Position numbers and translations under genes: made by a program. The notes under the pieces were generated by a model, which had not been told where the DNA came from, searched no databases, and saw only the letters and a program-made list of their open reading frames with translations. Shown here piece by piece: positions 1 to 64,000 of a stretch of 64,000 nucleotides of DNA. The stretch is taken from contig QPGO01000273.1 in NCBI GenBank assembly GCA_008632985.1, positions 1-64,000 of the forward strand, in the 5' to 3' direction. Source of the stretch: Psammoneis japonica. Lineage: Eukaryota. Numbering within the stretch: the first letter of the stretch is position 1; the number at the start of each line of letters is the position of its first letter.

Positions 1-3000
1 CCACGCACAACGCATGTCAGTCATGTCGCATGGGTCGCGCAAAAGTGCGCACCAAAACAACCGTCATGTGTTGCAATCAATTCGAACGCCCGGCACAAAA
101 TGCAGCAAAATGATTGGTGCAGGCAATCGTCATGGCTCCATTTTCTGATGGTGGCGAGGGCGGCAATCCAAAATCTTTCGGTTTCAGACTTCGATCTAGA
201 GAGTTCCACCTAAAAGAGGAGGAACCAATTCAACAAAACCCGAGCTCCTGGAGCAAGAAAATCTGGAATGCATGGTCAAACGCGCACGCGCGTTTGCCAC
301 CTTTCCCTTTGGACGCGACGCACAGACCACTGCTGTGGACCACCGGCGCGGCAGCGGCACCCTGAACGAATGAGATTGCCCGAGAGATCCAGCGGAGACA
401 AGTGAAAAATCCACTTGATTTTGCTCATAAAATGGCCAAAATCTGCTTCTTTTTGCTTTCACATCATCATGATGTCAGTTTCTGAGTTTTTTGGTGGCAA
501 AAACCAGAAACCAAAGCATCGCCAAAACAAAGGCGGCAAGCTGCTGCTGCATGCTTTGAGGTCCAGTTGAGCACACAAGTGCAGCCACAATGGGAAAGAA
601 GAGCAGGAGGAGCAGCAAGAAGACCAGCCAGAAGAGCTGCAATGACGATGGTTGGAGGAGCATCAGCGGGGTCATGTGGAGTGAACCAACTGCGGAAGAG
701 ATTTTGGAGGTGATGGGCCGCATGTGAAAGCCAAGGGACTTTCTCTGGAACAATTGGCAATCTTTTTGGGAGCCAAACGACATCATTTGGAGTCCAGATG
801 CAAGAGCGCACAAAGGTGCTTCTCGTGCCACAAAATTCACCCCATTCATGGTGGCTGTGGCACAGGTTGATGAGGCGACTCTTTGGAGGCAGGTTCAGGA
901 GGACAGCGAGATGATGTTGCAGAGAATTTCACTCACATTTTGTTGCTTTTGGACATTTGTTGTAAAAAAAGGGCACTGCGGAAGCTCAGATCACAACAGG
1001 GCTGATAAAAAGATGTGTGCACCAGCACTTGACTGCCGCTGGGAAGGTTGAGCATCAACATGTGCTTGCGCTTGTGACTGCAAAGAGGTTTTGGAACTTT
1101 GGCAAAGCTGCAAATGACAGCCTCAAAGATTCTTTCCTCAAAAATCATTCTGGTGACAATGGCTTGGTGCACCCCGCAGTTGACATGGTGTCAGGTTGTG
1201 GGGTGCTTGCCACGGAGTGCTGTTTGAGACATCATTGCTCACCGGCATTCAATGCAAGCCTGGAATGGCACCCTGCAGAAAAAATGATCCAGAAATGACT
1301 GAGATTTTGTGTGATGGGTTGACCTTCATGAAGAAAGAGAGGCCAAATGGAGCAACCATGCTCTTTTCTTGGATGCAAAGAACATCCCTGTTTGCAGAGA
1401 TGGCAAGGTCAAGCTGGCATGGATCTTTCTGATGAAGATTTCAATTGTCTTGTTGGCACAGTCTTGGGTGCTGACCCCAGTTGCACTGGTGCCGTTGACA
1501 TGCAGCAAGGCTTGACAATCAGTTGAAGCTAACAAGTTTCAGGAGATCTGACATCATGAGCATTGAAAGTGGTGGTGAGAATCCTCAAGGATTCACAGGG
1601 TCAGACATTTCCTCTGATTGAGGGTCTTCAACCAAGGACATGCATGCTGGGTGTTGAGGAGCACAACACCAGGTCCAATGTTGAGAACTTGAATGGTCGC
1701 TGTGCTGTTGTCATCTGCACAGTCTTTTTCAACTGTTGTGGATGTTGTGTGCTGCTCATTTGGCAGAGTGCAATTGAGATGGCTGCAAGATTGCCAGCTC
1801 CCAGTGGATTGTTCCTTCAGTGTGACATGGAGAAGAAGTGGGACAATTTTGCCAATGTCAAGACAACGAACAAGTTCATTGAAGCAAAATCACTTGGCAT
1901 GAAACCAAAGGAGTGCAGCAAGCCTGTTCAACACTGCAACAATTGTGGCAGAGCATTTGTCTTGGTTTGGCAAAAGAAACAGCTGTTTTCAATTGAGGGC
2001 ATCACATGACATTCTTTTGACCATTTTCAACCCACTTTTTTGTTGATGACAGCACTTTGTTGTGTGCACACCAGCATTTTGTGGTGGCAAACATCATTTT
2101 GTTGTGTGCACTGCATGAGCAGGTGCCTGCATGGAATGACTGTTGCAGCAATGTTGCTCAGAGCATGGTTTTCTGGACATAGGAAAGAATGTTGGCGGAC
2201 ATGAAGATTTGAAAAAATGTCACATGGGTCAACACTCAATTTAAAAAACAAACAAATGACAGCTGTGATTGATTTATTTGGAGACCACAACCGGGAGCAA
2301 CATGAAAGAGGCTTTTGCAATTGTGGTGTGGTTGGGCTGCTTTGGTTGTCCATTGTCCCTCGGCGTCACAAAAGATGGGCCATCACCCCCCTCAGTTGCA
2401 GCTGTTGTGCTGCAAGCACTGTGCTGGCAATGCAGCAAGACTGTTCAGACCTTGTGTGCATGCACACAGCAGCAGTGTTTGTTGGTGCACACACCATGGA
2501 ATCACAGGGGCCTGGGTTCCCTCACCAACTTGGGTGTTTTCAGAGGAAACCAAAAAGCACACAACCATGCCCATGACATGTGCAGCTTGATTGGCCATCA
2601 CATCAATGCAAAAACATCAACACAAGAGAACAGCCCACATGTGTGTGTGTGTGCACATGTGGTGGTGGCACACAACTGGGGTCAGAGAAACTTTGGTGTG
2701 ACCAACTGCACATGATCCAAAATGCAAACTGACCAGAGAATTCGAACAATTCCCCATCTGCACTCCTGTTCCATCTTTGCAGAGACCAAAAAAGGTCTCA
2801 CAATTTCCACAGCACAATTTTCAACACCCTGCCATTCTTGTCACCTGCCAGCATGCAAGGCACAGCAATGTCACTTCCACAAGTGTGTGGAAGGTCATGA
2901 TGTTGGTCAAACCACCAACAAATTAACCAACTGTGAAAAAGCAGATTGAGCAGCTGAGTCCACCAAAACATCCAAAGAAGAAGGTGCCATTGAAGAGAGA

Positions 3001-4239
3001 GTGTGTCAGATGTGTGAGCTTGGGGACTCACCAGCTCCTGACACCTGCAGCCCCACACACAAACACAAATTCAGTGTTTGGCACTTTTCTGTGGCTGTGT
3101 GTGAAGAGCACCTGTTTTTCTACACAGCATGGACATCCAGTGGTGTGAAGGGCAAAACATCACCACCAGAATGGAGAAATTTTCATTTGCGTGCTGGCTG
3201 TTTGACAGCAACACCTCAACTGTGCTCAGCGGTGTGGCCAAAGAAGGGCATGATGCACTGGATGACAACAAGCCACTTGGGGCATGCACTGCAAAGGTCA
3301 TGGGAAGCACCTTTGCACACAGGGCAGTGCTCCTGCAGAAGTGTCACCCACACAATGTTTCATGTGCAACCCAGCCAACATGAAGACTCATCGCAACCAC
3401 CATGTGTTGCAAGGGCTGCTGAGCTCAACAGCCACATCTTGCTGTTTCCACCTTTGGTGGAAGGCAGCAATGCACCTGCATCATTGCCAGAAGATGAGCT
3501 GGTTGACTCACTCAAATGCAGTGTGCCCAAAATGAGACAGAGGCAAACAACTCAACAGGATTTTAACTTTGATCAGGAAAGTCATGCCATGGTTCCCAGG
3601 AAGTGGGAGCATGGAACAGAGACAATTCTTGGTTGTTCATTGCTGGCCAAGAGGAAAAAGCTCTTGCGCTCTGCATGTTGCACAGCAATGACCCAACATG
3701 TGATGCAGAAGATTGTTGCAGCCTGAAGCACCAGGCAAAATGGTGTCTTGAGACACCCCATTTAGACAATGACAGAAGTGCATCTGCACAGAAACTCAAA
3801 CCATGTGCCAACAAGGAGCTCAATGCAGCCATTAAAGCAAGGGTTGAAGACACAAGAAGGCTTGCAAAGTGGGAGCTAAATCATGTCTGCTGCCTCTTCC
3901 TGAGTGACACAGATGTGAAGTCTGCATGCACAATGAATTGTCGGGCAACTGTGTGGCATGATCACAGGATGTGATGTTCCAGAATCTCAAGGTGTTGACA
4001 TTTTGTTGTCCAAACAAGCCATTTGAATCATGGCTGAAGGTCAATGGCAAGAAAACAATGAGTGACACACAGATGCTGTGGCAGAAACCTCCTTCAATCT
4101 TGAAGATCCAGAGCCACAGTTGTCAGCAGAAAGCAACAGAATTTCTGAGATGTTGGGGACACTGGTGGATGTGCACGCTGGAATGCCTTGAGGATGATGC
4201 AAGGGGCAGCCTGACTCAATGGCAACCAGAAAGCAAAGC

Positions 4240-4460
4240 CACTGAATCTGTTGAGAATGAGCATGTGTGCTTGTTTGTTGATGTCACCTCAGGTGAATGA
4301 AAAGGAAATCCCTGCATGTCTCACTTGATGAGAGTGCTGAGATGCATCATGGGCATCTGTGTGAAGTCCCAAGGGCATGCAAGTTGTGCTGCATGAGGAG
4401 ATTGAATGCCTGTGCAAGACCAGCATCCTCAAGCATGTTGGATGAGTCCAGCACTGAGCA
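4240..4460 (+). mobile_element. Possible highly decayed Ty3/gypsy pol fragment
   Basis: Translations 'EHVCLFVDVTSGE' and 'VLHEEIECLCKTSILKHV' resemble the LFDGTLG and 'EIERL...GVLK' segments at the start of gypsy RT; very degenerate. Confidence 0.25.
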
Positions 4461-5199
4461 CACTGGCTCTGCAAGAAGAAAAGACTGGCCCAGCCAGTCA
4501 TGAGAAGAGGAAGAATGGCAGGCAGCTTGGTTTTCTGTGAGTGACCAGCACCCATTCTGTGGTGCAAAGCCCATGAGCAGAAAAAAATGCCTCCTCCCAT
4601 GCTTGCTGCAAGGGCTGACAAATGAAACCTCATTTCTGGACTCTGTCAAAGTGCTGCTGCACAAGCCAAAGTCACTTGTGAGTGATCATGTGTTCATGCC
4701 GCAGCCATGCTGGCCAACTCTGTTGCACAACAAAGTTTGATGGGAAGGTCTGCTGCCAGCAGTCCCATCCAAACACATGTGCATGGGCAGAAAGTCCATT
4801 TGTGCTGGCTGCTTTGACAAGTCTGCCAACTCCACAAAACTGCATCTCAACCATTGCAGGCACACATCATGCCTTGGTGCTGGCTGCCAGTTGCCATGCC
4901 TTTCACAGAAGTCAGAGAGGGGGGGAGAGAACTCAGCAACCAGGCTGCAAACAAAGCATCAAGGTGCAAATTGCACAGACTCACAGCAGCTTTTGGAGCT
5001 TGAGTCAAGTGGGAAACTCAGCAGCTGGTCTTCCAAGCAAATCACATGGTCACAAACTTCATCCTGTTTTTTGTGGCCTTTTCTGTCAGCTTTGCAAGGT
5101 TTGGTGGGCTGGGAACTGCTGCCAGCCCTGTCCCAAAAATTTCAGACATGTGTGCAAGACCCCCAACTCAGCTCTGGGGGACTTTTCATGCCCCTCAAT

Positions 5200-6330
5200 G
5201 TCCCCACTTGTTTTTTGCAAGAAGGTTGAATTTGCACAGAAGCACCCCAAGGATTTCTGCAAATTTGTGTGAGTTTTGTGCCCACTGAGCTCTCACAAAC
5301 TCTGGCCTCTCTCTCAGAAATGAAGTGTTTTCCCCCAACTGCTGGCTCAGAGGACAAGGTTGGAAAGACACATTTTGCAGCACACAGCCCACACATGTGG
5401 ATTTCTGGCAGAGGGAACAGAAACTCATTGAGGGCTTTTTTTCCCAAGAAAGGAGTGGGAACTCAATGCAGACATCTGGGCAGCATGAAAGGGGACACTC
5501 CCACATGGTCTCCCCATCTCCTGCTGCCTGCAAGAAGAAAGTGGAAAAATTGCCAAGAAAGAGGTCTGACAAAAAACCAGTGCTGTGAACTGCCAGGTTC
5601 ATGTCCAAGCCTCTGGGGTGTGCACAAACTGCACAGCTCTTGGAATTCTTGCTGACTCTCAACCTGTCACCCAAGGCTTGCACAAAGACTGAGCTGGCCA
5701 ACTTGGGTTGAAAGCAGCACTCAGAACCTGTGCCCCTGCTGGCCACTGCTTTGAGTTCATTGTCACTGACGTTGCCTCCATTTTTTCCAAAGTGCTTCTC
5801 TTCCAGTCTGTTTGGTGCACAGTTCCCAACATCACTTGAGCAATTCTTGGCAGCACATGTGTCGCCAGAGATGCCTTTGCCTCAGCCTCCAAGAAGAGAG
5901 GCAAAAGCCCAGCCATTGGCAAAAAGTGCGGCAGATGGTTGGCTTGCAACCGTGCATTGCACCCATCCACTGTGACCTTCTTGAGTGTCGCCACAATCCC
6001 AGAATCATTGCAAAGGCAACAAATCTTGGAGGTGCTTGCTCTTGGTTTTGCCAGCCACCTTTGGTCCAACCCAAAGCCTTGGAGGTCACACTCAAAAGAA
6101 GGCGCAAGCTCTGTTCCTTTGGGGGTTTCTTTTTTGGGCTTGTTCTTGAGCACAGCCAGGGTGCCAGCCAAGGGACAGCTGAGAAGGATCACATCAGCAC
6201 CTGAAAGCTCTGACAGTGTGGGTGGTGATGCAGATGGTGCTGGGAGCGGCTTCACCCATGATGCTGGTGCAACAGTCTCCTTGCCACTCATGCCCTCGCT
6301 GCAGCATGACAATGATTTGCTTTTTGTTGA
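5200..6330 (-). pseudogene. Short-chain dehydrogenase/reductase (retinol dehydrogenase-like) pseudogene
   Basis: Two overlapping minus-strand ORFs give ECDLQGF, LCNDSGIVA..VTVDG..LQANHLPHFL, PRIA, then CFQPKLASSVFVQALGDRL..AVCAHP. These match SDR motifs CDL, NNAG, NHLxHFLL, YxxxK and AHPG, with frameshift and substitutions. Confidence 0.7.
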
Positions 6331-6971
6331 ACTGGCAGTTTGCATTGTGTGAGGACAAAGAGCCAAGCTTTCTGGATTCTTTCCTTTGGCTCTGTTGGGT
6401 TTGGGGCTCTCACATGCACAGCGAGTGACATCCACAGTCCACAGCCCTGAGGCCACACAACCACATGGCTTTCTTCAAAGGACTCCTGGTGTCCTCCATC
6501 CTCAAGCAGTGCTTGTCTGAGCAAATGATCTATGAACAGTGCTGTCACCCTGTTTCTAAAATGGATGTCAGCTCATTGTTGAGCAATTTGAGGAGGCAAC
6601 CAACAGCACAAGCGAAACTGCTCGACACACAGCAGGTGGGTTGCGTGTGCAAACACCAACTTGAAGCTGCTGGCTGCAGGCCACGTTCAAGCAGAAGAGG
6701 ACAGTGGAGCAAATTATGGTGAATGGCCACTCTGCGGTGCAGTCTGGCACAGGCTGCCAGGCACTCGACCAGCGGCTGCCAGCTCTGGCTACAGCAGAGA
6801 AAGTGTCACAGGTCAAAGGGACGGCATCTATCTCCAAACTCGAGTCGAGTGAGTCACATCGCACCCACGACCACCGCGACCACGACTGAATGAAAAGCTC
6901 ACCGTAGAAACCAACGCGCAACGCGGGAGCAAGGAGCGCAAGCACAAAGGCCACTAAGCCGTTCGACAAAA

Positions 6972-7625
6972 ATGGATGGCATCATGACATCATCTGCGAT
7001 TCCACCGCTCACTCCTCAAGTTCTCGAGGAGCCAATGATTTACCTCTCAGAACTACAGCATGAAGTGATCAAGAATAATGCACAACTGCGACAAGCTCTC
7101 GGGGACGTTTCTCTGCCCGCGTGGGTCCCACATCGCATCATCGCCCAAGCACTCGGATATGGGACATTCGGGATTAGGAATGCCATGAAGACACTGAATG
7201 GTCGTCCATACCTGTGGGCGACAGAACTGGAGAATGTTCACTCACTGTGGCAGTATGATGAGCCGACAATCGAAATTGACGGACAAGTCTACCGTTCGTC
7301 CGAGTCGTACTATCACACGCAAAAGCCATGTCCATTTGATGCGGAAATGTGGGATGGTCAACGAGACGCTATCATGGATAAAGCGGTACGCGCCAAACTT
7401 TCCGCAGATCCTTCGCTCAAGCGACTGCTCATGGCGACGCGAGATCACCCCCTCGTTTCTATCAAGAACGATGAATACTGGGGATTCCACCCGTATTCAG
7501 GAGGGTCCAATCGTTTGGCCCAGATCTGGATGGAGATCAGAAATGAACTAGTAGTACAGTCCCAAGGAACTATGTGTGATGCTGCGGTCAACAGCTCCAC
7601 ACCACACAAGCATGACGCAACATGA
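6972..7625 (+). CDS. NADAR (YbiA-like) domain protein
   Basis: 217-aa ORF with SESYYHTQK, W...RDAIMDKAVRAK, LLMAT..PLV...DEYWG and GSNRLAQIWMEIR, typical of NADAR. Confidence 0.75.
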   Translation: MDGIMTSSAIPPLTPQVLEEPMIYLSELQHEVIKNNAQLRQALGDVSLPAWVPHRIIAQALGYGTFGIRNAMKTLNGRPYLWATELENVHSLWQYDEPTIEIDGQVYRSSESYYHTQKPCPFDAEMWDGQRDAIMDKAVRAKLSADPSLKRLLMATRDHPLVSIKNDEYWGFHPYSGGSNRLAQIWMEIRNELVVQSQGTMCDAAVNSSTPHKHDAT

Positions 7626-8389
7626 AGTACCTATTGAGTTCATAAACAACGAGAATGCCAATTTTTGACATCAAGTGGTGCTCCAGAGTAGTGTTGATCT
7701 CGACTTGAGAGTGAAAGAAACAAACAGCAGGTACAAGCAGCACTACCATATTAGGCAACTCCGGAAAAATAAATGGGTAGCTTCACACAGATATTGTATG
7801 AAGGATTCGACATTGCATCGTCCACACAAACAGCTTCTCCAGGGTACAGTATCTTAGTATTGCTGATTCTTGTGGACGGTCTTCCGAATAGTTCAATCGC
7901 CGACACGATCGGAGTTACGCCCTGCGAGTGCATTCTTGACCTAGGTTGACTTGTGCGGAAGGACAATGTCCGTGCAATCGGCAATCGGTCGTCACCGCCG
8001 TCCATCATCACACATTCCACATGGCATGGGACGTGTGCATCAACAGCAGTCAATTCCCCGAAGGTAATGCAAAGTTAAGCGACTCATCATCGATTGCCCC
8101 TCGTCTATTTATCTCTTCTATCTGGGAAAAAATGAAAAATGACACTGTTGATGGCGATAAGCGGTTGGCGGACGGACACGTCACTTCTGGGAGTGAAGTT
8201 TCGCGAAAGATTCGTTGAATTCAAAATCATTCATCTGCGAATAAATTTATTTTAAAAAAAGATTGCTTTCGCACGGCCACATCAAACGTGATCTTCCCGC
8301 GTTGTTCGTTGTTTTCTTCTGTGTTGTGTGCCAGGACGATGTATGTCCTCACAACACAGCATCAGTTCAAGGTCGTTGCAGCCAACGCA

Positions 8390-10215
8390 ATGCGAAACGT
8401 CCCAAGATTTTTATCAACTCTTCTAACTGTTCGGTCACCCAATATGCAAAGTAGTCTCGTTGCTCAACGCGGCAAGCGGCCGTCGTCCGTGTATGATTCC
8501 ATTATTGACACAATTGGAGAAACGCCCATCGTCAAACTACATCGTCTCTCTCCCAAAGAAGGTGTAAACGTTTACGTCAAACTCGAGTCTGAGAATCCAG
8601 GTAAGTGTTTGTCTTGTCACTCTGGTCTGTTGCTTTGGAAGTATGCATGGGCACGAGCTGTTTGTTGGATTAGCATTCTTAGACACGAGGGAGCGATTAA
8701 GTATCTTTTCTCTCTGCCAGAAATCTCACACCTCGCTCTTTGGTACAGGCGGATCTGTAAAGGATCGCATGGCTCTGGGAATGATCGAATGGGCTGAGAA
8801 GGAAGGCCATTTGAAGCCAGGGCAGACGGTGGTCGAAGCTACGTCTGGAAACACGGGAATCGGATTGGCCATGGTTTGCGCAGTCCGCGGTTATCCCTTT
8901 GTTGTGTAATGAGTGAAGCGTTTTCGATTGAACGGCGCAAGCTCATGAGATTTCTAGGAGCCAAGGTGATTCTGACTAATCCTGCTCACAAGGCCACAGG
9001 CATGGTAATCAAGGCAAAGGAACTCGCTGATGAGCACGGCTACTATTGGCCCAATCAGTTTGAGAATCAAGCCAACCCGTGGATCCACGAACAAACCACG
9101 GGACCCGAAATTGTCGATGCCATGGAGGCAGCCGGGCAGAACTTGACCATTTCGTTGTTGCTTATGGTACCGGTGGAAGTGTCAAGGGTATTGCAAAGTA
9201 CCTGCGTGAACATTCTCCCGACACCAAGATAAACGTGTGTGAGCCAGATAACGCTCCCATGCTGTACTCTGAAATCAAAACAGAGTATCCAGAGGGAGGC
9301 GATCCGTCTACCTCGTTTACGGGTGAGTACTATTGAAGGTTGAGCGTTATCATTAACATGATTTGGCTACCATTCGTTGGTTCTTACAATGCTTTCTCAC
9401 TCCGCACTCTTCAAGAGGCTCATCCCGTATGGCGGCCGCATTTGTTCCAGGGTTGGGCCACAGATTTTATTCCCAAGATTGTCGACGAGGCGGTGAATGA
9501 CAAATTGATTGATAACATTATGCATGCTTCCGGAAGCAAAGCCATGGCAACTAGCAAGGAGTTGGCCGTAAAGGAAGGGATCTTTACAGGTACCTCGGGT
9601 GGTGGAACGCTGAGTTGCGCCTTGGAACTCGCCAAAACGTGTGAGCCGGGCACAAACATTCTGGCTCTCTTGGCGGATACGGGGGAACGTTACTTGTCAA
9701 CACCGCTCTTTGATGATATCCCCGCAGACATGACGACGGAAGAAAAGGAGCTTGCCGAGTCGACTCCCTCCAAACCGCCTCCTCCACCCGGTCTCCCGGG
9801 CGTCTTGCCGGAAGCAATGGAATTTGTCAAGGAAAAGATTGCGTCCAACAAAGTTGTGGTGTTTTCGCTCGAGTACTGTGAGTTTTGCTGGACTCTCTTT
9901 AAATTCTTGGATGCTATTGAAGTTCCGTACGAGACGGTTTGTATTGATGCATTCAAGTATGCCAAGAACAACATGGGCAACAAATACCGGGCTGCCGTGT
10001 GTGACTTGACGGAGCAAAAGACCTTTCCTCAGTTCTTTGTCAATGGTGAATTTATTGGCGGTGCAGCGGATGCGTGCATGATGTGGAAAAAGGGTGAGCT
10101 CCAGCCTATTCTTGAAAATGCCGGGTTAAACAACAACAACTTTGGTGGATACGACGGCGATCCCTTTGAATTCCTTCCAACGTGGATGTCTCAAAATCCT
10201 CTGAGGGCCAAGTAG
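8390..10215 (+). CDS. cysK: Cysteine synthase (O-acetylserine thiol-lyase) with C-terminal glutaredoxin domain; introns 8601-8748 and 9323-9415; two apparent -1 frameshifts (~8905, ~9140)
   Basis: [23 protein letters not shown] (PLP lysine, joined across a GT-AG intron), [32 protein letters not shown]-terminal [26 protein letters not shown] (Grx). Confidence 0.9.
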
Positions 10216-11345
10216 ATGGACTTTGTGATCGTTGTCTTTTTTCATTGAATTGTAGTAATATGCATTTCCGCGCAGTCTCTTCACGTAGTCCAAGTGTAAA
10301 GTTAGATGACAAAGTGAGGTTGATGTTGGGTAATGCGATGCAGATTCTCCAAATTCTTTGGCGCAGCAGATCGATCGGAGCGAAACGATGAGACAGTCTG
10401 CACGCCCCAAGCGAAACTCGGGATCTCCTAGAAGCCATGGAAGAGGAAAAGCGCATGACAAAAGGTGGGCGTTTGAGCAGTTGGAGTTCAAGCTGTAGTG
10501 CATTGAGTGAGACCCTAGCAAGAAGAATCCGTTTTTGACAGAGGAAGTGATGCATCGTAAAAAGAGTCACCGGGCAGCCGCAGCCATTCGGACCATGTAG
10601 CATCTAGAATTCAGCATCATCGCATTAGCAAACATGCCAATTGCAATTTCTGCGTAATCAAAAAGACTACAGCAATTTGGAATATCTAGCATTAGCAAAA
10701 GCAACGACAGAGAATCGGAGTCACCAAGTCAATCTTTGTCCTGAATGACAACAGCCATTTGGGTCACGACAGGTGCTGGCAACATCATTTTAGCAAAATT
10801 GAAAATGTCACTCGGATTGGGTAGTGTTTAGAAACATTACTTGAGCAAGTTTGACGGATACAAGCGATTGGGAATACCGTTGAGAGGCGGGTCCGCAACA
10901 TTATTTGCTGGTAAAATGAGCGGGACAATACAAAATTTTACTCCGAGTACAAAATATGTGAAGGGAAAATCTGCGACTTTTCAATGAATGGCCATGACTG
11001 ACGAAATGACCAAAACATTTAACGCATGCATCGGGTATCATATCTACAGTTCATCACAGTATTGATACTGTGAAGCGGTACCTGAAACAAAAAAGTCTTG
11101 ATGTCAACAAAATTTTTAATTATGAATATATCCGTCAACGAGCACTGTAGGGCCTAGTTTGACTAAGATTCAACGCACATCGCCTTGCGAACCGCGCCCC
11201 CAAGCATGGAAGGTTAAAAAATCAACTCCTCAGAACAAGCAACGAATCACCCCACTTCAACGCATTCTTCGAGAATAGCTTCGGGTTCCGGCGTTTCCTC
11301 GTAGTGAGCAACGACAAGGTTGTCGGCGGGACAGTCGGAGCAAAA

Positions 11346-12958
11346 ATGGTGTTGCATTCCCGAGGTGGAACGCCAGAGAATAAGAGTACACGTTCTCCGA
11401 TTGTCTCGGAAACAGAAGAATCCAAGATCCATCACTCCAGATCGATTAGCAATGCGGGCCGGCTCACATTGGTAGCCGCTACTATCGCTGTGTTGCTGCT
11501 CTTTCAATGGATAAACATGTCCCGGCGTGAGCGTGAGAACTGTGCCATTCCTTCATCACAAAATACTACTGGCATTGCAACAGATCTGACGCCATGTAAA
11601 TATGATGGAAATTGTCCTTTTGGGTATTCTTGCGCAGTTGCCCCGGCGTGGAACGAGTCTGTTGTCGGTGTGTGCGAAGCTATTCGCAGTCACGAGTCGC
11701 AATCCTCGCAGCTGCCGAATGATGACACTTGTGTCTCGGCATGCCTTGGTGAACTTGAGTTGGATGAGCACATGTATCACGAGAGATACCCAATTGTAGA
11801 GTGGAGTGAGAGTGTCATGTCTAATGGGAGACCGCGAGGATGTTTGCTTGTGTATCGTAGATCGAAAGAACCTGCAGCTGGTCACCCAGTTCGTCACGAG
11901 GTGGAAGAGAATCTCAAGCTATGGATGAGTCCTCCAGCTGCCGTTGAAAAATGGGTCGAAACTAGATTCCGGCATGTAGTTCGAGTTGACCCGTTTTCGC
12001 AGAGTCCCGAAGACAGACGGTGGATGGCTTTCTGCACCAATCCTTGCAAGACAGATGTCGATTGCACAACGGGTAACGATAGAACGGGCGTGCCAGGGTA
12101 CATATGTGAGAAAGGCGCATGCCAGCGAAATCCAAAGTACTGGACAGTTGACAAAGAATCCATGGTGATTGTCACTGGTGCAACCGCTGGCTATTACCGA
12201 GGACTGCAAAATTTGGCTGCATCTGCAAGGTTCTGAGCACCAAACCACAAAATGGTTATTTACAATCTTGGGGGTTGGAACCGCACCTTCAAGAGATTCA
12301 ATCATGGGAGAATGTTATGGCTGTCGAATGGCCAGCGGGTATTCCACAGCACTATCCTCCGCACGTTCACAAAGGCAAGATATACGCCTGGAAGCCAATT
12401 GCTATAAATGAAAAACTGCACAGGTACAAATCTATTTTATGGTTGGATTCGGGGTCGACGTTAACTGGCCCGATTTCTCCAGTTGAAAAGATTGTACAAG
12501 CGACTGGTATGATGCTCGTTAAAGGACAAGACCAGTACATGAATAAGTCCCATCCAGTTACTTACACGTGGTTTAACGAAAGCAAAGAAAGTTTTGATGG
12601 GGGGCCACACTTCTCGGGTAACACGCAGGCCTTCCTTTATCCCAGTAGGTATGCAGATGCCGTTGTAAATCGAAATGCAGCTTGTGCATTTGAGGCAGAT
12701 TGCATTAAACCTCCGGATAGTTCTCTGAGAAATCACCGATACGATCAAACGTCTCTTTCCATTCTTGCATACCATGACAAAGTGCGCGCTCCCCATTACA
12801 CGGAATATTTGGCAGCATTCCGAAATCAATTGAGTAATGACATGAAGCGACCGTCCTTCAAATTTGTGTGGACAGCTCGACAAGGGTGCGATTTCTACCT
12901 AAAGATGCAAGGGGCGAAGAGGCAGTCCGTGCATGTAGGTACTGTACATGATGGTTGA
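11346..12958 (+). CDS. Type II membrane protein with Cys-rich region and C-terminal DUF1647-like/glycosyltransferase-like domain; in-frame TGA at 12234-12236 and frameshift ~12272
   Basis: N-terminal TM helix, IVTGA, IYNLG, YAWKP, LWLDSG, NHRYDQTSLSIL. The two ORFs join if TGA was TGG and one G is missing in the G-run. Confidence 0.6.
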
Positions 12959-13151
12959 AAGAACGGTCAGCTTAGGCCTATTCTTTAAAGGTTAAAGAAC
13001 AACAACAAGTTGGTCGTGCGACTGCGCCTCTTCACCTTTTCCCAACATGGGTGTCTCAGAATCCTTTTAGAGGGGGTTGTTGTCATTCCTTGGATCGCAC
13101 ATATTGTATTTGTCGACTTTGATAAGTTAGAATTGTCATGGTTTTGATTCT

Positions 13152-14234
13152 TTACTGACTTTTTGTCAACGAAAATTGCAGTAGCTGTTCGTTCGGGAAA
13201 TAGTCTTTTGGGTTGGGTCGGTAGGTTTGATCGACAAAGTAAGTCTCGTAGGACGCAGAGATGCCAGATTCCTCAAACATTGCCGACAGTGTCGATCCTA
13301 CAAACTCGGGAGAAAACCGCGATTGCTCTCCCGTGATTTGCAGACTCGCACCCAACGTGGCGGGTTCAATCACGCTCACCAAGAAATTAATAGTCGAACC
13401 ACTTAACAAGTCGTCGCTGTCAACGCCATCGAAAATTACCGAGTCCTTCGTTTTTGCATCACTGCTACTGGCGAGCGTCGTGCCGTCATTTCCTACTACG
13501 TGGTAGGATGAGCAAAAGTTGGAAGTCTGAAATAGATTCAATATCTCCAGGATTGCGGACGACGTGTCCGCTAAAGATTGCGTCTTGGCGGCGTTCTTTA
13601 TCACCTTCTTTTCCCTCAGTTGCTGATACAGCTTTCTCCCTACATTTCTCGCAAACAAATCTCTAGTCTTGAAATCCGGTATCAGGGCAGCCGCAATTCT
13701 CCACAGGCAATAACTTGTCAAATCAAAGTAGTATTGATCCCTTACATGATCCGTCATCCAAGGCGCACGTTTTTGAAAGCTCGGTGCTACCTTTTCTCGC
13801 AGCGTCTGCGTCAGTTGAGAAACGTCCTTATTTTTGTCGGACACTAGCTCGTCTAACGCTTGTCTGGGTATACAAGAGTTTGTCACATCGTCATCTAACA
13901 AGAGAGATAGCAGAGGCTCTTGAAGCGTTCTTGGCGGCGGCATGGGTGGCGCAGCCGAACGTTCCACGTTTCCCTCCTTGGCATTTCCGCCCACCAAATC
14001 ACGAATATAGAATTCCAAATCCAGTTCAGCAGCTCCCTTGGCACTGATGAGATTCGTATTGAAAGCATTTACGGAGGCTTTTGAATCTTCAGGAATCAAC
14101 GCCCAACCAAAGCATCCTCCAAGTCCAAACAACGCTTGCCGACGTGAAGAACAACATTTCCTGGCGCTTTGTGAGGACAGCGCAAAAGAGAACTCCACAA
14201 CTAGTGTCGCAGCTAACACGATAGTATAACGCAT
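13152..14234 (-). CDS. Hypothetical plastid-targeted protein, possibly thylakoid lumen
   Basis: Uninterrupted 360-aa ORF with signal peptide ending SFAL, then twin-Arg SRRQAL and a hydrophobic stretch. Confidence 0.65.
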   Translation of the reverse strand: MRYTIVLAATLVVEFSFALSSQSARKCCSSRRQALFGLGGCFGWALIPEDSKASVNAFNTNLISAKGAAELDLEFYIRDLVGGNAKEGNVERSAAPPMPPPRTLQEPLLSLLLDDDVTNSCIPRQALDELVSDKNKDVSQLTQTLREKVAPSFQKRAPWMTDHVRDQYYFDLTSYCLWRIAAALIPDFKTRDLFARNVGRKLYQQLREKKVIKNAAKTQSLADTSSAILEILNLFQTSNFCSSYHVVGNDGTTLASSSDAKTKDSVIFDGVDSDDLLSGSTINFLVSVIEPATLGASLQITGEQSRFSPEFVGSTLSAMFEESGISASYETYFVDQTYRPNPKDYFPNEQLLQFSLTKSQ

Positions 14235-14640
14235 CGTATACTAGAGCTAGCAACTATGGGGTCGCGAGGTGAAGTATGCGATGCATATAAAATCGCACAA
14301 GAGTTTCGTCGGTTGTGTTTGTTTGCGATCAGGCCGCAGATATTTTGACTGACGCGACTTCAAAATGACGATGCGCCGCAACATACAAGCGCGACCAAAG
14401 ATTACAGTAGTACAATACTAACTTACGTGAACTAATATGTACATTTATGATGTATAATAATAAATGTGGTCGTGTTTTCTGAAAATGACGAGCCATGACA
14501 CCATTCAGTCTTGCGGATACCGCCCGGTATGCTCAACGGCTCAACGCGCAATCGCGAGATCTCAGATCGGCGATGGCGATAGAACACCAACAAACAAAGG
14601 CACAGCATACGGAAGCACTTCTCAAAAGACACACGTAGCC

Positions 14641-17600
14641 ATGTCAGAGACAAACAGTGACGGCGCCCAAAACGGGCAAGTGGACGAGAAAGAGAAAAAT
14701 GGAATGAAAAAGGATGAGGTTACAGTTGAAACATCATGGATATCAGAGATTCACGATGACATCACCAGTGACGGGCACAGCGATGACGAAGAAACAGCAA
14801 AAGAGATTCCGTCCTATTATGTTCCTGCGTGTGTCACTCGTTTTCGCGAATCTGAACAACTCGTGACAGATCATGACTATTTTGAAGCATTGGTAGCCGT
14901 TGAAACCCTCCGTGCCACGATTCACAGATTATCGAGAAGCGTCACTGGAAGCGTTGTTTCATTTCGGAGAGATGCAGTCGATTCTTCGAATTCGAAACTT
15001 ATCACCAGAGGTCGTAAGCTAGAAATAATGCTGAAGCGCCTTTTGGAAGAACTGGAAGCAAAGCGTGCTTTTCAACTTGAAACTATGAACAAGCGTCCTG
15101 TTTTGGAAAAACTACTTGATGCCTTGGAGGCTACAGAGCTGGAGAAGATGGTTTTTCGATACACGTTGGTGAGACATTCAGGCCAAGGAATCACAAAAAC
15201 ATTGGGCGAGTATGAATCATCGCCTTTTAGGAATTTCAAGCAACGAGTAAGCATTGTCGGATATGATTGTGCGGTTTCCATGACTCAAGTTCGTGAGCTC
15301 TTTGCAAACAATGGCGCAACTCTATCAAATCTCATGCCTATGGTGAGCGATGAGTCCTCCAAATGGCTAACAGAGCAACTGTACCTTCTCAGAGAGCATG
15401 ATCAAAATTTTATGGGCGCCGACGGAAACACGATGCGTGTGTTGATGGGGTTAGAAATTAAAACCTCCCAATACTGGTCGCTAGGGAGCTCGATGCTTCA
15501 GAAGATTTTGTTGGAGGACAAAGCATTTCAAGAGACAACAGCAGGAAAAGCAATTATTCAGCGGAAGAAACTGGAAGAAGCTTGTGAAAAGGTAGACAAA
15601 ACCTCTATCGATCAACCGCCGTCCTTTCTCGCACAAGCCATGATGGAGAGTTCTGGAAAGTCGGGAGACAGCAGGGCTCCGATGAAAGATCGCATCTTTG
15701 ATATCTTATCACAGGCTGCAGAACAGGAACGAAGGATACCACAAGCCATCAAAGAGGAGCCTTGGTCGACCGAATCATCAACGTCAGAGGTAAATCGAGA
15801 AGAAGAGAGCAAGGTCCATGATGCCGAAGAGACTAAGATCGAGGATGATTATGGTCCTTACAAATCTGAACTTGCGTACCTTGAGGACCAGGTTACGCTC
15901 ATTCAAAAAGAAGCGAGCCTAAGAAAACTCAATCAATCTATTGCTGATAGAAAGCTTGACGACGGCCTCGAGGCGGAGGAGGATATTCCCCTGAATGGAT
16001 ACGAGATGTTAAGCAGGAAAAAGAAAATGTTGGAAAGGACTCCAACTCAACGGGCTAAGGAAGAAAAAAAGGCCGAAAGGCTTGAAAGCATTGTCAAGCA
16101 GCTCAGAGATAAGATTCGAATGAAGATCAACGCAAGTCGGCTTGAGACTGGTCGTAATTTTCGGCTAGAACAGCTGTGTGCCGCCTTGAGTCTTGAAAAA
16201 TTCGAGAAGTGCTGTCTTTTGGAGATGCTCAGGTCAACCATCACGCCACCGAATGCCCAGAATGGCTCTAAAATGAGTTGCTCTCGTTCTGCTCAAGTTG
16301 GTGAACTGATTGAGACTTTCTGTTTTACATTAGAAGATCGAATGAGGAGCCGTCGCTTCTTTTACAAGTCTGGCACCTTGATTCGAGAGGGAATTCTCAC
16401 TATTTCCCAGTAGGATTTCATGACGGACTTGTCAAATTGTAATGTGGAGGTGCGTTGTGGATGAAACGGCTGAGGCAGAATATCTGAACCTTCACTAACC
16501 CATGCTCCTTGCTACTTCTGTAATTATTACACAGCTCGACCGGCGTTTATTTGACTATCTCGTTGGCCTTGATACGGAAATGAGCGAGATTGTCGATGGT
16601 TCCCACCTCTATCTACCAGATGTGGAATTAGACGATGTTATTATTCCTGCCGAAACCAAGAAGCGAATTTGCGATGTCGTGCTGAGTTTCGAAAAGGTCA
16701 AATCCAGGTATTTTGAGTACGAGGTTGACAAAAAGATTACTTACGGACTGGGACAAGTGTTGCTCTTCTACGGAAGCAGTGGAACGTAAGTGAAGTATTT
16801 CGAGTGTATGTAAGTAGTCTGATTTCTCGACACAATATCACCAAAGAGTCGTGGTTCCAATTTTATGTCACAGAGGCAAGACAATGCTTGCAAACGCCGT
16901 CGCCGCCAAGCTCAAAAAGAAGGTTCTCCTTGTCAACTTTCCTAACCTTGGCACAAATCAGTCGGGTGCAATCCTCAAGTTTCTTTTTCGTGAAGCCCGC
17001 ATCAATCATGCGGTTCTATTCTTTGACGAATGCGAATCTTTATTCATGGATAGAAACAAGGGCGGTCACTCGTCTGTGAACATGATATTGACGGAACTGG
17101 AGCGATTTGATGGCTTGTGCATTCTCGCCACCAATAGAGCTCACGACTTGGACGAGGCGATGCATCGACGCATCTCGCTAGCCATGGAGTTTCGTAAGCC
17201 CGATCATATCATGCGAGAAAAGATTTGGAAGACCCTCCGTCCTCCCAAGGTTCCCCTCGAGGATGACATTCACTTTGGTAAGCTCGCCAAAAAGTACGAG
17301 CTGACGGGTGGTCTGATCAAAAATGCGTGGCTACAGAGTCTTGGTCTTATGGTCCAGCGTGGTGGAGACAAGATTTGTCAAGCAGATCTCATGCAGGCGG
17401 CTGGAGAACAAATGATTGGACAGCTGACATTGGAAGACTTTGACCGCCGCGTAGTCCCTACTTGTGGGCTAGAGTCCATGGTACTGGCGCCCACCATCAA
17501 GAAGTCTCTCAGTAGCATCGTTCGGTACACTAAGGCTCAGTCGGTCTTGTTTGGCCAGTGGGGCTTTGAAAAGATTCATCGGTCAACAACCGGCATCAGC

Positions 17601-18262
17601 GCCTTGTTTACAGGACTACCTGGCACGGGCAAAACCATGGCGGCCGAGGCGATTGGTTTTGATCTCGCCCGTCCCCTTTTGGTTGTCAATGTAGCGGAGC
17701 TAGTGTCGAAGTGGGTCGGAGACACAGGCAAGAACATTCAGGCTGTCTTTGCAGATGCCAAAAAGAAGGATGCCGTTCTTGTCTTTGACGAAGCCGAGGG
17801 ACTCTTTGGCTCTCGTTCTGAAGGCACATCGTCATCCACTGGGCGCCACGACACTATGAATGTTGGTCTCTTGTTGCAGTACATTGAAAACCACCCCGGT
17901 GTTGCATTGTCATTACAAACATGAAGAAAGCCATTGACGAAGCATTTTTCCGCAGATTCCGCTTTGTGCTGGACTTTGACATGCCAACCGTTTCCGAGCG
18001 AGAAGAACTGTGGAAGTCGCTTATTCCGTCCGATTGTCCCTTGGCCTCGGACGTGTCCATCAAGGAGCTTGCCGTTCGATTTCCAATGTGCGGTGGCAAC
18101 ATTAAGAACTCATTGCTTCGTGCCGCCACTCACGCAGCACTCCGTGTCGAGGAAAAGGATCGTAGAGTGACAATGGTCGACTTGGCGACCGCCTGTGAAG
18201 CAGAAACAACAAAGATGGGAGATCAAAAAGCTGCCACCATGGCCATGGCCATGTATAATTGA
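14641..18262 (+). CDS. Double AAA+ ATPase; introns 16450-16534 and 16786-16873; in-frame TAG at 16411-16413 and frameshift ~17905
   Basis: Walker A GSSGTGKT (spliced) and GLPGTGKT; Walker B LFFDE and LVFDE; ATNR..LDEAMHRR and IDEAFFRRF. Confidence 0.85.
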
Positions 18263-18709
18263 GTTGTTGCACAGTTGGTGCATGTGGCATTTTTCTATTC
18301 GACGAAAGCGCTGAACGGATTGTGCTCTGAGAGGACCAACCTCTGGGCCATGCAAAGCACTCGACCAGTCCCTGTTCGGTGACAAAGACTTGCTCTCCTC
18401 TAGCTTAAGTTAAAAGAGCTATGGAGTCGGTCTACGGACCTCAAAGTAACCGAGCTCAGTACAAGTAGAGTCAATCGTATGGACAATCGCACTTCCAAAC
18501 TAGCCTAATAAACAGTCCTCTTCATTGGGCCAGCCGCACCGCACCAGAAGTACTTATTTCTTATACTTACCGTACTACATACTTAGTCTACTGTAGGTCT
18601 TGCTTTTTTCGTCTGCCCGTGTGTCTTATTTTTTCCCGGACTTCTGTCGGAGGTCGGAGTATTTTGATTTCTGGACAAAAGTTCCGACGGTGTTGTCGTT
18701 GTTGACACG

Positions 18710-20521
18710 ATGAGCAGGCAAGCATCGAGTGGGCTCAATTCGCTGTTGAGTTCACATTCTTCGAGCACAGTGTCGGAGCAAGATGAGAATTTGAAAGAAC
18801 TAGAGGAGCAGCTTGAAGGCAGAAAGGACGACTCGCACAAAATACTGGTTTCCCGTCTGGCAAGCCGAGGCGAGAGCGAAACGCAAGTGTTGCAATCAAC
18901 ATCGTCGTTATCGACTGCCTTTTCAACATCGACAGCTTCGTCTGTGCATCTTCCTGCTGCGATTAGCCCACTGGCAGAGTGGCTGTTCCGTCAAGAAAGT
19001 TTGACCGAGGATCAACGGATCTCGGTTCTGTTTGTGGTTCGCCTGGGAGATGATTTGCATCGCGTGGGATACGCTACATTTTTGACATTTAGCTTTCTAC
19101 AAGAGCTGGCCAAGAAGTTAGAAATTCCTCGGCTTGACGTAGAAGTTGATGTTCATGCTCTCCGATGGAACTATGGAGGCAATGTGTTTGTTCAACGAAT
19201 TAGCACCGACTACGATGGCGATGCTATGGAAGAACTGAGTCGGATTGCTCTCGGGGTGCTGAGCAACGATGTTACACCGTTAGAGGGACTCAAGCGTATT
19301 GGTCTTTGTGACAAAAAGAAAAGTGTCTCCACGCGCCTTACTTTTTATCGTCACTTTCCGGGGCGCATACTAGTGGTTGCCATTACTGCTTGTAGCTTTG
19401 GCGTTACGTTCTTCGACGCTACCGCCGTTGACTCGGCTCTGGGATTTCTAACGGGACTCGTGTCCGGCTTCATACTCTACGTTGCTACGTTTAAACAACC
19501 ATTGCAGAAAATAGAGGAGTTGTTGGCAAGTATATCGACGAGTATGATTCTGGCAGGAGCGCTAGCCCTCTTTCCGGAGAAAACGTGTTTTATTGGGCAG
19601 CTGCTTGGCTCTCTCTTTTACTTTCTCTATGGAGGTTCGTTTGTTATTGCACTCTACGAAATGACGGATAAACTAGTGTCGGTGGGGCTGATGAGATTTG
19701 CGTCAGCGCTTCTCAACACCTTGACGTTGGGCATGGGTGCGGTGGTTGGACTTTGGATAGCGGCATACGCAGGATCGGACCGGTTTGTCAACGCCAGAGA
19801 TCAAGATTGTTCGATTCTTGAGAACCAACTCTCCGATTATTGGTTATTTCTCTTTGTCCCTATCCTCTCAATTGGTGTCCTTATGCAATTGCGCATTTCC
19901 CCCCAACACTGGCCCGCGTGCCTGGCTGTACAGTTTGTGGGCTTTTCGAGTCAATACGTGCTCAGCACCGTGTGGAAACAACCCGTGATTGCAAATAATC
20001 TTGTCCCGGTGTGGGTATCCACCGTTGCAGCTCATGTGTCTGTTACCCTAGCGAGTCGGATTCGAACGAATGATGTGCCAAACATACTTAGATCATTCCA
20101 TGGCAGCACTCACGGAGAAGACCAAGGCCCACGAAGCCTCATGTTCAGGGCCTACGCAAGACGAAGCGTTTTGCGATTCGACGATACTGGGTGGAACAAT
20201 GGGGGCGGTGGTATGGAGGGAGGGTATATTCGAAACCAGAAATTCAAGTCCCAGAGAAGCGGTTTGTGGTATTGTCTCATTCCAACACTGTTTCTGGTGG
20301 TTCCCGGTGCGTCCATTTGGCGTATTGCCTTTAACAGTGTCTTGGAAGCAACATGGAGGAGCGACTATGCCAGGGCAACTCAGAACGTGGGTGAACTAAT
20401 TGCTGCTTTACTGACTGTTGGTATATCCCAAGTCATTGGAATACGATTGGGTCTTGTGACTGTTTCGTTCATTCCTAGAGGCTTGTTACCGAAGGCGTGT
20501 GGTTATTGCACTAAAGGGTGA
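18710..20521 (+). CDS. Multi-pass membrane protein, ThrE (threonine/serine exporter)-like
   Basis: 603-aa ORF with about 10 hydrophobic helices, N-terminal RLGDDLHRVG and C-terminal PTLFLVVPG. Confidence 0.6.
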   Translation: MSRQASSGLNSLLSSHSSSTVSEQDENLKELEEQLEGRKDDSHKILVSRLASRGESETQVLQSTSSLSTAFSTSTASSVHLPAAISPLAEWLFRQESLTEDQRISVLFVVRLGDDLHRVGYATFLTFSFLQELAKKLEIPRLDVEVDVHALRWNYGGNVFVQRISTDYDGDAMEELSRIALGVLSNDVTPLEGLKRIGLCDKKKSVSTRLTFYRHFPGRILVVAITACSFGVTFFDATAVDSALGFLTGLVSGFILYVATFKQPLQKIEELLASISTSMILAGALALFPEKTCFIGQLLGSLFYFLYGGSFVIALYEMTDKLVSVGLMRFASALLNTLTLGMGAVVGLWIAAYAGSDRFVNARDQDCSILENQLSDYWLFLFVPILSIGVLMQLRISPQHWPACLAVQFVGFSSQYVLSTVWKQPVIANNLVPVWVSTVAAHVSVTLASRIRTNDVPNILRSFHGSTHGEDQGPRSLMFRAYARRSVLRFDDTGWNNGGGGMEGGYIRNQKFKSQRSGLWYCLIPTLFLVVPGASIWRIAFNSVLEATWRSDYARATQNVGELIAALLTVGISQVIGIRLGLVTVSFIPRGLLPKACGYCTKG

Positions 20522-20819
20522 GATAAACGTTTCGGTGGTGAGCAAGCGCACGAGGTTTCGACTATGGATAAGGTAATAAAAATGGTTTTGCACAGCAAGC
20601 GCTGCGGCAGGAGGATTAAGGAAGGCTATTTGGAAAAGCTCTATTGTGAGCAGGTAACTGAAAATAATGAACAATTCTCGAGGATGTGCGCGCAAGATGT
20701 CCAGTCTTATTGTGCGTGACACGTCAAATCGAACTGAAAGTTGCACGGACTTTTCTCTCTAGAGAATGCAGTGTGAAATAGCCCTCCTCGCTCTTCAAGC
20801 TTCTTCAGGTAAATCACAA

Positions 20820-21303
20820 CATCTCGTGTCAAGTGCCTGTCAAGAAGGTCGCACCCCAAATTGTCGTTGAGGATTTTTGCGTGTGTTCTCACCTCCAATT
20901 CTTTTGTCATCCATTTCATTCGTGTTTGTGCCACAGAGTGAGTCAGTCTTGTTCAGCATTGCAAAACCATTTCCATCAACTCATGGCAGCACCAATGGAA
21001 GCACACTTTTCAAATTCTCAAAAACTGCCCATGAAAGCACAATCCACATTTCCATTCCCACAAAGTTGGACTGCAACAGACTGAGGTTGAGTGTCTTGTG
21101 CTCTGACATCGACTTGCATGCTTCTTGTTGAGGTGCCAAGAATCCAATTTCCCAGGAGATGACAGTCTTGCAACAACTTAAACAAAGCCTTTGTTTTGTG
21201 CTCCCTGCACTCAAAAACAATGTGTCAACTTGTCAAAGACAATCACAACCCTGGGTTCAAGCAAAGGATCAAGACAGATTTGGTTGTGGAGTGACACAAC
21301 AAA
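20820..21303. other. TpA/CpG-depleted degenerate sequence; left part of the site into which copia copy 1 inserted
   Basis: Same TG/CA-rich composition; continues after the element at 28538-29720. Confidence 0.6.
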
Positions 21304-21580
21304 TGACAGAAAATTGAAGGCAAATGGCAAGAATTCAAACAATGACTCCTTGCTGCTGTCTAAACAGCAGATGAGTCTCCGCTCAGAGACCGTCACAGGA
21401 GCCGAAAGACGTGCAAGTCGGCACAATCGGGCTGCTGTTGTTGTTCTTGTGAGCCTTGTGGCTCGAAAGCAAACTGCATCGCGCGCAAACGCGCGGAACT
21501 AAAGCACACAAAACTGTGCGCGGCAAACTAAACAGTGCGCGACATTTCGCAGGCACCCAAATCCTGTTCAAATCCTGTCA
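21304..21580 (-). repeat. 3' LTR of copia copy 1
   Basis: Direct repeat of 28261-28537; purine tract (ctcccca on +) adjacent from 21581. Confidence 0.97.
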
Positions 21581-24500
21581 CTCCCCAGTTTGCTTGAGGA
21601 GTCACAGAAACAGATTCGACTTCGGATGAAATGAAGTTCCAGAACATGAGGGGGCGGAGAAGGTCCCAGATTTGGGAGTGACCCCAATGCTTGCTGAGGA
21701 TGTCAGCAGGGTTGCGGGAGCCTTCGATGAAGTGGAGCTCAAGGCAACCAGAGGCAATTGCCTCACGCACACGGTGGAACGACAGTGCGGGGTGTCGCTT
21801 GTGTAACTTGGAGTGCGGGATGGTGGCACTGTCTACAACCGACTTGTTGTCACCGAACATGTGACTGACATTGCGGATCGGGACGCCAAGGCAACGCAGG
21901 GTGATGCGCAGGTCAACAATCTGCTCAACACAAGTCCTTGCGGCAACAAATTCAGACCCGCAGGTCGCAGTCTCCATGGTGGCTTGCTTCTTAGAGAACC
22001 AATCAGCCGGGAATTTGTTGAGGAAGTGGAGCATTCCCATGACAGAGCGTCCGGTGAGCATGCAATGGTGCAAGTTTGCATCGACACAGTGGGTGGCAGT
22101 GACGAACTTGCCAAGGGGCGGTGGAGCGTCCTTCGGGATCATCTCTTCTGCTTCGCCGCACACGGAATGCATCCATTCACAGGCCGGAGCAGGGAGATCC
22201 GAATGGTCGGGCTCTTCCGTGCAAACGCGGAGAGCGCCGTGTCGCATCCTGGAGAGGCACCCACAGACGCGTTTGGCATGATCCAAGTGGCCTTGACGGG
22301 GCGCAGCTCGGAAGCTAGAGAGTGACATGACGGCCGTGGCAATGTCAATTCGACCAAGGGACACTGCCCATTGGAGTGAACCAACAAGAGACTGGAACTT
22401 GTGAATGCCATCGGGTCCCAGCAGTTCGGAAGTGTCCAGTTCGGGGTGGTCACCCTTCTCCAGAGGTGACAGGGCGTTGGTGGCAGGTTTCTCCCCAAAC
22501 AGTTGGGCGCAGCTGTCGACCATGCGCTCGATGTGCTTGCGCGGAGACAGGCACAAGGTTGCGTCGGGATCCCGGGAAAAGTCGCAACCCAGATGGAACT
22601 CAATGGGTCCCGCACCCTTGAGCTTGAACTTGCACTTTTCCGTGAGAGTGTCGACGAAAGATTGAGGGTCCTTCATGGCAATGGCGAGGTCATCCACATA
22701 AACGGCAATGTGTTCACAGTGGTCGCCATTCCTGCGCATCCAAATGTCGGGTTCGGCGCGGCAGGGGAAGAAGCCTTCAGCTCGCAGGCAGTCGGCGAAG
22801 CGCTCGTGCCAGCGGAGACCGGAGCTGCGCAGTCCACACAGGGCCTTGTGGATGACAAGGATGTGTCCTTCGAGTTTGCCAAATTCGGGTCCGGCTGCAA
22901 TGTAAAGCTTCTCCTTGGTGGTGGCTTCAAGGCAGGCATTGCCAATGTCGGTGGCCCATGTCTCCAACTCGTTGAGTTCGGCCAGGAAAATCATCAGCCG
23001 AAGGCCACGGAGGGAGACTGCTCTGGAGTGGACACTGTCGACAGGTGCATCCGTGAGGTGCCCGTCGGCTACGAGTCGTGCCTTGTGGCGACCGTCGTGT
23101 TTCACGTCGTACACTGGGTGCACTCGGATCTTCTTGTGTCCCGCAGGAGGAGTGGAAGACTCGAAGGGCCCGCAGTCATGGAAGACTTCACATTCATCGA
23201 GTTGGTCCATCTCGAGATTAGTTGCGTCTCCCCATTTGCAGTTGCCGTTGCGTTCATCTAGTGACATGGCATGTTTGCAGTTTCGGGGAACTTCGCACCC
23301 GTGCTTGCAGCGAGGTGCAGTGCGGAAGGAGCGAAGCTTGGCTTGGTTGGCCATGCGAAACAGCTTCTTTTGGCCTCTCGATGGTGCGGAACCGCTTCCA
23401 GCCATCCGTGTCGAGGAGTCCGTTCTCTCGTGCATGGATGGCGCAGGTGACGGGGTCATCCTTGGCGATGATGGCAAGAGGCTCGGACGTGATCTCCCCA
23501 CTTTCCCATTCAAGCATGATGTTGTAGCTTGAGCCTTTCCAGGTTGGGTCGTGAGGCTTCAGAGGTCCTTCGTGTGACACGATGCATCGAAATTTCCAAA
23601 TGGCAGTGTCTTCATCTTCTTGCTCAATGTGATTCATGATGTCATTGCAGGCAAGGACTTCCTTGTGTTCGTCGTTGTTGACAGAGCAGATGAACTTGGT
23701 GAGCTCGGGATTGCCGTTCACTTTCCATTCGTGGTCTTCGACGGCCTTGACCATGCGAGCTCTGTGGCGTTGTCCGTCCTCTTGTGGCTGCATGAGGAAG
23801 GTGCGTCCAATGATGTCTTGCGGATCGAAAACTGGCATCTTGGGTGTCCTGATCTCCCCATCAGGAGAATCGACGGGGTTGTTGACAGGGTTGTCGTCAT
23901 GGCAAGATTTGATGATGGGTTCAGGTGGCTCCCCATCAGGAGGATCAAGACGCAGGTTTCGAACGGCAGGATCGGTGGTGGCGGAGTGGACGTTGGACCG
24001 GCAGAGGATCTTCTGAGTCTCGTCAGAGAGAATCTTGAAGGTCATCTGGTGGCCGACGTGCTCAGCAATGCCAACGAAGCGTCCACGCAACTCACGGGAT
24101 TCGGACGGCCAATCGGAGTCATCCAGGTGGAAGCACACGGGTTCCCACCAGCGAAAGCCAAGCAATGGGCTGATGTCCGGGGTGGAGCCAGTGAGAGTCT
24201 CAAGGGGCGTGCGCCAGTGGAGACGTGGGGACGCTGTGTGGTTGAGTGTGAAGCACACACACATGAGTGCCAGCAGCCATGTGTGGGCGGGCGAACCAAA
24301 ACGATCCATGACAGTGTTCGCCATGCGCTTCATGGTCTGGTGTCGACGCTCGGCAAAGTTTTGGTGTTGCTGGTGAGGCTCACTTTGCCAGCTGGAGATG
24401 AAGAGGGCCTGTAGGATCCCGAGCACTTTGTTGCTGATCTCAACTTGAGCACGGTCGCCAATGAGTTTGGATGGGGCACCACGCTCACGGATCTGATCCT

Positions 24501-27321
24501 CGAGTGTGTTGACAAACTCTTTGTCCGTCTTGGTGCCGTAGACGTCAGTGACGGCAGACTCAGTGCCAACAAACAGTTGGGCACTGGTGCAACCAGAGTC
24601 GACGGCCGGGGTGTCGGCATGGACGGTGTCAGTGGTGACAGGCTCGTTGCGGCGGTGCACATTAAGGGCGGGGTTGGGTGATTTGCAGGCCTTCCTAAGG
24701 TGTGCACCGGCGGGCATGCGGGCGCACTGCGTGGTGCAGTCAAAAGTACGACGGACCGTGTCGGCAGGTGGGAAGCCAAAGTGAGGCCGAAGAGACTCGA
24801 AGGGCAGGTCCTTGGGCTGTGCAGTGCGCTCCGGGGGCGGGACGTCGTCGTCCTTGGGGTCAATCGCGTGCAGATGACACTCGCAGAACACGTCGTCGTT
24901 CGGAATGAGGTGATCATCGAGGGCGGACGCGTGATCGGCAGACAAGGAAGCGGACATGATGGTCTCGTTGACAACGACACGATGACGGTGGTTGCCGCAT
25001 TCGTCAAACTGCAACATGCAGCTACCAACAAGAGTCAATGCATCACGGCGATGTGTCACAGCCTTTAAATGTCACAAAGGGCGTGACAAAAACAACCTTT
25101 TGTCTGCATGCATGCTTCAAAACAGGTTGGCAGTGGGATCGTCCTGCAGGTCAGAGATCGCGTCGTACCACTGGTCGTCATCAGTGACAGAGTGATCGAG
25201 GATGGAAGGATCCCATGTGTCATCACCGGTGAGGATGACATGGGGCAGGGTGTCCCATTCGGCGTCAGTGCAAGGTCGCATGGCAACACAAGGCAGGCCG
25301 GCCTTGATGTCAATGGGGATGACATGGCCATCAGGAGTGGCAACACGTTGCAAGCCGTTGGGCACCTTGACAGAGCGATCGTTGACATCCTGTTTGTGCC
25401 ATTCGAGCTGGCCGCAGGAATGGATGGTCTTGCCCTTGCCCGTGTGTGCGCACTGATGGAGGATGGCGATGATGGGACCACGCTGGGTCTCAATGACGGC
25501 ACCAGCGGTGACAATGGGGATGTCCACCAATTGATGGTCGTCAATGCCCTGAACGTCGACTTGGCGAGAGGTGCGTGCAATGACGCGAACGTCGTTGCCA
25601 GCAATGCCGCCGTTGGCCCCACGATCGACTAGAGTGCCAGTGCGTGTGGAGCGATGAGCAGAGGCAGAGCAAATGACATTGTGGTTGTCAACGCGGCGGC
25701 AAGTGCGGCCGTTAAGTTCTGTGTCATCGGCAGAAGCTGGCGGGGCAGAGGGAGCGGCGGATGGCCCCGGTCGACCAGCATTGGGGGCTTGGTTAGGAGA
25801 CAACAGACGGCGCAGATCACCGGGTGGCAGTGGCTTGCGCTTGGTGAGGTGTGCCAGGATGGGATTGTCCGAAGTGGCACCCACATTTGGAGTGGAGTCA
25901 TCAGAGTCAGCAGGAGTCGTGTTGGACAAGTTGACATCACCGTTGCTCCCAAGGCGTTGGTCGTGAAGGTTGGCTGTAACGGACTCATGGCAGTTGCTGT
26001 CTCGCGGGTTACGGGGAGGCGGACGAGAATGCTCAAGGATGATCGCCTTGGAGGAATGGGGCAACGAATCCCAAATCCGTTGGTGGTCGGGAGGGAGACG
26101 TTTCCATTGGTCACTGGTGAGGCTGGGACCACGGGTGTGGGCAGCATTGGCCTGAAGGACGTCAATGTCAATGTCAATGTCGTAGAACACATCGTCGGAC
26201 GGTTCCTCGGAGCAGACGTCGTGTGCGCATGTGGCGCGGCGGGGAGCTCGAGGTGTCATCTTGGGTTGAAACGCACTGTCGCATTGGGCTGCTGCGGAGA
26301 GGAGCAAGCCACAGCATTGATCGCATGTGAGGCTCTTGCCACTCTGCGTGCGATGCTGATCAGCTTGGTTCTTGACAGCACGGAGTTCCTCGACAGGGTG
26401 CACGGCATTCTCGAGCATGACGCGCTTCTGTCCTTCAGAGAAGTGGTCACTGGCCGGGATGAGTGCCTCGCACTTGCGCAACTGATCTTGCCAATGAAGG
26501 ATGAACCCGTGGGTCGGACCTTTCCAAGTGCCATCACCAAGACGTGCGGTGGTGAGGTGCGTCAGCAGGGTGGAGGACTCGACAGATGCGCGGGTGGAGG
26601 CGAGCGCGCACTCAGACAAGGCGCGGCAGACGGTCTGTGCGTCAGAAGACCCCACATTTTCGCGGATGAGAGCCTTGCCCTTGTTGGTGAGAAGGATGCG
26701 TTCGAAGACGGCGAACATGTGCTTTTGCAGTTCAGCAAAGAGCAGTTTGTCTTCGGGGCTGGTCGGTTTGTACGACGAGTCTGGGGTGCACTCGACGTCT
26801 TGGGCACGGGCTTGTGCCACAAGTGAGGTGTGCCAAGTGTGCCACTGCTTGTTGGATTTGAGAGCCGTGAAAGCGGTGGGATCACGCTTGATGCCTCGCT
26901 TGAAGTCCCACACCGGGTTGCGTGCCTTGGTCGGGTTGGTGACATGCGGAGGTGCGAGGGGTGAGCTGCCGATGGACACAGAAGACATGCAGTCGGGGCT
27001 GAGGCGGTGGGCAAGGAACTCGTCATGCGTGAACAACGAGGAGTCATTGGCAACGTCAAGACCTTTGTGTGCTTTGACAATGCACAGACCAACTGGAGCT
27101 GCTAACATGTTCTCACAACCACGGGGCAAAGGGATCACATTGGTGCCATTGTCGTGCTCAAGCGAGTCGATTTGGGACGGTGTGAACGTGAACAGTTCTT
27201 GATGCGAGTCCGTGCCGTCTTGTGCCAAAGCCAAACGGAGAGGGCTCCCAGCACCTTGGGCAAGCACGGTTCCAACAACGTGCTCGAAACCATCGGTTTG
27301 TTGCTGACGAGTGAGAACCAT
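21528..27321 (-). pseudogene. gag-pol polyprotein of copy 1, broken by a 110-bp insert carrying a stop and a 2-bp deletion ~23373
   Basis: MVLTRQQ start; protease LVDRGANGG; integrase TTDT/IGDRA/NFAERR; RT KARLVADG and YVDD; RNase H VDANL/GSEF/GDNKS/NPADILSK; many Tyr->Cys/His. Confidence 0.93.
25010..25119. mobile_element. 110-bp TG..CA insertion with 4-bp TSD (solo LTR or MITE)
   Basis: Absent from copy 2 (~51050); flanked by AAAC at 25006-25009 and 25120-25123; imperfect terminal IR; internal hairpin 25054-25088. Confidence 0.8.
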
Positions 27322-28243
27322 GGCAGACAAAAGTGGTGTCAGGACAAACAATTCTTGTTGGGAAGCGAGGGCAGACTTGAAGCTTGGGTGAGAACAGACT
27401 TGACTTGAAATGGGCTTGACTTGAAATCTTGATCCATCTTAAAATCAGAAGTCGCCGGGCTTTGCCATCCCGTTCGTTGTCAAGTGCTAAACTTCCTGTC
27501 TGGTCCGCAGAGTTGTGCCGGCACGTCCGAACCCGCAGCCAGCGGCGCTTTGGGTTGCTTGCGAGCGGAGCAGCGGGTTGCAAACCCCTGCAGGCAAGCT
27601 GACCAGAGGTGAACAAGACCCCCAAACCGTTCTCATTTTACATCGGTTGGATTTCCCGATCAGGCTGGCCAGTTGACGCAGGCGTTGGGCGCTGTGGACG
27701 AACGAACAAACGCGGGAAAGCACCCTCGCCCCAACGCAGGCTGCAATCACGGCTGCTTGCTCTCACAGTCGTCCTCGTGGACCCAGTGGAACTGCAGAGC
27801 ACCAGCAGTCCGGGGTGGATCAGGTGCAATGGACTCGGTGTGCTTGTAGAGTGGTGGCAAAACCGCAGTCCGAAGAGTGGGTGCAGGTTCTTGGCCGTGA
27901 AGACATGTGTGTGTGCACATGTCTTCAGCGACGAAGATCCTTGAATGTGCAGGGTTCTTGACCGTCAACCGATGAATGGGCACATCAAGGGATGAGGATC
28001 AAGGACAGACTTGGATGTGACCGTTGAATGCATGTCTTCAGCGATCAAAGGCAGTGCAATCAATCCAGATGTCCAGCGGCAAGGAGACTTGACGGTGACG
28101 TTAACTTCCTGCCGATGCCCTGGCATTGAATGCGCGTAGACTTGCCGATGTGTGTAGAACATGTGCGCAGGTCCACGTAGAATTGAAACAGCATTGTTGG
28201 TGAATCAACGACGATGATGGCGGTTGCTCAATGGGTTGACAAT

Positions 28244-28260
28244 GAGCAAGACTGTTGATC
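28244..28260 (-). promoter_or_regulatory. Putative primer-binding site of copy 1 (GATCAACAGTCTTGCTC)
   Basis: Immediately internal to the 5' LTR; same as the copy 2 site except one TA->CA change. Confidence 0.6.
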
Positions 28261-28537
28261 TGACAGAAAATTGAAGGCAAATGGCAAGAGTTCAAACAAT
28301 GACTCCTTGCTGCTGTCTAAATGGCAGATGAGTCTCCGCTCAGAGACCTTTGCAGGAGCCGAAAGACGTGCAAGTCGGTACAATCGGGCTGCTGTTGTTG
28401 TTCTTGTGAGCCTTGTGGCTCGAAAGCAAACTACATCGCGCGCGAACGCGCGGAACTAAAGCACACAAAACTGTGCGCGGTAAACAAAACAGCGTGCGAC
28501 ATTTCGCGCGCACCCAAATCCTGTTCAAATCCTGTCA
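28261..28537 (-). repeat. 5' LTR of copia copy 1
   Basis: TG..CA, 277 bp, repeat of 21304-21580. Confidence 0.97.
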
Positions 28538-29720
28538 ACAAAGTGCAAATCATGTGTCAGTTGACTGGAACTTTTGCACGTGGCCAGGTGGTTTGCAGAT
28601 GATGGTCAAGCACCTCTTGGATGGCAGAGCAGATTTCTCTAAGATCTGCCTCTCACTCTTTCTTGCTGGTGCGTGTGTTGCCACTGCTGCCAGTTTGTGG
28701 GGAGGTCTTGCATGTTTGTCACCTCTTGCTGTCTCACCACATCATCAGGTTGTGGCATTGTCTTGTTGCATGCTCTTCTGTGGTGCAATCTTGTCCTGGC
28801 TCACTTGGCTTGTGCAAGCCACAAACAAGCCCGCTGCATTTTTTCATCCTCGATTTGTTTTTTCTTGGCATCATGCCCACAAAAAAGTGCTGCACTTCTT
28901 CTGTGTGTGTGTGTTCAAAAATCAATGCACGAACCTCAACCATGGTGAATCTCCCACAACCACTCAATGATGCATGAGTCAACCACATGCTCTGCAAGAG
29001 TTGTCCAAACAATGTGCGCAGCGCAACTTTCATTCTGGGCTGCTTCTTTGATGATCCAAAACACACTCAAGCCAAGGAAATTGTCTGCATGCTGGCTCAG
29101 AGCTGTGGCATCAATGAGCTCATTTTGCCCCAGTTGATCTTGCCAACGTTTAACCACCACCTGTGCTGCCAAGAAAGATGTGCCAAAGGTGAAAGCTCTG
29201 AAAGATGATGATGGCTCATGTCGTTTCTCCTGTCAAATGCTCCGTCACAAAATCCAACTTGCTGTCATGCATGAAAGTGGTGGCTGCAAGACCAGAGTTG
29301 AGAAAAGACCAAGCAATGAAATGCATCTGTCATGATTGGAGCGAGGAGCTCTCTGATGACACCCTCTGCTGCACTCTCCAAAGCGTGGTGCACCCAGCGC
29401 TGCACCTGTGACCAATGCCAAGTCGAGCTCCATTGACAACCACCCATCTGTGCTCAACCCAAGCAAAGATTGGAAAGCCCAGTGGGAGGAATGGGGGGCA
29501 GGAGGGCTGGCAGAAGAAGGCATCGAAGCACAGCTGCCAAAGAGAAGGGGGAGCTGGCGGGTGGAGTGGAGAAAGGGAAGGTGGTGCAGCCATGCACAGG
29601 AGAGATGGAGGCAGCAAAGCTTTGATCGGCCACTGCAACATCAGGGGCACCAAAATAAATAAAAGAGTTGGCAAGGCAGTTGTCGACACACAGGAGAGGA
29701 GGTTGTCAAAGGAATGAAAG
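28538..29720. other. TpA/CpG-depleted degenerate sequence; right flank of copy 1
   Basis: Composition as in the other hypermutated domains. Confidence 0.65.
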
Positions 29721-30013
29721 GATTCTCCTCTAGCCGGCCGGCCCATCCCATCCGTCCCGCCCGGCCCGCCCACCGCACCGTGCACGATCAGCACGCGCGC
29801 TCACTCACAATCAGCTAGAAGTTTTGGGTTATGAGCACCAAAAAATCTGATCATGCGGATGCATGCTAGCTAGCTAGCATCATGGCCCATGGCCCATGGT
29901 GGTCCTGAAAAAAAAAAAACACTGAGAGCATTCGCAGCGTTTATTGCCGAGCTCATAATGGTGTAAAGCATCGCCATATTAGTCTATATTAGGATTCGAT
30001 AGAAATAACCACA

Positions 30014-30863
30014 ATGTTCTTTGGTGAACGCGACAGCGACCGCCCCCCACCGGACAAGACTGTGACGTTTTTCAACATTTCGAAATCCACCTTGATTCGC
30101 TATGCAGGAAAGATCTTGGAACCTCCCCACTCTTTGCCAGTTCAACTGGTCGAGACTGATGGTGGTTTTGTGAATACCTCCATTGTTGAGGCTACGGAAA
30201 AGAATGGACTGGTCATTCGTTGGGATCTTACCGGGCGGAAAGTCCGGCGCCTATGCCGACGCACTCGGGATGTCAAGAACCTTTGTGATTTCTGATTCCT
30301 ACTTTTCACAAAGCAGCATGCTGGTAGATTCTGAGGGATTCCTCAAACATGGCTTGGAACCATTGAAAATGTTTTACGAGAACGGTGGGACCATTGTGGT
30401 CATGTGCGAAGAAGGCATCTACGCGATAGGCAGACCACTGGAGTCTGAATTTGGATGCGACTGGCACCTCAGCGGAGTTGAGAATGAAACATGTATCCCT
30501 ACGGAAACAGGTCGAGAGCACTTTGGAAGCGAGGTGGTTGAAGAGCTTTACGCGGGCAAGGGTCATTTCATGAGTGTACCAGACGGGGAAGGCCTGTATC
30601 ATGTCAAGACTCTGGACTATGAAGCATACAAATCCGAATACTGCGGTCTGTGCTCTGACGAAGAATACTCGGACGACGAGCTTGAACATTGTCGCCAATC
30701 CTATGAGAAGTATGTCCGCGAAAACAGGACTAAATGCCTTTTGGCAGTCCACGAAAATGACAAGGGTGGTCGCATTGTGTGGATGGGAGATCGGAATCAG
30801 GAAGACCCCAAGATGCGTGGACTGTTTGCTAAGCTTTGCAGCGAAGAAATTGCGGAATGTTGA
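30014..30863 (+). CDS. Hypothetical protein; two overlapping ORFs joined by an apparent frameshift ~30190
   Basis: ORFs 30014-30295 and 30183-30863 have normal composition and read as one protein. Confidence 0.5.
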
Positions 30864-31184
30864 CATTGCATAGCACAGCAACCGCAAAAGGAAGATAAAT
30901 CAATTTCATATCGTATTTGGATTTGCGTCATCCACATTCTCAGTAAAACACAAAAGGGAGACTGTTGTCAATGCGTAAGCGCAAAAAAACATATAATTTG
31001 TCACTTTTATAGGGTGGGCTCTAAACATGCATTCACAAGCAAAAATAGAATGGGAGAAGAGGCGAGTTTGACAGATATGTCTTGTTGAAATACATTGTTC
31101 AAGGATGAGCCCCATGGTCTCATGATTCCGCAGGGCGTAGCCCTAGAGTGTAGATCTGAAGTTCCTTGTCAGCTTGTTTCCAAA

Positions 31185-32875
31185 TCATGCTCTCTCGCTA
31201 ACCAAAAAAAAAAGAGAATGAAAGTCCCGCTTGAGCAATAAATCGAGGGACGTGTAATTCAAACCGTGGACAGCATGTTGAATCACATCTTCGTCAAGAC
31301 GGTGATGGTCCCGAAGCCATGTAGAGTACTCGACAACAGCCTTTTTGGTGTCGCTCCAGACCGGCAAACAAGCAGCAAAAGTTTTGCTGTAGCGATTCTC
31401 TCCTTCAGGTCGCTGACGGAGTTTGGAGTTCCACAAAACGGATGCAAGAAAAGAGAGAGCACCTGAGGTTCGATCTTCAGGCCCAAGCAGTAGGAATCCC
31501 AAATCGAACTTCTCCAAGTGCTCAACAACGGCTGCCAGCACCTTGCCGCTCGCCACCATCTCGAAGAACGACCCGTCTAGCTCTTCTGAGCGAACAAGGG
31601 CTCTCATGTTGGGGTATTTTGCTTTCATGTGGCGCTTCAAAGCAGATTCAAACGGGTTGGTATCCGACAGGAATTCAAAATTATGAAACCTTTGTTCTGC
31701 CAAGGGCCGAAAAAGGGCATTGATCTGAGCTGCAGTGTTGACGACAGTAGACCATCGAATCTTGCTCGGCGACGTGATATAGATCTGAAGGATCTCATTT
31801 ACTCTCGGAGAGAAAAACTTCACAAATGCACACCCCCTCTTTGGCTCATGAACCCGCCACCAACACAAGGCACTTTCTCCCCACGGCTCCTCCATCTTGG
31901 CGCTTAGAGCAGCGATAAAGTTATCGACAGTCGCCTGTCTGCGGTCTCGACGTACCTCCATGGCATCATGCTGTTCTATGCTTTTCCGGCGCCTTTCATC
32001 AGCAAGAACACTCGCGCGCTCCTTAGTGGAATAATAGGTATCCAAAAATTCGGAGTAGGCTTCAGCTGGTGGAGCGAGAAGCTTCGATTCAAGATAATCT
32101 TCAATGCTGCCACAAAAAGTCGCCATTGCATCAATGTCCTTGAATGTAACCAATGGACCAATCCGCTCGTTTGATGGTGTAAAACGGGGCCCTTTCCAAA
32201 CATAGTATGTTGTTTCCGTCTCCGGTTCATCTGATAACAGCGACAACCGGCGAGGACGAAACTCGCGGACGCAGACTCGGTCGTGATCGAAAATAGCCTG
32301 ATAAAAAGGATTCCGTTGGAATCTAGTCCATTTCGTATCCCATAGAACGGTGAGTGGGTCTTTGGTTGACTTGGCAATACAGTCCCAGCATGCAAAAACT
32401 CCGTATAACTGGTGGACATACTTGACGGAGCTAATGTTGCAAAACTCGCAGCGCTTCCCGTTAGCAAGTCTCAAAAGACGCAATGGAGAAGGGACGTGAA
32501 TGGATTTATGCTTCATCGAATGACGCAGATTGCTCATCGTGTGCCCCCCAAAACCATAACGGTGCAGCACAGCGTTCTGGGCCCTGGCTCCACCTCGAAG
32601 AATGGAACTTTGAACTACCATGGGAACGTAACACATTTCATGAGCGCCTTGCTCAAAAACGCGAGATTGTAGAGCTCTCGTGGTCCTAAAAATGCCATGA
32701 CAAGAGCCCAGTTATCCTCGTTGAGCTGAAGAGCGTCCTGTTTCGTCTTGCCAGAAGAGGAAATATTCGTACGACGTCGCTTGGTTTGTCTCCGAAGTTC
32801 CGTAGAACCCGCCTCCAGCGATGATCGCGTCCTCATTTTACTTTCGTTTCGTTTTGATCGGGTCAACATGGCCAT
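31185..32875 (-). CDS. Hypothetical protein with N-terminal F-box-like motif and CxxC...CxxC; apparent frameshift ~32625
   Basis: LNEDNWALVMAFLGPRELYNLAFLSK, then the 483-aa ORF with RCEFC...ACWDC. Confidence 0.55.
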
Positions 32876-33868
32876 AGGAGGATGAAAGATAACTCTTTTT
32901 ATGCGATACCCACTTCAGCTGAAGTTGTGACCAAGTGTGGCGACCACAGAGAAAGATTCTTCTCCATCGAAACTCACACGTGTGAGCTTTGCTGTAGTCA
33001 CATATTCAACCATTCCCGGCAACAGGCATTCTCAGATTCAGTTCAAATGCACCACTGTCTGCTCCTAAAGAATACAGGATCCCGCGGGAATGGTATCCGT
33101 AATTTCGGTTAGTGCTGTTTCCTCTTGCATATTTAGTACAATCAATTGTTTGCTTGTCCCATAAAAAATCGGGATATGCGTTGGGTGGCTCAACTGACAG
33201 AACTGGCTCAGCCAGAGAATGCACGGGGAACAATCGGAGTATTGCGGCATTGTCGACTCCGTCCCATCGCGCATCCGTGCAAAGCTGAGCGTTGTGAGAC
33301 TGCAAGCGCAGAAGAGGGAAGAAAGTGAGGCATGCATTCTGATGGATCGTTAGGATCGGAGCGCGTGTTTCGAAGCATGGCCCTGCGGTACGTCATCGTT
33401 CCATGCAAAGTCCTGCTGTCTCATGTTGCATCGCGCGCGTCGTCTTGAAAACTGCACTCAAAGCATCCACGATGAACACGACAAACGAATGCATCATAAA
33501 GCACAGCTAGTAAATAATGCAGGTCTTCTGGGTGTTGTAGTCAGAGTAGTGCCGGTGATTTCACAGCAACGTTGTATTCATAGTTGCCGCCGCTGTTTTG
33601 TTCCCCGCCATTTTGGATTTTCTTCGGGCCTTTTCTCCTTGCGCGCCGATGCGCGCGCAGACACGATCGCGCGAAAAGATACTTTGTCACACTTTCTGAT
33701 AATGACGACTCATGACGTCACGTTCAGCATTTCAAAAATTTCGTGATTGCATTTCTCGAAGCGTTGCGTTCGCTTTGCCCATGGCGGACCATTCATCTCT
33801 CTCTTGACGGCGGCATTTCTTTTGATAGAATTGGGTATCTCGGGCTTCCTTAAGGCCATAGCATTGAC

Positions 33869-36800
33869 ATGGAGAATTTTGTGTTGGGTTTCTTCCAGGA
33901 ACAATTGAGCAAGGTGAGAAGGTTTACTCTCGGCATTCTCAGGCCTCAGGCGTTGACAGACAGCAAACATTCCATACTGTGCTAACGTGTTGTTTGTTGA
34001 CGTTGTCAATAACATAGTTCATTGTGGGATTCCGTAAAGAGCAAGTTAATGCTAATTTACTGAATGGCAAGGGCGAAATTACGGACGTGTCTCTAAACTG
34101 CGCCGCTCTGAACGATGTGCTCGCTACCGTGACACCCCTCGTAGAGCTCGAGTCTGTCTCTATATCACAGCTCGGCTTTCACGTCACGTCTTGGTCTAAT
34201 TTAAAAAAGGCTCCCATTGTCATTGATGTGGGCGACGTGAACGTGGTCATTGTAGAGCCGTTGCACTATTTGAAAAGCGGGGAGCGAAAAGAAATCCAGC
34301 AGATTTCAACCAGCGAATTGGATAGACTTGTTCAGAGTGGAGTCCGGAATGCGTTTTTGCGCGGTCCATACAACCTGTTTGATCGAATCATGGATAATTT
34401 GGCGTTGGAAATCAAATCCATTCACGTTTCGTTTCAACCGCGTGGTAAATTCAAGACTCGACGAACCGGGCCATGGACACCACCCAAGTTGGTGGCGACG
34501 CTGAAACGTGTCAAGTTTGTGGGTGTCAATGAATACGGACAAGAGGCGGATCCGGAAGAAGTGTGGCAACACAATCGTCACCATCCCAAAAACCAACCCC
34601 ATCATGAACGGACGTTTACAATATACAAGAAATTGTCAATGGAATGCACCGCATCGTTGCAACCACCTACTGAGACTCTGCCGCCTCTTGTGAAGGATGG
34701 GCAGGTGGAAATTCACTTTGCGCTTTTGAAACGGCTAAGAGATGCCGCTATTTTGGCGGTGCAAGTCGATGCTACCCTGTCCAATATTGAAGTAAAAGTC
34801 GAGGAGTCCATGGTTCCGCATCTGGCGCATGCTGTTGCAGGCTTTCAGTACTGTTTTGCAAAAGATCGTGCCTTTGAAGATCCACTCTTGGGTGATTCGT
34901 CTGCCCCTGCAGAAGTCGCCGAGAGCGTTGAAACGTCCTTATCGACATCATGCCGGAATATTCAAGTCGATGACGGTAGTTCTGGACAATCTTCTTCCGT
35001 AAATGTGAAAGGAGGTTCCACCCCAGTGTCTGAGGATGTTGAAGCGGAAGGAGACATATCTTCGTCTGACGACGATGATTATGAGGAAGACGTTCAGGCA
35101 TCATCTCAACAAATGGCGCAGCAGCAACGTCCCACGGGAGCCGCTAATCCAGCACGCACGCCCTACACATCTACGCCTTCTCGAGGGGACCGGCCGGTTC
35201 TTCTGTTACCCAACGGGATGGTCATTTATCAAAAACTCTCGCTTAGTTTATCGATTCATCACTTGTCGGTTCGTGGTATCTACAACGAACAAGCAAATGG
35301 CCATGTACAGCTCGACGTCCGAGGGCTAGTTGCGGAACTCATGTGGCCAAAGACAACCGGGGTACGAAGAATGCAATTGTTTTTGCAAAGGCCGTTGGTA
35401 TTGGTTGTTCGCGTCTTACACAATTCTTCGTGCGTCACTGCCTCTTGCAGGAGAAGGGAGCATATGGCCAGGTATCTCTATCGTATGTGTCGGTACAGGA
35501 ACGACATGGCAAGCGAAGTCGGTCCATTCTTGTGGGTGGTGTACACGATGACATCAATCTTGGACCCTTGGAAAATTCTGCTGGAGCTTTCACGGAATCC
35601 ATGGGGGATATCAACTTTCCGCTCTTTGAGAGTCGATCGATACGCGAGGACCCCCTTGGATTGCGGCATTCGTTTCCCGCGCAAGCTTTTGGTCTCAAAA
35701 CGACCGTGGACTTTTTGCCAAGCGTACGTATGCACGGAGCATTCGATTGTTGTTTGTTGACTCTGAACTTACGTGTCATCTTGTCTTTTCGCAGCCTTCT
35801 GGTGACAAGGATGATATCATGGTGCTTCATGAGGTCGGTATGGACCGATTCGCGGCAGTCGTAGACTCGGAGGCATGGTCCCGGGCATTAATGTTTCTCT
35901 TGAATAAGGATGGTGGTGGCTTTGATCCGCGATGGCATTCTGGGGACTGGGTTGATGTCTTGACTGCCGAAATGCTTGTGCATCCGTCTCAAAACTTCGT
36001 TTTCGACGATCATATTCAGCCCATGAAGGAAATATTCTTGGATGAGAACCACTTGATATCGTCAGACTTGTTCAACGTCACAGCGAGACTTTCAAACATG
36101 GAGCTTCGTATCCCTGCAGCGATAGAGGAGGATGTGCGCTCTTGTGATTTCATCATGTCAGTGTCGGAATCTATGCTGTTGGTTTCCTCTGCTCTTCCCC
36201 GGACATTCCTCAATGGCAAACTTGGCAAAAAATCGACTTCAAAAGAGGGGGGCACTTTGATTGCCTTTCCCAATGATCCTTCTGATATCTGCTACTCCAT
36301 GGAAGAAAAGGAGGACCCGTCGATTCGGCAGACTGGATCAGATATTGCTCGTACCGTTTCGACGTTCCGACTTCAACTTACCGTGCGAGGGCACTCTGTT
36401 CGAATTTCTCCCGTGATCCCCTTTTGCGATGGAGCGAAGCCGCAGCAGCTTCTATCGCCCGAGGATATTACGTTGATGGCGTGCTTCGAAGGCGAACCTC
36501 CGGACGACTCATTGGGTGCAAATCAAACGAAGCTTGCACTCTTTACGTCGATTCTTATTCAACAGGCGGAAGTCGATTGCGATTTCGATCTCTTAGCAGG
36601 GGCAATATGTACCGTCCGTCATCACGTCACGGTGATTCGCGATGCATTGGACAGCCTCAGACAAGCAGGGATTCTCCCCGAAGCTGCTCCACAAGCACCA
36701 TCTGAATCAAAGCGACTAGAGAGAATAAAAAGTGACATTAATGGCCGACGTGTGTCTGTTCGGAGGCAACTACAGAAAAGCAGGAAAGCCGGCGGACTGA

Positions 36801-39800
36801 ATATCACTTTCTGTGTCCAGCTGAACCAATTTTCGTTTCATCTATGGCGCCAGCATGTTCCTCAAACAAGCCAGTTTAGGACGGCTCTCGAGGGCGATGC
36901 CGATTTCCTTGCGGAAGATTCACCTCTGCCCATTGTGAATCTCTTTGAATTCCAGACGAAGGAGCTAGAACTGGGTCTGGACTTTCAATACACAAAAGAA
37001 ATGAGGCGTATCGTCTGGAAATGCTGTGTATCTGAGGTGGTTTTGAAAGCTTGTGATTTTGGCGCGGAGTGCACGGCACACCGGAGAAAATCGGTAGCGG
37101 CTCGATCCACTCCACAAGAGAATGGCGAAACAGATGTGATGAATACTGAACCTATGATGGTGGAGCTGATCAGTCTGAAAGAAGACTCATCTTTGGAAGG
37201 AATGAACTCAGCTACTTCGCGGTCTTCGGAGAAGTCTGATATTTCGATTCGGGTCGAAGAGCAACTTACTGCGTCGCGTTCGATTTCGTTTGCTAGTGAA
37301 ATCTCAACGGGTGGAGCTGTGGATCTGCGGAAAGTGGACGAAATTGAGTGCTTGATCTTGCTTCTGTTGGAGTCACTCCTTCTGCCTGCTGGCAATGCTC
37401 ATCGCCACCAAGAACATCATTCGCGGGATCATCTAATATTCCCTCCAGGTTCCGTTGGTGCATTGTTCATCACATTGATAAAGAAATTGATTTCGGCGCT
37501 TAGAACAGTAAAGCGAGGTATTGAAGATAGTAATGTTAGCAATTCGGGGTCGAATATCGGGGGTATCGCGCGTTGGCTGCAACAATTTGTGAAGAAGCTG
37601 TTGCCGAAAGACACGGGGGCGGCTTTGCTTCGGATTTCCACAAGGGACTTGGCATTCTTTATTCCCCGTGTCCGCCATAACAAGGCGAGCAACGGTGAAG
37701 CACGGTCATATTGTCTCTTGCTCGATGAGGCAACATTTGCCACCGGATTCATTTCGTCAGCTCTAGGAGATAGCGAAAGTGGCATAATGCAGGTGCTTGC
37801 CAACCGCGAAAAGAAGTGGTTGGACGTATTGGGCGGTAGTGAAGAGGGGTTCCATGTTACAGTTCAGTCATGTCAAAGTCTTCATTCTTTATCGTCGGAG
37901 GGCGCGACGAAGACAGTCGAAGCTTCTCTTCTGCCTCGGTTCGAATCCACCTTTTCCTTCCGTCCCTCCGGTGTGTCGGCGTCCACTGGGAACACCATTC
38001 TCTCTGTGGATGGTACCGAGAAGCTGAGGGAGATCTATGTATCATTTTCAGCCTTTAGTTCTCGGTGGGTACGCGCAGGAGTCAGACTTTTTAGGGTGTT
38101 ATCTTCCCTCGTGTCGAACGATGTAAAAATTCCAAACAAAACGATTAAGCTGCCGGGCAATCACGAGGGGAATACTGAACTTTCTCCGTTTGATGAAGCC
38201 TGTGTCGATGTTTCAACCTCTGTCCGGGCATGCAGGTCGTTGCTATGTTCCATCAGGAAGTCTCTGACATGCCTTGAAATGGAAAAACTTACATCTTTAA
38301 GGGAAAAGCAGTGCGAAGTAGATCGCCTCCGGTGTGTCGTGTTCTGCAAAGAAAGAGAGCGCGTGGCTGCGCTCGCGTTGACGGCCTCACAGGCAATGGG
38401 TTGGATTCGGACAGGGGGTACTCATCAAAGTGGGCAGAGAACGTCTACCGTAACATCGATGTGGCGTCAATGGGCAATTCTACGGCGGTCACTTCTCGTG
38501 CTGTTCAAATCTCCAGGAGGTATGGAAACCATGATTCCTTCGATGACAAAACGGCTCTTTCTTTTCATGTTCCTTACACGCTTGTCTGCATCTTCCATCG
38601 TAGCTGAAGCTGTCGACTTTGTGTCATTAAAAGGGGCGCGTCTGTGTCCGCTGGAAGGTGGTCGAAGCAAACGCGACGTTAAGCTGGGATTTGCTCTTGT
38701 TGAAAGTGGGGGCTTGACACGGTTCTTCATTGTACCAACTGTGACGGAGTACGAGATTTGGATCAGTGAACTCCGAAGTGCTATTGATTTTTACTCTTCA
38801 CCCCGGATGGCAGAAGACAGCACATCTTCCATGGTCCAACAAGAACCTGTCATTGAAACACCTTTGTCCGATGCGCAAGCAGGCGGTAGAAGTGACGAAC
38901 AAGTTGTGAGCAGGCATGGGAGCCAGAGTGCAACATACGGCACTTCTTACCTTCCTGATGTTCCAGAATCCTTGGCGGTATCTGGGGAGCATCATTTGGT
39001 AAAGGCATCTGAGTTTGGGTTGAGCGATACAGATGGCTTACAGCCCAATGACCAGAAAGGAAAGAGAATAAGACAGAAACTTGCTGGAACAAAAGCGAAA
39101 CTTGGTTCTGCTGTCCAGGCTGCGAAGCAGAACGTAAAAGCTGCCTCTGAAAAACAGCGTTTGCGTCGCTCGCAAGGTGGTGACGATGATATTTCCGTAG
39201 CAAGTGACAATTTGTGTGAAGCTAATAACAACCAGGATAAGCAATCAAATTTCGTTGCCCAAGAAGGCGTCAGCTCAGTTGACCAACAAGCCGAAGACTT
39301 TTCTGGATCGCCGAGACGAGGGAAAATGTTCCGACAACGGTTTGTAGGAACCAAGGCCAGGCTAGGATCTGCGGTTCAGTCAACGAGGCAGAACCTGAAG
39401 GCCGCAGCCGAGAAACAGCGTCGATACCGTACGTCATCGGAAGACATAAGTGTCGGGTCAACAGATGACATGATACATCATGGAGAATCTTCAACGCCCT
39501 TTCCAGCGCATGTCGTTCCGAGCGATGTGTTTACACAGCATCCCGGGACAGAGGATGCTGATTCACGTAGTCAAGAAGTACCTGCTTCTATAGCTGAAAC
39601 CGCGGACAGTGCGGTCTTAAAGGAAGAACATATCGACACCACAGAGTTGATGGTTTCTACCGACGACATTGACGAAGACCAAGAAGGTTCACAAGGCACA
39701 GGAGTTTCGTCAAACGATATGAGCAATGACGATGTCCTCAATAGTGTAAACAATGTACGTCGAAGAGGACAAATCCGCAAGAGTGTCACGAGAATTGGTG

Positions 39801-41663
39801 CTGCTGTGAAAGCTACTAGATCGAATGGTGGACCGAATGACAACAAAGGAAGGTTCAACTTGCGACGATTTTCTAAGAGTTCATCTGGCAGTTTCGGCGG
39901 TGATGGCCGAGACTCCATCAAGATGAGGTCTTTGCATGCTGGTAGTGGAAGCGTTGATGCCGATATCGATCGCGAAAGTCAGTGGCAAGAAATCCCACTC
40001 ACAAAGATTGAGGGACATTGGATTGTTCTCGTTGAGTATCCAAATTCCATCGAGACACCCGAAGATGTGTCTTCTTCGGTTTCTGATAACGATAAGATGA
40101 GAAGCGCCGGTTTGGTTGGTGAAGGCGATCCCACCCCAGAGTCTCTACCTGTAACGGAAGAAAAGGACGATGAAGATGCCGAGAAAGATCTTCCAGCGTC
40201 GTCTTTAGAATCCCAAACAATTGCCAAAACTTCAGTTGACAAGGGCGAACAGATTCTCGCGCCAGTCTCTCAGTCGGCATCAGACACGATGGGAAATCCA
40301 ATACTTCAATCATTCCGAATTCGTGTCGTTTGCGCGAAGCTCCCAGAAGGTGCCATCGAGAACCGTGCGACGCCGACCAGCGTCGAAAGGAACCTTTCTG
40401 ACATATTGGCCTTACACACTGTGGTCTCTGAATCTATCGTTCGTGTCGGCCCACCAGCGATAGATGTTACTGATTCATTCAACAGTGAATCGAGAGAAGT
40501 CACGAGTAATAGTGTGGCGGAGCGTCTGGGGCTTTCTCCGTGGGATAATGTGAGGCTGACAGGAAGCATGCTCGAAAGCATTTTGCGTGCTCCATCCACT
40601 TTGGATGAGTTCGAAAAGATACGAAAGTACCTGTGTGAGTTCGACGATTTCGCATCCCGTCATGATTGGCGGTTTATTCGAATTGGTCCCGGTATTATCT
40701 GAATACTCATCTTTGTCTTTCTGGACTTGAATTGACGTCCGTGCTTTAGGTGAAATTCTCGCGGAATTTATCAACTCTACCCTGGCATGTCCGCTTCCTC
40801 TTGACGCGCAGGAGTCCTTGAAGGAATTTCTTGGTATCGAAGAAGCAGTCGTCAAAACCGTCGAGAGCAGCGAGCCACTTGATGAATGGGACAATGGCTC
40901 GATGAAGGAAAAAGAACAGAAGTCCAAGTCGACTACTGAAGACATTCTGTCGATCTCCGCAGCATGTGAAGCAGAGCTTGTACGAGCAGAGAGTCGAGGT
41001 TTGGTGGCAAGAAAGCTTGCTGAGTCTGTCACTGCTGTGACAACCAATGCAACAATTGAAAAATCAGACCTACCTTTACATGGTTTGTCGTCGAAGGCAG
41101 CAGAGCCACTTCTTCCTCCGTCGATTGCGAACGCTCTCCATGCCTCAATGCATCAGGCGCTAATGAAGGCAATGGCTGAAAGAGACGAAGCACATGCGCA
41201 GTTGGTGTCGAACCGCGTTCTTCATGCACACGAGTTGGAACAGGAACGGAAGAAGGTGGATCGCTTATCAAAGAAATTTGAACTGTTGAAAAGCGAAGCC
41301 CCGGTAGGGGGCGCGTCCTTCTTTTTAGGTGGGGATGAAATTGCGGCGTTGGAAAAGGAACGTATGAGAAGTTACGAAAAGCAACTGAGTCAAAATAGTG
41401 ACGCTGAATTGATTTCACTCTGCCAGCAGCTGGCGAGCGAAATATCACAAAGAACGGAAGCAGCTCTGGAGATTATCAGATTAAAGGAATCACGCGAGAT
41501 TGAACGCGCTAGTGACTTGGCAGAGCGAGACGCACTCAAGAATGAATTACAAAAATACAAGGAGATGCTTGCTGAAGAACAGACAAAAACTGAGGAGGCG
41601 CAACAAGAGGCCGCTAAGTGGAAGGCTTACCACACAGACATGTCTAAAGAGGAGCACAAGTAA
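33869..41663 (+). CDS. Very large protein with chorein-N (VPS13/bridge-like lipid transfer family)-like N-terminus, PH-like domain and C-terminal coiled coil; introns 33914-34017, 35362-35450, 35724-35794, 38520-38603, 40635-40749
   Basis: Spliced start MENFVLGFFQEQLSK/FIVGFRKEQVNANLLNGKGEITDVSLN; frames join across GT-AG introns; WRQWAILRRSLL...EYEIWISELRSAI is PH-like. Confidence 0.75.
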
Positions 41664-42024
41664 GAGTGAATAGAGCCATAAGTCTTGTAGCTGAAACTAC
41701 TTCAAAAAACTACTGCATCTCTTGTGACGACGACGACTTGCTCCTCCGTTCGCTCACTTCTTCATTGTCCGTCGTCCACGCATCTCCTCCCATTCGATCT
41801 TGTATCTTTCCCGCGAAAATCTTAGAGGAAAGTTCTGATCATTAAAAGGACTAAGTGTACGGATAAAATTGTATGATCAAAAGATCCGAGAGTCGTTGAT
41901 GTAGCCAGCACTGGTGCGCGTGATGCGTCGCGACAAAACCCAAACCGTTTTGCTGTCGCCATGGGCGAGACATCAATCGAAGAAACTGTTATCCTCGCGG
42001 GTTGATTGACCGTGACTAGAGAGG

Positions 42025-42696
42025 ATGGTGAAGGTGACGGCTGTCAGTAAGAGACGACGAAACCAATGGCCTCCGGGGTCTCGAGCACGCTGCGTAGTAA
42101 TCTCATTTTTTGTGTTTTTTCTTGTGGGCATTTGTCTCGTGGCTGTACGGATACGAGTGCCGTCTAGTCTGAAATTGCGAAAGGCTAGACCTTTGCCTCA
42201 GCTCGTCTCGCGTCGACATGACGTCGTGATTCAAGCAGACGTTCGAGGCAATTTGGGACCTGCCTCTGTGTTAAACCAAGATCCTCCTGGCACCGATTGG
42301 ATCAAGGACCGCTGGCAAGCAGCGTCTGACATGCATGGAACAGCCATAAAAGGTGCGCATTGGGTATCCATGGACTTTTCGTCTCCAATCACCTTGAGCA
42401 GCATTATCCTTGACTGGGAGGCTGCCCTCTCGGAAGACTACAAGGTGGAGGTAAAGAATCCAAGTGAGGGCGCGGATTGGACTGTAATCTTTGACACCAA
42501 CCAACATGAGTTTGAATCACGCGAGTTTGGTCAGTCGCCTGGGGTGAAGGCCAAAACGCCTCTTCACATTGTTCACAACATTACTGCTTTTGAAAAAGTG
42601 GATCCATTTACGAGATTACGAATATGGATACGGAGTTCAACCCACGGGTGGGGCGTTTCGTTGTGGCGAGTCGACGTCTATGGATGTTATGAGTAA
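42025..42696 (+). CDS. Membrane-anchored discoidin/F5-8 type C (galactose-binding-like) domain protein
   Basis: TM helix, then DRWQAAS, HWVSMDF, ILDWEAALSEDYKVE, WGVSLWRVDVYG. Confidence 0.7.
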   Translation: MVKVTAVSKRRRNQWPPGSRARCVVISFFVFFLVGICLVAVRIRVPSSLKLRKARPLPQLVSRRHDVVIQADVRGNLGPASVLNQDPPGTDWIKDRWQAASDMHGTAIKGAHWVSMDFSSPITLSSIILDWEAALSEDYKVEVKNPSEGADWTVIFDTNQHEFESREFGQSPGVKAKTPLHIVHNITAFEKVDPFTRLRIWIRSSTHGWGVSLWRVDVYGCYE

Positions 42697-42763
42697 CACC
42701 GTCGAGAATGGAGCTCGTTCAAACTTTTTAATGGCTTCTGAAGTCTACACAGAGATTCACTGA

Positions 42764-44610
42764 TTATTTATATGCAAGAGATTGGACTTTCACGGGAGAC
42801 GCAGATGCTCGTCGTTCACGCTCGGCCTTTATCCATGCCTCAATATCTTCCGCGGCAATTTGTTCTTCGTCATTGTCCTGTGGGTAATGTACGTCATAGT
42901 AACCTGTTTCAGCATTGTAGTCAACAATGTTTCCTGAAAACCACCCCCACGTAGGGAAATTCTTGTAAATCACGGTGCCAATGGCATACTTTGGTTCCCT
43001 CCTACTAGCCGCCACGGATGCTTCGTTTGTTTTGGGACTATCCCCAGTGCTGTCAGCTGTGCTAGACTTGCGTAGCTTTTCTTCCACGAGATATCGTTGA
43101 AACTTTCCTAGTTTTGCAATTGGGTGCCGCATCACCCAGCCATGACCCTTGTCCTCCCCGTGCTTGTCCTCAAAGGCCTTGGCCCGACTGTGCATGCTTT
43201 CAAAATCCATTGCGAGATTCACGCTCTCGCCTTTCATAAACATGATTCCATCTGGCCAACCCACGTAGGATATCCCCTCTCCTTTTGCCAGCATTTTCAC
43301 CTTGCTCATGACGGAGCGAGCGTTTGATTCGGAACAACCGTCCACGTCTGCAAGCCAAGTCTTGATTTCCTCGATCCAACCCTGCCTCGATCGGAGCTGG
43401 TCTTTTTCTTCCTCCGATAGATTCAGTGGTTCCACCGTCTGAGTAGCACTCTTTTTTGGTGTGCTTCGTTTGGCTGCTGCTTTGGCTGCCGGTTTTGCTG
43501 ACGCTTTGGTAGATACAGGCACCGTGTACTCGCTTGTTGAAGAAGTTAACGACTCCGTCTCGTCTTCAGTGCTGTCGTCCGTTTCCGTATCTTCCAGCTC
43601 CTGATTATACTCAGTCTCTAACGAACGAGCTACTGCCTGAGAAAGACTAGGAGACACTTCTGTAGGGCTCTCAGTGGTGGTAGACTTGCGTAGCTTTGTT
43701 TCCACAAGATATTGTTGAAACTTTCCTAGCTTGGTAATTGGATGCCGCATGAGCCAACCATGTCCTTTGTCTTGTCCGTAGGTGTTTTCATAGCGTTGGG
43801 CCTCACTGTGCATTCTTTCAAAATTCATGGCAAGATTGATAGGTTGATTTTCCATAAACACAACGTGGTAAGGCTCTCCAGTTTTCGAACCTTGTTCATG
43901 ACGGTACGAACGTTGGATTCGGAACAGCCGTCTACAATTTGAAGCCACGCCTCGAATTCCTTAACCCAATCCTGCCTCGACGCTAGCTCATCTTTTTCTT
44001 CTTCCGACAAATCGAGCCAGTCCAATCGAGCGGTTGCTCGCTTTTTCGGTTTGCTCCGTTTGGTAGCTTTTTTCCGCGGTTCTTGGGATACAACTGTTGT
44101 CGCCTTGCGTTTTGCAGGAGTTGAAAAATGATCTTCGTCTTCACCAAAGTCACTTTCCTCATCACTCTCTTCTTGCAACCAACCATTGTCTGCTTGAGAA
44201 GGGGGCGTCACTAACGCGGACTGTGTGGAATCGTCTTGTTGTGTCGCATCCCCTTTCTGTTCTTTCGGAGCAACCAAATCATGGTCAGATTTCTGTTGCA
44301 ACAGAACACAGGCAAAGGCACAAATGTTTGGTCTGAGTGGATCAAATCCATCTTGCTTTTTGCACCCAGGACACGCAATGGTGGACAAGGTGGGAGCGGA
44401 TGTTTGGAGACTGGCAGTCCACTCGTCAAACCAGCCGGAAAAGCACGGCTTGCAAACGCTGTATGCGCAGTGCAAACACGAGACGGGAAGTCGGGCTTCC
44501 GAAGAGTCTTTCTGCTCGTAATCCGTGTCGAATGAAGAGTTGCAGTTTGGGCATTGATATGGATTGTTCTCCATGGTTGTTGCTGTTATTGTTATTGTGT
44601 TTGATGTCAT
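42764..44610 (-). CDS. RING-like zinc finger, two copies of a ~100-aa repeat domain and a Tudor-like C-terminus; frameshift/deletion ~43875
   Basis: CPNC..CLHCAYSVCKPC..CPGC; repeat ending DKGHGWxMRHPIxKLGKFQxYLVE twice; IGTVIYKNF..GWFSGNIVDY...YYDVHY.DNDEE. Confidence 0.6.
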
Positions 44611-44889
44611 ATAAAAATTAGAGTCGCAGGATCAAAAATTCCAAAAAATGAAAATTCCCGCCATAAAACCAAGAAAGAAAACCCGGAGTCACATACAGGC
44701 GAAAACCAAAGCCCGGAAGCAAATTTACCGCTTACTCCTTTCTAATAACTCTACAGAGGTCGCAGTATAAGATTCACGTAGAAATCTCCATCGTCTCACG
44801 CTTCTCGCTTCCGCAACACTCAACACGCACAAATCAAAGGGTTGTCGTAGTCAGCACAACGCAAGAGCTGTACATCGTCTGTAAACACC

Positions 44890-45481
44890 ATGGGCCCTCC
44901 TCCAAGCGATGACGTGAAGATTGGTAAGGAACAGATGAATGATACTGTTTGCAGTTTGGAAGAGGCAGCGGCAATGACATGTTTCTCATCGTCTCGTCTT
45001 CTTCTTTCGTTGTTATTCAGTGATTATGCGCACAGTTGGTGGCGAAGTTGGATCCGCCTCCTCCTTGGCTCCCAAGATTGGGCCCTTGGGTCTCAGTCCC
45101 AAGAAGGTTGGTGAGGATATCCAAAAGGCCACCTTGGACTGGAAGGGTTTGAACGTGACTGTCAAGCTCACGGTCGTCAACCGCCAGGCCACCGTCACCA
45201 TGATTCCCTCGTCTTCGTCTCTCATCATGAAGGCTCTCAACGAACCCGTTCGTGACCGCAAGAAGGAGAAAAACATCAAGCACGACGGTAACTTGACGCT
45301 GGATCAAGTCATTGACATTGCTCGTCAGATGCGTGACCGCAGCATGGCCAGGAAGCTCTCGGGTACCGTCAAGGAGATGCTCGGAACGTGCAACTCGATT
45401 GGGTGCACCGTGAACGGCGAGAGTCCTCGTGATATTCAAGCTGGTATCGATGACGGCGAGATTGAGATTCCAGAGGAGTAA
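44890..45481 (+). CDS. RPL12: 60S ribosomal protein L12 (uL11); intron 44924-45020
   Basis: [45 protein letters not shown]. Confidence 0.97.
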
Positions 45482-45759
45482 ACGACATGAAGAGGGAATT
45501 TATATGTGACGGTGAAACTTTGGGTGCAATGAGCTACTCTCTGGGTACGTTTTGCAATGTTGATGGGATTGAAAGCGGGTATGCCCTGATTCAAATACAG
45601 TAGAATTCATAACGTCACAATATAGAATCTATTAGAACCATGCGTTTCACCAGCAGTGCATGTATTTTAGGTTTCGGGCGGCCATCAAAATAGGGGTTTT
45701 CTAACGATAGAGCACCAGGTGCTGCGAACATAGCATGTTTAGCGGCTTGGTGCTGTGCA

Positions 45760-47632
45760 GGATCACGCACATTGAGTGGGCTGTGAGGAGATGTGTCTTG
45801 TTTCGACAGCCAGATCTGCCACCATTAGACAAAAATCCACCCGCCGCATGAGAACACACCTGATGCAACGCTCTTGGCAACAAAACGGAACTCTGGCTGA
45901 GAAGCTGTGGCAGGCCCAATTTCAACTGCTTTGTTCACAAGCTGTTGTGGACAGTTGAGAACCAGCCTCCTGCAACTTCCATGGGAGAGATGGCCAGTCA
46001 GCAACAACAAGAGTCGTTGGTGCACTCTGGCTCCTTTCTCTCTCACAAGTCCATTGAAGAATGACAGCAACCTAGAAGTGCAGCCAAGCAGATTTGTTCA
46101 TGGCAACAGGAGGGTTGTGCATTTGACCCAACAGGAGACAACCTGGCCATTGCAACTTGGACAAGTGATGCCTGCAACAAGTTGACAAGGGTGGTGTCTT
46201 GTTCAGAAAACAGCTCAAAAAACTCACTTTCTTTAAAACTAAAAACTGCCTGCAACACATCAAGCCCAACATGGAAATGGACAGCTGGGCCAACATGAGG
46301 GTTGTTGGTGTGTGAACCAAGAAGAAGTCAAAACAAAATCATGGCCAGTTTTCTGCAAAAGACAAGTGCTGGTGCTCTTTCCTCAAAACAAAGGTGCTTC
46401 AAGCAGCAGAGCACACACCATGAAATGCAGGCAGGTTCTGGCTTGTGTGGCTGCATGACCAACTTGATCCCACAGAGCTCTTCCAGAAGGAAGTTGGCAA
46501 ATGCCTGGCACACAAGTTCAGCTGAGCACCAAGAAGGTGGTGACAAGCCCTCCAGCACAACAGCTGGCATCCACCCTTGGCTCAAAGCATTCCATGCAAC
46601 ACTTCTTGATGCACTCCAAAGGCAGCATGGATGCAGCAAGGCTTGCTCTTCAAAGCACAATCTTCAACACCACAAGGGCCAACTGCATGGACAAGTTGCC
46701 AAGCTTGTGCCTGAATGCTGACTCTAAATTGGTGGCTCTGCCAAGTCCAAGCATGCCAACATGCTTCCATTGCCTTGTGCACAAAGCACTTTATGTGGTG
46801 GGAGCAGCCAGCACCAGAGGATTGAGTCTCCAACAAATGACTGCTGGCATTTGCAGGCCCAGAAAACCAGATGATTTTTCAGCTCATGGAAGTGGATTTG
46901 TGGCATCCACAGCAGACAGGTGGAAAAGCAGCAGTGCACTGCCCACAGGCCAGCCAGTCAGATGCTCAACCAGTGGTGCACAGTTGCTTGCAAGTCTCTG
47001 CCAAAAGCACAAGAAATGTGTGGAGCTGTTCTCTTTTCAACGTTGCAAGTTTTTGACGTGTGACAAATGCTGCTGGGCACATGGCTGCACAGCAATGGCC
47101 GCTGAGGCAGGGAGCCACTTCCCAAAGCATTTGGCCATGCAGAAAAAGCAGAGGTTGCCAAGTCACAGCCAAGGGCAATGATCTGTCAGGCCTCAAGCAC
47201 TGGACATGGACAAGATTCAGAGAAAGCTGGTGCTGTGCCATGTTGTGTTGTTGCCACTTGCAACCATGGAAAACTGGCTGGGTGCTGGGGTGGCATGCTG
47301 CCAGCATTGAAGACACCTTCAGGATCAAAACAATGACAGCTGCCTCCCTGCAGTGTGGCTGGAAGATCTGACCAAGGATGCAGCCAAATGGACAATGGAC
47401 AGTGAACAACTCATGCTGACCAAGGCCATGCAGGTGTCAGCACAAAATAAGTTCAACAGAAACAAGGTGTTTGCAGCCACTGGTGACAAACAACAAAAAT
47501 CACAGCAGCTGCACCATGGCAACATAAATGACAATTTCTCAACAATGACAACAACACCTTCAAGAAACATGCAACACAAACTCACAGACAAAAATGTTGA
47601 ACATTCCAGCAGAACGGGCTTGTCAGCGGGCT
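45760..47632. other. TpA/CpG-depleted degenerate domain; left flank of copy 2
   Basis: Near-absence of TA and CG starting about 280 bp after the RPL12 stop. Confidence 0.8.
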
Positions 47633-47908
47633 TGACAGGATTTGAACAGGATTTAGGTGTGCGCGAAGTATCGCGCGCTGTTTAGTTTACCGTGCACAGT
47701 TTTGTGTGCTTTAGTTCCGCGCGTTCACGCGCGATGTAGTTTGCTTTCGAGCCACAAGGCTCACAAGAATAATAACAGTAGCCCGATTATACCGACTTAC
47801 ACGTCTTTCGGCTCCTGTAACGGTCTCTGAGCGGAGACTCATCTGCTATTTAGACAGCAGTAAGGAGTTATTGTTTGAATTCTTGCCATTTGCCTTCAAT
47901 TTCTGTCA
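47633..47908 (+). repeat. 5' LTR of copia copy 2
   Basis: TGACAGG...TCTGTCA; 12 substitutions versus the 3' LTR by manual alignment. Confidence 0.97.
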
Positions 47909-47925
47909 GATTAACAGTCTTGCTC
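47909..47925 (+). promoter_or_regulatory. Putative primer-binding site GATTAACAGTCTTGCTC, complementary to a tRNA-Asn(GUU) anticodon arm
   Basis: The reverse complement GAGCAAGA-CTGTTAA-TC contains the Asn anticodon loop CTGTTAA. There is no TGG, so no pairing with the tRNA CCA end. Confidence 0.65.
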
Positions 47926-48852
47926 ATTGTCAACCCATTGAGCAACCGCCATCGTCGTCGTTGATTTACCAACGACGGTATTTCAATTCTACGTGGACCT
48001 CCGTATATATTCTACATACATCGGCAAGTCTACGCGCATTCAATACCAGGGCATCGGCAGGAAGTTAACGTCACCGTCAAGTCTCCTTACCGCTGGATAT
48101 CTGGATTGATTATACTACCTTTGGTCGCTGAAGACTTATATTCAACGGTCATATCCAAGTCTATCCTTGATCAACATCCCTTGATATACCTGTTCCTCGG
48201 TTAACGGTCAAGAACCCTACACATTCAAGGATCTTAGTCGCTGAAGACATATATATATATATATGCATGTCTTCACGGCCAAGAACCTTTATCCACTCTT
48301 CGGACTGCGGTTTTGCTGCCACTCTACAAGCACACCGAGTCCATTGCACCTGATCTACCCCGGACCACTGGTGCTCTGCAGTTCTACTAGGTCCACGAGG
48401 ACGACTGTGAGAGCAAGCAGCCGTGATCACAGCCTGCGTTGGGGCGAGGGTGCTTTCCCGCGTTTGTTCGTTCGTCCACAGCACCTGACGCCTGCGTCAA
48501 CTGGCCAGCCTGATCGGGAAATCCAACCGACATAAAAACAAGAACGGTTCGGGGGTCTTGTCCACCTCTAGTTAGCTTACCTGCAGGGGTTTACAACCCG
48601 CCACTCCGCTCGTAAGCAACCCAAAGCGCCACCAGCTGCGGGTTCGGACGTGCCGGCACAACTCTACGGACCGGATGGGAAGTTTAGCACTTGACAACGA
48701 ACGGGATGACAAAGCCCGGCGACTTCTGATTTTAAGATAGTTCAAGATTTCAAGTCAAGTCTGTTTCAAGTCAAGTCTGTTCTCACCCAAGTTTCGAGTC
48801 TGCCTTCGCTTCCCAACCAGAATTGATTGTCCTGACACCACTTTTGTCTGCC

Positions 48853-51800
48853 ATGGTTCTCACTCGTCAGCAACAAACCGATGGTTTCGAGCATGTTGTT
48901 GGAACCGTGCTTGCCCAAGGTGCTGGGAGTCCTCTTCGTTTGGCTTTGGCCCAAGACGGCACGGACTCGCATCAGGAACTGTTCACGTTCATGCCGTCCC
49001 AAATCGACTCGCTTGAGTGCGACAACGGCGCAATGCAATCCCTTTGCCCCGTGGTTGCAAGAACATGTTAGCAGCACTGGCCAGTCTGTACATTGTCAAA
49101 GCACACAAAGGTCTTGACGTTGCCAACGACTCCTCTTTGTTCACGCATGACGAGTTCCTTGCCTGCCGCCTCAGCCCCGACTGCATGTCTTCTGTGTCCA
49201 TCGGCAGCTCACCCCTTGCACCTCCACATGTCACCAACCCGACCAAGGCACGCGACCTGGTGCGAGACTTCAAGCGAGGCATCAAGCGTGATCCCACCGC
49301 TTTCACGGCTCTCAAATCTGACAAGCAGTGGCACACTTGGCACACCTCACTTGTGGCACAAGCCCGTGCCCAAGACGTCGAGTGCATTCTAGACTCGTCG
49401 TACAAACCGACCAGCCCCGAAGACAAACTGCTCTTTGCTGAACAGCAAAAGCACATGTTCGCCGTCTTCGAACGCATCCTTCTCACCGACAAGGGCAAGG
49501 CTCTCATTCGCGAAAATGTGGGGTCTTCTGACGCACAGACCGTCTGCCGCTCCTTGTCTGAGCACGCGCTTGCCTCCACCCGCGCATCTGTCGAGTCCTC
49601 CACCCTGCTCACGTACCTCACCACCGCACGTCTTGGTGATGGCACTTGGAAAGGTCCGACCCACGGGTTCATCCTTCATTGGCAAGATCAGTTGCGCAAG
49701 TGCGAGGCACTCATCCCCGCCAGTGACCACTTCTCTGAAGGACAGAAGCGCGTCATGCTCGAGAATGCCGTGCACCCTGTCGAGGAACTCCGTGCTGTCA
49801 AGAACCAAGCTGATCAGCATCGTACGCAGAGTGGCAAGAGCCTCACATACGATCAACACTGTGGCTTGCTCCTCTCCGCGGCAGCTCAGTGCGACAGCAC
49901 GTTTCAACCCAAGACGACACCTAGAGCTCCCCGACGCGCCACACACGCACACGACGTTTACTCCGAGGAACCGTCCGTCGATGTGTTCTGCGACATTGAC
50001 AGCGACATTGACGTCCTTCAAGCCAATGCTGCCTGCACCCGCGGTCCCAGCCTCACCGGTGTCCAATGGAGACGTCTCCCTCCCGACCACCAACGGCTCT
50101 GGGATTCGTTGCCCGATTCCTCCAAGGCGATCATCCTTGAGCATTCTCGTCCACCTCCCCGCAACCCGCGAGCCAGCAACTGCCATGAGTCTGTTACGGC
50201 CAACCTTCACGACCAACACCTTGGGAGTGACGGTGATGTCAACTTATCCAACACAACTCCTGCTGACTGTGGTGACTCCGCTGCACATGTGGACGCCACT
50301 TCGGATGATCCCATCCTGGCGCACCTCACCAAGCGCAAGCCACTGCCACCCGGTGATCTGCAACGTCTGTTGTCACCTAACCAAGCCCCCAATGCCAGTC
50401 GACCGGGGCCATCCACCGCTTCCTCTACCCCGCCAGCTCCTGCAGATGACACAGAACTTAACGGCCACACTTACCGCCGTGTTGACAACCACAATGTCAT
50501 TTGCTCTGCCTCTGCTCATCGCTCCACACGCACTGGCGCTCTAGTCGATCGTGGGGCCAACGGCGGCATTGCTGGCGACGACGTTCGCGTCATTGCACGC
50601 ACCTCTCGCCAAGTCGACGTTCAGGGCATTGACGATCACCAATTGGTGGACATCCCCATTGTCACCGCTGGTGCCGTCATTGAGACCCAGCGTGGTCCCG
50701 TCATCGCCATCCTCCATCAGTGCGCATGCACGGGAAAGGGCACGACCATCCATTCCTGCGGCCAGCTCGAATGGTGCAAACAGGATGTCAACGATCGCTC
50801 TGTCAAGGTGCCCAACGGCTTGCAACGTATTGCCACTCCTGATGGCTGTGTCATCCCCATTGACATCAAGGCTGGCCTGCCTTGTGTTGCCATGCGACCT
50901 TACACTGACGCCGAATGGGACACCCTGCCCCATGTCATCCTCACCGGTGATGACACATGGGACCCTTCCGTCCTCGATCACTCTGTCACTGACGACGACC
51001 AGTGGCACGACGCGATCTCTGACCACAGGACGATCCCACCGCCAACCCATTTGACGAATGCGGCAACTACCGTCACCGTGTCGTTGTCAATGAGACCATC
51101 TTGTCCGCTTCCTTGTCTGCCGATCACGCGTCCGCCCTCGATGATCACCTCATTCCGAATGACGACGTGTTCTACGAGTGTCATCTACATGCGATTGACC
51201 CCCAGGGCGATGACGTTCCACCTCCGGAGCGCACTGCACAGCCCAAGGACCCCCCCTTCGAGTCTCTTCGGCCTTGCTTTGGCTTCCTACCTGCCGATGC
51301 GGTCCGTCGTACTTTTGACTGCACCACGCAGTGCGCCCGCATGCCCGCCGGTGCACACCTTCGCAAGGCCTACAAATCACCCAACCCCGCCCTTAATGTG
51401 CACCGCCGCAACGAGCCTGTCGCCACTGACACCGTTTGTGCCGACACCCCGGCCGTCGACTCTGGTTGCACCAGCGCCCAACTGTTTGTTGGCACCGAGT
51501 CTACCGTCACTGACGTCTACGGCACTAAGACGGACAAAGAGTTTGTCAACACACTCGAGGATCAGATCCGTGAACGTGGTGCCCCATCCAAACTCATTGG
51601 CGACCGTGCTCAAGTTGAGATCAGCAACAAAGTGCTCGGGATCCCACGCGCCCTCTTCATCTCCAGCTGGCAAAGTGAGCCTCACCAGCAACACCAAAAC
51701 TTTGCCGAGCGTCGACACCAGACCGTGAAGCGCATGGCGAACACTGTCATGGACCGTTTTGGTTCGCCCGCCCACACATGGCTGCTGGCGCTCATGTGCG

Positions 51801-54520
51801 TGTGCTTCACACTCAACCACACAGCGTCCCCACGTCTCCACTGGCGCACGCCCCTCGAGACTCTCACTGGATCCACCCCGGACATCAGCCCATTGCTTCG
51901 CTTTCACTGGTGGGAACCAGTGCACTTCCACCTCGATGACTCTGATTGGCCGTCCGAATCCCGTGAGTTGCGTGGACGCTTCGTTGGCATTGCTGAGCAC
52001 GTCGGCCACCAGATGACCTTCAAGATCCTATCTGACGAGACTCAGAAGATCCTCTGCCGGTCCAACGTTCGCTCCGCTACCCCCGATCCTGCCGTTCGAA
52101 ACCTGCGTCTTGATCCTCCTGATGGGGAGCCACCTGAACCCATCATCAAATCTCGCCATGACGACAACCCCGTCGATTCTCCTGATGGGGAGATCAGGAC
52201 ACCCAAGATGCCAGTTTTCGATCCGCAAGACATCATTGGACGTACCTTCCTCATGCAGCCACAAGAGGACGGACAACGCCACAGAGCTCGCATCGTCAAG
52301 GCCGTCGAAGACCACGAATGGAAAGTGAACGGCAATCCCGAGCTCACTAAGCTCGTCTGCTCTGTCAACAATGACGAACACGAGGAAGTCCTTGCCTGCA
52401 ATGACATCATGAATCACATTGAGCAAGAAGACGAAGACACCACCATTTGGAAATTTCGACGCATCGCATCACACGAAGGACCTCTGAAGCCTCACGACCC
52501 AACCTGGAAAGGCTCAAGCTACAACATCATGCTTGAATGGGAAAGTGGGGAGATCACGTCCGAGCCTCTTGCCATCATCGCCAAGGACGACCCCGTCACC
52601 TGTGCCATCTATGCACGAGAGAACGGACTCCTCGACACGGATGGCTGGAAGCGGTTCCGCACTGTCGCGAGGCACCAAAAGAAGCCATTTCGCATGGCCA
52701 ACCAAGCCAAGCTTCGCTCCTTCCGCACTGCACCTCGCTACAAGTACGGATACGAAGTTCCCCGGAACTACAAACACGCCATGTCACTAGACGAACGCAA
52801 CGGCAACCGCAAGTGGGGAGACGCAACTAATCTCGAGATGGACCAACTCGACGAATACGAAGTCTTCCATGACTGCGGGCCCTTCAAGTCTTCCACTCCT
52901 CCTGCGGGACACAAGAAGATCCGAGTGCACCTGGTGTGCGACGTGAAACACGACGGTCACCACAAGGCACGACTCGCAGCCGACGGGCACCTCACGGACG
53001 TACCCATCGACAGTGTCTGCTCCGGAGTAGTCTCCCTCCGTGGCCTTCGGCTGATGATTTTCCTGGCCGAACTCAACGAGCTGGAGACATGGGCCACCGA
53101 CATTGGCAATGCCTGCCTTGAAGCCACCACCAAGGAGAAGCTTTACATTGTAGCTGGACCCGAATTTGGCAAACTCGAAGGACACATCCTTGTCATCCAC
53201 AAGGCACTGTGTGGACTGCGCAGCTCCGGTCTCCGCTGGCACGAGCACTTCGCCGACTGCCTGCGAGCTGAAGGCTTCTTCCCCTGCCGCGCCGAACCCG
53301 ACATTTGGATGCGCAGGAACGGCGACCACCATGAATGCATTGCCGTTTATGTGGATGACCTCGCCATTGCCATGAAGGACCCTCAATCTTTCGTCGACAC
53401 TCTCACGGAAAAGTGCAAGTTCAAGCTCAAGGGTGCGGGACCCATTGAGTTCCATCTGGGTTGCGACTTTTCCCGGGACCCCGACGGAACCTTGTGCCTG
53501 TCTCCGCGCAAGTACATCGAGCGCATGGTCGACAGTCATGCCCGACTGTTTGGGGAGAAACCTGCCACCAACGCCCTGTCACCTCTAGAGAAGGGTGACC
53601 ACCCCGAACTGGACACTTCCGAACTGCTGGGACCCGATGGCATTCACAAGTTCCAGTCTCTTGTTGGTTCACTCCAATGGGCAGTGTCCCTTGGTCGAAT
53701 TGACATCACCACGGCTGTCATGTCACTCTCTAGCTTCCGAGCTGCGCCCCGTCAAGGCCACTTGGATCGTGCCAAACGCGTCTGTGGGTGCCTCTCCAAG
53801 ATGCGACACGGTGCTCTCCGCGTTCGCACGGAAGAGCCCGACCATTCGGATCTCCCTGCTCCGGCCTATGAATGGATGCATTCCGTGCATGGTGAAGCAG
53901 AAGAGATGATCCCGAAGGACGCTCCACCGCCCCTTGGCAAGTTCGTCACTACCACCCACTACGTCGATGCAAACTTGTGCCATTGCATGCTCACCGGACG
54001 CTCTGTCATGGGAATGCTCCACTTCCTCAACAAATTCCCGGCTGATTGGTTCTCTAAGAAACAAGCCACCGTGGAGACTGCGACCTGCGGGTCTGAATTT
54101 GTTGCCGCAAGGACTTGTGTTGAGCAGATTGTCGACCTGCGCATCACCCTGCGCTGCCTTGGCGTCCCGATCCGTAACGTCAGTTGCATGTTCGGTGACA
54201 ACAAGTCGGTTGTAGACAGTGCCACCATCCCGCACTCCAAGTTACACAAGCGACACACCGCACTGTCGTTCCACCGTGTGCGCGAGGCAATTGCCTCTGG
54301 TTGCCTTGAGTTCCACTTCATCGAAGGCTCCCGCAACCCTGCTGACATTCTCAGCAAGCATTGGGGTTGCTCCCAAATCTGGGACCTTCTCCGCCCCCTC
54401 ATGTTCTGGAACTTCATTCCATCCGAAGTCGAATCTGTTTCTGTGGCTCCTCAAGCAAACTGGGGAGTGACAGGATTTGAACAGGATTTAGGTGCGCGCG
54501 AAGCATCGCGCGCTGTTTAG
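48853..54520 (+). pseudogene. gag-pol polyprotein of copy 2; 1-bp deletions ~49030 and ~51025
   Basis: Same PR/IN/RT/RH motifs as copy 1; the 1139-aa IN-RT-RH ORF ends inside the 3' LTR. Confidence 0.93.
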
Positions 54521-54743
54521 TTTACCGTGCACAGTTTTGTGTGCTTTAGTTCCGCGCGTTCACGCGCGATGCAGTTTGCTTTCGAGCCACAAGGCTCACA
54601 AGAATAACAACAGTAGCCCGATCACACTGACTTGCACGTCTTTCGGCTCCTGTGACGGTCTCTGAGTGGAGACTCATCTGCCATTTAGACAGCAGTAAGG
54701 AGTCATTGTTTGAATTCTTGCCATTTGCCTTCAATTTCTGTCA
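54468..54743 (+). repeat. 3' LTR of copia copy 2
   Basis: Direct repeat of 47633-47908. Confidence 0.97.
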
Positions 54744-54982
54744 GGGCTGCAGCAACCAACAAGGAACAGTGGCTGTCATGTGGCTGACAACATTTTGTCT
54801 TTTGTTTCAATCAAAAACATTTTCAAAGCATGCCTTGGCATTGACATGCACTGCAACATCAACGTTTGTTGTTCCATGTCAAAAATGCAGTGAACAGATC
54901 ATCAGTGGTGGCATTTTCTTCACATCATCACACAGCGCCATGCGTCATCATGCCAACACAGATTTTCTGCACTGCACAACAT

Positions 54983-55128
54983 GTTTGAGCAATTGCTCAA
55001 ACTTGCAAAAGTTTGAGCAATCTCAAAGTCTGAGCATTTGCCAAAGCTTGCTGGAAGTTTGAGGAATTGCTCAAACTTGCCAAGGTTGAGAAAATGATGG
55101 ATGCAAGTTTGAGCAATTGCTCAAACTT
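54983..55128. repeat. Cluster of palindromic repeats AAGTTTGAGCAATTGCTCAAACTT
   Basis: Perfect palindrome at 55105-55128, near-perfect copies at 54983 and 55055, degenerate copies between. Confidence 0.8.
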
Positions 55129-56090
55129 TTGGTTGGAAAAGCCAAGACTGGAGCTCACAGTCATGACCATTTGGCATGACTTGGTGTTCGCTCATGTCCG
55201 TTGCAATTGTGCGCATGCACGTGTTTGAGCAGTTTTCCTGGTGCTGCACGGGATTCATGCCCCCCAGCTTGTGGAGGAATGTCTTTGATGGCTCCCTGGC
55301 AAAGGTTTGCTCCAGCTCCATTAAAAAGACCTCTAAGCTCCATTGCAGTGGTGCCGCCAATGGACACATTTGTTGGATCACTGCATGCAAGGGCGGCAGA
55401 ACCCCCCACACTTTGACAAATGTTTTTTTTTTCTCAAACCTGTGAACTCAGAAAAAAATCAGGGGAAGTGCTCAATGTCAAAGATGGCAAGCCCTGGGGC
55501 TGCAGCAAGCAACATTTCCTCAACTTGACTCACTGCACCATTCACAAACATGGAATCAAAAATGTCAACTTTAAATCCATTTCCATTTTCAGCCAGCCAA
55601 ATTGCTTCTTCTTCCTGTGCAACCAGGAAAGTCCAGACACAAAGACAAGGTCGTGCATTTTTTCACAAATCACAAAAACAATGTGATGGCTGCTTGGCAC
55701 TGGCAGATTTAGCTGAATCATGCTTGACGCTGCAACAAATGATGATGATGATGATGATGCCTGATGGGTCATTGGGGAAATGCAGGACACCTCCAAAGCC
55801 AAGACCAAGAATCTGTTGAAGGTGTGACAACTCCCAATCTTGGTCACAAAGAAAAAGTCATGTGAGAGTGAGCACCGGCTGTTGCCTGCACACACATCAG
55901 TGACCACCAAGTTGTGAAAAAGTTGGTGTTCTCAAAAGTCCAAAATTGTTGTCCATTGCATCTCGCTGTTTCAGAATCCTGCCTCCCTGCACACGGCACA
56001 TGGAGAGAAATGAGTTCATGATTCAACACATCTTTTTTCAGATGCACTGCAAACACTTGCTGTTGGCACATCATTTGCCAAAAGGAGGCA

Positions 56091-56488
56091 CGACGCGTTC
56101 CAGACGTAGGTGGGAATCCGTGTGACATTGGGCCCGTAGACTTCTACGTGCGAGCTCCGTAGTAAAATTATACGGTAATTAAAATGTCAATGATCGCCAA
56201 CAGAAAATGAGGCAATTTTGCGAACGCACAAACTCGCCCATGATTGAAGTACATCATTTTTTACTTAGCCATTTACATTCTTCAGACATTGAAGAATGTA
56301 ACTGGCGCATTGTTGTTTCTATAAATTCGTTATATAAAACGTCTGGGGCTTCGCAAAACAGCGAGTCTGGACAATTTTTTTTTAATATCACACGTAGAAA
56401 GCTACGTGCGAAACATACGACGGATGATAAAAATTATTTGTGTCACACGTCAGCACTACGAGCTCCCACCTAGGGCTGGAACGCGTCG
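56091..56488. mobile_element. 398-bp MITE with ~31-bp imperfect TIRs and a 2-bp CA duplication
   Basis: Left end CGACGCGTTCCAGacgTAGGTGGGA; right end reverse complement CGACGCGTTCCAGcccTAGGTGGGA; AT-rich non-coding interior that keeps TA and CG. Confidence 0.88.
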
Positions 56489-56499
56489 CACTTTTTGAA

Positions 56500-57230
56500 A
56501 AGAAAGACGCCGTTCTCATCAGATCTCACAAAGCCAACCCCACTGCTTGTCTGCTGCATTGTTTCAGAACCAGACAGAAATTGTCAGAAGCAAAATGAGT
56601 TGCAAATGATTTTCCAAACAAGGAATCCAGTCAAAGCTCATGTCAGAATCATCTTCAAAGTTTTCAAAGGTGACTCCAATTGCGGCAAGTCTGCCAAAGT
56701 GCCATTCCACGTGCTCCCAAAAGCAAGGGCACTTTTGCCTCCTTCCAAGGTGCAATTCAAGTCAATTCAATCCCAAAAATTGCACTGCCTCAAGGGCTGC
56801 CACCTGTGTTGAGCTCAGTCATGCCTGCTTGTCCCAGCAATCCACAACTCTGTGCCGGACCTGTGCAGCCCACATGCATGGATTTTCCACCAAGTTGCAC
56901 TGACATTGAAAAAAGAATCATTGCACCCTTGCAAATGCACAAAAGAGTCAGCCTGCAGGAATTTGTGATGGCATCTCTCAGCAGACTAAAGTTGCCAGAA
57001 TCAAACCATTTGATGACTCTTCCCAAACAGGGGTTGTCATTGGACAGTTCTCCAGCCAAGAGCTTGGCTTTGCAGCCATCACCTCTGATGACTGCTGGGT
57101 GGGACACTGAGAGGGCAACTGAGAGGGTCGTTCAGAGGACTGCTGTGAAGGATCATGCTGCCTGTGAAGGCTGCAGTGAGGGACATTGAGAGGGTGACTG
57201 AGAGGGCCAGAGTGTTGCACTGGCCTGTTT
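56500..57230 (-). pseudogene. Possible decayed gene for a Pro/Ser-repeat, LRR-like protein
   Basis: Minus strand reads PSQSPSQCPSLQPSQ...PSQLPSQCPTQQ and later GTLADLPQLESPLKTL; lies in a hypermutated domain. Confidence 0.3.
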
Positions 57231-59682
57231 TAAACCCCATTTCCCTTTCCCCCTTCTTGCCTGACTCAAACACAACCCCCAGGATGCAAGCAGCCAAAAA
57301 ACCACCACATGAGGGACATTTGTCACAGGTCAATTGCCAGCACAGAGGGCTTGGATGCTGTGTCAACAAGGAAAATGCAGTCCGACTGCTGCAAGAATGT
57401 GAGCTCAAGTCACATCCCTGCCCCTCAATGCTTCCCCACCTGAAATTTCAAATTCAAATTTTTGCAAACATGATTCATGACCATGTGAAAAAATTGAGAA
57501 CAAAGGAGAGAGGCGTGCACCAAATTTGCTGCCACAAGTGAGCGAGAACATCCAAAAAGGTGCAGTTGCTCAAATTTGTTGTCAAGACCACTGCCATTGC
57601 AAGCATGGCTGGTGGGTGGCATGGAATGACCTCACATGCATTGGGTGTCTTTGAAGACATGAGTGTCATTCAAAAAGCTCCTCAAGAGGTGTGTTGGACA
57701 AGCTGCTGCTGCTGGCTGCAGCACACCCCACTCTCCACCACAAATTTTTGCATCCTCAACTGCACCATGCATGCTTTGCATGCCCTGACAGAGGCTCATG
57801 TGGAGGGCAGCAACACTCATGGAAGTGAGAAAGTCCAGTTTCTTGACCCTCAAAGCAGCTGCTTGTCACAAGCTTCATTTCAGCCTGCTTGATGTCAGAG
57901 CTTGCAGAAATTTTGGCACAGTGTGCTCACATCTGTCTCAGCCAGACTCCGTCAAGACAGCTGAGGCTCAAGTCAACAGGTGAAAGAAGCTGTGCCACAA
58001 AGAAGCCACTCAGCTTGCCACCATTGAAGCCAAGCTGTGTAACTTTGCAAGCACAAATTTACAAAAAGCCTCTTCCAAAGCCTGCTGTGCCACAGCCAAA
58101 GAAAACATGCACAACGGCATTGTCGTTGGTTGCTGCACTTGCTGGAACCTTGGCTTTGTCTTTAATTTAAGACCAACCAAGGGCATCACTTTGCAAGGGA
58201 TGATGTCATTGCCACCCCAAATGTCCAGAAGCATCTTTGGGTTAAAGTGAAATTGCAAGTGCCCCACCAAGGTGTGCAGTGCTGTCCAGCTTCACACAGT
58301 CTGATGTTTTCGTCACCAGACCCACAGCATCCAAAGCAACAAGACAAGCACATCTGCTGGATGATGGCACTGAACAAGGCACAGAGCCACCTTTTTTTGA
58401 AAACCAACAACAACAACAAGAGCTGCCTGGCCATTTTGGCCACTCTTGGAGCCATCACACCTCATGACTGAATTTGCAGACTTGCTTTTGTCAGCCATCC
58501 AGTTGAGCTCCAACTGAGCAAATGACAGTGGACTTGCACACACTTTGATGTCATGGTGTGCAGCCCACACATCTGCGCGCACATGCAGTGGCACACTGCT
58601 CTCTGTGCAGCTTTTCAAAAATTGACAAAATGCCCAGCGGAGGGTGCAATGTTGTTGAGCTGCAAGGATCGTCATTGTTGCGCTCAAGCAACGGGAATTG
58701 AAAACATGCCAAAGGCCATGTGTGCTGTTGAGTGCCTTGTGCTTTTTCAGAGTTTCTTGCAGTGGCTGCTCCTCTCAAACACAGCTGAAAAAGCAGGGTG
58801 CAAGTGGCGCCCAAGAACAGCTGCTGCTGCATCATGGTGGACACATCTTGTGGTTTGGTTTTTAGCTTCAGGGGCAGTTGAGGTCATGTTGATGACAAAG
58901 GCTGTGCAGTTGTTTGTTGGGAGAAAAATTTGTTTGAGGAAGTCCTTGTGGCTGAAAACTGCATCATTGTTTCATCTGCACACAATTGCCCTCATCAAAA
59001 AGTCTGCAAAACTCAAGACAGAGACCGCAAAAGATTTCTCAAGCACTGTGATTGGAAACATGCAAGAGATGGCCAAGAGGAGAAAAATGATCTTGTCAAA
59101 TGGAGAGATGCTCTTTTGGTGTGAAAGTGAGTGCAAAGTTGAGTTGCATGGGAGTGGTGTGCGGGAGAGGTCATCTTCCATTTTTCTCTGCATGGCAGCC
59201 AACCTTGGGTTGAGCTGCAACCTGGGTTGAGCCTCACCGTGAGGCAGGTTGATGGGTGTCAGGGAGTGCTGTGCGAGGATTTTTCCCCTTCTTCTCTGCA
59301 TGATGATGCAAGATTTCTCCATTGCTCAGCTTGTGTTGGCAATTGTTTGTGCCATTGTTGTTTCGTCATGCACCTGCTGTGCAACAGGGTTGTGGCCAAT
59401 GTGCTGAACGCCGGTTTCCGGCAGTTGTCGGACTCATTCATGCGGGCGGTGCTGGTGTCCGCACGTTGAAGTTGAAGCAGGGCTACAACCTTCGCCCATG
59501 TAGAAATCTGCGCATTCGTCGTACTGGCACTTTTGAAAATTCTGCATGTTGTTTGTGTTGATTGATTGAGTGATGGGTGACGGGTCGTGTCAGCAGTGAC
59601 ACAAGACACAACATCATCATGTTCTCCAAGGGAGGCCATGACATGCACAACTGAAAACCGTCAAAAGATTCTTTGATCGAAG

Positions 59683-59775
59683 ATGATCCTTCCAGGACCT
59701 TTACGTCTCCTTGCTTTGTCTGCCGCTGTGGAGGTGGCTAAGGCCGCTTCCCTTGTCGACCCATCTTCGCCATCT
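59683..59775 (+). CDS. 5' part (signal peptide) of the DBH-like monooxygenase, cut off by a transposon
   Basis: MILPGPLRLLALSAAVEVAKAASLVDPSSPS joins in frame to 62669 when the element and one TSD are removed. Confidence 0.8.
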
Positions 59776-60709
59776 TCATCGTGGAACCCCGCAAATGCGG
59801 CAATTTTTTCACATTCGTGGCCGGTTTAAAGGAAAAGGGAAAAAAGGAGGGGATTCCGACAGTTGAACACACACACAATTTGACCATGCAACCAGGGCCA
59901 GAGTTGCACTGGCTTCTTTTGGTCCAGGGTGGTTGCTGCAGGTGCAAAGAGTGGGGCACATTGCAGCTGCAGGAGGGCAACAATGTGACTCTGAGTGTGT
60001 GCTGCCAAGCTGAGAAGCCCAGCTTGGTTGTGAGCCAAGCCCTGCCAGGCCTGCTGCCCTGGCTCCACAGCTGCTCCTCCCAGTGTGTGCATCAATTGTT
60101 GAAGGAGCACCACATTGACTCAAAGGCTGTGTTTTGGGTGGAACAGAGAGGGAAAGAATTGTTGTCCTCTTGACTGGTGCTTGCTTCAGACCCCGCATCA
60201 TGAGCACAAGCTCCTCTTGAGAAATGAGTGAGAGACACTTCACACAGTCATTTTTGGTGCCTCTCTTTGGCTGCCCACTTGGCATTGCCAACAAACTCTT
60301 GAACCCAACCTCACTCACAATTTCTTCACCCTTCAACCACAAAAGCAGGCTCAACTTTTTGTTGGCTTTTTTGTGGCCAGGGATCACTGTTGCAGGCACA
60401 AATGGTGGGCACATGCCATGTGGCTCTGCTTGGCAACAATGTGATGCCAAGCAAGCATGTGCCACCCACCAAGGAGCCAAGCAGCCCAGCTCAGCTTTGA
60501 ATGGAGCTCCAGGACAGCAGCCAGCTCTTGGTGCTCCCAGCATGGCTTGCTTGCTCAAGCTGTGCTGCATTCACCCCACAATGCTCTGTGTTGTGGTGGC
60601 TTGTTGCAAGCCATGAGGAGTCTGCAGTTGGCCAGGGGCCCATTTTGTGAAGGCCACACATGTTGTGTGAGGGGCCAGGTGCAGAGATCTGCAACAACAG
60701 CTTGTGGCT

Positions 60710-60999
60710 GTTGGCACCAAGTTGGCATTTGATTGGGAGTCAGTGCTGAGGGGCTGTGAAGTGGCTGTGCTGGGGTCAGGAGCCCAGCCAGCTCACACTC
60801 TCTTGTTGTCACAAATTGCTGTCACAGCTGTCTTTGCATTGCAACCAGCCAGGTGCAGTTGGTCCCAAGCTGGCACTTGATTTGGAGTGACTGCCAAGGA
60901 ACTGTGAAGTGTGGGGTTGGGCAGTCCAGCCAGCTCACACTCTTTGCTGACAGCAGAAAGTGCTGTCACACCTGTCTTTGCATTGTGGTGCCAGCCAGG
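60710..60999. repeat. Degenerate tandem duplication, ~147-bp unit x2
   Basis: Shared blocks CCAGCCAGCTCACACTCT, TGCTGTCACA.CTGTCTTTGCATTG and CCAGCCAGG. Confidence 0.65.
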
Positions 61000-62239
61000 C
61001 ACACATGGCCAGAGCAGCCTTGGCACATCCTGCTGACAAAACTGGCAAAACAGCAGCTCTTGTGGTTGGGCCAGCATGCAGGCAGTCTGGGCACACCCCT
61101 GGGAAGTCAAACAGGAAGGAGGGCTCAGCATTGCCGCCAGTGCCAGAAACATGCTCAGCAGCTTGTCTTGAGAGAGATTCGAGCCCACACAGCCCCGAGC
61201 TGGGTGTCTTGGCTGGCAGGTTGGAAAGCATTCTTGAGCACAGTCTGGTGTGTGGGTGGCACTGTCACCAAGAGAGCTGCTCTGCAGAGGAAGAGGGAAA
61301 CAGGCAACAGCATTTTGCAAGAACTTTTTTTTTTCAATGGTTGGGTGGGATGGGGCAGCATCTGGACTTTGACGGAGCATTTGGCGGACAAAGCTTGAGC
61401 ACAGAGAGCTGTCCACTCAAGCTCCACAAGTGGCACATTCCAAAGGTGACACCACACATGGGCCATTTGTTCATGCATCAACATGCATCAAGCTGCAAGT
61501 CTCACAAAAAACCACCACCAACCTTTCAACCAACCACCATGGAGGAGAGAACAGGGCAAGAGGTTCGAAACAAGAGTGATTCGTTGACTCTCTTCTTGTT
61601 TCATGCATTCAAGAGCTTCTTGTCCTTCTTGAACATTTGTTGTGCATTGTTGTCTCTTTTAATTCAAGTGCAAAGAGGAATCACTTTTCTTGTTTCTTTC
61701 TCTTGAGGGGTTGTTGGTTGTTGAGTGATGCAATTTTTGTTGTCACATTTTTGGAAATGTTGGCAAACCCGATCACTGGCTTGATTGTCAACCCATTCAC
61801 CATTTTAAGTCTCCATGGCATAAAATGCCATAAGCCCAGAGCCCTCAATTGTTTCATCAAACGCAGTGCTTTGCACACGTCCAACATCAACTCGACTCAG
61901 TTGAAATCCCAATTTGTGGGCGATGAAAAATCACGAATGTCAAACAAATGGCTACTTTCGACACCAACATCCCCGAGTTCAATCCAAATGTGACGGTATG
62001 CCTTACAGCTTATGACCATGACACATACAAGCATGCTTTATTGTTGTCATCGCGTACTCGTATTGAAAATGCCGATAGATCAAAGTTTACGAAAAGGATG
62101 GAATACAAATTCATTTGTGTATTCATTAGTGGCATTGGAATAATGACATTAAGGGCAGAAGGGATCTAAAATCCTTATTCATCATTGACATTTCTGTATT
62201 GCTCAGAATTTGAATTCTGACCACTGCCGTTAAGCATTT

Positions 62240-62373
62240 AGCTTTCTTTGTGTCGAAGTGTAAATGACACTTAACGATTTGCACTAATCATATAGCTGTC
62301 TCTGTGTCGAAGTGGAAATGACACTTAACGTTTTACACTATTCATTTAGCTTACTTTGACTCGAAGTCAAATG
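62240..62373. repeat. 54-bp tandem repeat, about 2.5 units
   Basis: Units start at 62240, 62294 and 62348; core TGTGTCGAAGTG.AAATGACACTTAACG. Confidence 0.8.
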
Positions 62374-62668
62374 TCGAGTTTGGGTTATGGGCTTATCGTT
62401 ATTCAGCCACGATCATGAAGTCTTTGCCGCAAATGCGCGGGGACCCTCCTGTAGAGGTCTACGCTCATTTTTGTATGTGGCATTGAAACATGTAGCCTAC
62501 ATACGCAAAACTGGTACAGTTTCTACGAAAAAATTTCGAAAAAACGCCTAGTTCGCGAGATAGCTCTGGTACAAAACCTACGCAAATAGTCCCCATACAT
62601 GCACGTACAACTCTACGCATTTCCGGGTTACAGGTCCCCGCGTATTTGCGGGGTTCCACGATGAATCT

Positions 62669-64000
62669 AGTGAGCCGTACTCGCGATGGCTTGATGCATT
62701 TGGTTCAGACTACACCCATTCGACGTTTGTTGGCAACGGCAATAACGTTGCCGTCCACTGGCGAATCGAAAACGATATCCTTAACCTTGCAGCTGCGGCG
62801 GGAGCCAGCGGATGGATTGGCTTTGGCATTGCAGAGGCAGGTGGAATGCCCGGTGCTGACATCGCTGTGTATGAGGCGCTTGCTGATACGCTTGGGGACT
62901 ACCACGCCCTTACGTTCGGAAGGCCAGAGCTCGATAAATGTCAGGATGATTGGGAACTGATTAGATCAACCGCAGAGGACTCTTTCATTGCCTTTCAGGC
63001 CACCAGAGCCGCATCAACTGGCGACCCACAAGATCGGGATCTGTTTGATGATTCGGACCTGTCTCTTCCTGCCACTCCAATCATTGCAGCATGGGGAGAT
63101 GAGGATGAGCTCTCGTTCCATGGACCGAACCGGACCCGAGGATTTGCTCGATTTTATGGCCCGGAAGGTCTACAGGCGGGGGATGTTTCGAATTTGGAGG
63201 CTGAGAGCGACGGAAGCTTCATAGTCACGGCTCAAAACTTCACTATCCCCTTGGAAGAGACGACTTACCACGAGTTTTGTATCAACGCGACGGACTTCGA
63301 AAATGCACCTAATTTGACCGAAGCTGTCCACATTATTGGTGTTGATTTGGAAAGTTCCGCTGACGTGAATGGAGTTGACACTTCCAAGTATGTCCATCAC
63401 TTTGCGCTATTCGGTCGAAGCTCTACTTGCGACGATCAATTTACTATACCTGTCTTCTTCTACGGATGGGGCCCCGGCCAACCGCCATTTATCCTTCCAA
63501 GTGACGTTGGTCTTCCCCTCGGCGGCCAGAATGGCTTCCAGAGTTTGGGTCTCGAGATTCACTACGATAACGTCGACAAAGATGAAAATATTGTCGACAG
63601 CACCGGCGTCAGGTTGTACTACTCGAACGAGAAACGTGAGAACGAGGTGAATGCCATGATTGTTGGTGACACGTTTACTAGATTGAGGCCTCAGAGCGTT
63701 GGTTCGGGAAAAACCCAGCACACGTTTGACTGTCCATCCAGCTGTTCGCAGTCGAACCTACCGGGGCCCGTCACTATCTTCTCCGAGGCGATGCACACCC
63801 ACGAGACTGCGACCAGGACGGTTAATCAAATAGTTCGGGATGGAGTGGTAGTACACGAGGCAGTTGTTGATTTCTGGGACTTTCGTCGAGCCGGAATCAA
63901 GCATGTTCAACAGGAACGCTACGAACTCCAGCCCGGAGATGTCTTCCGAACCACGTGCTACTACGAAAATAGCGACAACAGCACTGTGTTTGGCTTGGGT
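62669..64000 (+). CDS. DBH-like (MOXD1-like) copper type II monooxygenase with DOMON domain; main body, runs off the window end
   Basis: Open frame to the window end, missing from the ORF track: VAVHWRI, GWIGFG..GGMPGADI (DOMON), YVHHF, LEIHYDN, MHTHE (Cu ligands), PGDVFRTTCYY. Confidence 0.9.

Follow-up and report, generated by a model that had tools for sequence, protein, structure and literature searches.

Two copies of one Ty1/copia retrotransposon family, hereafter A and B, had lost the TpA dinucleotide far above chance. It was likely that both had been hit after integration by a fast, strand-symmetric and domain-targeted process that changed A:T to G:C only at TpA and resembled the one described in the chlorarachniophyte Bigelowiella natans. 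Our base-by-base analysis covered the two copies in one window, that is, the whole 64-kb stretch of DNA that was analysed (Table 1). The initial annotation of this DNA had proposed a repeat-targeted hypermutation of TpA to TpG or CpA, and all 18 of the peptide strings that it quoted were present at matching places in A and B.

Both elements were full-length Ty1/copia retrotransposons. They had an RVT_2 domain (Pfam match, E 1.2e-24), LTRs of 276-277 nt with TG..CA ends, 5-bp target duplications, and a primer-binding site and polypurine tract adjoining the LTRs; no Pfam integrase match was obtained for the element. A and B were two independent insertions of one family, and each copy had its own target duplication. 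In comparison to A, copy B had a 114-bp deletion. No further family members besides these two were found within the 64-kb window by blastn and tblastn. At the protein level 1832 relatives of the element were found, the best of which were about 1850-1900 aa long.

Table 1. Positions of the two copia copies, their parts and the surrounding domains in the window
Feature	Position	Strand	Details
Domain nearly devoid of TA and CG	1000..6700	.	TpA 0-0.13, CpG 0.03-0.4, TG+CA ~1.7-2.0
Gene-rich reference stretch	7000..21298	.	TpA 0.52 in ORFs, 0.59 outside; CpG 0.92-0.98
Copia copy A	21304..28537	(-)	7234 bp; frameshift present; TpA obs/exp 0.13; GC 56-59%
3' LTR of A, polypurine tract ..GGGGAG before LTR	21304..21580	(-)	
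5' LTR of A, TG..CA, then primer-binding region GATCAACAGT	28261..28537	(-)	
Target-site duplication of A, TTTGT on element strand	28538..28542	(-)	partner 21299-21303
TA- and CG-free domain, insertion site of B	45900..47627	.	sharp left border against TA-rich intergenic DNA
Target-site duplication of B, GGGCT	47628..47632	(+)	partner 54744-54748
Copia copy B	47633..54743	(+)	7111 bp; TpA obs/exp 0.37; frame change near 51035
5' LTR of B	47633..47908	(+)	0/9 TA-type changes of B's LTR pair
Spared 5' part of B	47633..48900	(+)	57 TA kept, at most 8 losses; A lost 55/65 here
RVT_2 reverse-transcriptase domain of B	52901..53536	(+)	residues 627-838 of P0001
3' LTR of B	54468..54743	(+)	9/9 derived TA>CA/TG changes between B's LTRs
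TA- and CG-poor domain	57000..62000	.	

The two copies were 94.0% identical, and 367 of their 424 substitutions were transitions. Moreover, 305 of the 424 were changes from one YpR step to another (among TA, TG, CA and CG). The dinucleotide differences between A and B were TA/TG (48), TA/CA (48), CG/TG (57), CG/CA (44) and TG/CA (54). At sites outside any YpR step the copies differed in 68 of 3486 cases (1.95%), and after collapsing the YpR steps their identity rose to 97.3-98.2%. The ratio of observed to expected TpA was 0.13 in A and 0.37 in B, and CpG was still abundant in both (0.87 and 0.95), as had been noted before. In the gene-rich parts of the window TpA ranged from 0.47 to 0.66 within ORFs and from 0.54 to 0.76 elsewhere, and CpG was about 1.

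The direction of change was read against 81 intact relatives of 1800-1950 aa, using the columns in which at least 80% of them had Tyr. Copy A kept Tyr in only 4 of 39 such columns and had Cys in 18, His in 12 and another residue in 5, while copy B kept it in 12 of 38 (Cys 16, His 7, other 3). Cys or His was therefore found in 30 of the 35 changed columns in A and in 23 of the 26 in B. Other conserved residues were kept far more often, namely in 621 of 705 cases in A and 650 of 708 in B, or 88-92% (Fisher p = 6e-26 for A and 5e-18 for B). The proposed direction, from TpA to TpG or CpA, was thus upheld by the replacement of Tyr with Cys or His. None of the columns with conserved His, Cys, Gln or Trp had turned into Arg, and the direction of the CG/TG and CG/CA differences was therefore from CG to TG or CA; on the same observation, back-mutation of TG or CA to CG was rejected as the cause of the high GC content. 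The 120 homologues listed included no hypermutated relatives, the lowest Tyr content among them being 2.86% versus 1.37% in B. In metagenome contigs related DNA was limited to 2 loci (50% and 63% identity), neither of which had TpA depletion like that of A and B (L001, TpA 0.49 and CpG 0.01; L002, TpA 0.71).

The outcomes were balanced between the strands, with TG:CA ratios of 74:70 in A and 28:32 in B, no long runs and no TG/CA skew. Strand-coordinated bursts in A were considered on the basis of one subset (36 runs versus 46 expected, p = 0.02) and rejected with the full set (70 versus 73). The following base had a strong influence: counted per strand, mutations were found in 42 of 77 TAC, 26 of 51 TAT, 16 of 63 TAG and 6 of 55 TAA (TAY versus TAR, p = 2e-8). 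Mutation had struck 30 of the 33 sites that had TAY on both strands and 11 of the 28 that had it on neither. The preceding base mattered as well, as A/G differences were found at 48 of the 537 sites preceded by T, at 10 of the 654 preceded by A and at 9 of the 750 preceded by G, or 8.9% after T versus 1.5% after A. The enrichment of A-to-G change at TpA over other contexts was thus confirmed, but Pol-eta-like errors at WA, which the initial annotation had listed among the possible causes, found no support since A/G differences after A were not raised. The number of hits per site was estimated at 1.07-2.14 at TAY versus 0.0098 at ordinary sites. This corresponded to a TpA process about 100-200 times faster than background and about 15 times faster than CpG decay, which itself ran at about 5-13 times background in these copies. 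CpG loss was a separate and slower process, as had been suggested.

Within the 64-kb window the depletion was limited to domains with sharp borders, and the intergenic DNA among genes was spared. The TA-free and the CG-free states started together at about 45900, next to 100-bp bins with 4-9 TA. Such domains had previously been described as older neighbouring repeats that had lost both TA and CG; the loss of both stood, but their repeat nature was not confirmed. Namely, Pfam found no transposon domains in 97 ORFs from the TA/CG-free domains, and these domains resembled neither one another nor the copia copies, even with YpR steps collapsed. Targeting to repeats as such also found no clear support: the one TA/CG-free stretch with read cover, 47000-47561, had a k-mer depth of 60-111, close to single copy, and the target in B. 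natans, as given in the main text of the preprint cited below, is likewise single-copy; the copia family itself was very abundant. Additionally, the mutations were unevenly spread inside one element. The first 1000 alignment columns of B kept 57 TA and lost 8, compared with 66 kept and 52 lost in the rest (p = 7e-6), and this spared 1 kb included the 5' LTR. It contained 4 CpG losses versus 0 TA-only losses, so that the two processes were separable. The spared part could also be the result of gene conversion from a younger copy.

The LTRs of one element differed almost only at YpR steps, which indicated that the changes were made on DNA and after integration, in line with the DNA-level process proposed at the outset. 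In the LTR pair of A, 11 of the 15 differing sites were of the YpR type. The pair of B had 12 differing sites, comprising 9 of the TA type, 3 of the CG type and 0 others, and after collapsing YpR steps its LTRs were identical at 277 of 277 positions. Since the LTRs of B were 4.3% divergent yet identical outside YpR, LTR divergence was unusable for dating the insertion. Each copy had also been mutated independently, as previously claimed: among the 23 Tyr codons mutated in both A and B, 13 had the same outcome and 10 the opposite one, and independent hits predict about 54% with the same outcome. Similarly, single TA sites of the LTR were mutated in three of the four LTRs with differing outcomes. 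The LTR, strand, Tyr and composition evidence together pointed to a process that was fast, local and acting at the DNA level. Some TA changes were common to both LTRs of A (e.g., LTR positions 23, 138, 147 and 229), and so part of its load came from an already mutated template; this inherited part could in principle have arisen at an RNA or cDNA stage.

In the course of events that we propose, two copies of a very abundant Ty1/copia family would have inserted, and the integrated DNA would then have been mutated. The mutations would be A:T to G:C transitions only at TpA, with a preference for 5'-TAY-3' (equivalent to RTA on the opposite strand). The process would be aimed at particular domains, which would include transposons and other DNA that is silent or foreign; genes and intergenic DNA nearby would escape, and its action could be patchy inside one element. 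Tyr codons would become Cys or His, and TA-containing signals would be lost together with the TAA and TAG stops, the loss of which would create spurious long ORFs on both strands. Combined with CpG decay, all palindromic YpR steps would finish as TG or CA. For the chemistry we would tentatively suggest that a TadA/ADAT-type deaminase, brought to silenced chromatin, deaminates adenine in the DNA. The substrate of the TadA/ADAT family is the UAC anticodon loop, and a TAC/TAT preference would fit it. The TpA process may be a candidate defence or a by-product of chromatin state.

Since the TpA target is palindromic, attack on A was indistinguishable from attack on T. Thus, a TET/JBP-type oxidase or another enzyme might instead modify T at TpA in silenced DNA (e.g., to 5-hydroxymethyl- or 5-formyl-uracil), and mispairing with G would then lead to T>C changes, a reading that we considered unlikely. 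Oxidised thymine mispairs, a palindromic target and 50:50 outcomes suit attack on T, and T>C in RTA fits the data equally with A>G in TAY. The coincident borders of the TA-free and CG-free states were also consistent with thymine attack, as the same class of enzyme could act on 5mC at CpG and one enzyme on 5-methylpyrimidines would account for both. However, CpG had decayed in the first 1 kb of B while TA was spared there (4 versus 0 losses), and the B. natans authors, in the main text of their preprint, prefer adenine deamination, themselves without proof.

It was also possible, with a rather small probability, that no dedicated system existed and that an ordinary context-dependent bias of mutation or repair acted on neutrally decaying transposons while selection held TA in genes. 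Either an error-prone polymerase or a repair that, in methylated chromatin, always turned T:G mismatches into C:G would be an example. Such a bias would agree with the already low TpA of the gene-rich parts (0.5-0.6) and with the overlap between the signal and the CpG-losing domains, CpG loss being a mark of methylated DNA. On the other hand, it would have to produce a rate ratio of about 100-200, 9 TA-type changes with 0 differences outside YpR in the LTRs of B, a strong preference for TAY over TAR and the sparing of one part of B, and to leave the non-ORF DNA next to the domains undepleted. A polymerase erring at WA was additionally at odds with the 10 A/G differences at 654 sites after A.

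A pre-integration origin, in which the retrotransposon RNA underwent A-to-I editing of an ADAR/ADAT-like kind or the cDNA was deaminated and reverse transcription then fixed the result, was very improbable as the main source of the mutations. The TA changes common to both LTRs of A were older than the insertion and agreed with it, and RNA adenosine deaminases typically edit an A that has a U on its 5' side, according to the main text of the B. natans preprint (bioRxiv 10.64898/2026.01.13.699255). However, the LTRs within each element differed mostly at TA and CG (11 and 12 YpR-type sites), and editing of one strand gives a single outcome rather than the equal ones observed here. Moreover, the TA-free state extended to flanking domains outside the elements, and the analogous process of B. 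natans, as the same source describes it, strikes integrated DNA viruses in dividing cells.

Read-derived contigs bore on the quality of the sequence itself. In run X1, the platform of which is unrecorded and which may be the assembly's own source, 13,919 contigs matched B at a likeness of at least 85%. Relative to B they carried 70 A>G, 65 T>C, 43 C>T and 43 G>A differences together with 32 transversions, and neighbouring CA/TG swaps were frequent. The summed X1 contig depth was 42,000-175,000 over the element versus about 60 in the unique flank, and one contig of 15,033 bases spanned the flank (47000-47659) and deviated from it by 0 letters and 1 gap. Run X2 had hardly any element coverage, and run X3 contained pieces of other copies only. 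Given X1 contigs of 315 kb and the even depth of about 60, we infer that the pattern was independent of base-calling error. An artefact, either a modified base at TpA that was miscalled or a 1000-copy family that was polished into mosaics, was very improbable: the abundance of the family makes mis-polishing conceivable and the platform is unrecorded, but the same TA/TG/CA polymorphism was carried by thousands of X1 pieces, the 15,033-base contig agreed with the flank, contigs of up to 315 kb presumably need accurate reads, the LTRs of B were concordant at every non-YpR site (so that random error was negligible) and the Tyr to Cys or His changes were coherent inside codons.

Hypermutation of A:T to G:C restricted to TpA in integrated foreign DNA has been reported in B. 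natans (Mettrop et al., bioRxiv 10.64898/2026.01.13.699255). According to the main text of that preprint, the two viral hypermutable regions yielded 231 de novo mutations, of which 230 were A>G/T>C, and all A>G/T>C mutations of the hypermutable regions were at TpA. The process was seen to arise de novo in mutation-accumulation lines, where its rate was about 1000-fold above normal, and reverse-transcriptase and DDE domains were enriched in low-TpA genes. As far as that text goes, the two systems were alike in changing A>G/T>C at TpA to TpG or CpA depending on the strand, in being confined to regions of integrated or foreign DNA at a rate far above the rest, and in forming kb-scale clusters with TpA down and CpA+TpG up. 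The B. natans process was irregular rather than constitutive, and the one here may have been so too. They differed in their targets, which were single-copy giant-virus and virophage inserts in B. natans and high-copy LTR retrotransposons here, and in extent, TpA obs/exp being 0.45 in the NCLDV region and near saturation here (0-0.13). CpG loss coincided with the signal in our case, the preprint's main text being silent on it, and the preference for TAY over TAR was likewise absent from that main text. Finally, the B. natans process was watched in culture, whereas ours was deduced from fixed differences.

In comparison to fungal RIP, the process was similar in the dense, transition-only and dinucleotide-specific mutation of transposon DNA in situ, on both strands, with a skewed dinucleotide signature and inactivation of the element. 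Its direction was the opposite, as had been claimed. RIP changes C:G to T:A mostly at CpA, makes TpA and lowers GC, whereas here TpA was destroyed (obs/exp 0.13-0.37) and GC rose to 56-59%; RIP makes stop codons, and here TAA and TAG were removed. Deamination of 5-methylcytosine would fit the 101 CG/TG and CG/CA differences between A and B and the change of conserved Arg codons to His, Cys or Gln, but TA>TG/CA is beyond its reach and it was about 15 times slower in these copies. The host deaminases ADAR (A-to-I in viral and retroelement RNA) and APOBEC3 (retroviral cDNA G>A) share with our case a parasitic element as the target, one transition class and a preferred 5' neighbour. However, they work before integration and on a single RNA or cDNA strand, with a strand-specific outcome, whereas here the outcomes were symmetric and the LTRs of one insertion differed.

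The initial annotation had known of no description of such mutation in diatoms. This held for diatoms, as we found no report of TpA to TpG or CpA mutation there in the literature and a term search of the main text of Maumus et al. 2009 (PMC2806351) brought up nothing relevant to it; it did not hold for the phenomenon, given the B. natans preprint (bioRxiv 10.64898/2026.01.13.699255). The present case was probably a second example of TpA hypermutation, acting on retrotransposons in a stramenopile. In the literature that we found, TpA-only hypermutation of invading DNA is so far represented by one preprint on one chlorarachniophyte. A second lineage would mean that the process is no single-species curiosity, and the case described here adds retrotransposon targets, saturation and CpG-losing domains. 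More speculatively, a TpA-directed DNA-editing defence might be common to distant SAR lineages (chlorarachniophytes and a stramenopile or diatom-like alga), with an episodically acting, TadA/ADAT-derived deaminase of TAY preference recruited to cytosine-methylated silenced domains; we regard this as possible but doubtful. If true, nature would have its own equivalent of the adenine base editors used in the laboratory, and fungal RIP would have a mirror image. From a second case, comparative genomics would gain a handle in the form of a deaminase or modifying enzyme common to the signature-bearing species, and the preference for TAY over TAR would be a requirement for any candidate enzyme. For annotation, the disappearance of TAA and TAG would leave genomes of this kind with long false ORFs, and their transposon families would diverge beyond the reach of ordinary repeat finders.

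The organism is a further difference from B. natans, and its genes in the window were long open frames. One host membrane protein had 2 database matches only. A host gene that pointed weakly to a diatom was at most 78% identical to any database entry, its best named relative being from the diatom Seminavis robusta (64% identity), with a haptophyte at 60%.

The ends of the span 21304-54743 were formed by two full-length copies of one Ty1/copia LTR retrotransposon, A and B, in opposite orientation. Their LTRs were 276-277 nt long, started with TG and ended with CA; in each copy, a primer-binding region lay past the 5' LTR and a polypurine tract (..GGGGAG) ahead of the 3' LTR. The polyprotein contained an RVT_2 (Ty1/copia) reverse transcriptase (E 1.2e-24) and had 1832 database relatives, the best of which shared 57-68% identity and were mostly 1850-1900 aa in length. 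Both copies were disrupted by frame changes, 114 bp of A were absent from B, and their GC content was 56-59% versus ~48% around them. Since each copy had its own 5-bp target duplication, A and B were separate insertions, which ruled out a segmental duplication as the origin of the pair.

Features of the window and their composition (TpA and CpG as observed/expected)
Feature	Position	Strand	Remarks
Copy A	28537 to 21304	minus	full-length LTR retrotransposon
Target duplication of A			5 bp, TTTGT
Copy B	47633 to 54743	plus	full-length LTR retrotransposon
Target duplication of B			5 bp, GGGCT
Gene-rich stretches	7-21 kb, 30-45.9 kb		TpA 0.4-0.7, CpG ~1
TA/CG-free domain	~1000-6700		TG+CA ~2x expectation
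TA/CG-free domain	45900-47627		TG+CA ~2x expectation
TA/CG-free domain	54749-56000		TG+CA ~2x expectation
TA/CG-free domain	57000-62000		TG+CA ~2x expectation
Intermediate stretches	28538-30000, 56001-57000		TpA 0.15-0.37, CpG 0.47-0.70
Diverged direct repeat	43046-43473 / 43664-44063		~430 bp
ORF with PTM/DIR17-like Tudor domain	42764-43960	minus	
1690-aa frame	35630-40702	plus	uninterrupted
Winged-helix domain frame	14464-16413	plus	
AAA ATPase frame	16818-17924	plus	

The initial annotation had proposed that TA was converted to TG or CA in these copies, and all 18 peptide strings that it quoted were found at equivalent positions of the two copies. The copies were 94.0% identical, and 367 of the 424 substitutions between them were transitions. 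Changes among the four YpR dinucleotides (TA, TG, CA and CG) accounted for 305 substitutions (TA/TG 48, TA/CA 48, CG/TG 57, CG/CA 44, and 54 double TG/CA swaps), and only 68 of 3486 positions differed outside any YpR step. The observed/expected ratio of TpA was 0.13 in A and 0.37 in B; CpG was still abundant, as had been claimed (0.87 and 0.95). A/G differences were enriched at TpA (48/537 after T, compared with 10/654 after A and 9/750 after G), which agreed with the proposal but gave no support to its suggestion of Pol-eta-like errors at WA.

The direction of change was read from 81 intact relatives (1800-1950 aa, selected by length among the 120 matches listed), on whose 748 columns conserved at ≥80% the codons of A and B were placed. 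At the relatives' Tyr columns, Tyr was retained in A at only 4 of 39 (His 12, Cys 18, Phe 2, and Trp, Gln and Thr 1 each) and in B at 12 of 38 (Cys 16, His 7, Phe 2, Trp 1). Pooled, the other conserved residues were retained at 621 of 705 columns (A; Fisher p = 6e-26) and 650 of 708 columns (B; p = 5e-18). Conserved Arg showed a lesser loss to His, Cys or Gln (6/59 columns in A, 3/59 in B), and no conserved His, Cys, Gln or Trp had become Arg in either copy among the ≥80% conserved columns. Thus, TG/CA steps were gained by two unidirectional routes, very fast from TA and more slowly from CG. The alternative that the family itself encoded Cys, His or Arg at the mutated sites failed, since at least 80% of the 81 intact relatives encoded Tyr there.

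A newly inserted element carries two identical LTRs. In B, the 12 sites that distinguished the LTRs were all either TA-type (9) or CG-type (3), and A's pair differed at 15 (4 non-YpR, 4 CG-type, 3 TA-type and 4 in two CA/TG doubles). When every YpR step was replaced by one symbol, B's LTRs became identical (277/277), A's reached 97.5%, and the identity between A and B rose to 97.3-98.2%. At individual LTR TA sites, three of the four LTRs were mutated, and the outcomes differed. Both copies were mutated at 23 Tyr codons; the outcomes agreed at 13 of these and were opposite at 10, in line with the ~54% same outcomes predicted for independent hits, as the initial annotation had argued. Estimated from Tyr codons, each TAY site (TA followed by a pyrimidine) had received 2.14 hits in A and 1.07 hits in B, whereas an ordinary site had received 0.0098 per copy; the TAY load was 100- to 200-fold above ordinary sites and ~15-fold above CpG. 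These data supported an origin of the TpA changes on DNA after integration, with the exception of some that predated A's insertion: several were common to both of A's LTRs, so A came from a template already mutated in part, and mutated copies therefore went on being copied. B's LTRs (47633-47908 and 54468-54743) diverged by 12/277, or 4.3%, yet all their non-YpR sites were identical; thus, LTR divergence would grossly overestimate insertion age in this genome.

The process was strand-symmetric, with TG:CA outcomes of 74:70 in A and 28:32 in B. No regional TG/CA skew was found, and runs of outcomes indicated weak clustering at most (36 versus 46 expected in one subset, 70 versus 73 overall). 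Mutation depended on the base 3' of the changed A (per strand exposures: C 42/77, T 26/51, G 16/63, A 6/55; TAY versus TAR, where a purine follows, p=2e-8). Of the sites with TAY on both strands, 30 of 33 were mutated, compared with 11 of the 28 sites at which neither strand read TAY. The process was also patchy: in the first 1000 alignment columns of B (5' LTR and leader), 57 TA survived and no more than 8 were visibly lost, whereas the remainder retained 66 and lost 52 (p=7e-6), and A had lost 55 of 65 TA in those first columns. All 9 TA-type differences of B's LTR pair were derived in the 3' LTR. The motif TTATAC at LTR positions 156-159 (window ~47788-47791) was intact solely in B's unmutated 5' LTR, its counterparts in the other three LTRs being TTGTAC, TTGTGC or TCACAC; it may serve as the TATA element of the promoter, in which case mutation would be tied to promoter loss. 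Stop trinucleotides in A were TAA 10, TAG 15 and TGA 126, TGA being now the main one in both copies. Since TA loss erases TAA and TAG, long spurious ORFs arose on both strands (46 open frames of at least 150 aa in 34 kb, in several frames).

Composition was mapped in 1-kb bins over the window, with borders at 100-bp resolution. TA and CG disappeared together at ~45900, next to intergenic 100-bp bins with 4-9 TA, and reappeared together at ~6700-6800. Non-ORF DNA among the genes was undepleted (TpA 0.54-0.76, CpG 0.92-1.04), so a genome-wide neutral bias failed to explain the TpA loss. The LTR-pair differences, the sharp borders and this undepleted DNA supported a locally targeted hypermutation at the DNA level. 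The labels "repeat-targeted" and "defence", as well as its chemistry, belong to what we infer. Copy B lay inside one older TA/CG-free domain. Such neighbours had been described as older repeats lacking TA and CG; the loss of both held, but their repeat nature was not confirmed: 97 ORFs revealed no transposon family in Pfam, and no similarity of the domains to each other or to the copia copies was found after YpR collapse. The intermediate stretches may represent flanks that were mutated in part, or fragments of younger age.

Contigs built from k-mers of the sequencing run X1 had a depth of 60-111 at 47000-47561, near single copy, and ~600 at 54868-55148. Over unique flank (depth ~60), they showed no other letters and 1 gap in 660 bases. 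The element was matched at ≥85% likeness by 13,919 contigs with a summed depth of 42,000-175,000; thus, the family was very abundant. Relative to B, these contigs had A>G 70, T>C 65, C>T 43, G>A 43 and 32 transversions in all, with frequent adjacent CA/TG swaps. A base-calling artefact would be excluded if, as seems likely, 315-kb k-mer contigs need accurate reads; X1 may be the assembly's own data.

Hypermutation of this kind has been described once, very recently, in Bigelowiella natans (Mettrop et al., bioRxiv 10.64898/2026.01.13.699255). According to the preprint text, the mutation rate of two integrated viral regions in mutation-accumulation lines was ~6e-7 per site per generation, or 1000 times that of the remaining genome; 230 of 231 mutations there were A>G or T>C, all at TpA per the authors, and they were restricted to 11 of the 15 lines. 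Low-TpA genes were enriched in reverse-transcriptase and DDE domains, and an ADAT2 homologue was proposed to deaminate DNA adenine. CpG, retrotransposons, diatoms and trinucleotide context are absent from the preprint's main text. For diatoms, nothing on TpA>TpG/CpA mutation was found in the literature searched, nor by a term search in the main text of Maumus et al. 2009. P. japonica is probably a second lineage, and it adds retrotransposon targets, near-saturation, overlap with CpG-losing domains, the TAY preference and evidence of patchiness. A copia relative with 50% protein identity on a 4027-bp metagenome contig (L001) had CpG at 0.01 and TpA at 0.49 of expectation, a composition indicating that, in another organism, CpG decay was unaccompanied by the TpA process.

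The direct repeat, 69% identical (74% after YpR collapse), lay within or beside the Tudor-domain ORF. The 1690-aa frame, in the gene-rich TA-normal part, had no Pfam match. The winged-helix and AAA ATPase frames probably form one gene (14464-17924), as relatives of ~1000-1200 aa carry both domains. Database identities of the host AAA ATPase were all ≤78%, and its best named relatives were Seminavis robusta (a diatom, 64%), Chromera (61%) and a haptophyte (60%). This pointed to a source other than B. natans and made a diatom affiliation plausible, though weakly supported by sequence matches. The host genes were long uninterrupted frames.

Follow-up and report, generated by a model that had tools for sequence, protein, structure and literature searches.

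After integration, LTR retrotransposons in the genome of the diatom Psammoneis japonica undergo an A:T to G:C change at TpA that proceeds site by site on either strand and leaves TG and CA as stable end states. The process runs at a few-hundred-fold rate, prefers a pyrimidine 3' of the A, leaks weakly to AA, CA and GA, and spares genes. As a whole explanation, this post-integration TpA loss coupled to a TadA/ADAT2-type deaminase acting on silenced chromatin stands, in our judgment, at about an even chance of being right.

TpA loss in two Ty1/copia-type copies and neighboring DNA

The window, a 64,000-nt stretch of contig QPGO01000273.1, holds two copies of one family. Copy 1 (21304..28537, minus strand) shows heavy TA erosion over its whole length, retains one of 17 conserved Tyr codons, and lies in a perfect 5-bp target-site duplication (21299-21303 and 28538-28542). 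Its 277-bp 3' LTR (21304..21580, minus strand) adjoins the polypurine tract, its 277-bp 5' LTR (28261..28537, minus strand) keeps 4 of 16 TA-type sites, and its reverse transcriptase (RT)/RNase H frame (21528..23558, minus strand) matches RVT_2 (E 5e-24). Copy 2 (47633..54743, plus strand; perfect 5-bp duplication at 47628-47632 and 54744-54748) retains 6 of 17 Tyr codons. Its 276-bp 5' LTR (47633..47908, plus strand) is spared, with 16/16 TA-type sites intact, and the leader (47909..48630, plus strand) retains most TA; past the leader the TA count per 500 bp drops from 27 to 6, and the 276-bp 3' LTR (54468..54743, plus strand) keeps 7 of 16 TA-type sites. The integrase-RT-RNase H frame of copy 2 (51023..54520, plus strand) matches RVT_2 (E 1.2e-24); its putative integrase part, which may be the D-D-E-like stretch seen by eye before the RT, is placed by spacing and motif, and Pfam integrase had no match in the frames of either copy. 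The RVT_2-type RT, TG...CA LTRs, 5-bp target-site duplications and polypurine tract are Ty1/copia features. Membership of the CoDiI or CoDiII lineage is defined by clustering of the RT with CoDi reference elements (PMC2806351). The genome gives 24 silicon-transporter matches, which mark the host as a diatom.

Erosion extends into the surrounding DNA. The flank beyond copy 1 (28540..29500) shows CA/TG differences from contigs of a public DNA run, the flank immediately 5' of the spared copy 2 LTR (46000..47632) has a TA versus CA difference at 46792, and old eroded non-genic DNA occupies 54750..61900. In eroded DNA (54750..61900, 1-6000 and the two flanks) the observed/expected ratio is 0.08 for TA and 0.22 for CG, compared with 0.51 and 1.0 in genic DNA of the window. 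Twelve frames drawn from gag, integrase and eroded DNA gave no Pfam match above cut-off. The assembly yielded no second haplotype of the copy 2 flank and no second copy of most of the eroded flank at 44900-47600, a result that concerns present rather than past copies.

The preliminary description had reported two three-way sites, and both are confirmed at homologous LTR columns: CA at 21365-66, TG at 28322-23 and TA at 47847-48, and likewise CA at 21394-95, TG at 28351-52 and TA at 47818-19. Its count for the copy 2 LTRs, 12 of 276 sites differing by transitions only (9 TA versus CA/TG and 3 CG versus TG/CA), also holds; all nine TA lie in the 5' LTR, and 0 of 200 other bases differ. The LTRs of copy 1 differ at 15 sites, three of them by transversion. 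A count of the kind that it proposed, run on 47 LTR pairs of this family with target-site duplications (94 LTRs), found differences at 515 of 1502 bases in TA columns against 51 of 9401 background bases, an excess far beyond chance.

Where TA sites and background were compared in the same LTRs, 219 of 339 TA sites had changed versus 11 of 4597 background bases, an indirect estimate of an approximately 430-fold rate (243-869). Split by the 3' neighbor of TA, values are 0.45-0.47 for C or T and 0.21-0.24 for A or G. In freshly eroded 5' LTRs, A>G changes numbered 69 at TA, 8 at AA, 4 at CA and 3 at GA, alongside a single G>A outside CpG and a single transversion; the preference for TA over AA, CA and GA is about 20-fold per site (69 / 38 sites versus 15/162). 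TC was considered as a second target and rejected, TC>CC standing at 3.4 per 1000 versus 4.6 for TT and 4.9 for TG. Strand-coordinated runs did not exceed permutation (same-strand neighbors 0.54-0.56 versus 0.53-0.54 permuted). A second, slower CpG decay accompanies TA loss in the same DNA but in separate columns: TA changes are about 28 times CG changes per base (0.519 versus 0.019), and CpG decay rises with TA loss across copies.

TA loss acts in kilobase patches within an element. Mutation rates of the two LTRs in a single copy differ greatly, and the direction of this polarity depends on the family. This intra-element patchiness is new here. In the family of copies 1 and 2 the 5' LTR and leader are spared (104:31), and CG is retained with the same polarity (80:32). 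The third family has the opposite polarity, its 5' LTR being lost first (3:69); the second, old family has none (15:13) and the fourth a weak one (26:12), which rules out 5' sparing as a general rule. The state of the flank, considered as a cause of sparing, did not correlate (rho of -0.12 and 0.20 with flank TA). The 5' ends of copies also fall into two states, an observation that is only suggestive of on/off switching of the process.

Candidate chemistry

Adenine deamination of silenced DNA is our best guess for the enzyme chemistry, judged from sequence patterns. A zinc deaminase of the host, of the TadA/ADAT2 kind, would be brought to silenced, probably DNMT5-methylated, chromatin and would deaminate the adenine of TpA, the resulting inosine then being read as G by copying. 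Parts of an element in another chromatin state would be spared until silencing arrives; for the family of copies 1 and 2 these would be the leader together with the 5' LTR, where a bound promoter is likely. The outcome would be a RIP-like defense running in the chemically opposite direction, in which Tyr codons and TATA-like motifs are destroyed. Engineered TadA8e gives A>G at TA sites genome-wide (PMC13225742), and the P. japonica genome possesses TadA-like and ADAT2-like genes. These genes, however, are housekeeping tRNA editors, which counts against a candidate role, as does the wild-type Asp seen by eye at the motif position of the TadA-like protein. The Asn-bearing motif of the ADAT2-like gene is presumably common to ordinary ADAT2s. 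A deaminase of long single-stranded DNA would also leave strand-coordinated runs, and their absence argues against the deaminase, while the lack of general 5' sparing (3:69, 15:13, 26:12) counts against the proposed explanation.

A lesion on the A and one on the paired T are indistinguishable from sequence data. 5-Formyluracil pairs with G, and a TET/JBP-type dioxygenase that marked the T of TpA in silenced elements could yield T>C through the oxidized base, with location and timing as in the deaminase explanation, a route that we consider unlikely. Under this route the mutation would be linked to an epigenetic mark of silencing, and single-stranded DNA would be unnecessary, which fits the lack of strand coordination. 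In dinoflagellates, 5hmU is described as marking transposons with a preference for T in TA and TC (PMC11572971). In P. japonica, however, the TC>CC rate (3.4 per 1000) shows no increase, and a search of the genome, run without a positive control, gave 0 Tet_JBP matches.

Error-prone repair of T:G mismatches left by 5mC deamination in methylated elements appears improbable. Polymerase eta prefers WA motifs, and mismatch repair with a Y-family polymerase would place G opposite T at WA, as might be suggested by AA being the second-ranked context and by CpG decay sharing the polarity of TA loss (CG kept 80:32) and rising with it across copies. The 28-fold excess of TA over CG changes per base stands against such repair, however, as do the approximately 15-fold excess of TA over AA per site, the near absence of transversions and indels, and the lack of strand-coordinated clusters.

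Timing, direction and LTR dating

As for the change itself, the claims that it occurs on both strands and in chromosomal DNA are borne out. The 47 LTR pairs contain 263 TG and 250 CA products, target-site duplications and flanks are mutated, and young pairs exist that are identical and without change; therefore, the process is chromosomal and follows integration. Sites with CA in one LTR and TG in the other number 99 in 27 pairs of this family and 86 in 16 pairs of the second family, and TG and CA both occur as private products in 36 of the 47 3' LTRs. Three elements have TA changes inside their target-site duplications, two of ten LTR pairs in the third family are identical and TA-rich, and TA loss increases with private background changes (rho 0.55).

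Editing of RNA or cDNA during retrotransposition, or RT error, is largely refuted by these data, in agreement with the preliminary description, and we regard it as very improbable. A>G is the signature of ADAR, the genome has two A_deamin loci, and TG outnumbers CA in the element body (3181 versus 1982 in full-length copies), an excess that we ascribe to context and inherited synonymous changes, incompletely separated. Edits made in RNA would nevertheless reach both LTRs and one strand, whereas here both products occur within single LTRs, target-site duplications and flanks are mutated, and identical TA-rich pairs exist, with loss growing with age. TAG, the preferred context of ADAR, is disfavored.

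The preliminary description also took TA as ancestral, a polarity for which the LTRs of copies 1 and 2 alone are insufficient, since starting from TG or CG would take about as many steps at a single site. The conclusion itself stands, and comes instead from column statistics and protein outgroups. Across the 94 LTRs, 16 TA-type columns are without any CG, 22 CG-type columns are without any TA, and 32 fixed CA/TG columns are nearly invariant. In 37 full-length copies, CA and TG occur together in 540 columns, of which 211 also contain TA alone, 268 CG alone, 8 both and 53 neither. At 17 Tyr positions conserved in 120 outside homologues, the copies encode Tyr 195, Cys 305, His 124 and other residues 5 times, so that 429 of 629 conserved-Tyr codons are now Cys or His (an eighteenth, at which this family has Phe, was excluded). 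Conserved His, Trp and Gln never became Tyr or stop in the same copies compared with the same homologues, and new stops over 567 codons in 37 copies amount to one TAA and no TAG. The signature of TA loss is clear in one of the 120 homologues (7 of 18 Tyr positions Cys or His). The separation of TA and CG columns, the static CA/TG columns and the Tyr to Cys/His replacements therefore make TA ancestral.

That TA is instead derived, by a RIP-like change of CA/TG to TA or from an ancestral CG by two deaminations at CpG, would be about equally parsimonious at one site with three LTRs; diatom DNMT4 enzymes are related to RID (PMC9998398), and the P. japonica genome has many C5-methyltransferase matches. 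This reading is already refuted by the LTR columns, full-length copies and codons, in which TA is not gained at fixed CA/TG columns, TA and CG hardly ever share a column, and Tyr is lost with no reciprocal gain of Tyr and a single new TAA; we hold it to be extremely doubtful.

Public sequencing data comprised two DNA-labelled entries from one sample, with no RNA entry listed. At 28771-72, 28792-93 and 29272-73 the window has TG and contigs of the public DNA run have CA; this run may be the source of the window DNA and is thus not independent, and its contigs show neither level nor allele state. Misreading of modified bases in base calling or assembly has a next to negligible chance of being the cause: several one-base insertions relative to the run contigs indicate residual errors in the window, but a 15,033-base contig across eroded DNA has only 2 differing letters, and many short contigs repeat the T>C and A>G changes seen at TA sites of the LTRs.

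LTR-divergence dating does overestimate age, as had been proposed, with naive divergence 8- to 31-fold too high. Copy 2 has an apparent divergence of 4.5% yet 0/200 background differences, and 32 of 47 pairs show 10-17 differences. Ages are inflated, but rates are uneven over the element and TA saturates, and therefore the LTR clock is non-linear and distorted, not just fast. Saturation gathers copies into a false age peak, and both LTR and copy-to-family dating fail in such genomes. Diatom elements have been dated with one constant rate, giving an "ancient" peak in two araphid species (10.1101/2025.10.24.684338). Erasure of TAA and TAG also leaves long overlapping frames, a possible trap for gene callers.

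Comparison with known systems

A natural enzyme editing adenine (or thymine) at TpA in chromosomal DNA would be new biochemistry. It is possible, though we lean against it, that diatoms possess a chromatin-guided enzymatic A-to-G (or T-to-C) chromosomal editor, an equivalent of RIP shared with rhizarians across SAR that reads silencing per transposon kilobase and would count as a natural genomic DNA adenine editor, and that published "ancient" LTR bursts of some diatoms are its saturation artefact.

Like RIP of ascomycete fungi, the diatom process makes chromosomal, dinucleotide-specific transitions that ruin repeats and spare genes. Unlike RIP, which depends on RID, is triggered when duplicates pair before meiosis and makes TpA from CpA/TpG, it destroys TpA, and it erases the stop codons TAA and TAG rather than creating them; C:G to T:A change at CpA/TpG creating TpA was not found in the diatom elements. 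APOBEC3 and ADAR editing of retroelements acts on RNA or cDNA and is strand-biased and clustered. It shares with the diatom process a deaminase-type hypermutation of retroelements with a 5' neighbor preference, but the latter is post-integration, strand-balanced and unclustered, and strand-biased, clustered pre-integration edits were not seen. CpG decay of DNMT5-methylated diatom transposons (methylation described in PMC9998398) accounts for the CG-type columns and for the three CG sites that distinguish the LTRs of copy 2, but its per-base rate is about 28-fold below that of the TA process, and it affects other columns. The TadA8e base editor also produces genome-wide A>G/T>C preferring TA (PMC13225742); as an engineered enzyme, it shows only that there is chemistry able to give such a spectrum.

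The closest likeness is to the TpA-restricted hypermutation of viral inserts described in Bigelowiella natans (Mettrop et al., bioRxiv 10.64898/2026.01.13.699255), for which the preprint proposes ADAT2 as the enzyme. Its main text makes no mention of a diatom, LTR or stramenopile, and no report of a TpA signature in diatoms was found in the literature searched, which leaves out most subscription papers. In both organisms TpA becomes TpG or CpA on both strands of chromosomal DNA (TG 263 and CA 250 here), and A:T to G:C change is nearly confined to TpA. Silent foreign DNA is targeted in B. natans, a feature comparable to the TA ratio here (0.08 for eroded DNA, 0.51 for genic DNA), and TA-poor sequences bearing RT and DDE elsewhere in that genome resemble the diatom elements. 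The local rate in B. natans is about a thousand times that of its genome, compared with about 430-fold (243-869) here, estimated indirectly against the background of the same LTRs. B. natans, a rhizarian, has two integrated viral regions depleted of TA in part only, and its mutations were observed directly in mutation-accumulation lines, only some of which showed the process, whereas the diatom process is inferred from sequence comparison, with LTR pairs supplying an internal before/after control. The diatom data extend a TpA process reported once, in a preprint on rhizarian viral inserts, to ordinary retrotransposons and to a further lineage of SAR. Also, unlike that of B. natans, the diatom process has brought most non-genic DNA, along with LTR elements in the hundreds, to near saturation, and is distinguished by accompanying CpG decay, by its preference for a 3' pyrimidine, by weak leakage to non-TA contexts and by intra-element patches.

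Elements, sampling and the ancestral dinucleotide

The window carries two mutually inverted, 93-95% identical copies of family 1, a Ty1/copia-type LTR retrotransposon: copy 1 at 21304-28537 on the minus strand and copy 2 at 47633-54743 on the plus strand. Both have LTRs of the TG...CA form, are flanked by a perfect 5-bp target-site duplication and carry a reverse transcriptase of the RVT_2 type. Observed/expected ratios of TA and CG are 0.08 and 0.22 in the window's non-genic DNA and 0.51 and 1.0 in its genic DNA. The genome (91.4 Mb in 597 contigs), whose 24 silicon-transporter matches identify the host as a diatom, yielded 931 candidates for the family-1 LTR and 279 exact matches to its 3' junction. 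Our sample of 62 stretches comprises the 2 window copies, 20 chosen for LTR likeness to a TA-rich LTR and hence biased (set A), and 40 from the first 51 of the 279 junction matches, whose selecting motif contains neither TA nor CG (set B; 7 further matches were passed over because set A included them and 4 because they overlapped others or lay at an edge). LTR pairs were present in 52 stretches; five with a third LTR match were excluded, and 47 were kept (2 window, 18 set A and 27 set B). A perfect duplication is present in 46 of these, and the 37 full-length copies entered the whole-element alignment. Every analysis compares natural copies, by counts over pairs or over alignment columns.

The preliminary description had taken TA to be ancestral from two sites at which the copy 1 LTRs read CA and TG while the copy 2 5' LTR reads TA (21365-66, 28322-23 and 47847-48; 21394-95, 28351-52 and 47818-19). 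All six coordinates were correct, as was the count of 12 differences over 276 sites in the copy 2 pair, transitions only, at 9 TA (all located in the 5' LTR) and 3 CG; the copy 1 pair differs at 15 sites, 3 of them transversions. The three-LTR argument was insufficient alone, because at a single site CG or TG as the ancestor costs about the same number of steps as TA, but the polarity itself is upheld by wider column and protein tests. In the 94 LTRs, 16 TA-type columns hold TA, CA and TG with zero CG, 22 CG-type columns hold CG, CA and TG with zero TA, and 32 CA or TG columns are almost invariant. Among 540 columns with both CA and TG in the 37 full copies, 211 also hold only TA, 268 only CG, 8 both and 53 neither. 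Seventeen tyrosines conserved in an outgroup of 120 outside homologues appear in the copies as Tyr 195, Cys 305, His 124 and other residues 5 times (an 18th position, Phe in family 1, was excluded); intact tyrosines range from 0 to 14 of 17 per copy, and no copy keeps all 17. Conserved His (589/591), Trp (333/333) and Gln (222/222) were kept, and the stops that arose are one TAA and no TAG. Judged from these alignments, TA is the ancestral state, with CA and TG as end states. The column classes and conserved-codon counts exclude both RIP and double CpG decay as sources of the pattern.

Within the elements (21500-27600 and 49000-54500), long open frames on one strand overlap others on the opposite strand, as expected when TAA and TAG are erased. 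Short elements with family-1 LTRs and an unrelated interior of ~1.5-2 kb with tandem repeats (stretches L055, L061, L063, L067, L077, L082 and L086) are probably a non-autonomous derivative. Copia elements of family 4 (L141, L162-L177) have LTRs that start with AGT and end with ACT or AGT, not TG...CA, 5-bp target-site duplications, and at least two LTR lengths, ~234 and ~290 bp. An imperfect inverted repeat of ~150 bp (54980-55131) lies in eroded, TA-depleted DNA directly 3' of copy 2, and diverged tandem duplications occur at 43046-44063 (~430 bp at 69%, within a frame bearing a PTM/DIR17-like Tudor domain) and 60690-60985 (~150 bp at 76%). Across 28540-47909, public run X2 has eight GT..AG-type joints and thus behaves like RNA despite its DNA label; compared with run contigs, this interval of the window lacks single bases at several places.

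Timing, rate and consequences for dating

CA in one LTR faces TG in its twin at 99 sites of the set B pairs, and at 86 sites in 16 pairs of the older family 2 (from 32 stretches). The products are balanced over the 47 pairs (TG 263, CA 250), and both are private to the same 3' LTR in 36 of 47. One target-site duplication pair reads TA and CA, and two in family 4 differ via changes at TA steps, so host bases duplicated at integration were also altered. Two of the ten LTR pairs of family 3 are identical and TA-rich, which indicates that elements arrive unmutated. TA loss increases with private background changes (rho 0.55), background being LTR bases outside TA and CG sites. Contigs from a public DNA run, whose material may be the source sample, disagree with the window in its eroded flanks at one TA-versus-CA site and three TG-versus-CA sites; the differences could be allelic or due to subculture. 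One of the three TG-versus-CA sites is on a contig of 3.6 kb that extends into genes, and the other two are on a 262-base contig that may represent a different copy of a repeat. No strand coordination was seen between neighboring altered sites, and the pattern is consistent with chromosomal sites changing one at a time and independently. The proposal that the change follows integration is thus borne out by the twin sites, the altered duplications and the identical young pairs, and RNA editing, RT error and cDNA editing do not fit the both-product, duplication and unmutated-arrival evidence. We are all but certain that the TA change is real, correctly polarized and post-integration.

Twenty-three pairs have an almost unaltered 5' LTR; their 3' LTRs are altered at 219 of 339 TA sites, with 11 differences in 4597 background bases; relative to background, and not as absolute rates, TA changes ~430-fold (243-869) and CG ~16-fold faster. 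LTR ages are inflated as had been anticipated: naive divergence over the 47 pairs is 5.6%, 10 times the background value, with a ratio of 7.8 in set B and 31 in set A. Zero background differences are found in 22 of the 47 pairs, which yet differ at 2-25 sites overall, and 32 cluster at 10-17 differences, a cluster inflated by set A. These rate and divergence factors are probably floors, because the background includes assembly errors and non-TA leak. The TA process is a direct hazard for transposon dating.

Patchiness within elements

Surviving TA in set B numbers 104 sites in 5' LTRs versus 31 in 3' LTRs (p 2e-10), with the 5' LTR ahead in 17 pairs, the reverse in 5 and equality in 5; surviving CG numbers 80 versus 32. 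The spared zone of family 1 covers approximately the first 700 bases, and its sparing is near two-state among copies and independent of flank composition. As a general rule, 5' sparing is rejected, since families differ in polarity. The 5':3' TA survival is 15:13 in the saturated family 2, and a deleted family-2 element with a family-1 element nested inside it (L102:5275-7501 and L103:1-2435) has 16 TA in its 3' LTR versus 7 in its 5' LTR. In family 3, selected by RT score, which favors intact 3' parts, the 5' LTR and leader are eroded first (3:69), and no TA was lost over the 325 bases preceding the 3' LTR in 10 of 10 copies compared. Family 4 gives 26:12 from the 7 of 11 pairs kept, and 51:15 under a looser cut. 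From this patchiness, which the preliminary description had not noted, we infer a mutator guided by the local state of the chromatin.

Candidate mechanisms and known systems

Written as A>G, the change favors a 3' pyrimidine (0.45-0.47 vs. 0.21-0.24), and the TA left over in old DNA is enriched in TAA/TAG (114 vs. 50). Freshly eroded family-3 5' LTRs show A>G in the contexts TA (69), AA (8, all preceding a pyrimidine), CA (4) and GA (3), alongside a single G>A outside CpG and a single transversion; in family 1, rare non-TA T>C exceeds non-CG C>T 1.5-fold. The TA process is a base-specific A:T lesion. Deamination of the TpA adenine, which would yield A>G, is the leading explanation, at about even odds; TadA-derived editors are described as causing genome-wide A>G at TA (PMC13225742). 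The genome holds one TadA-like gene, one ADAT2-like gene, two A_deamin loci and many C5-methyltransferase matches, all expected as housekeeping or silencing genes. One frame (L094:316-1791) fuses a deaminase-like domain with a 2OG-Fe(II) oxygenase-like region, the latter read by eye. One of 27 DNA_methylase matches, L101, sits in TA-eroded DNA (4.5 TA per kb), which suggests a methyltransferase gene carried by, or situated in, mobile DNA. In Phaeodactylum, DNMT5 is reported to CG-methylate diatom elements (PMC9998398).

Thymine oxidation instead of adenine deamination is a live rival, though an unlikely one: dinoflagellate 5hmU is described as marking transposons and favoring TA and TC (PMC11572971). 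Here, however, TC context is not raised, and a search of the genome for Tet_JBP, run without a positive control, gave no match. Error-prone repair is a poorer fit and less probable still.

No diatom report of a TpA process was found in the literature searched. A 2025 preprint on diatom LTR elements applies constant-rate dating and, for two araphid species, describes an ancient peak; no mention of TpA or hypermutation was found in its main text. One of the 120 outside RT homologues, P0041, has Cys or His at 7 of 18 conserved Tyr positions, a hint from its sequence that the process may be present in another organism. In two viral inserts of Bigelowiella natans, Mettrop et al. (bioRxiv 10.64898/2026.01.13.699255) report TpA to TpG/CpA change at ~6e-7 per site per generation, and suggest transposons as further targets. 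The TpA signature is the same here, and thus the TA process is not of a new kind. Unlike the process as described in that organism, it occurs here in another lineage, acts genome-wide and near saturation, and is patchy within elements.
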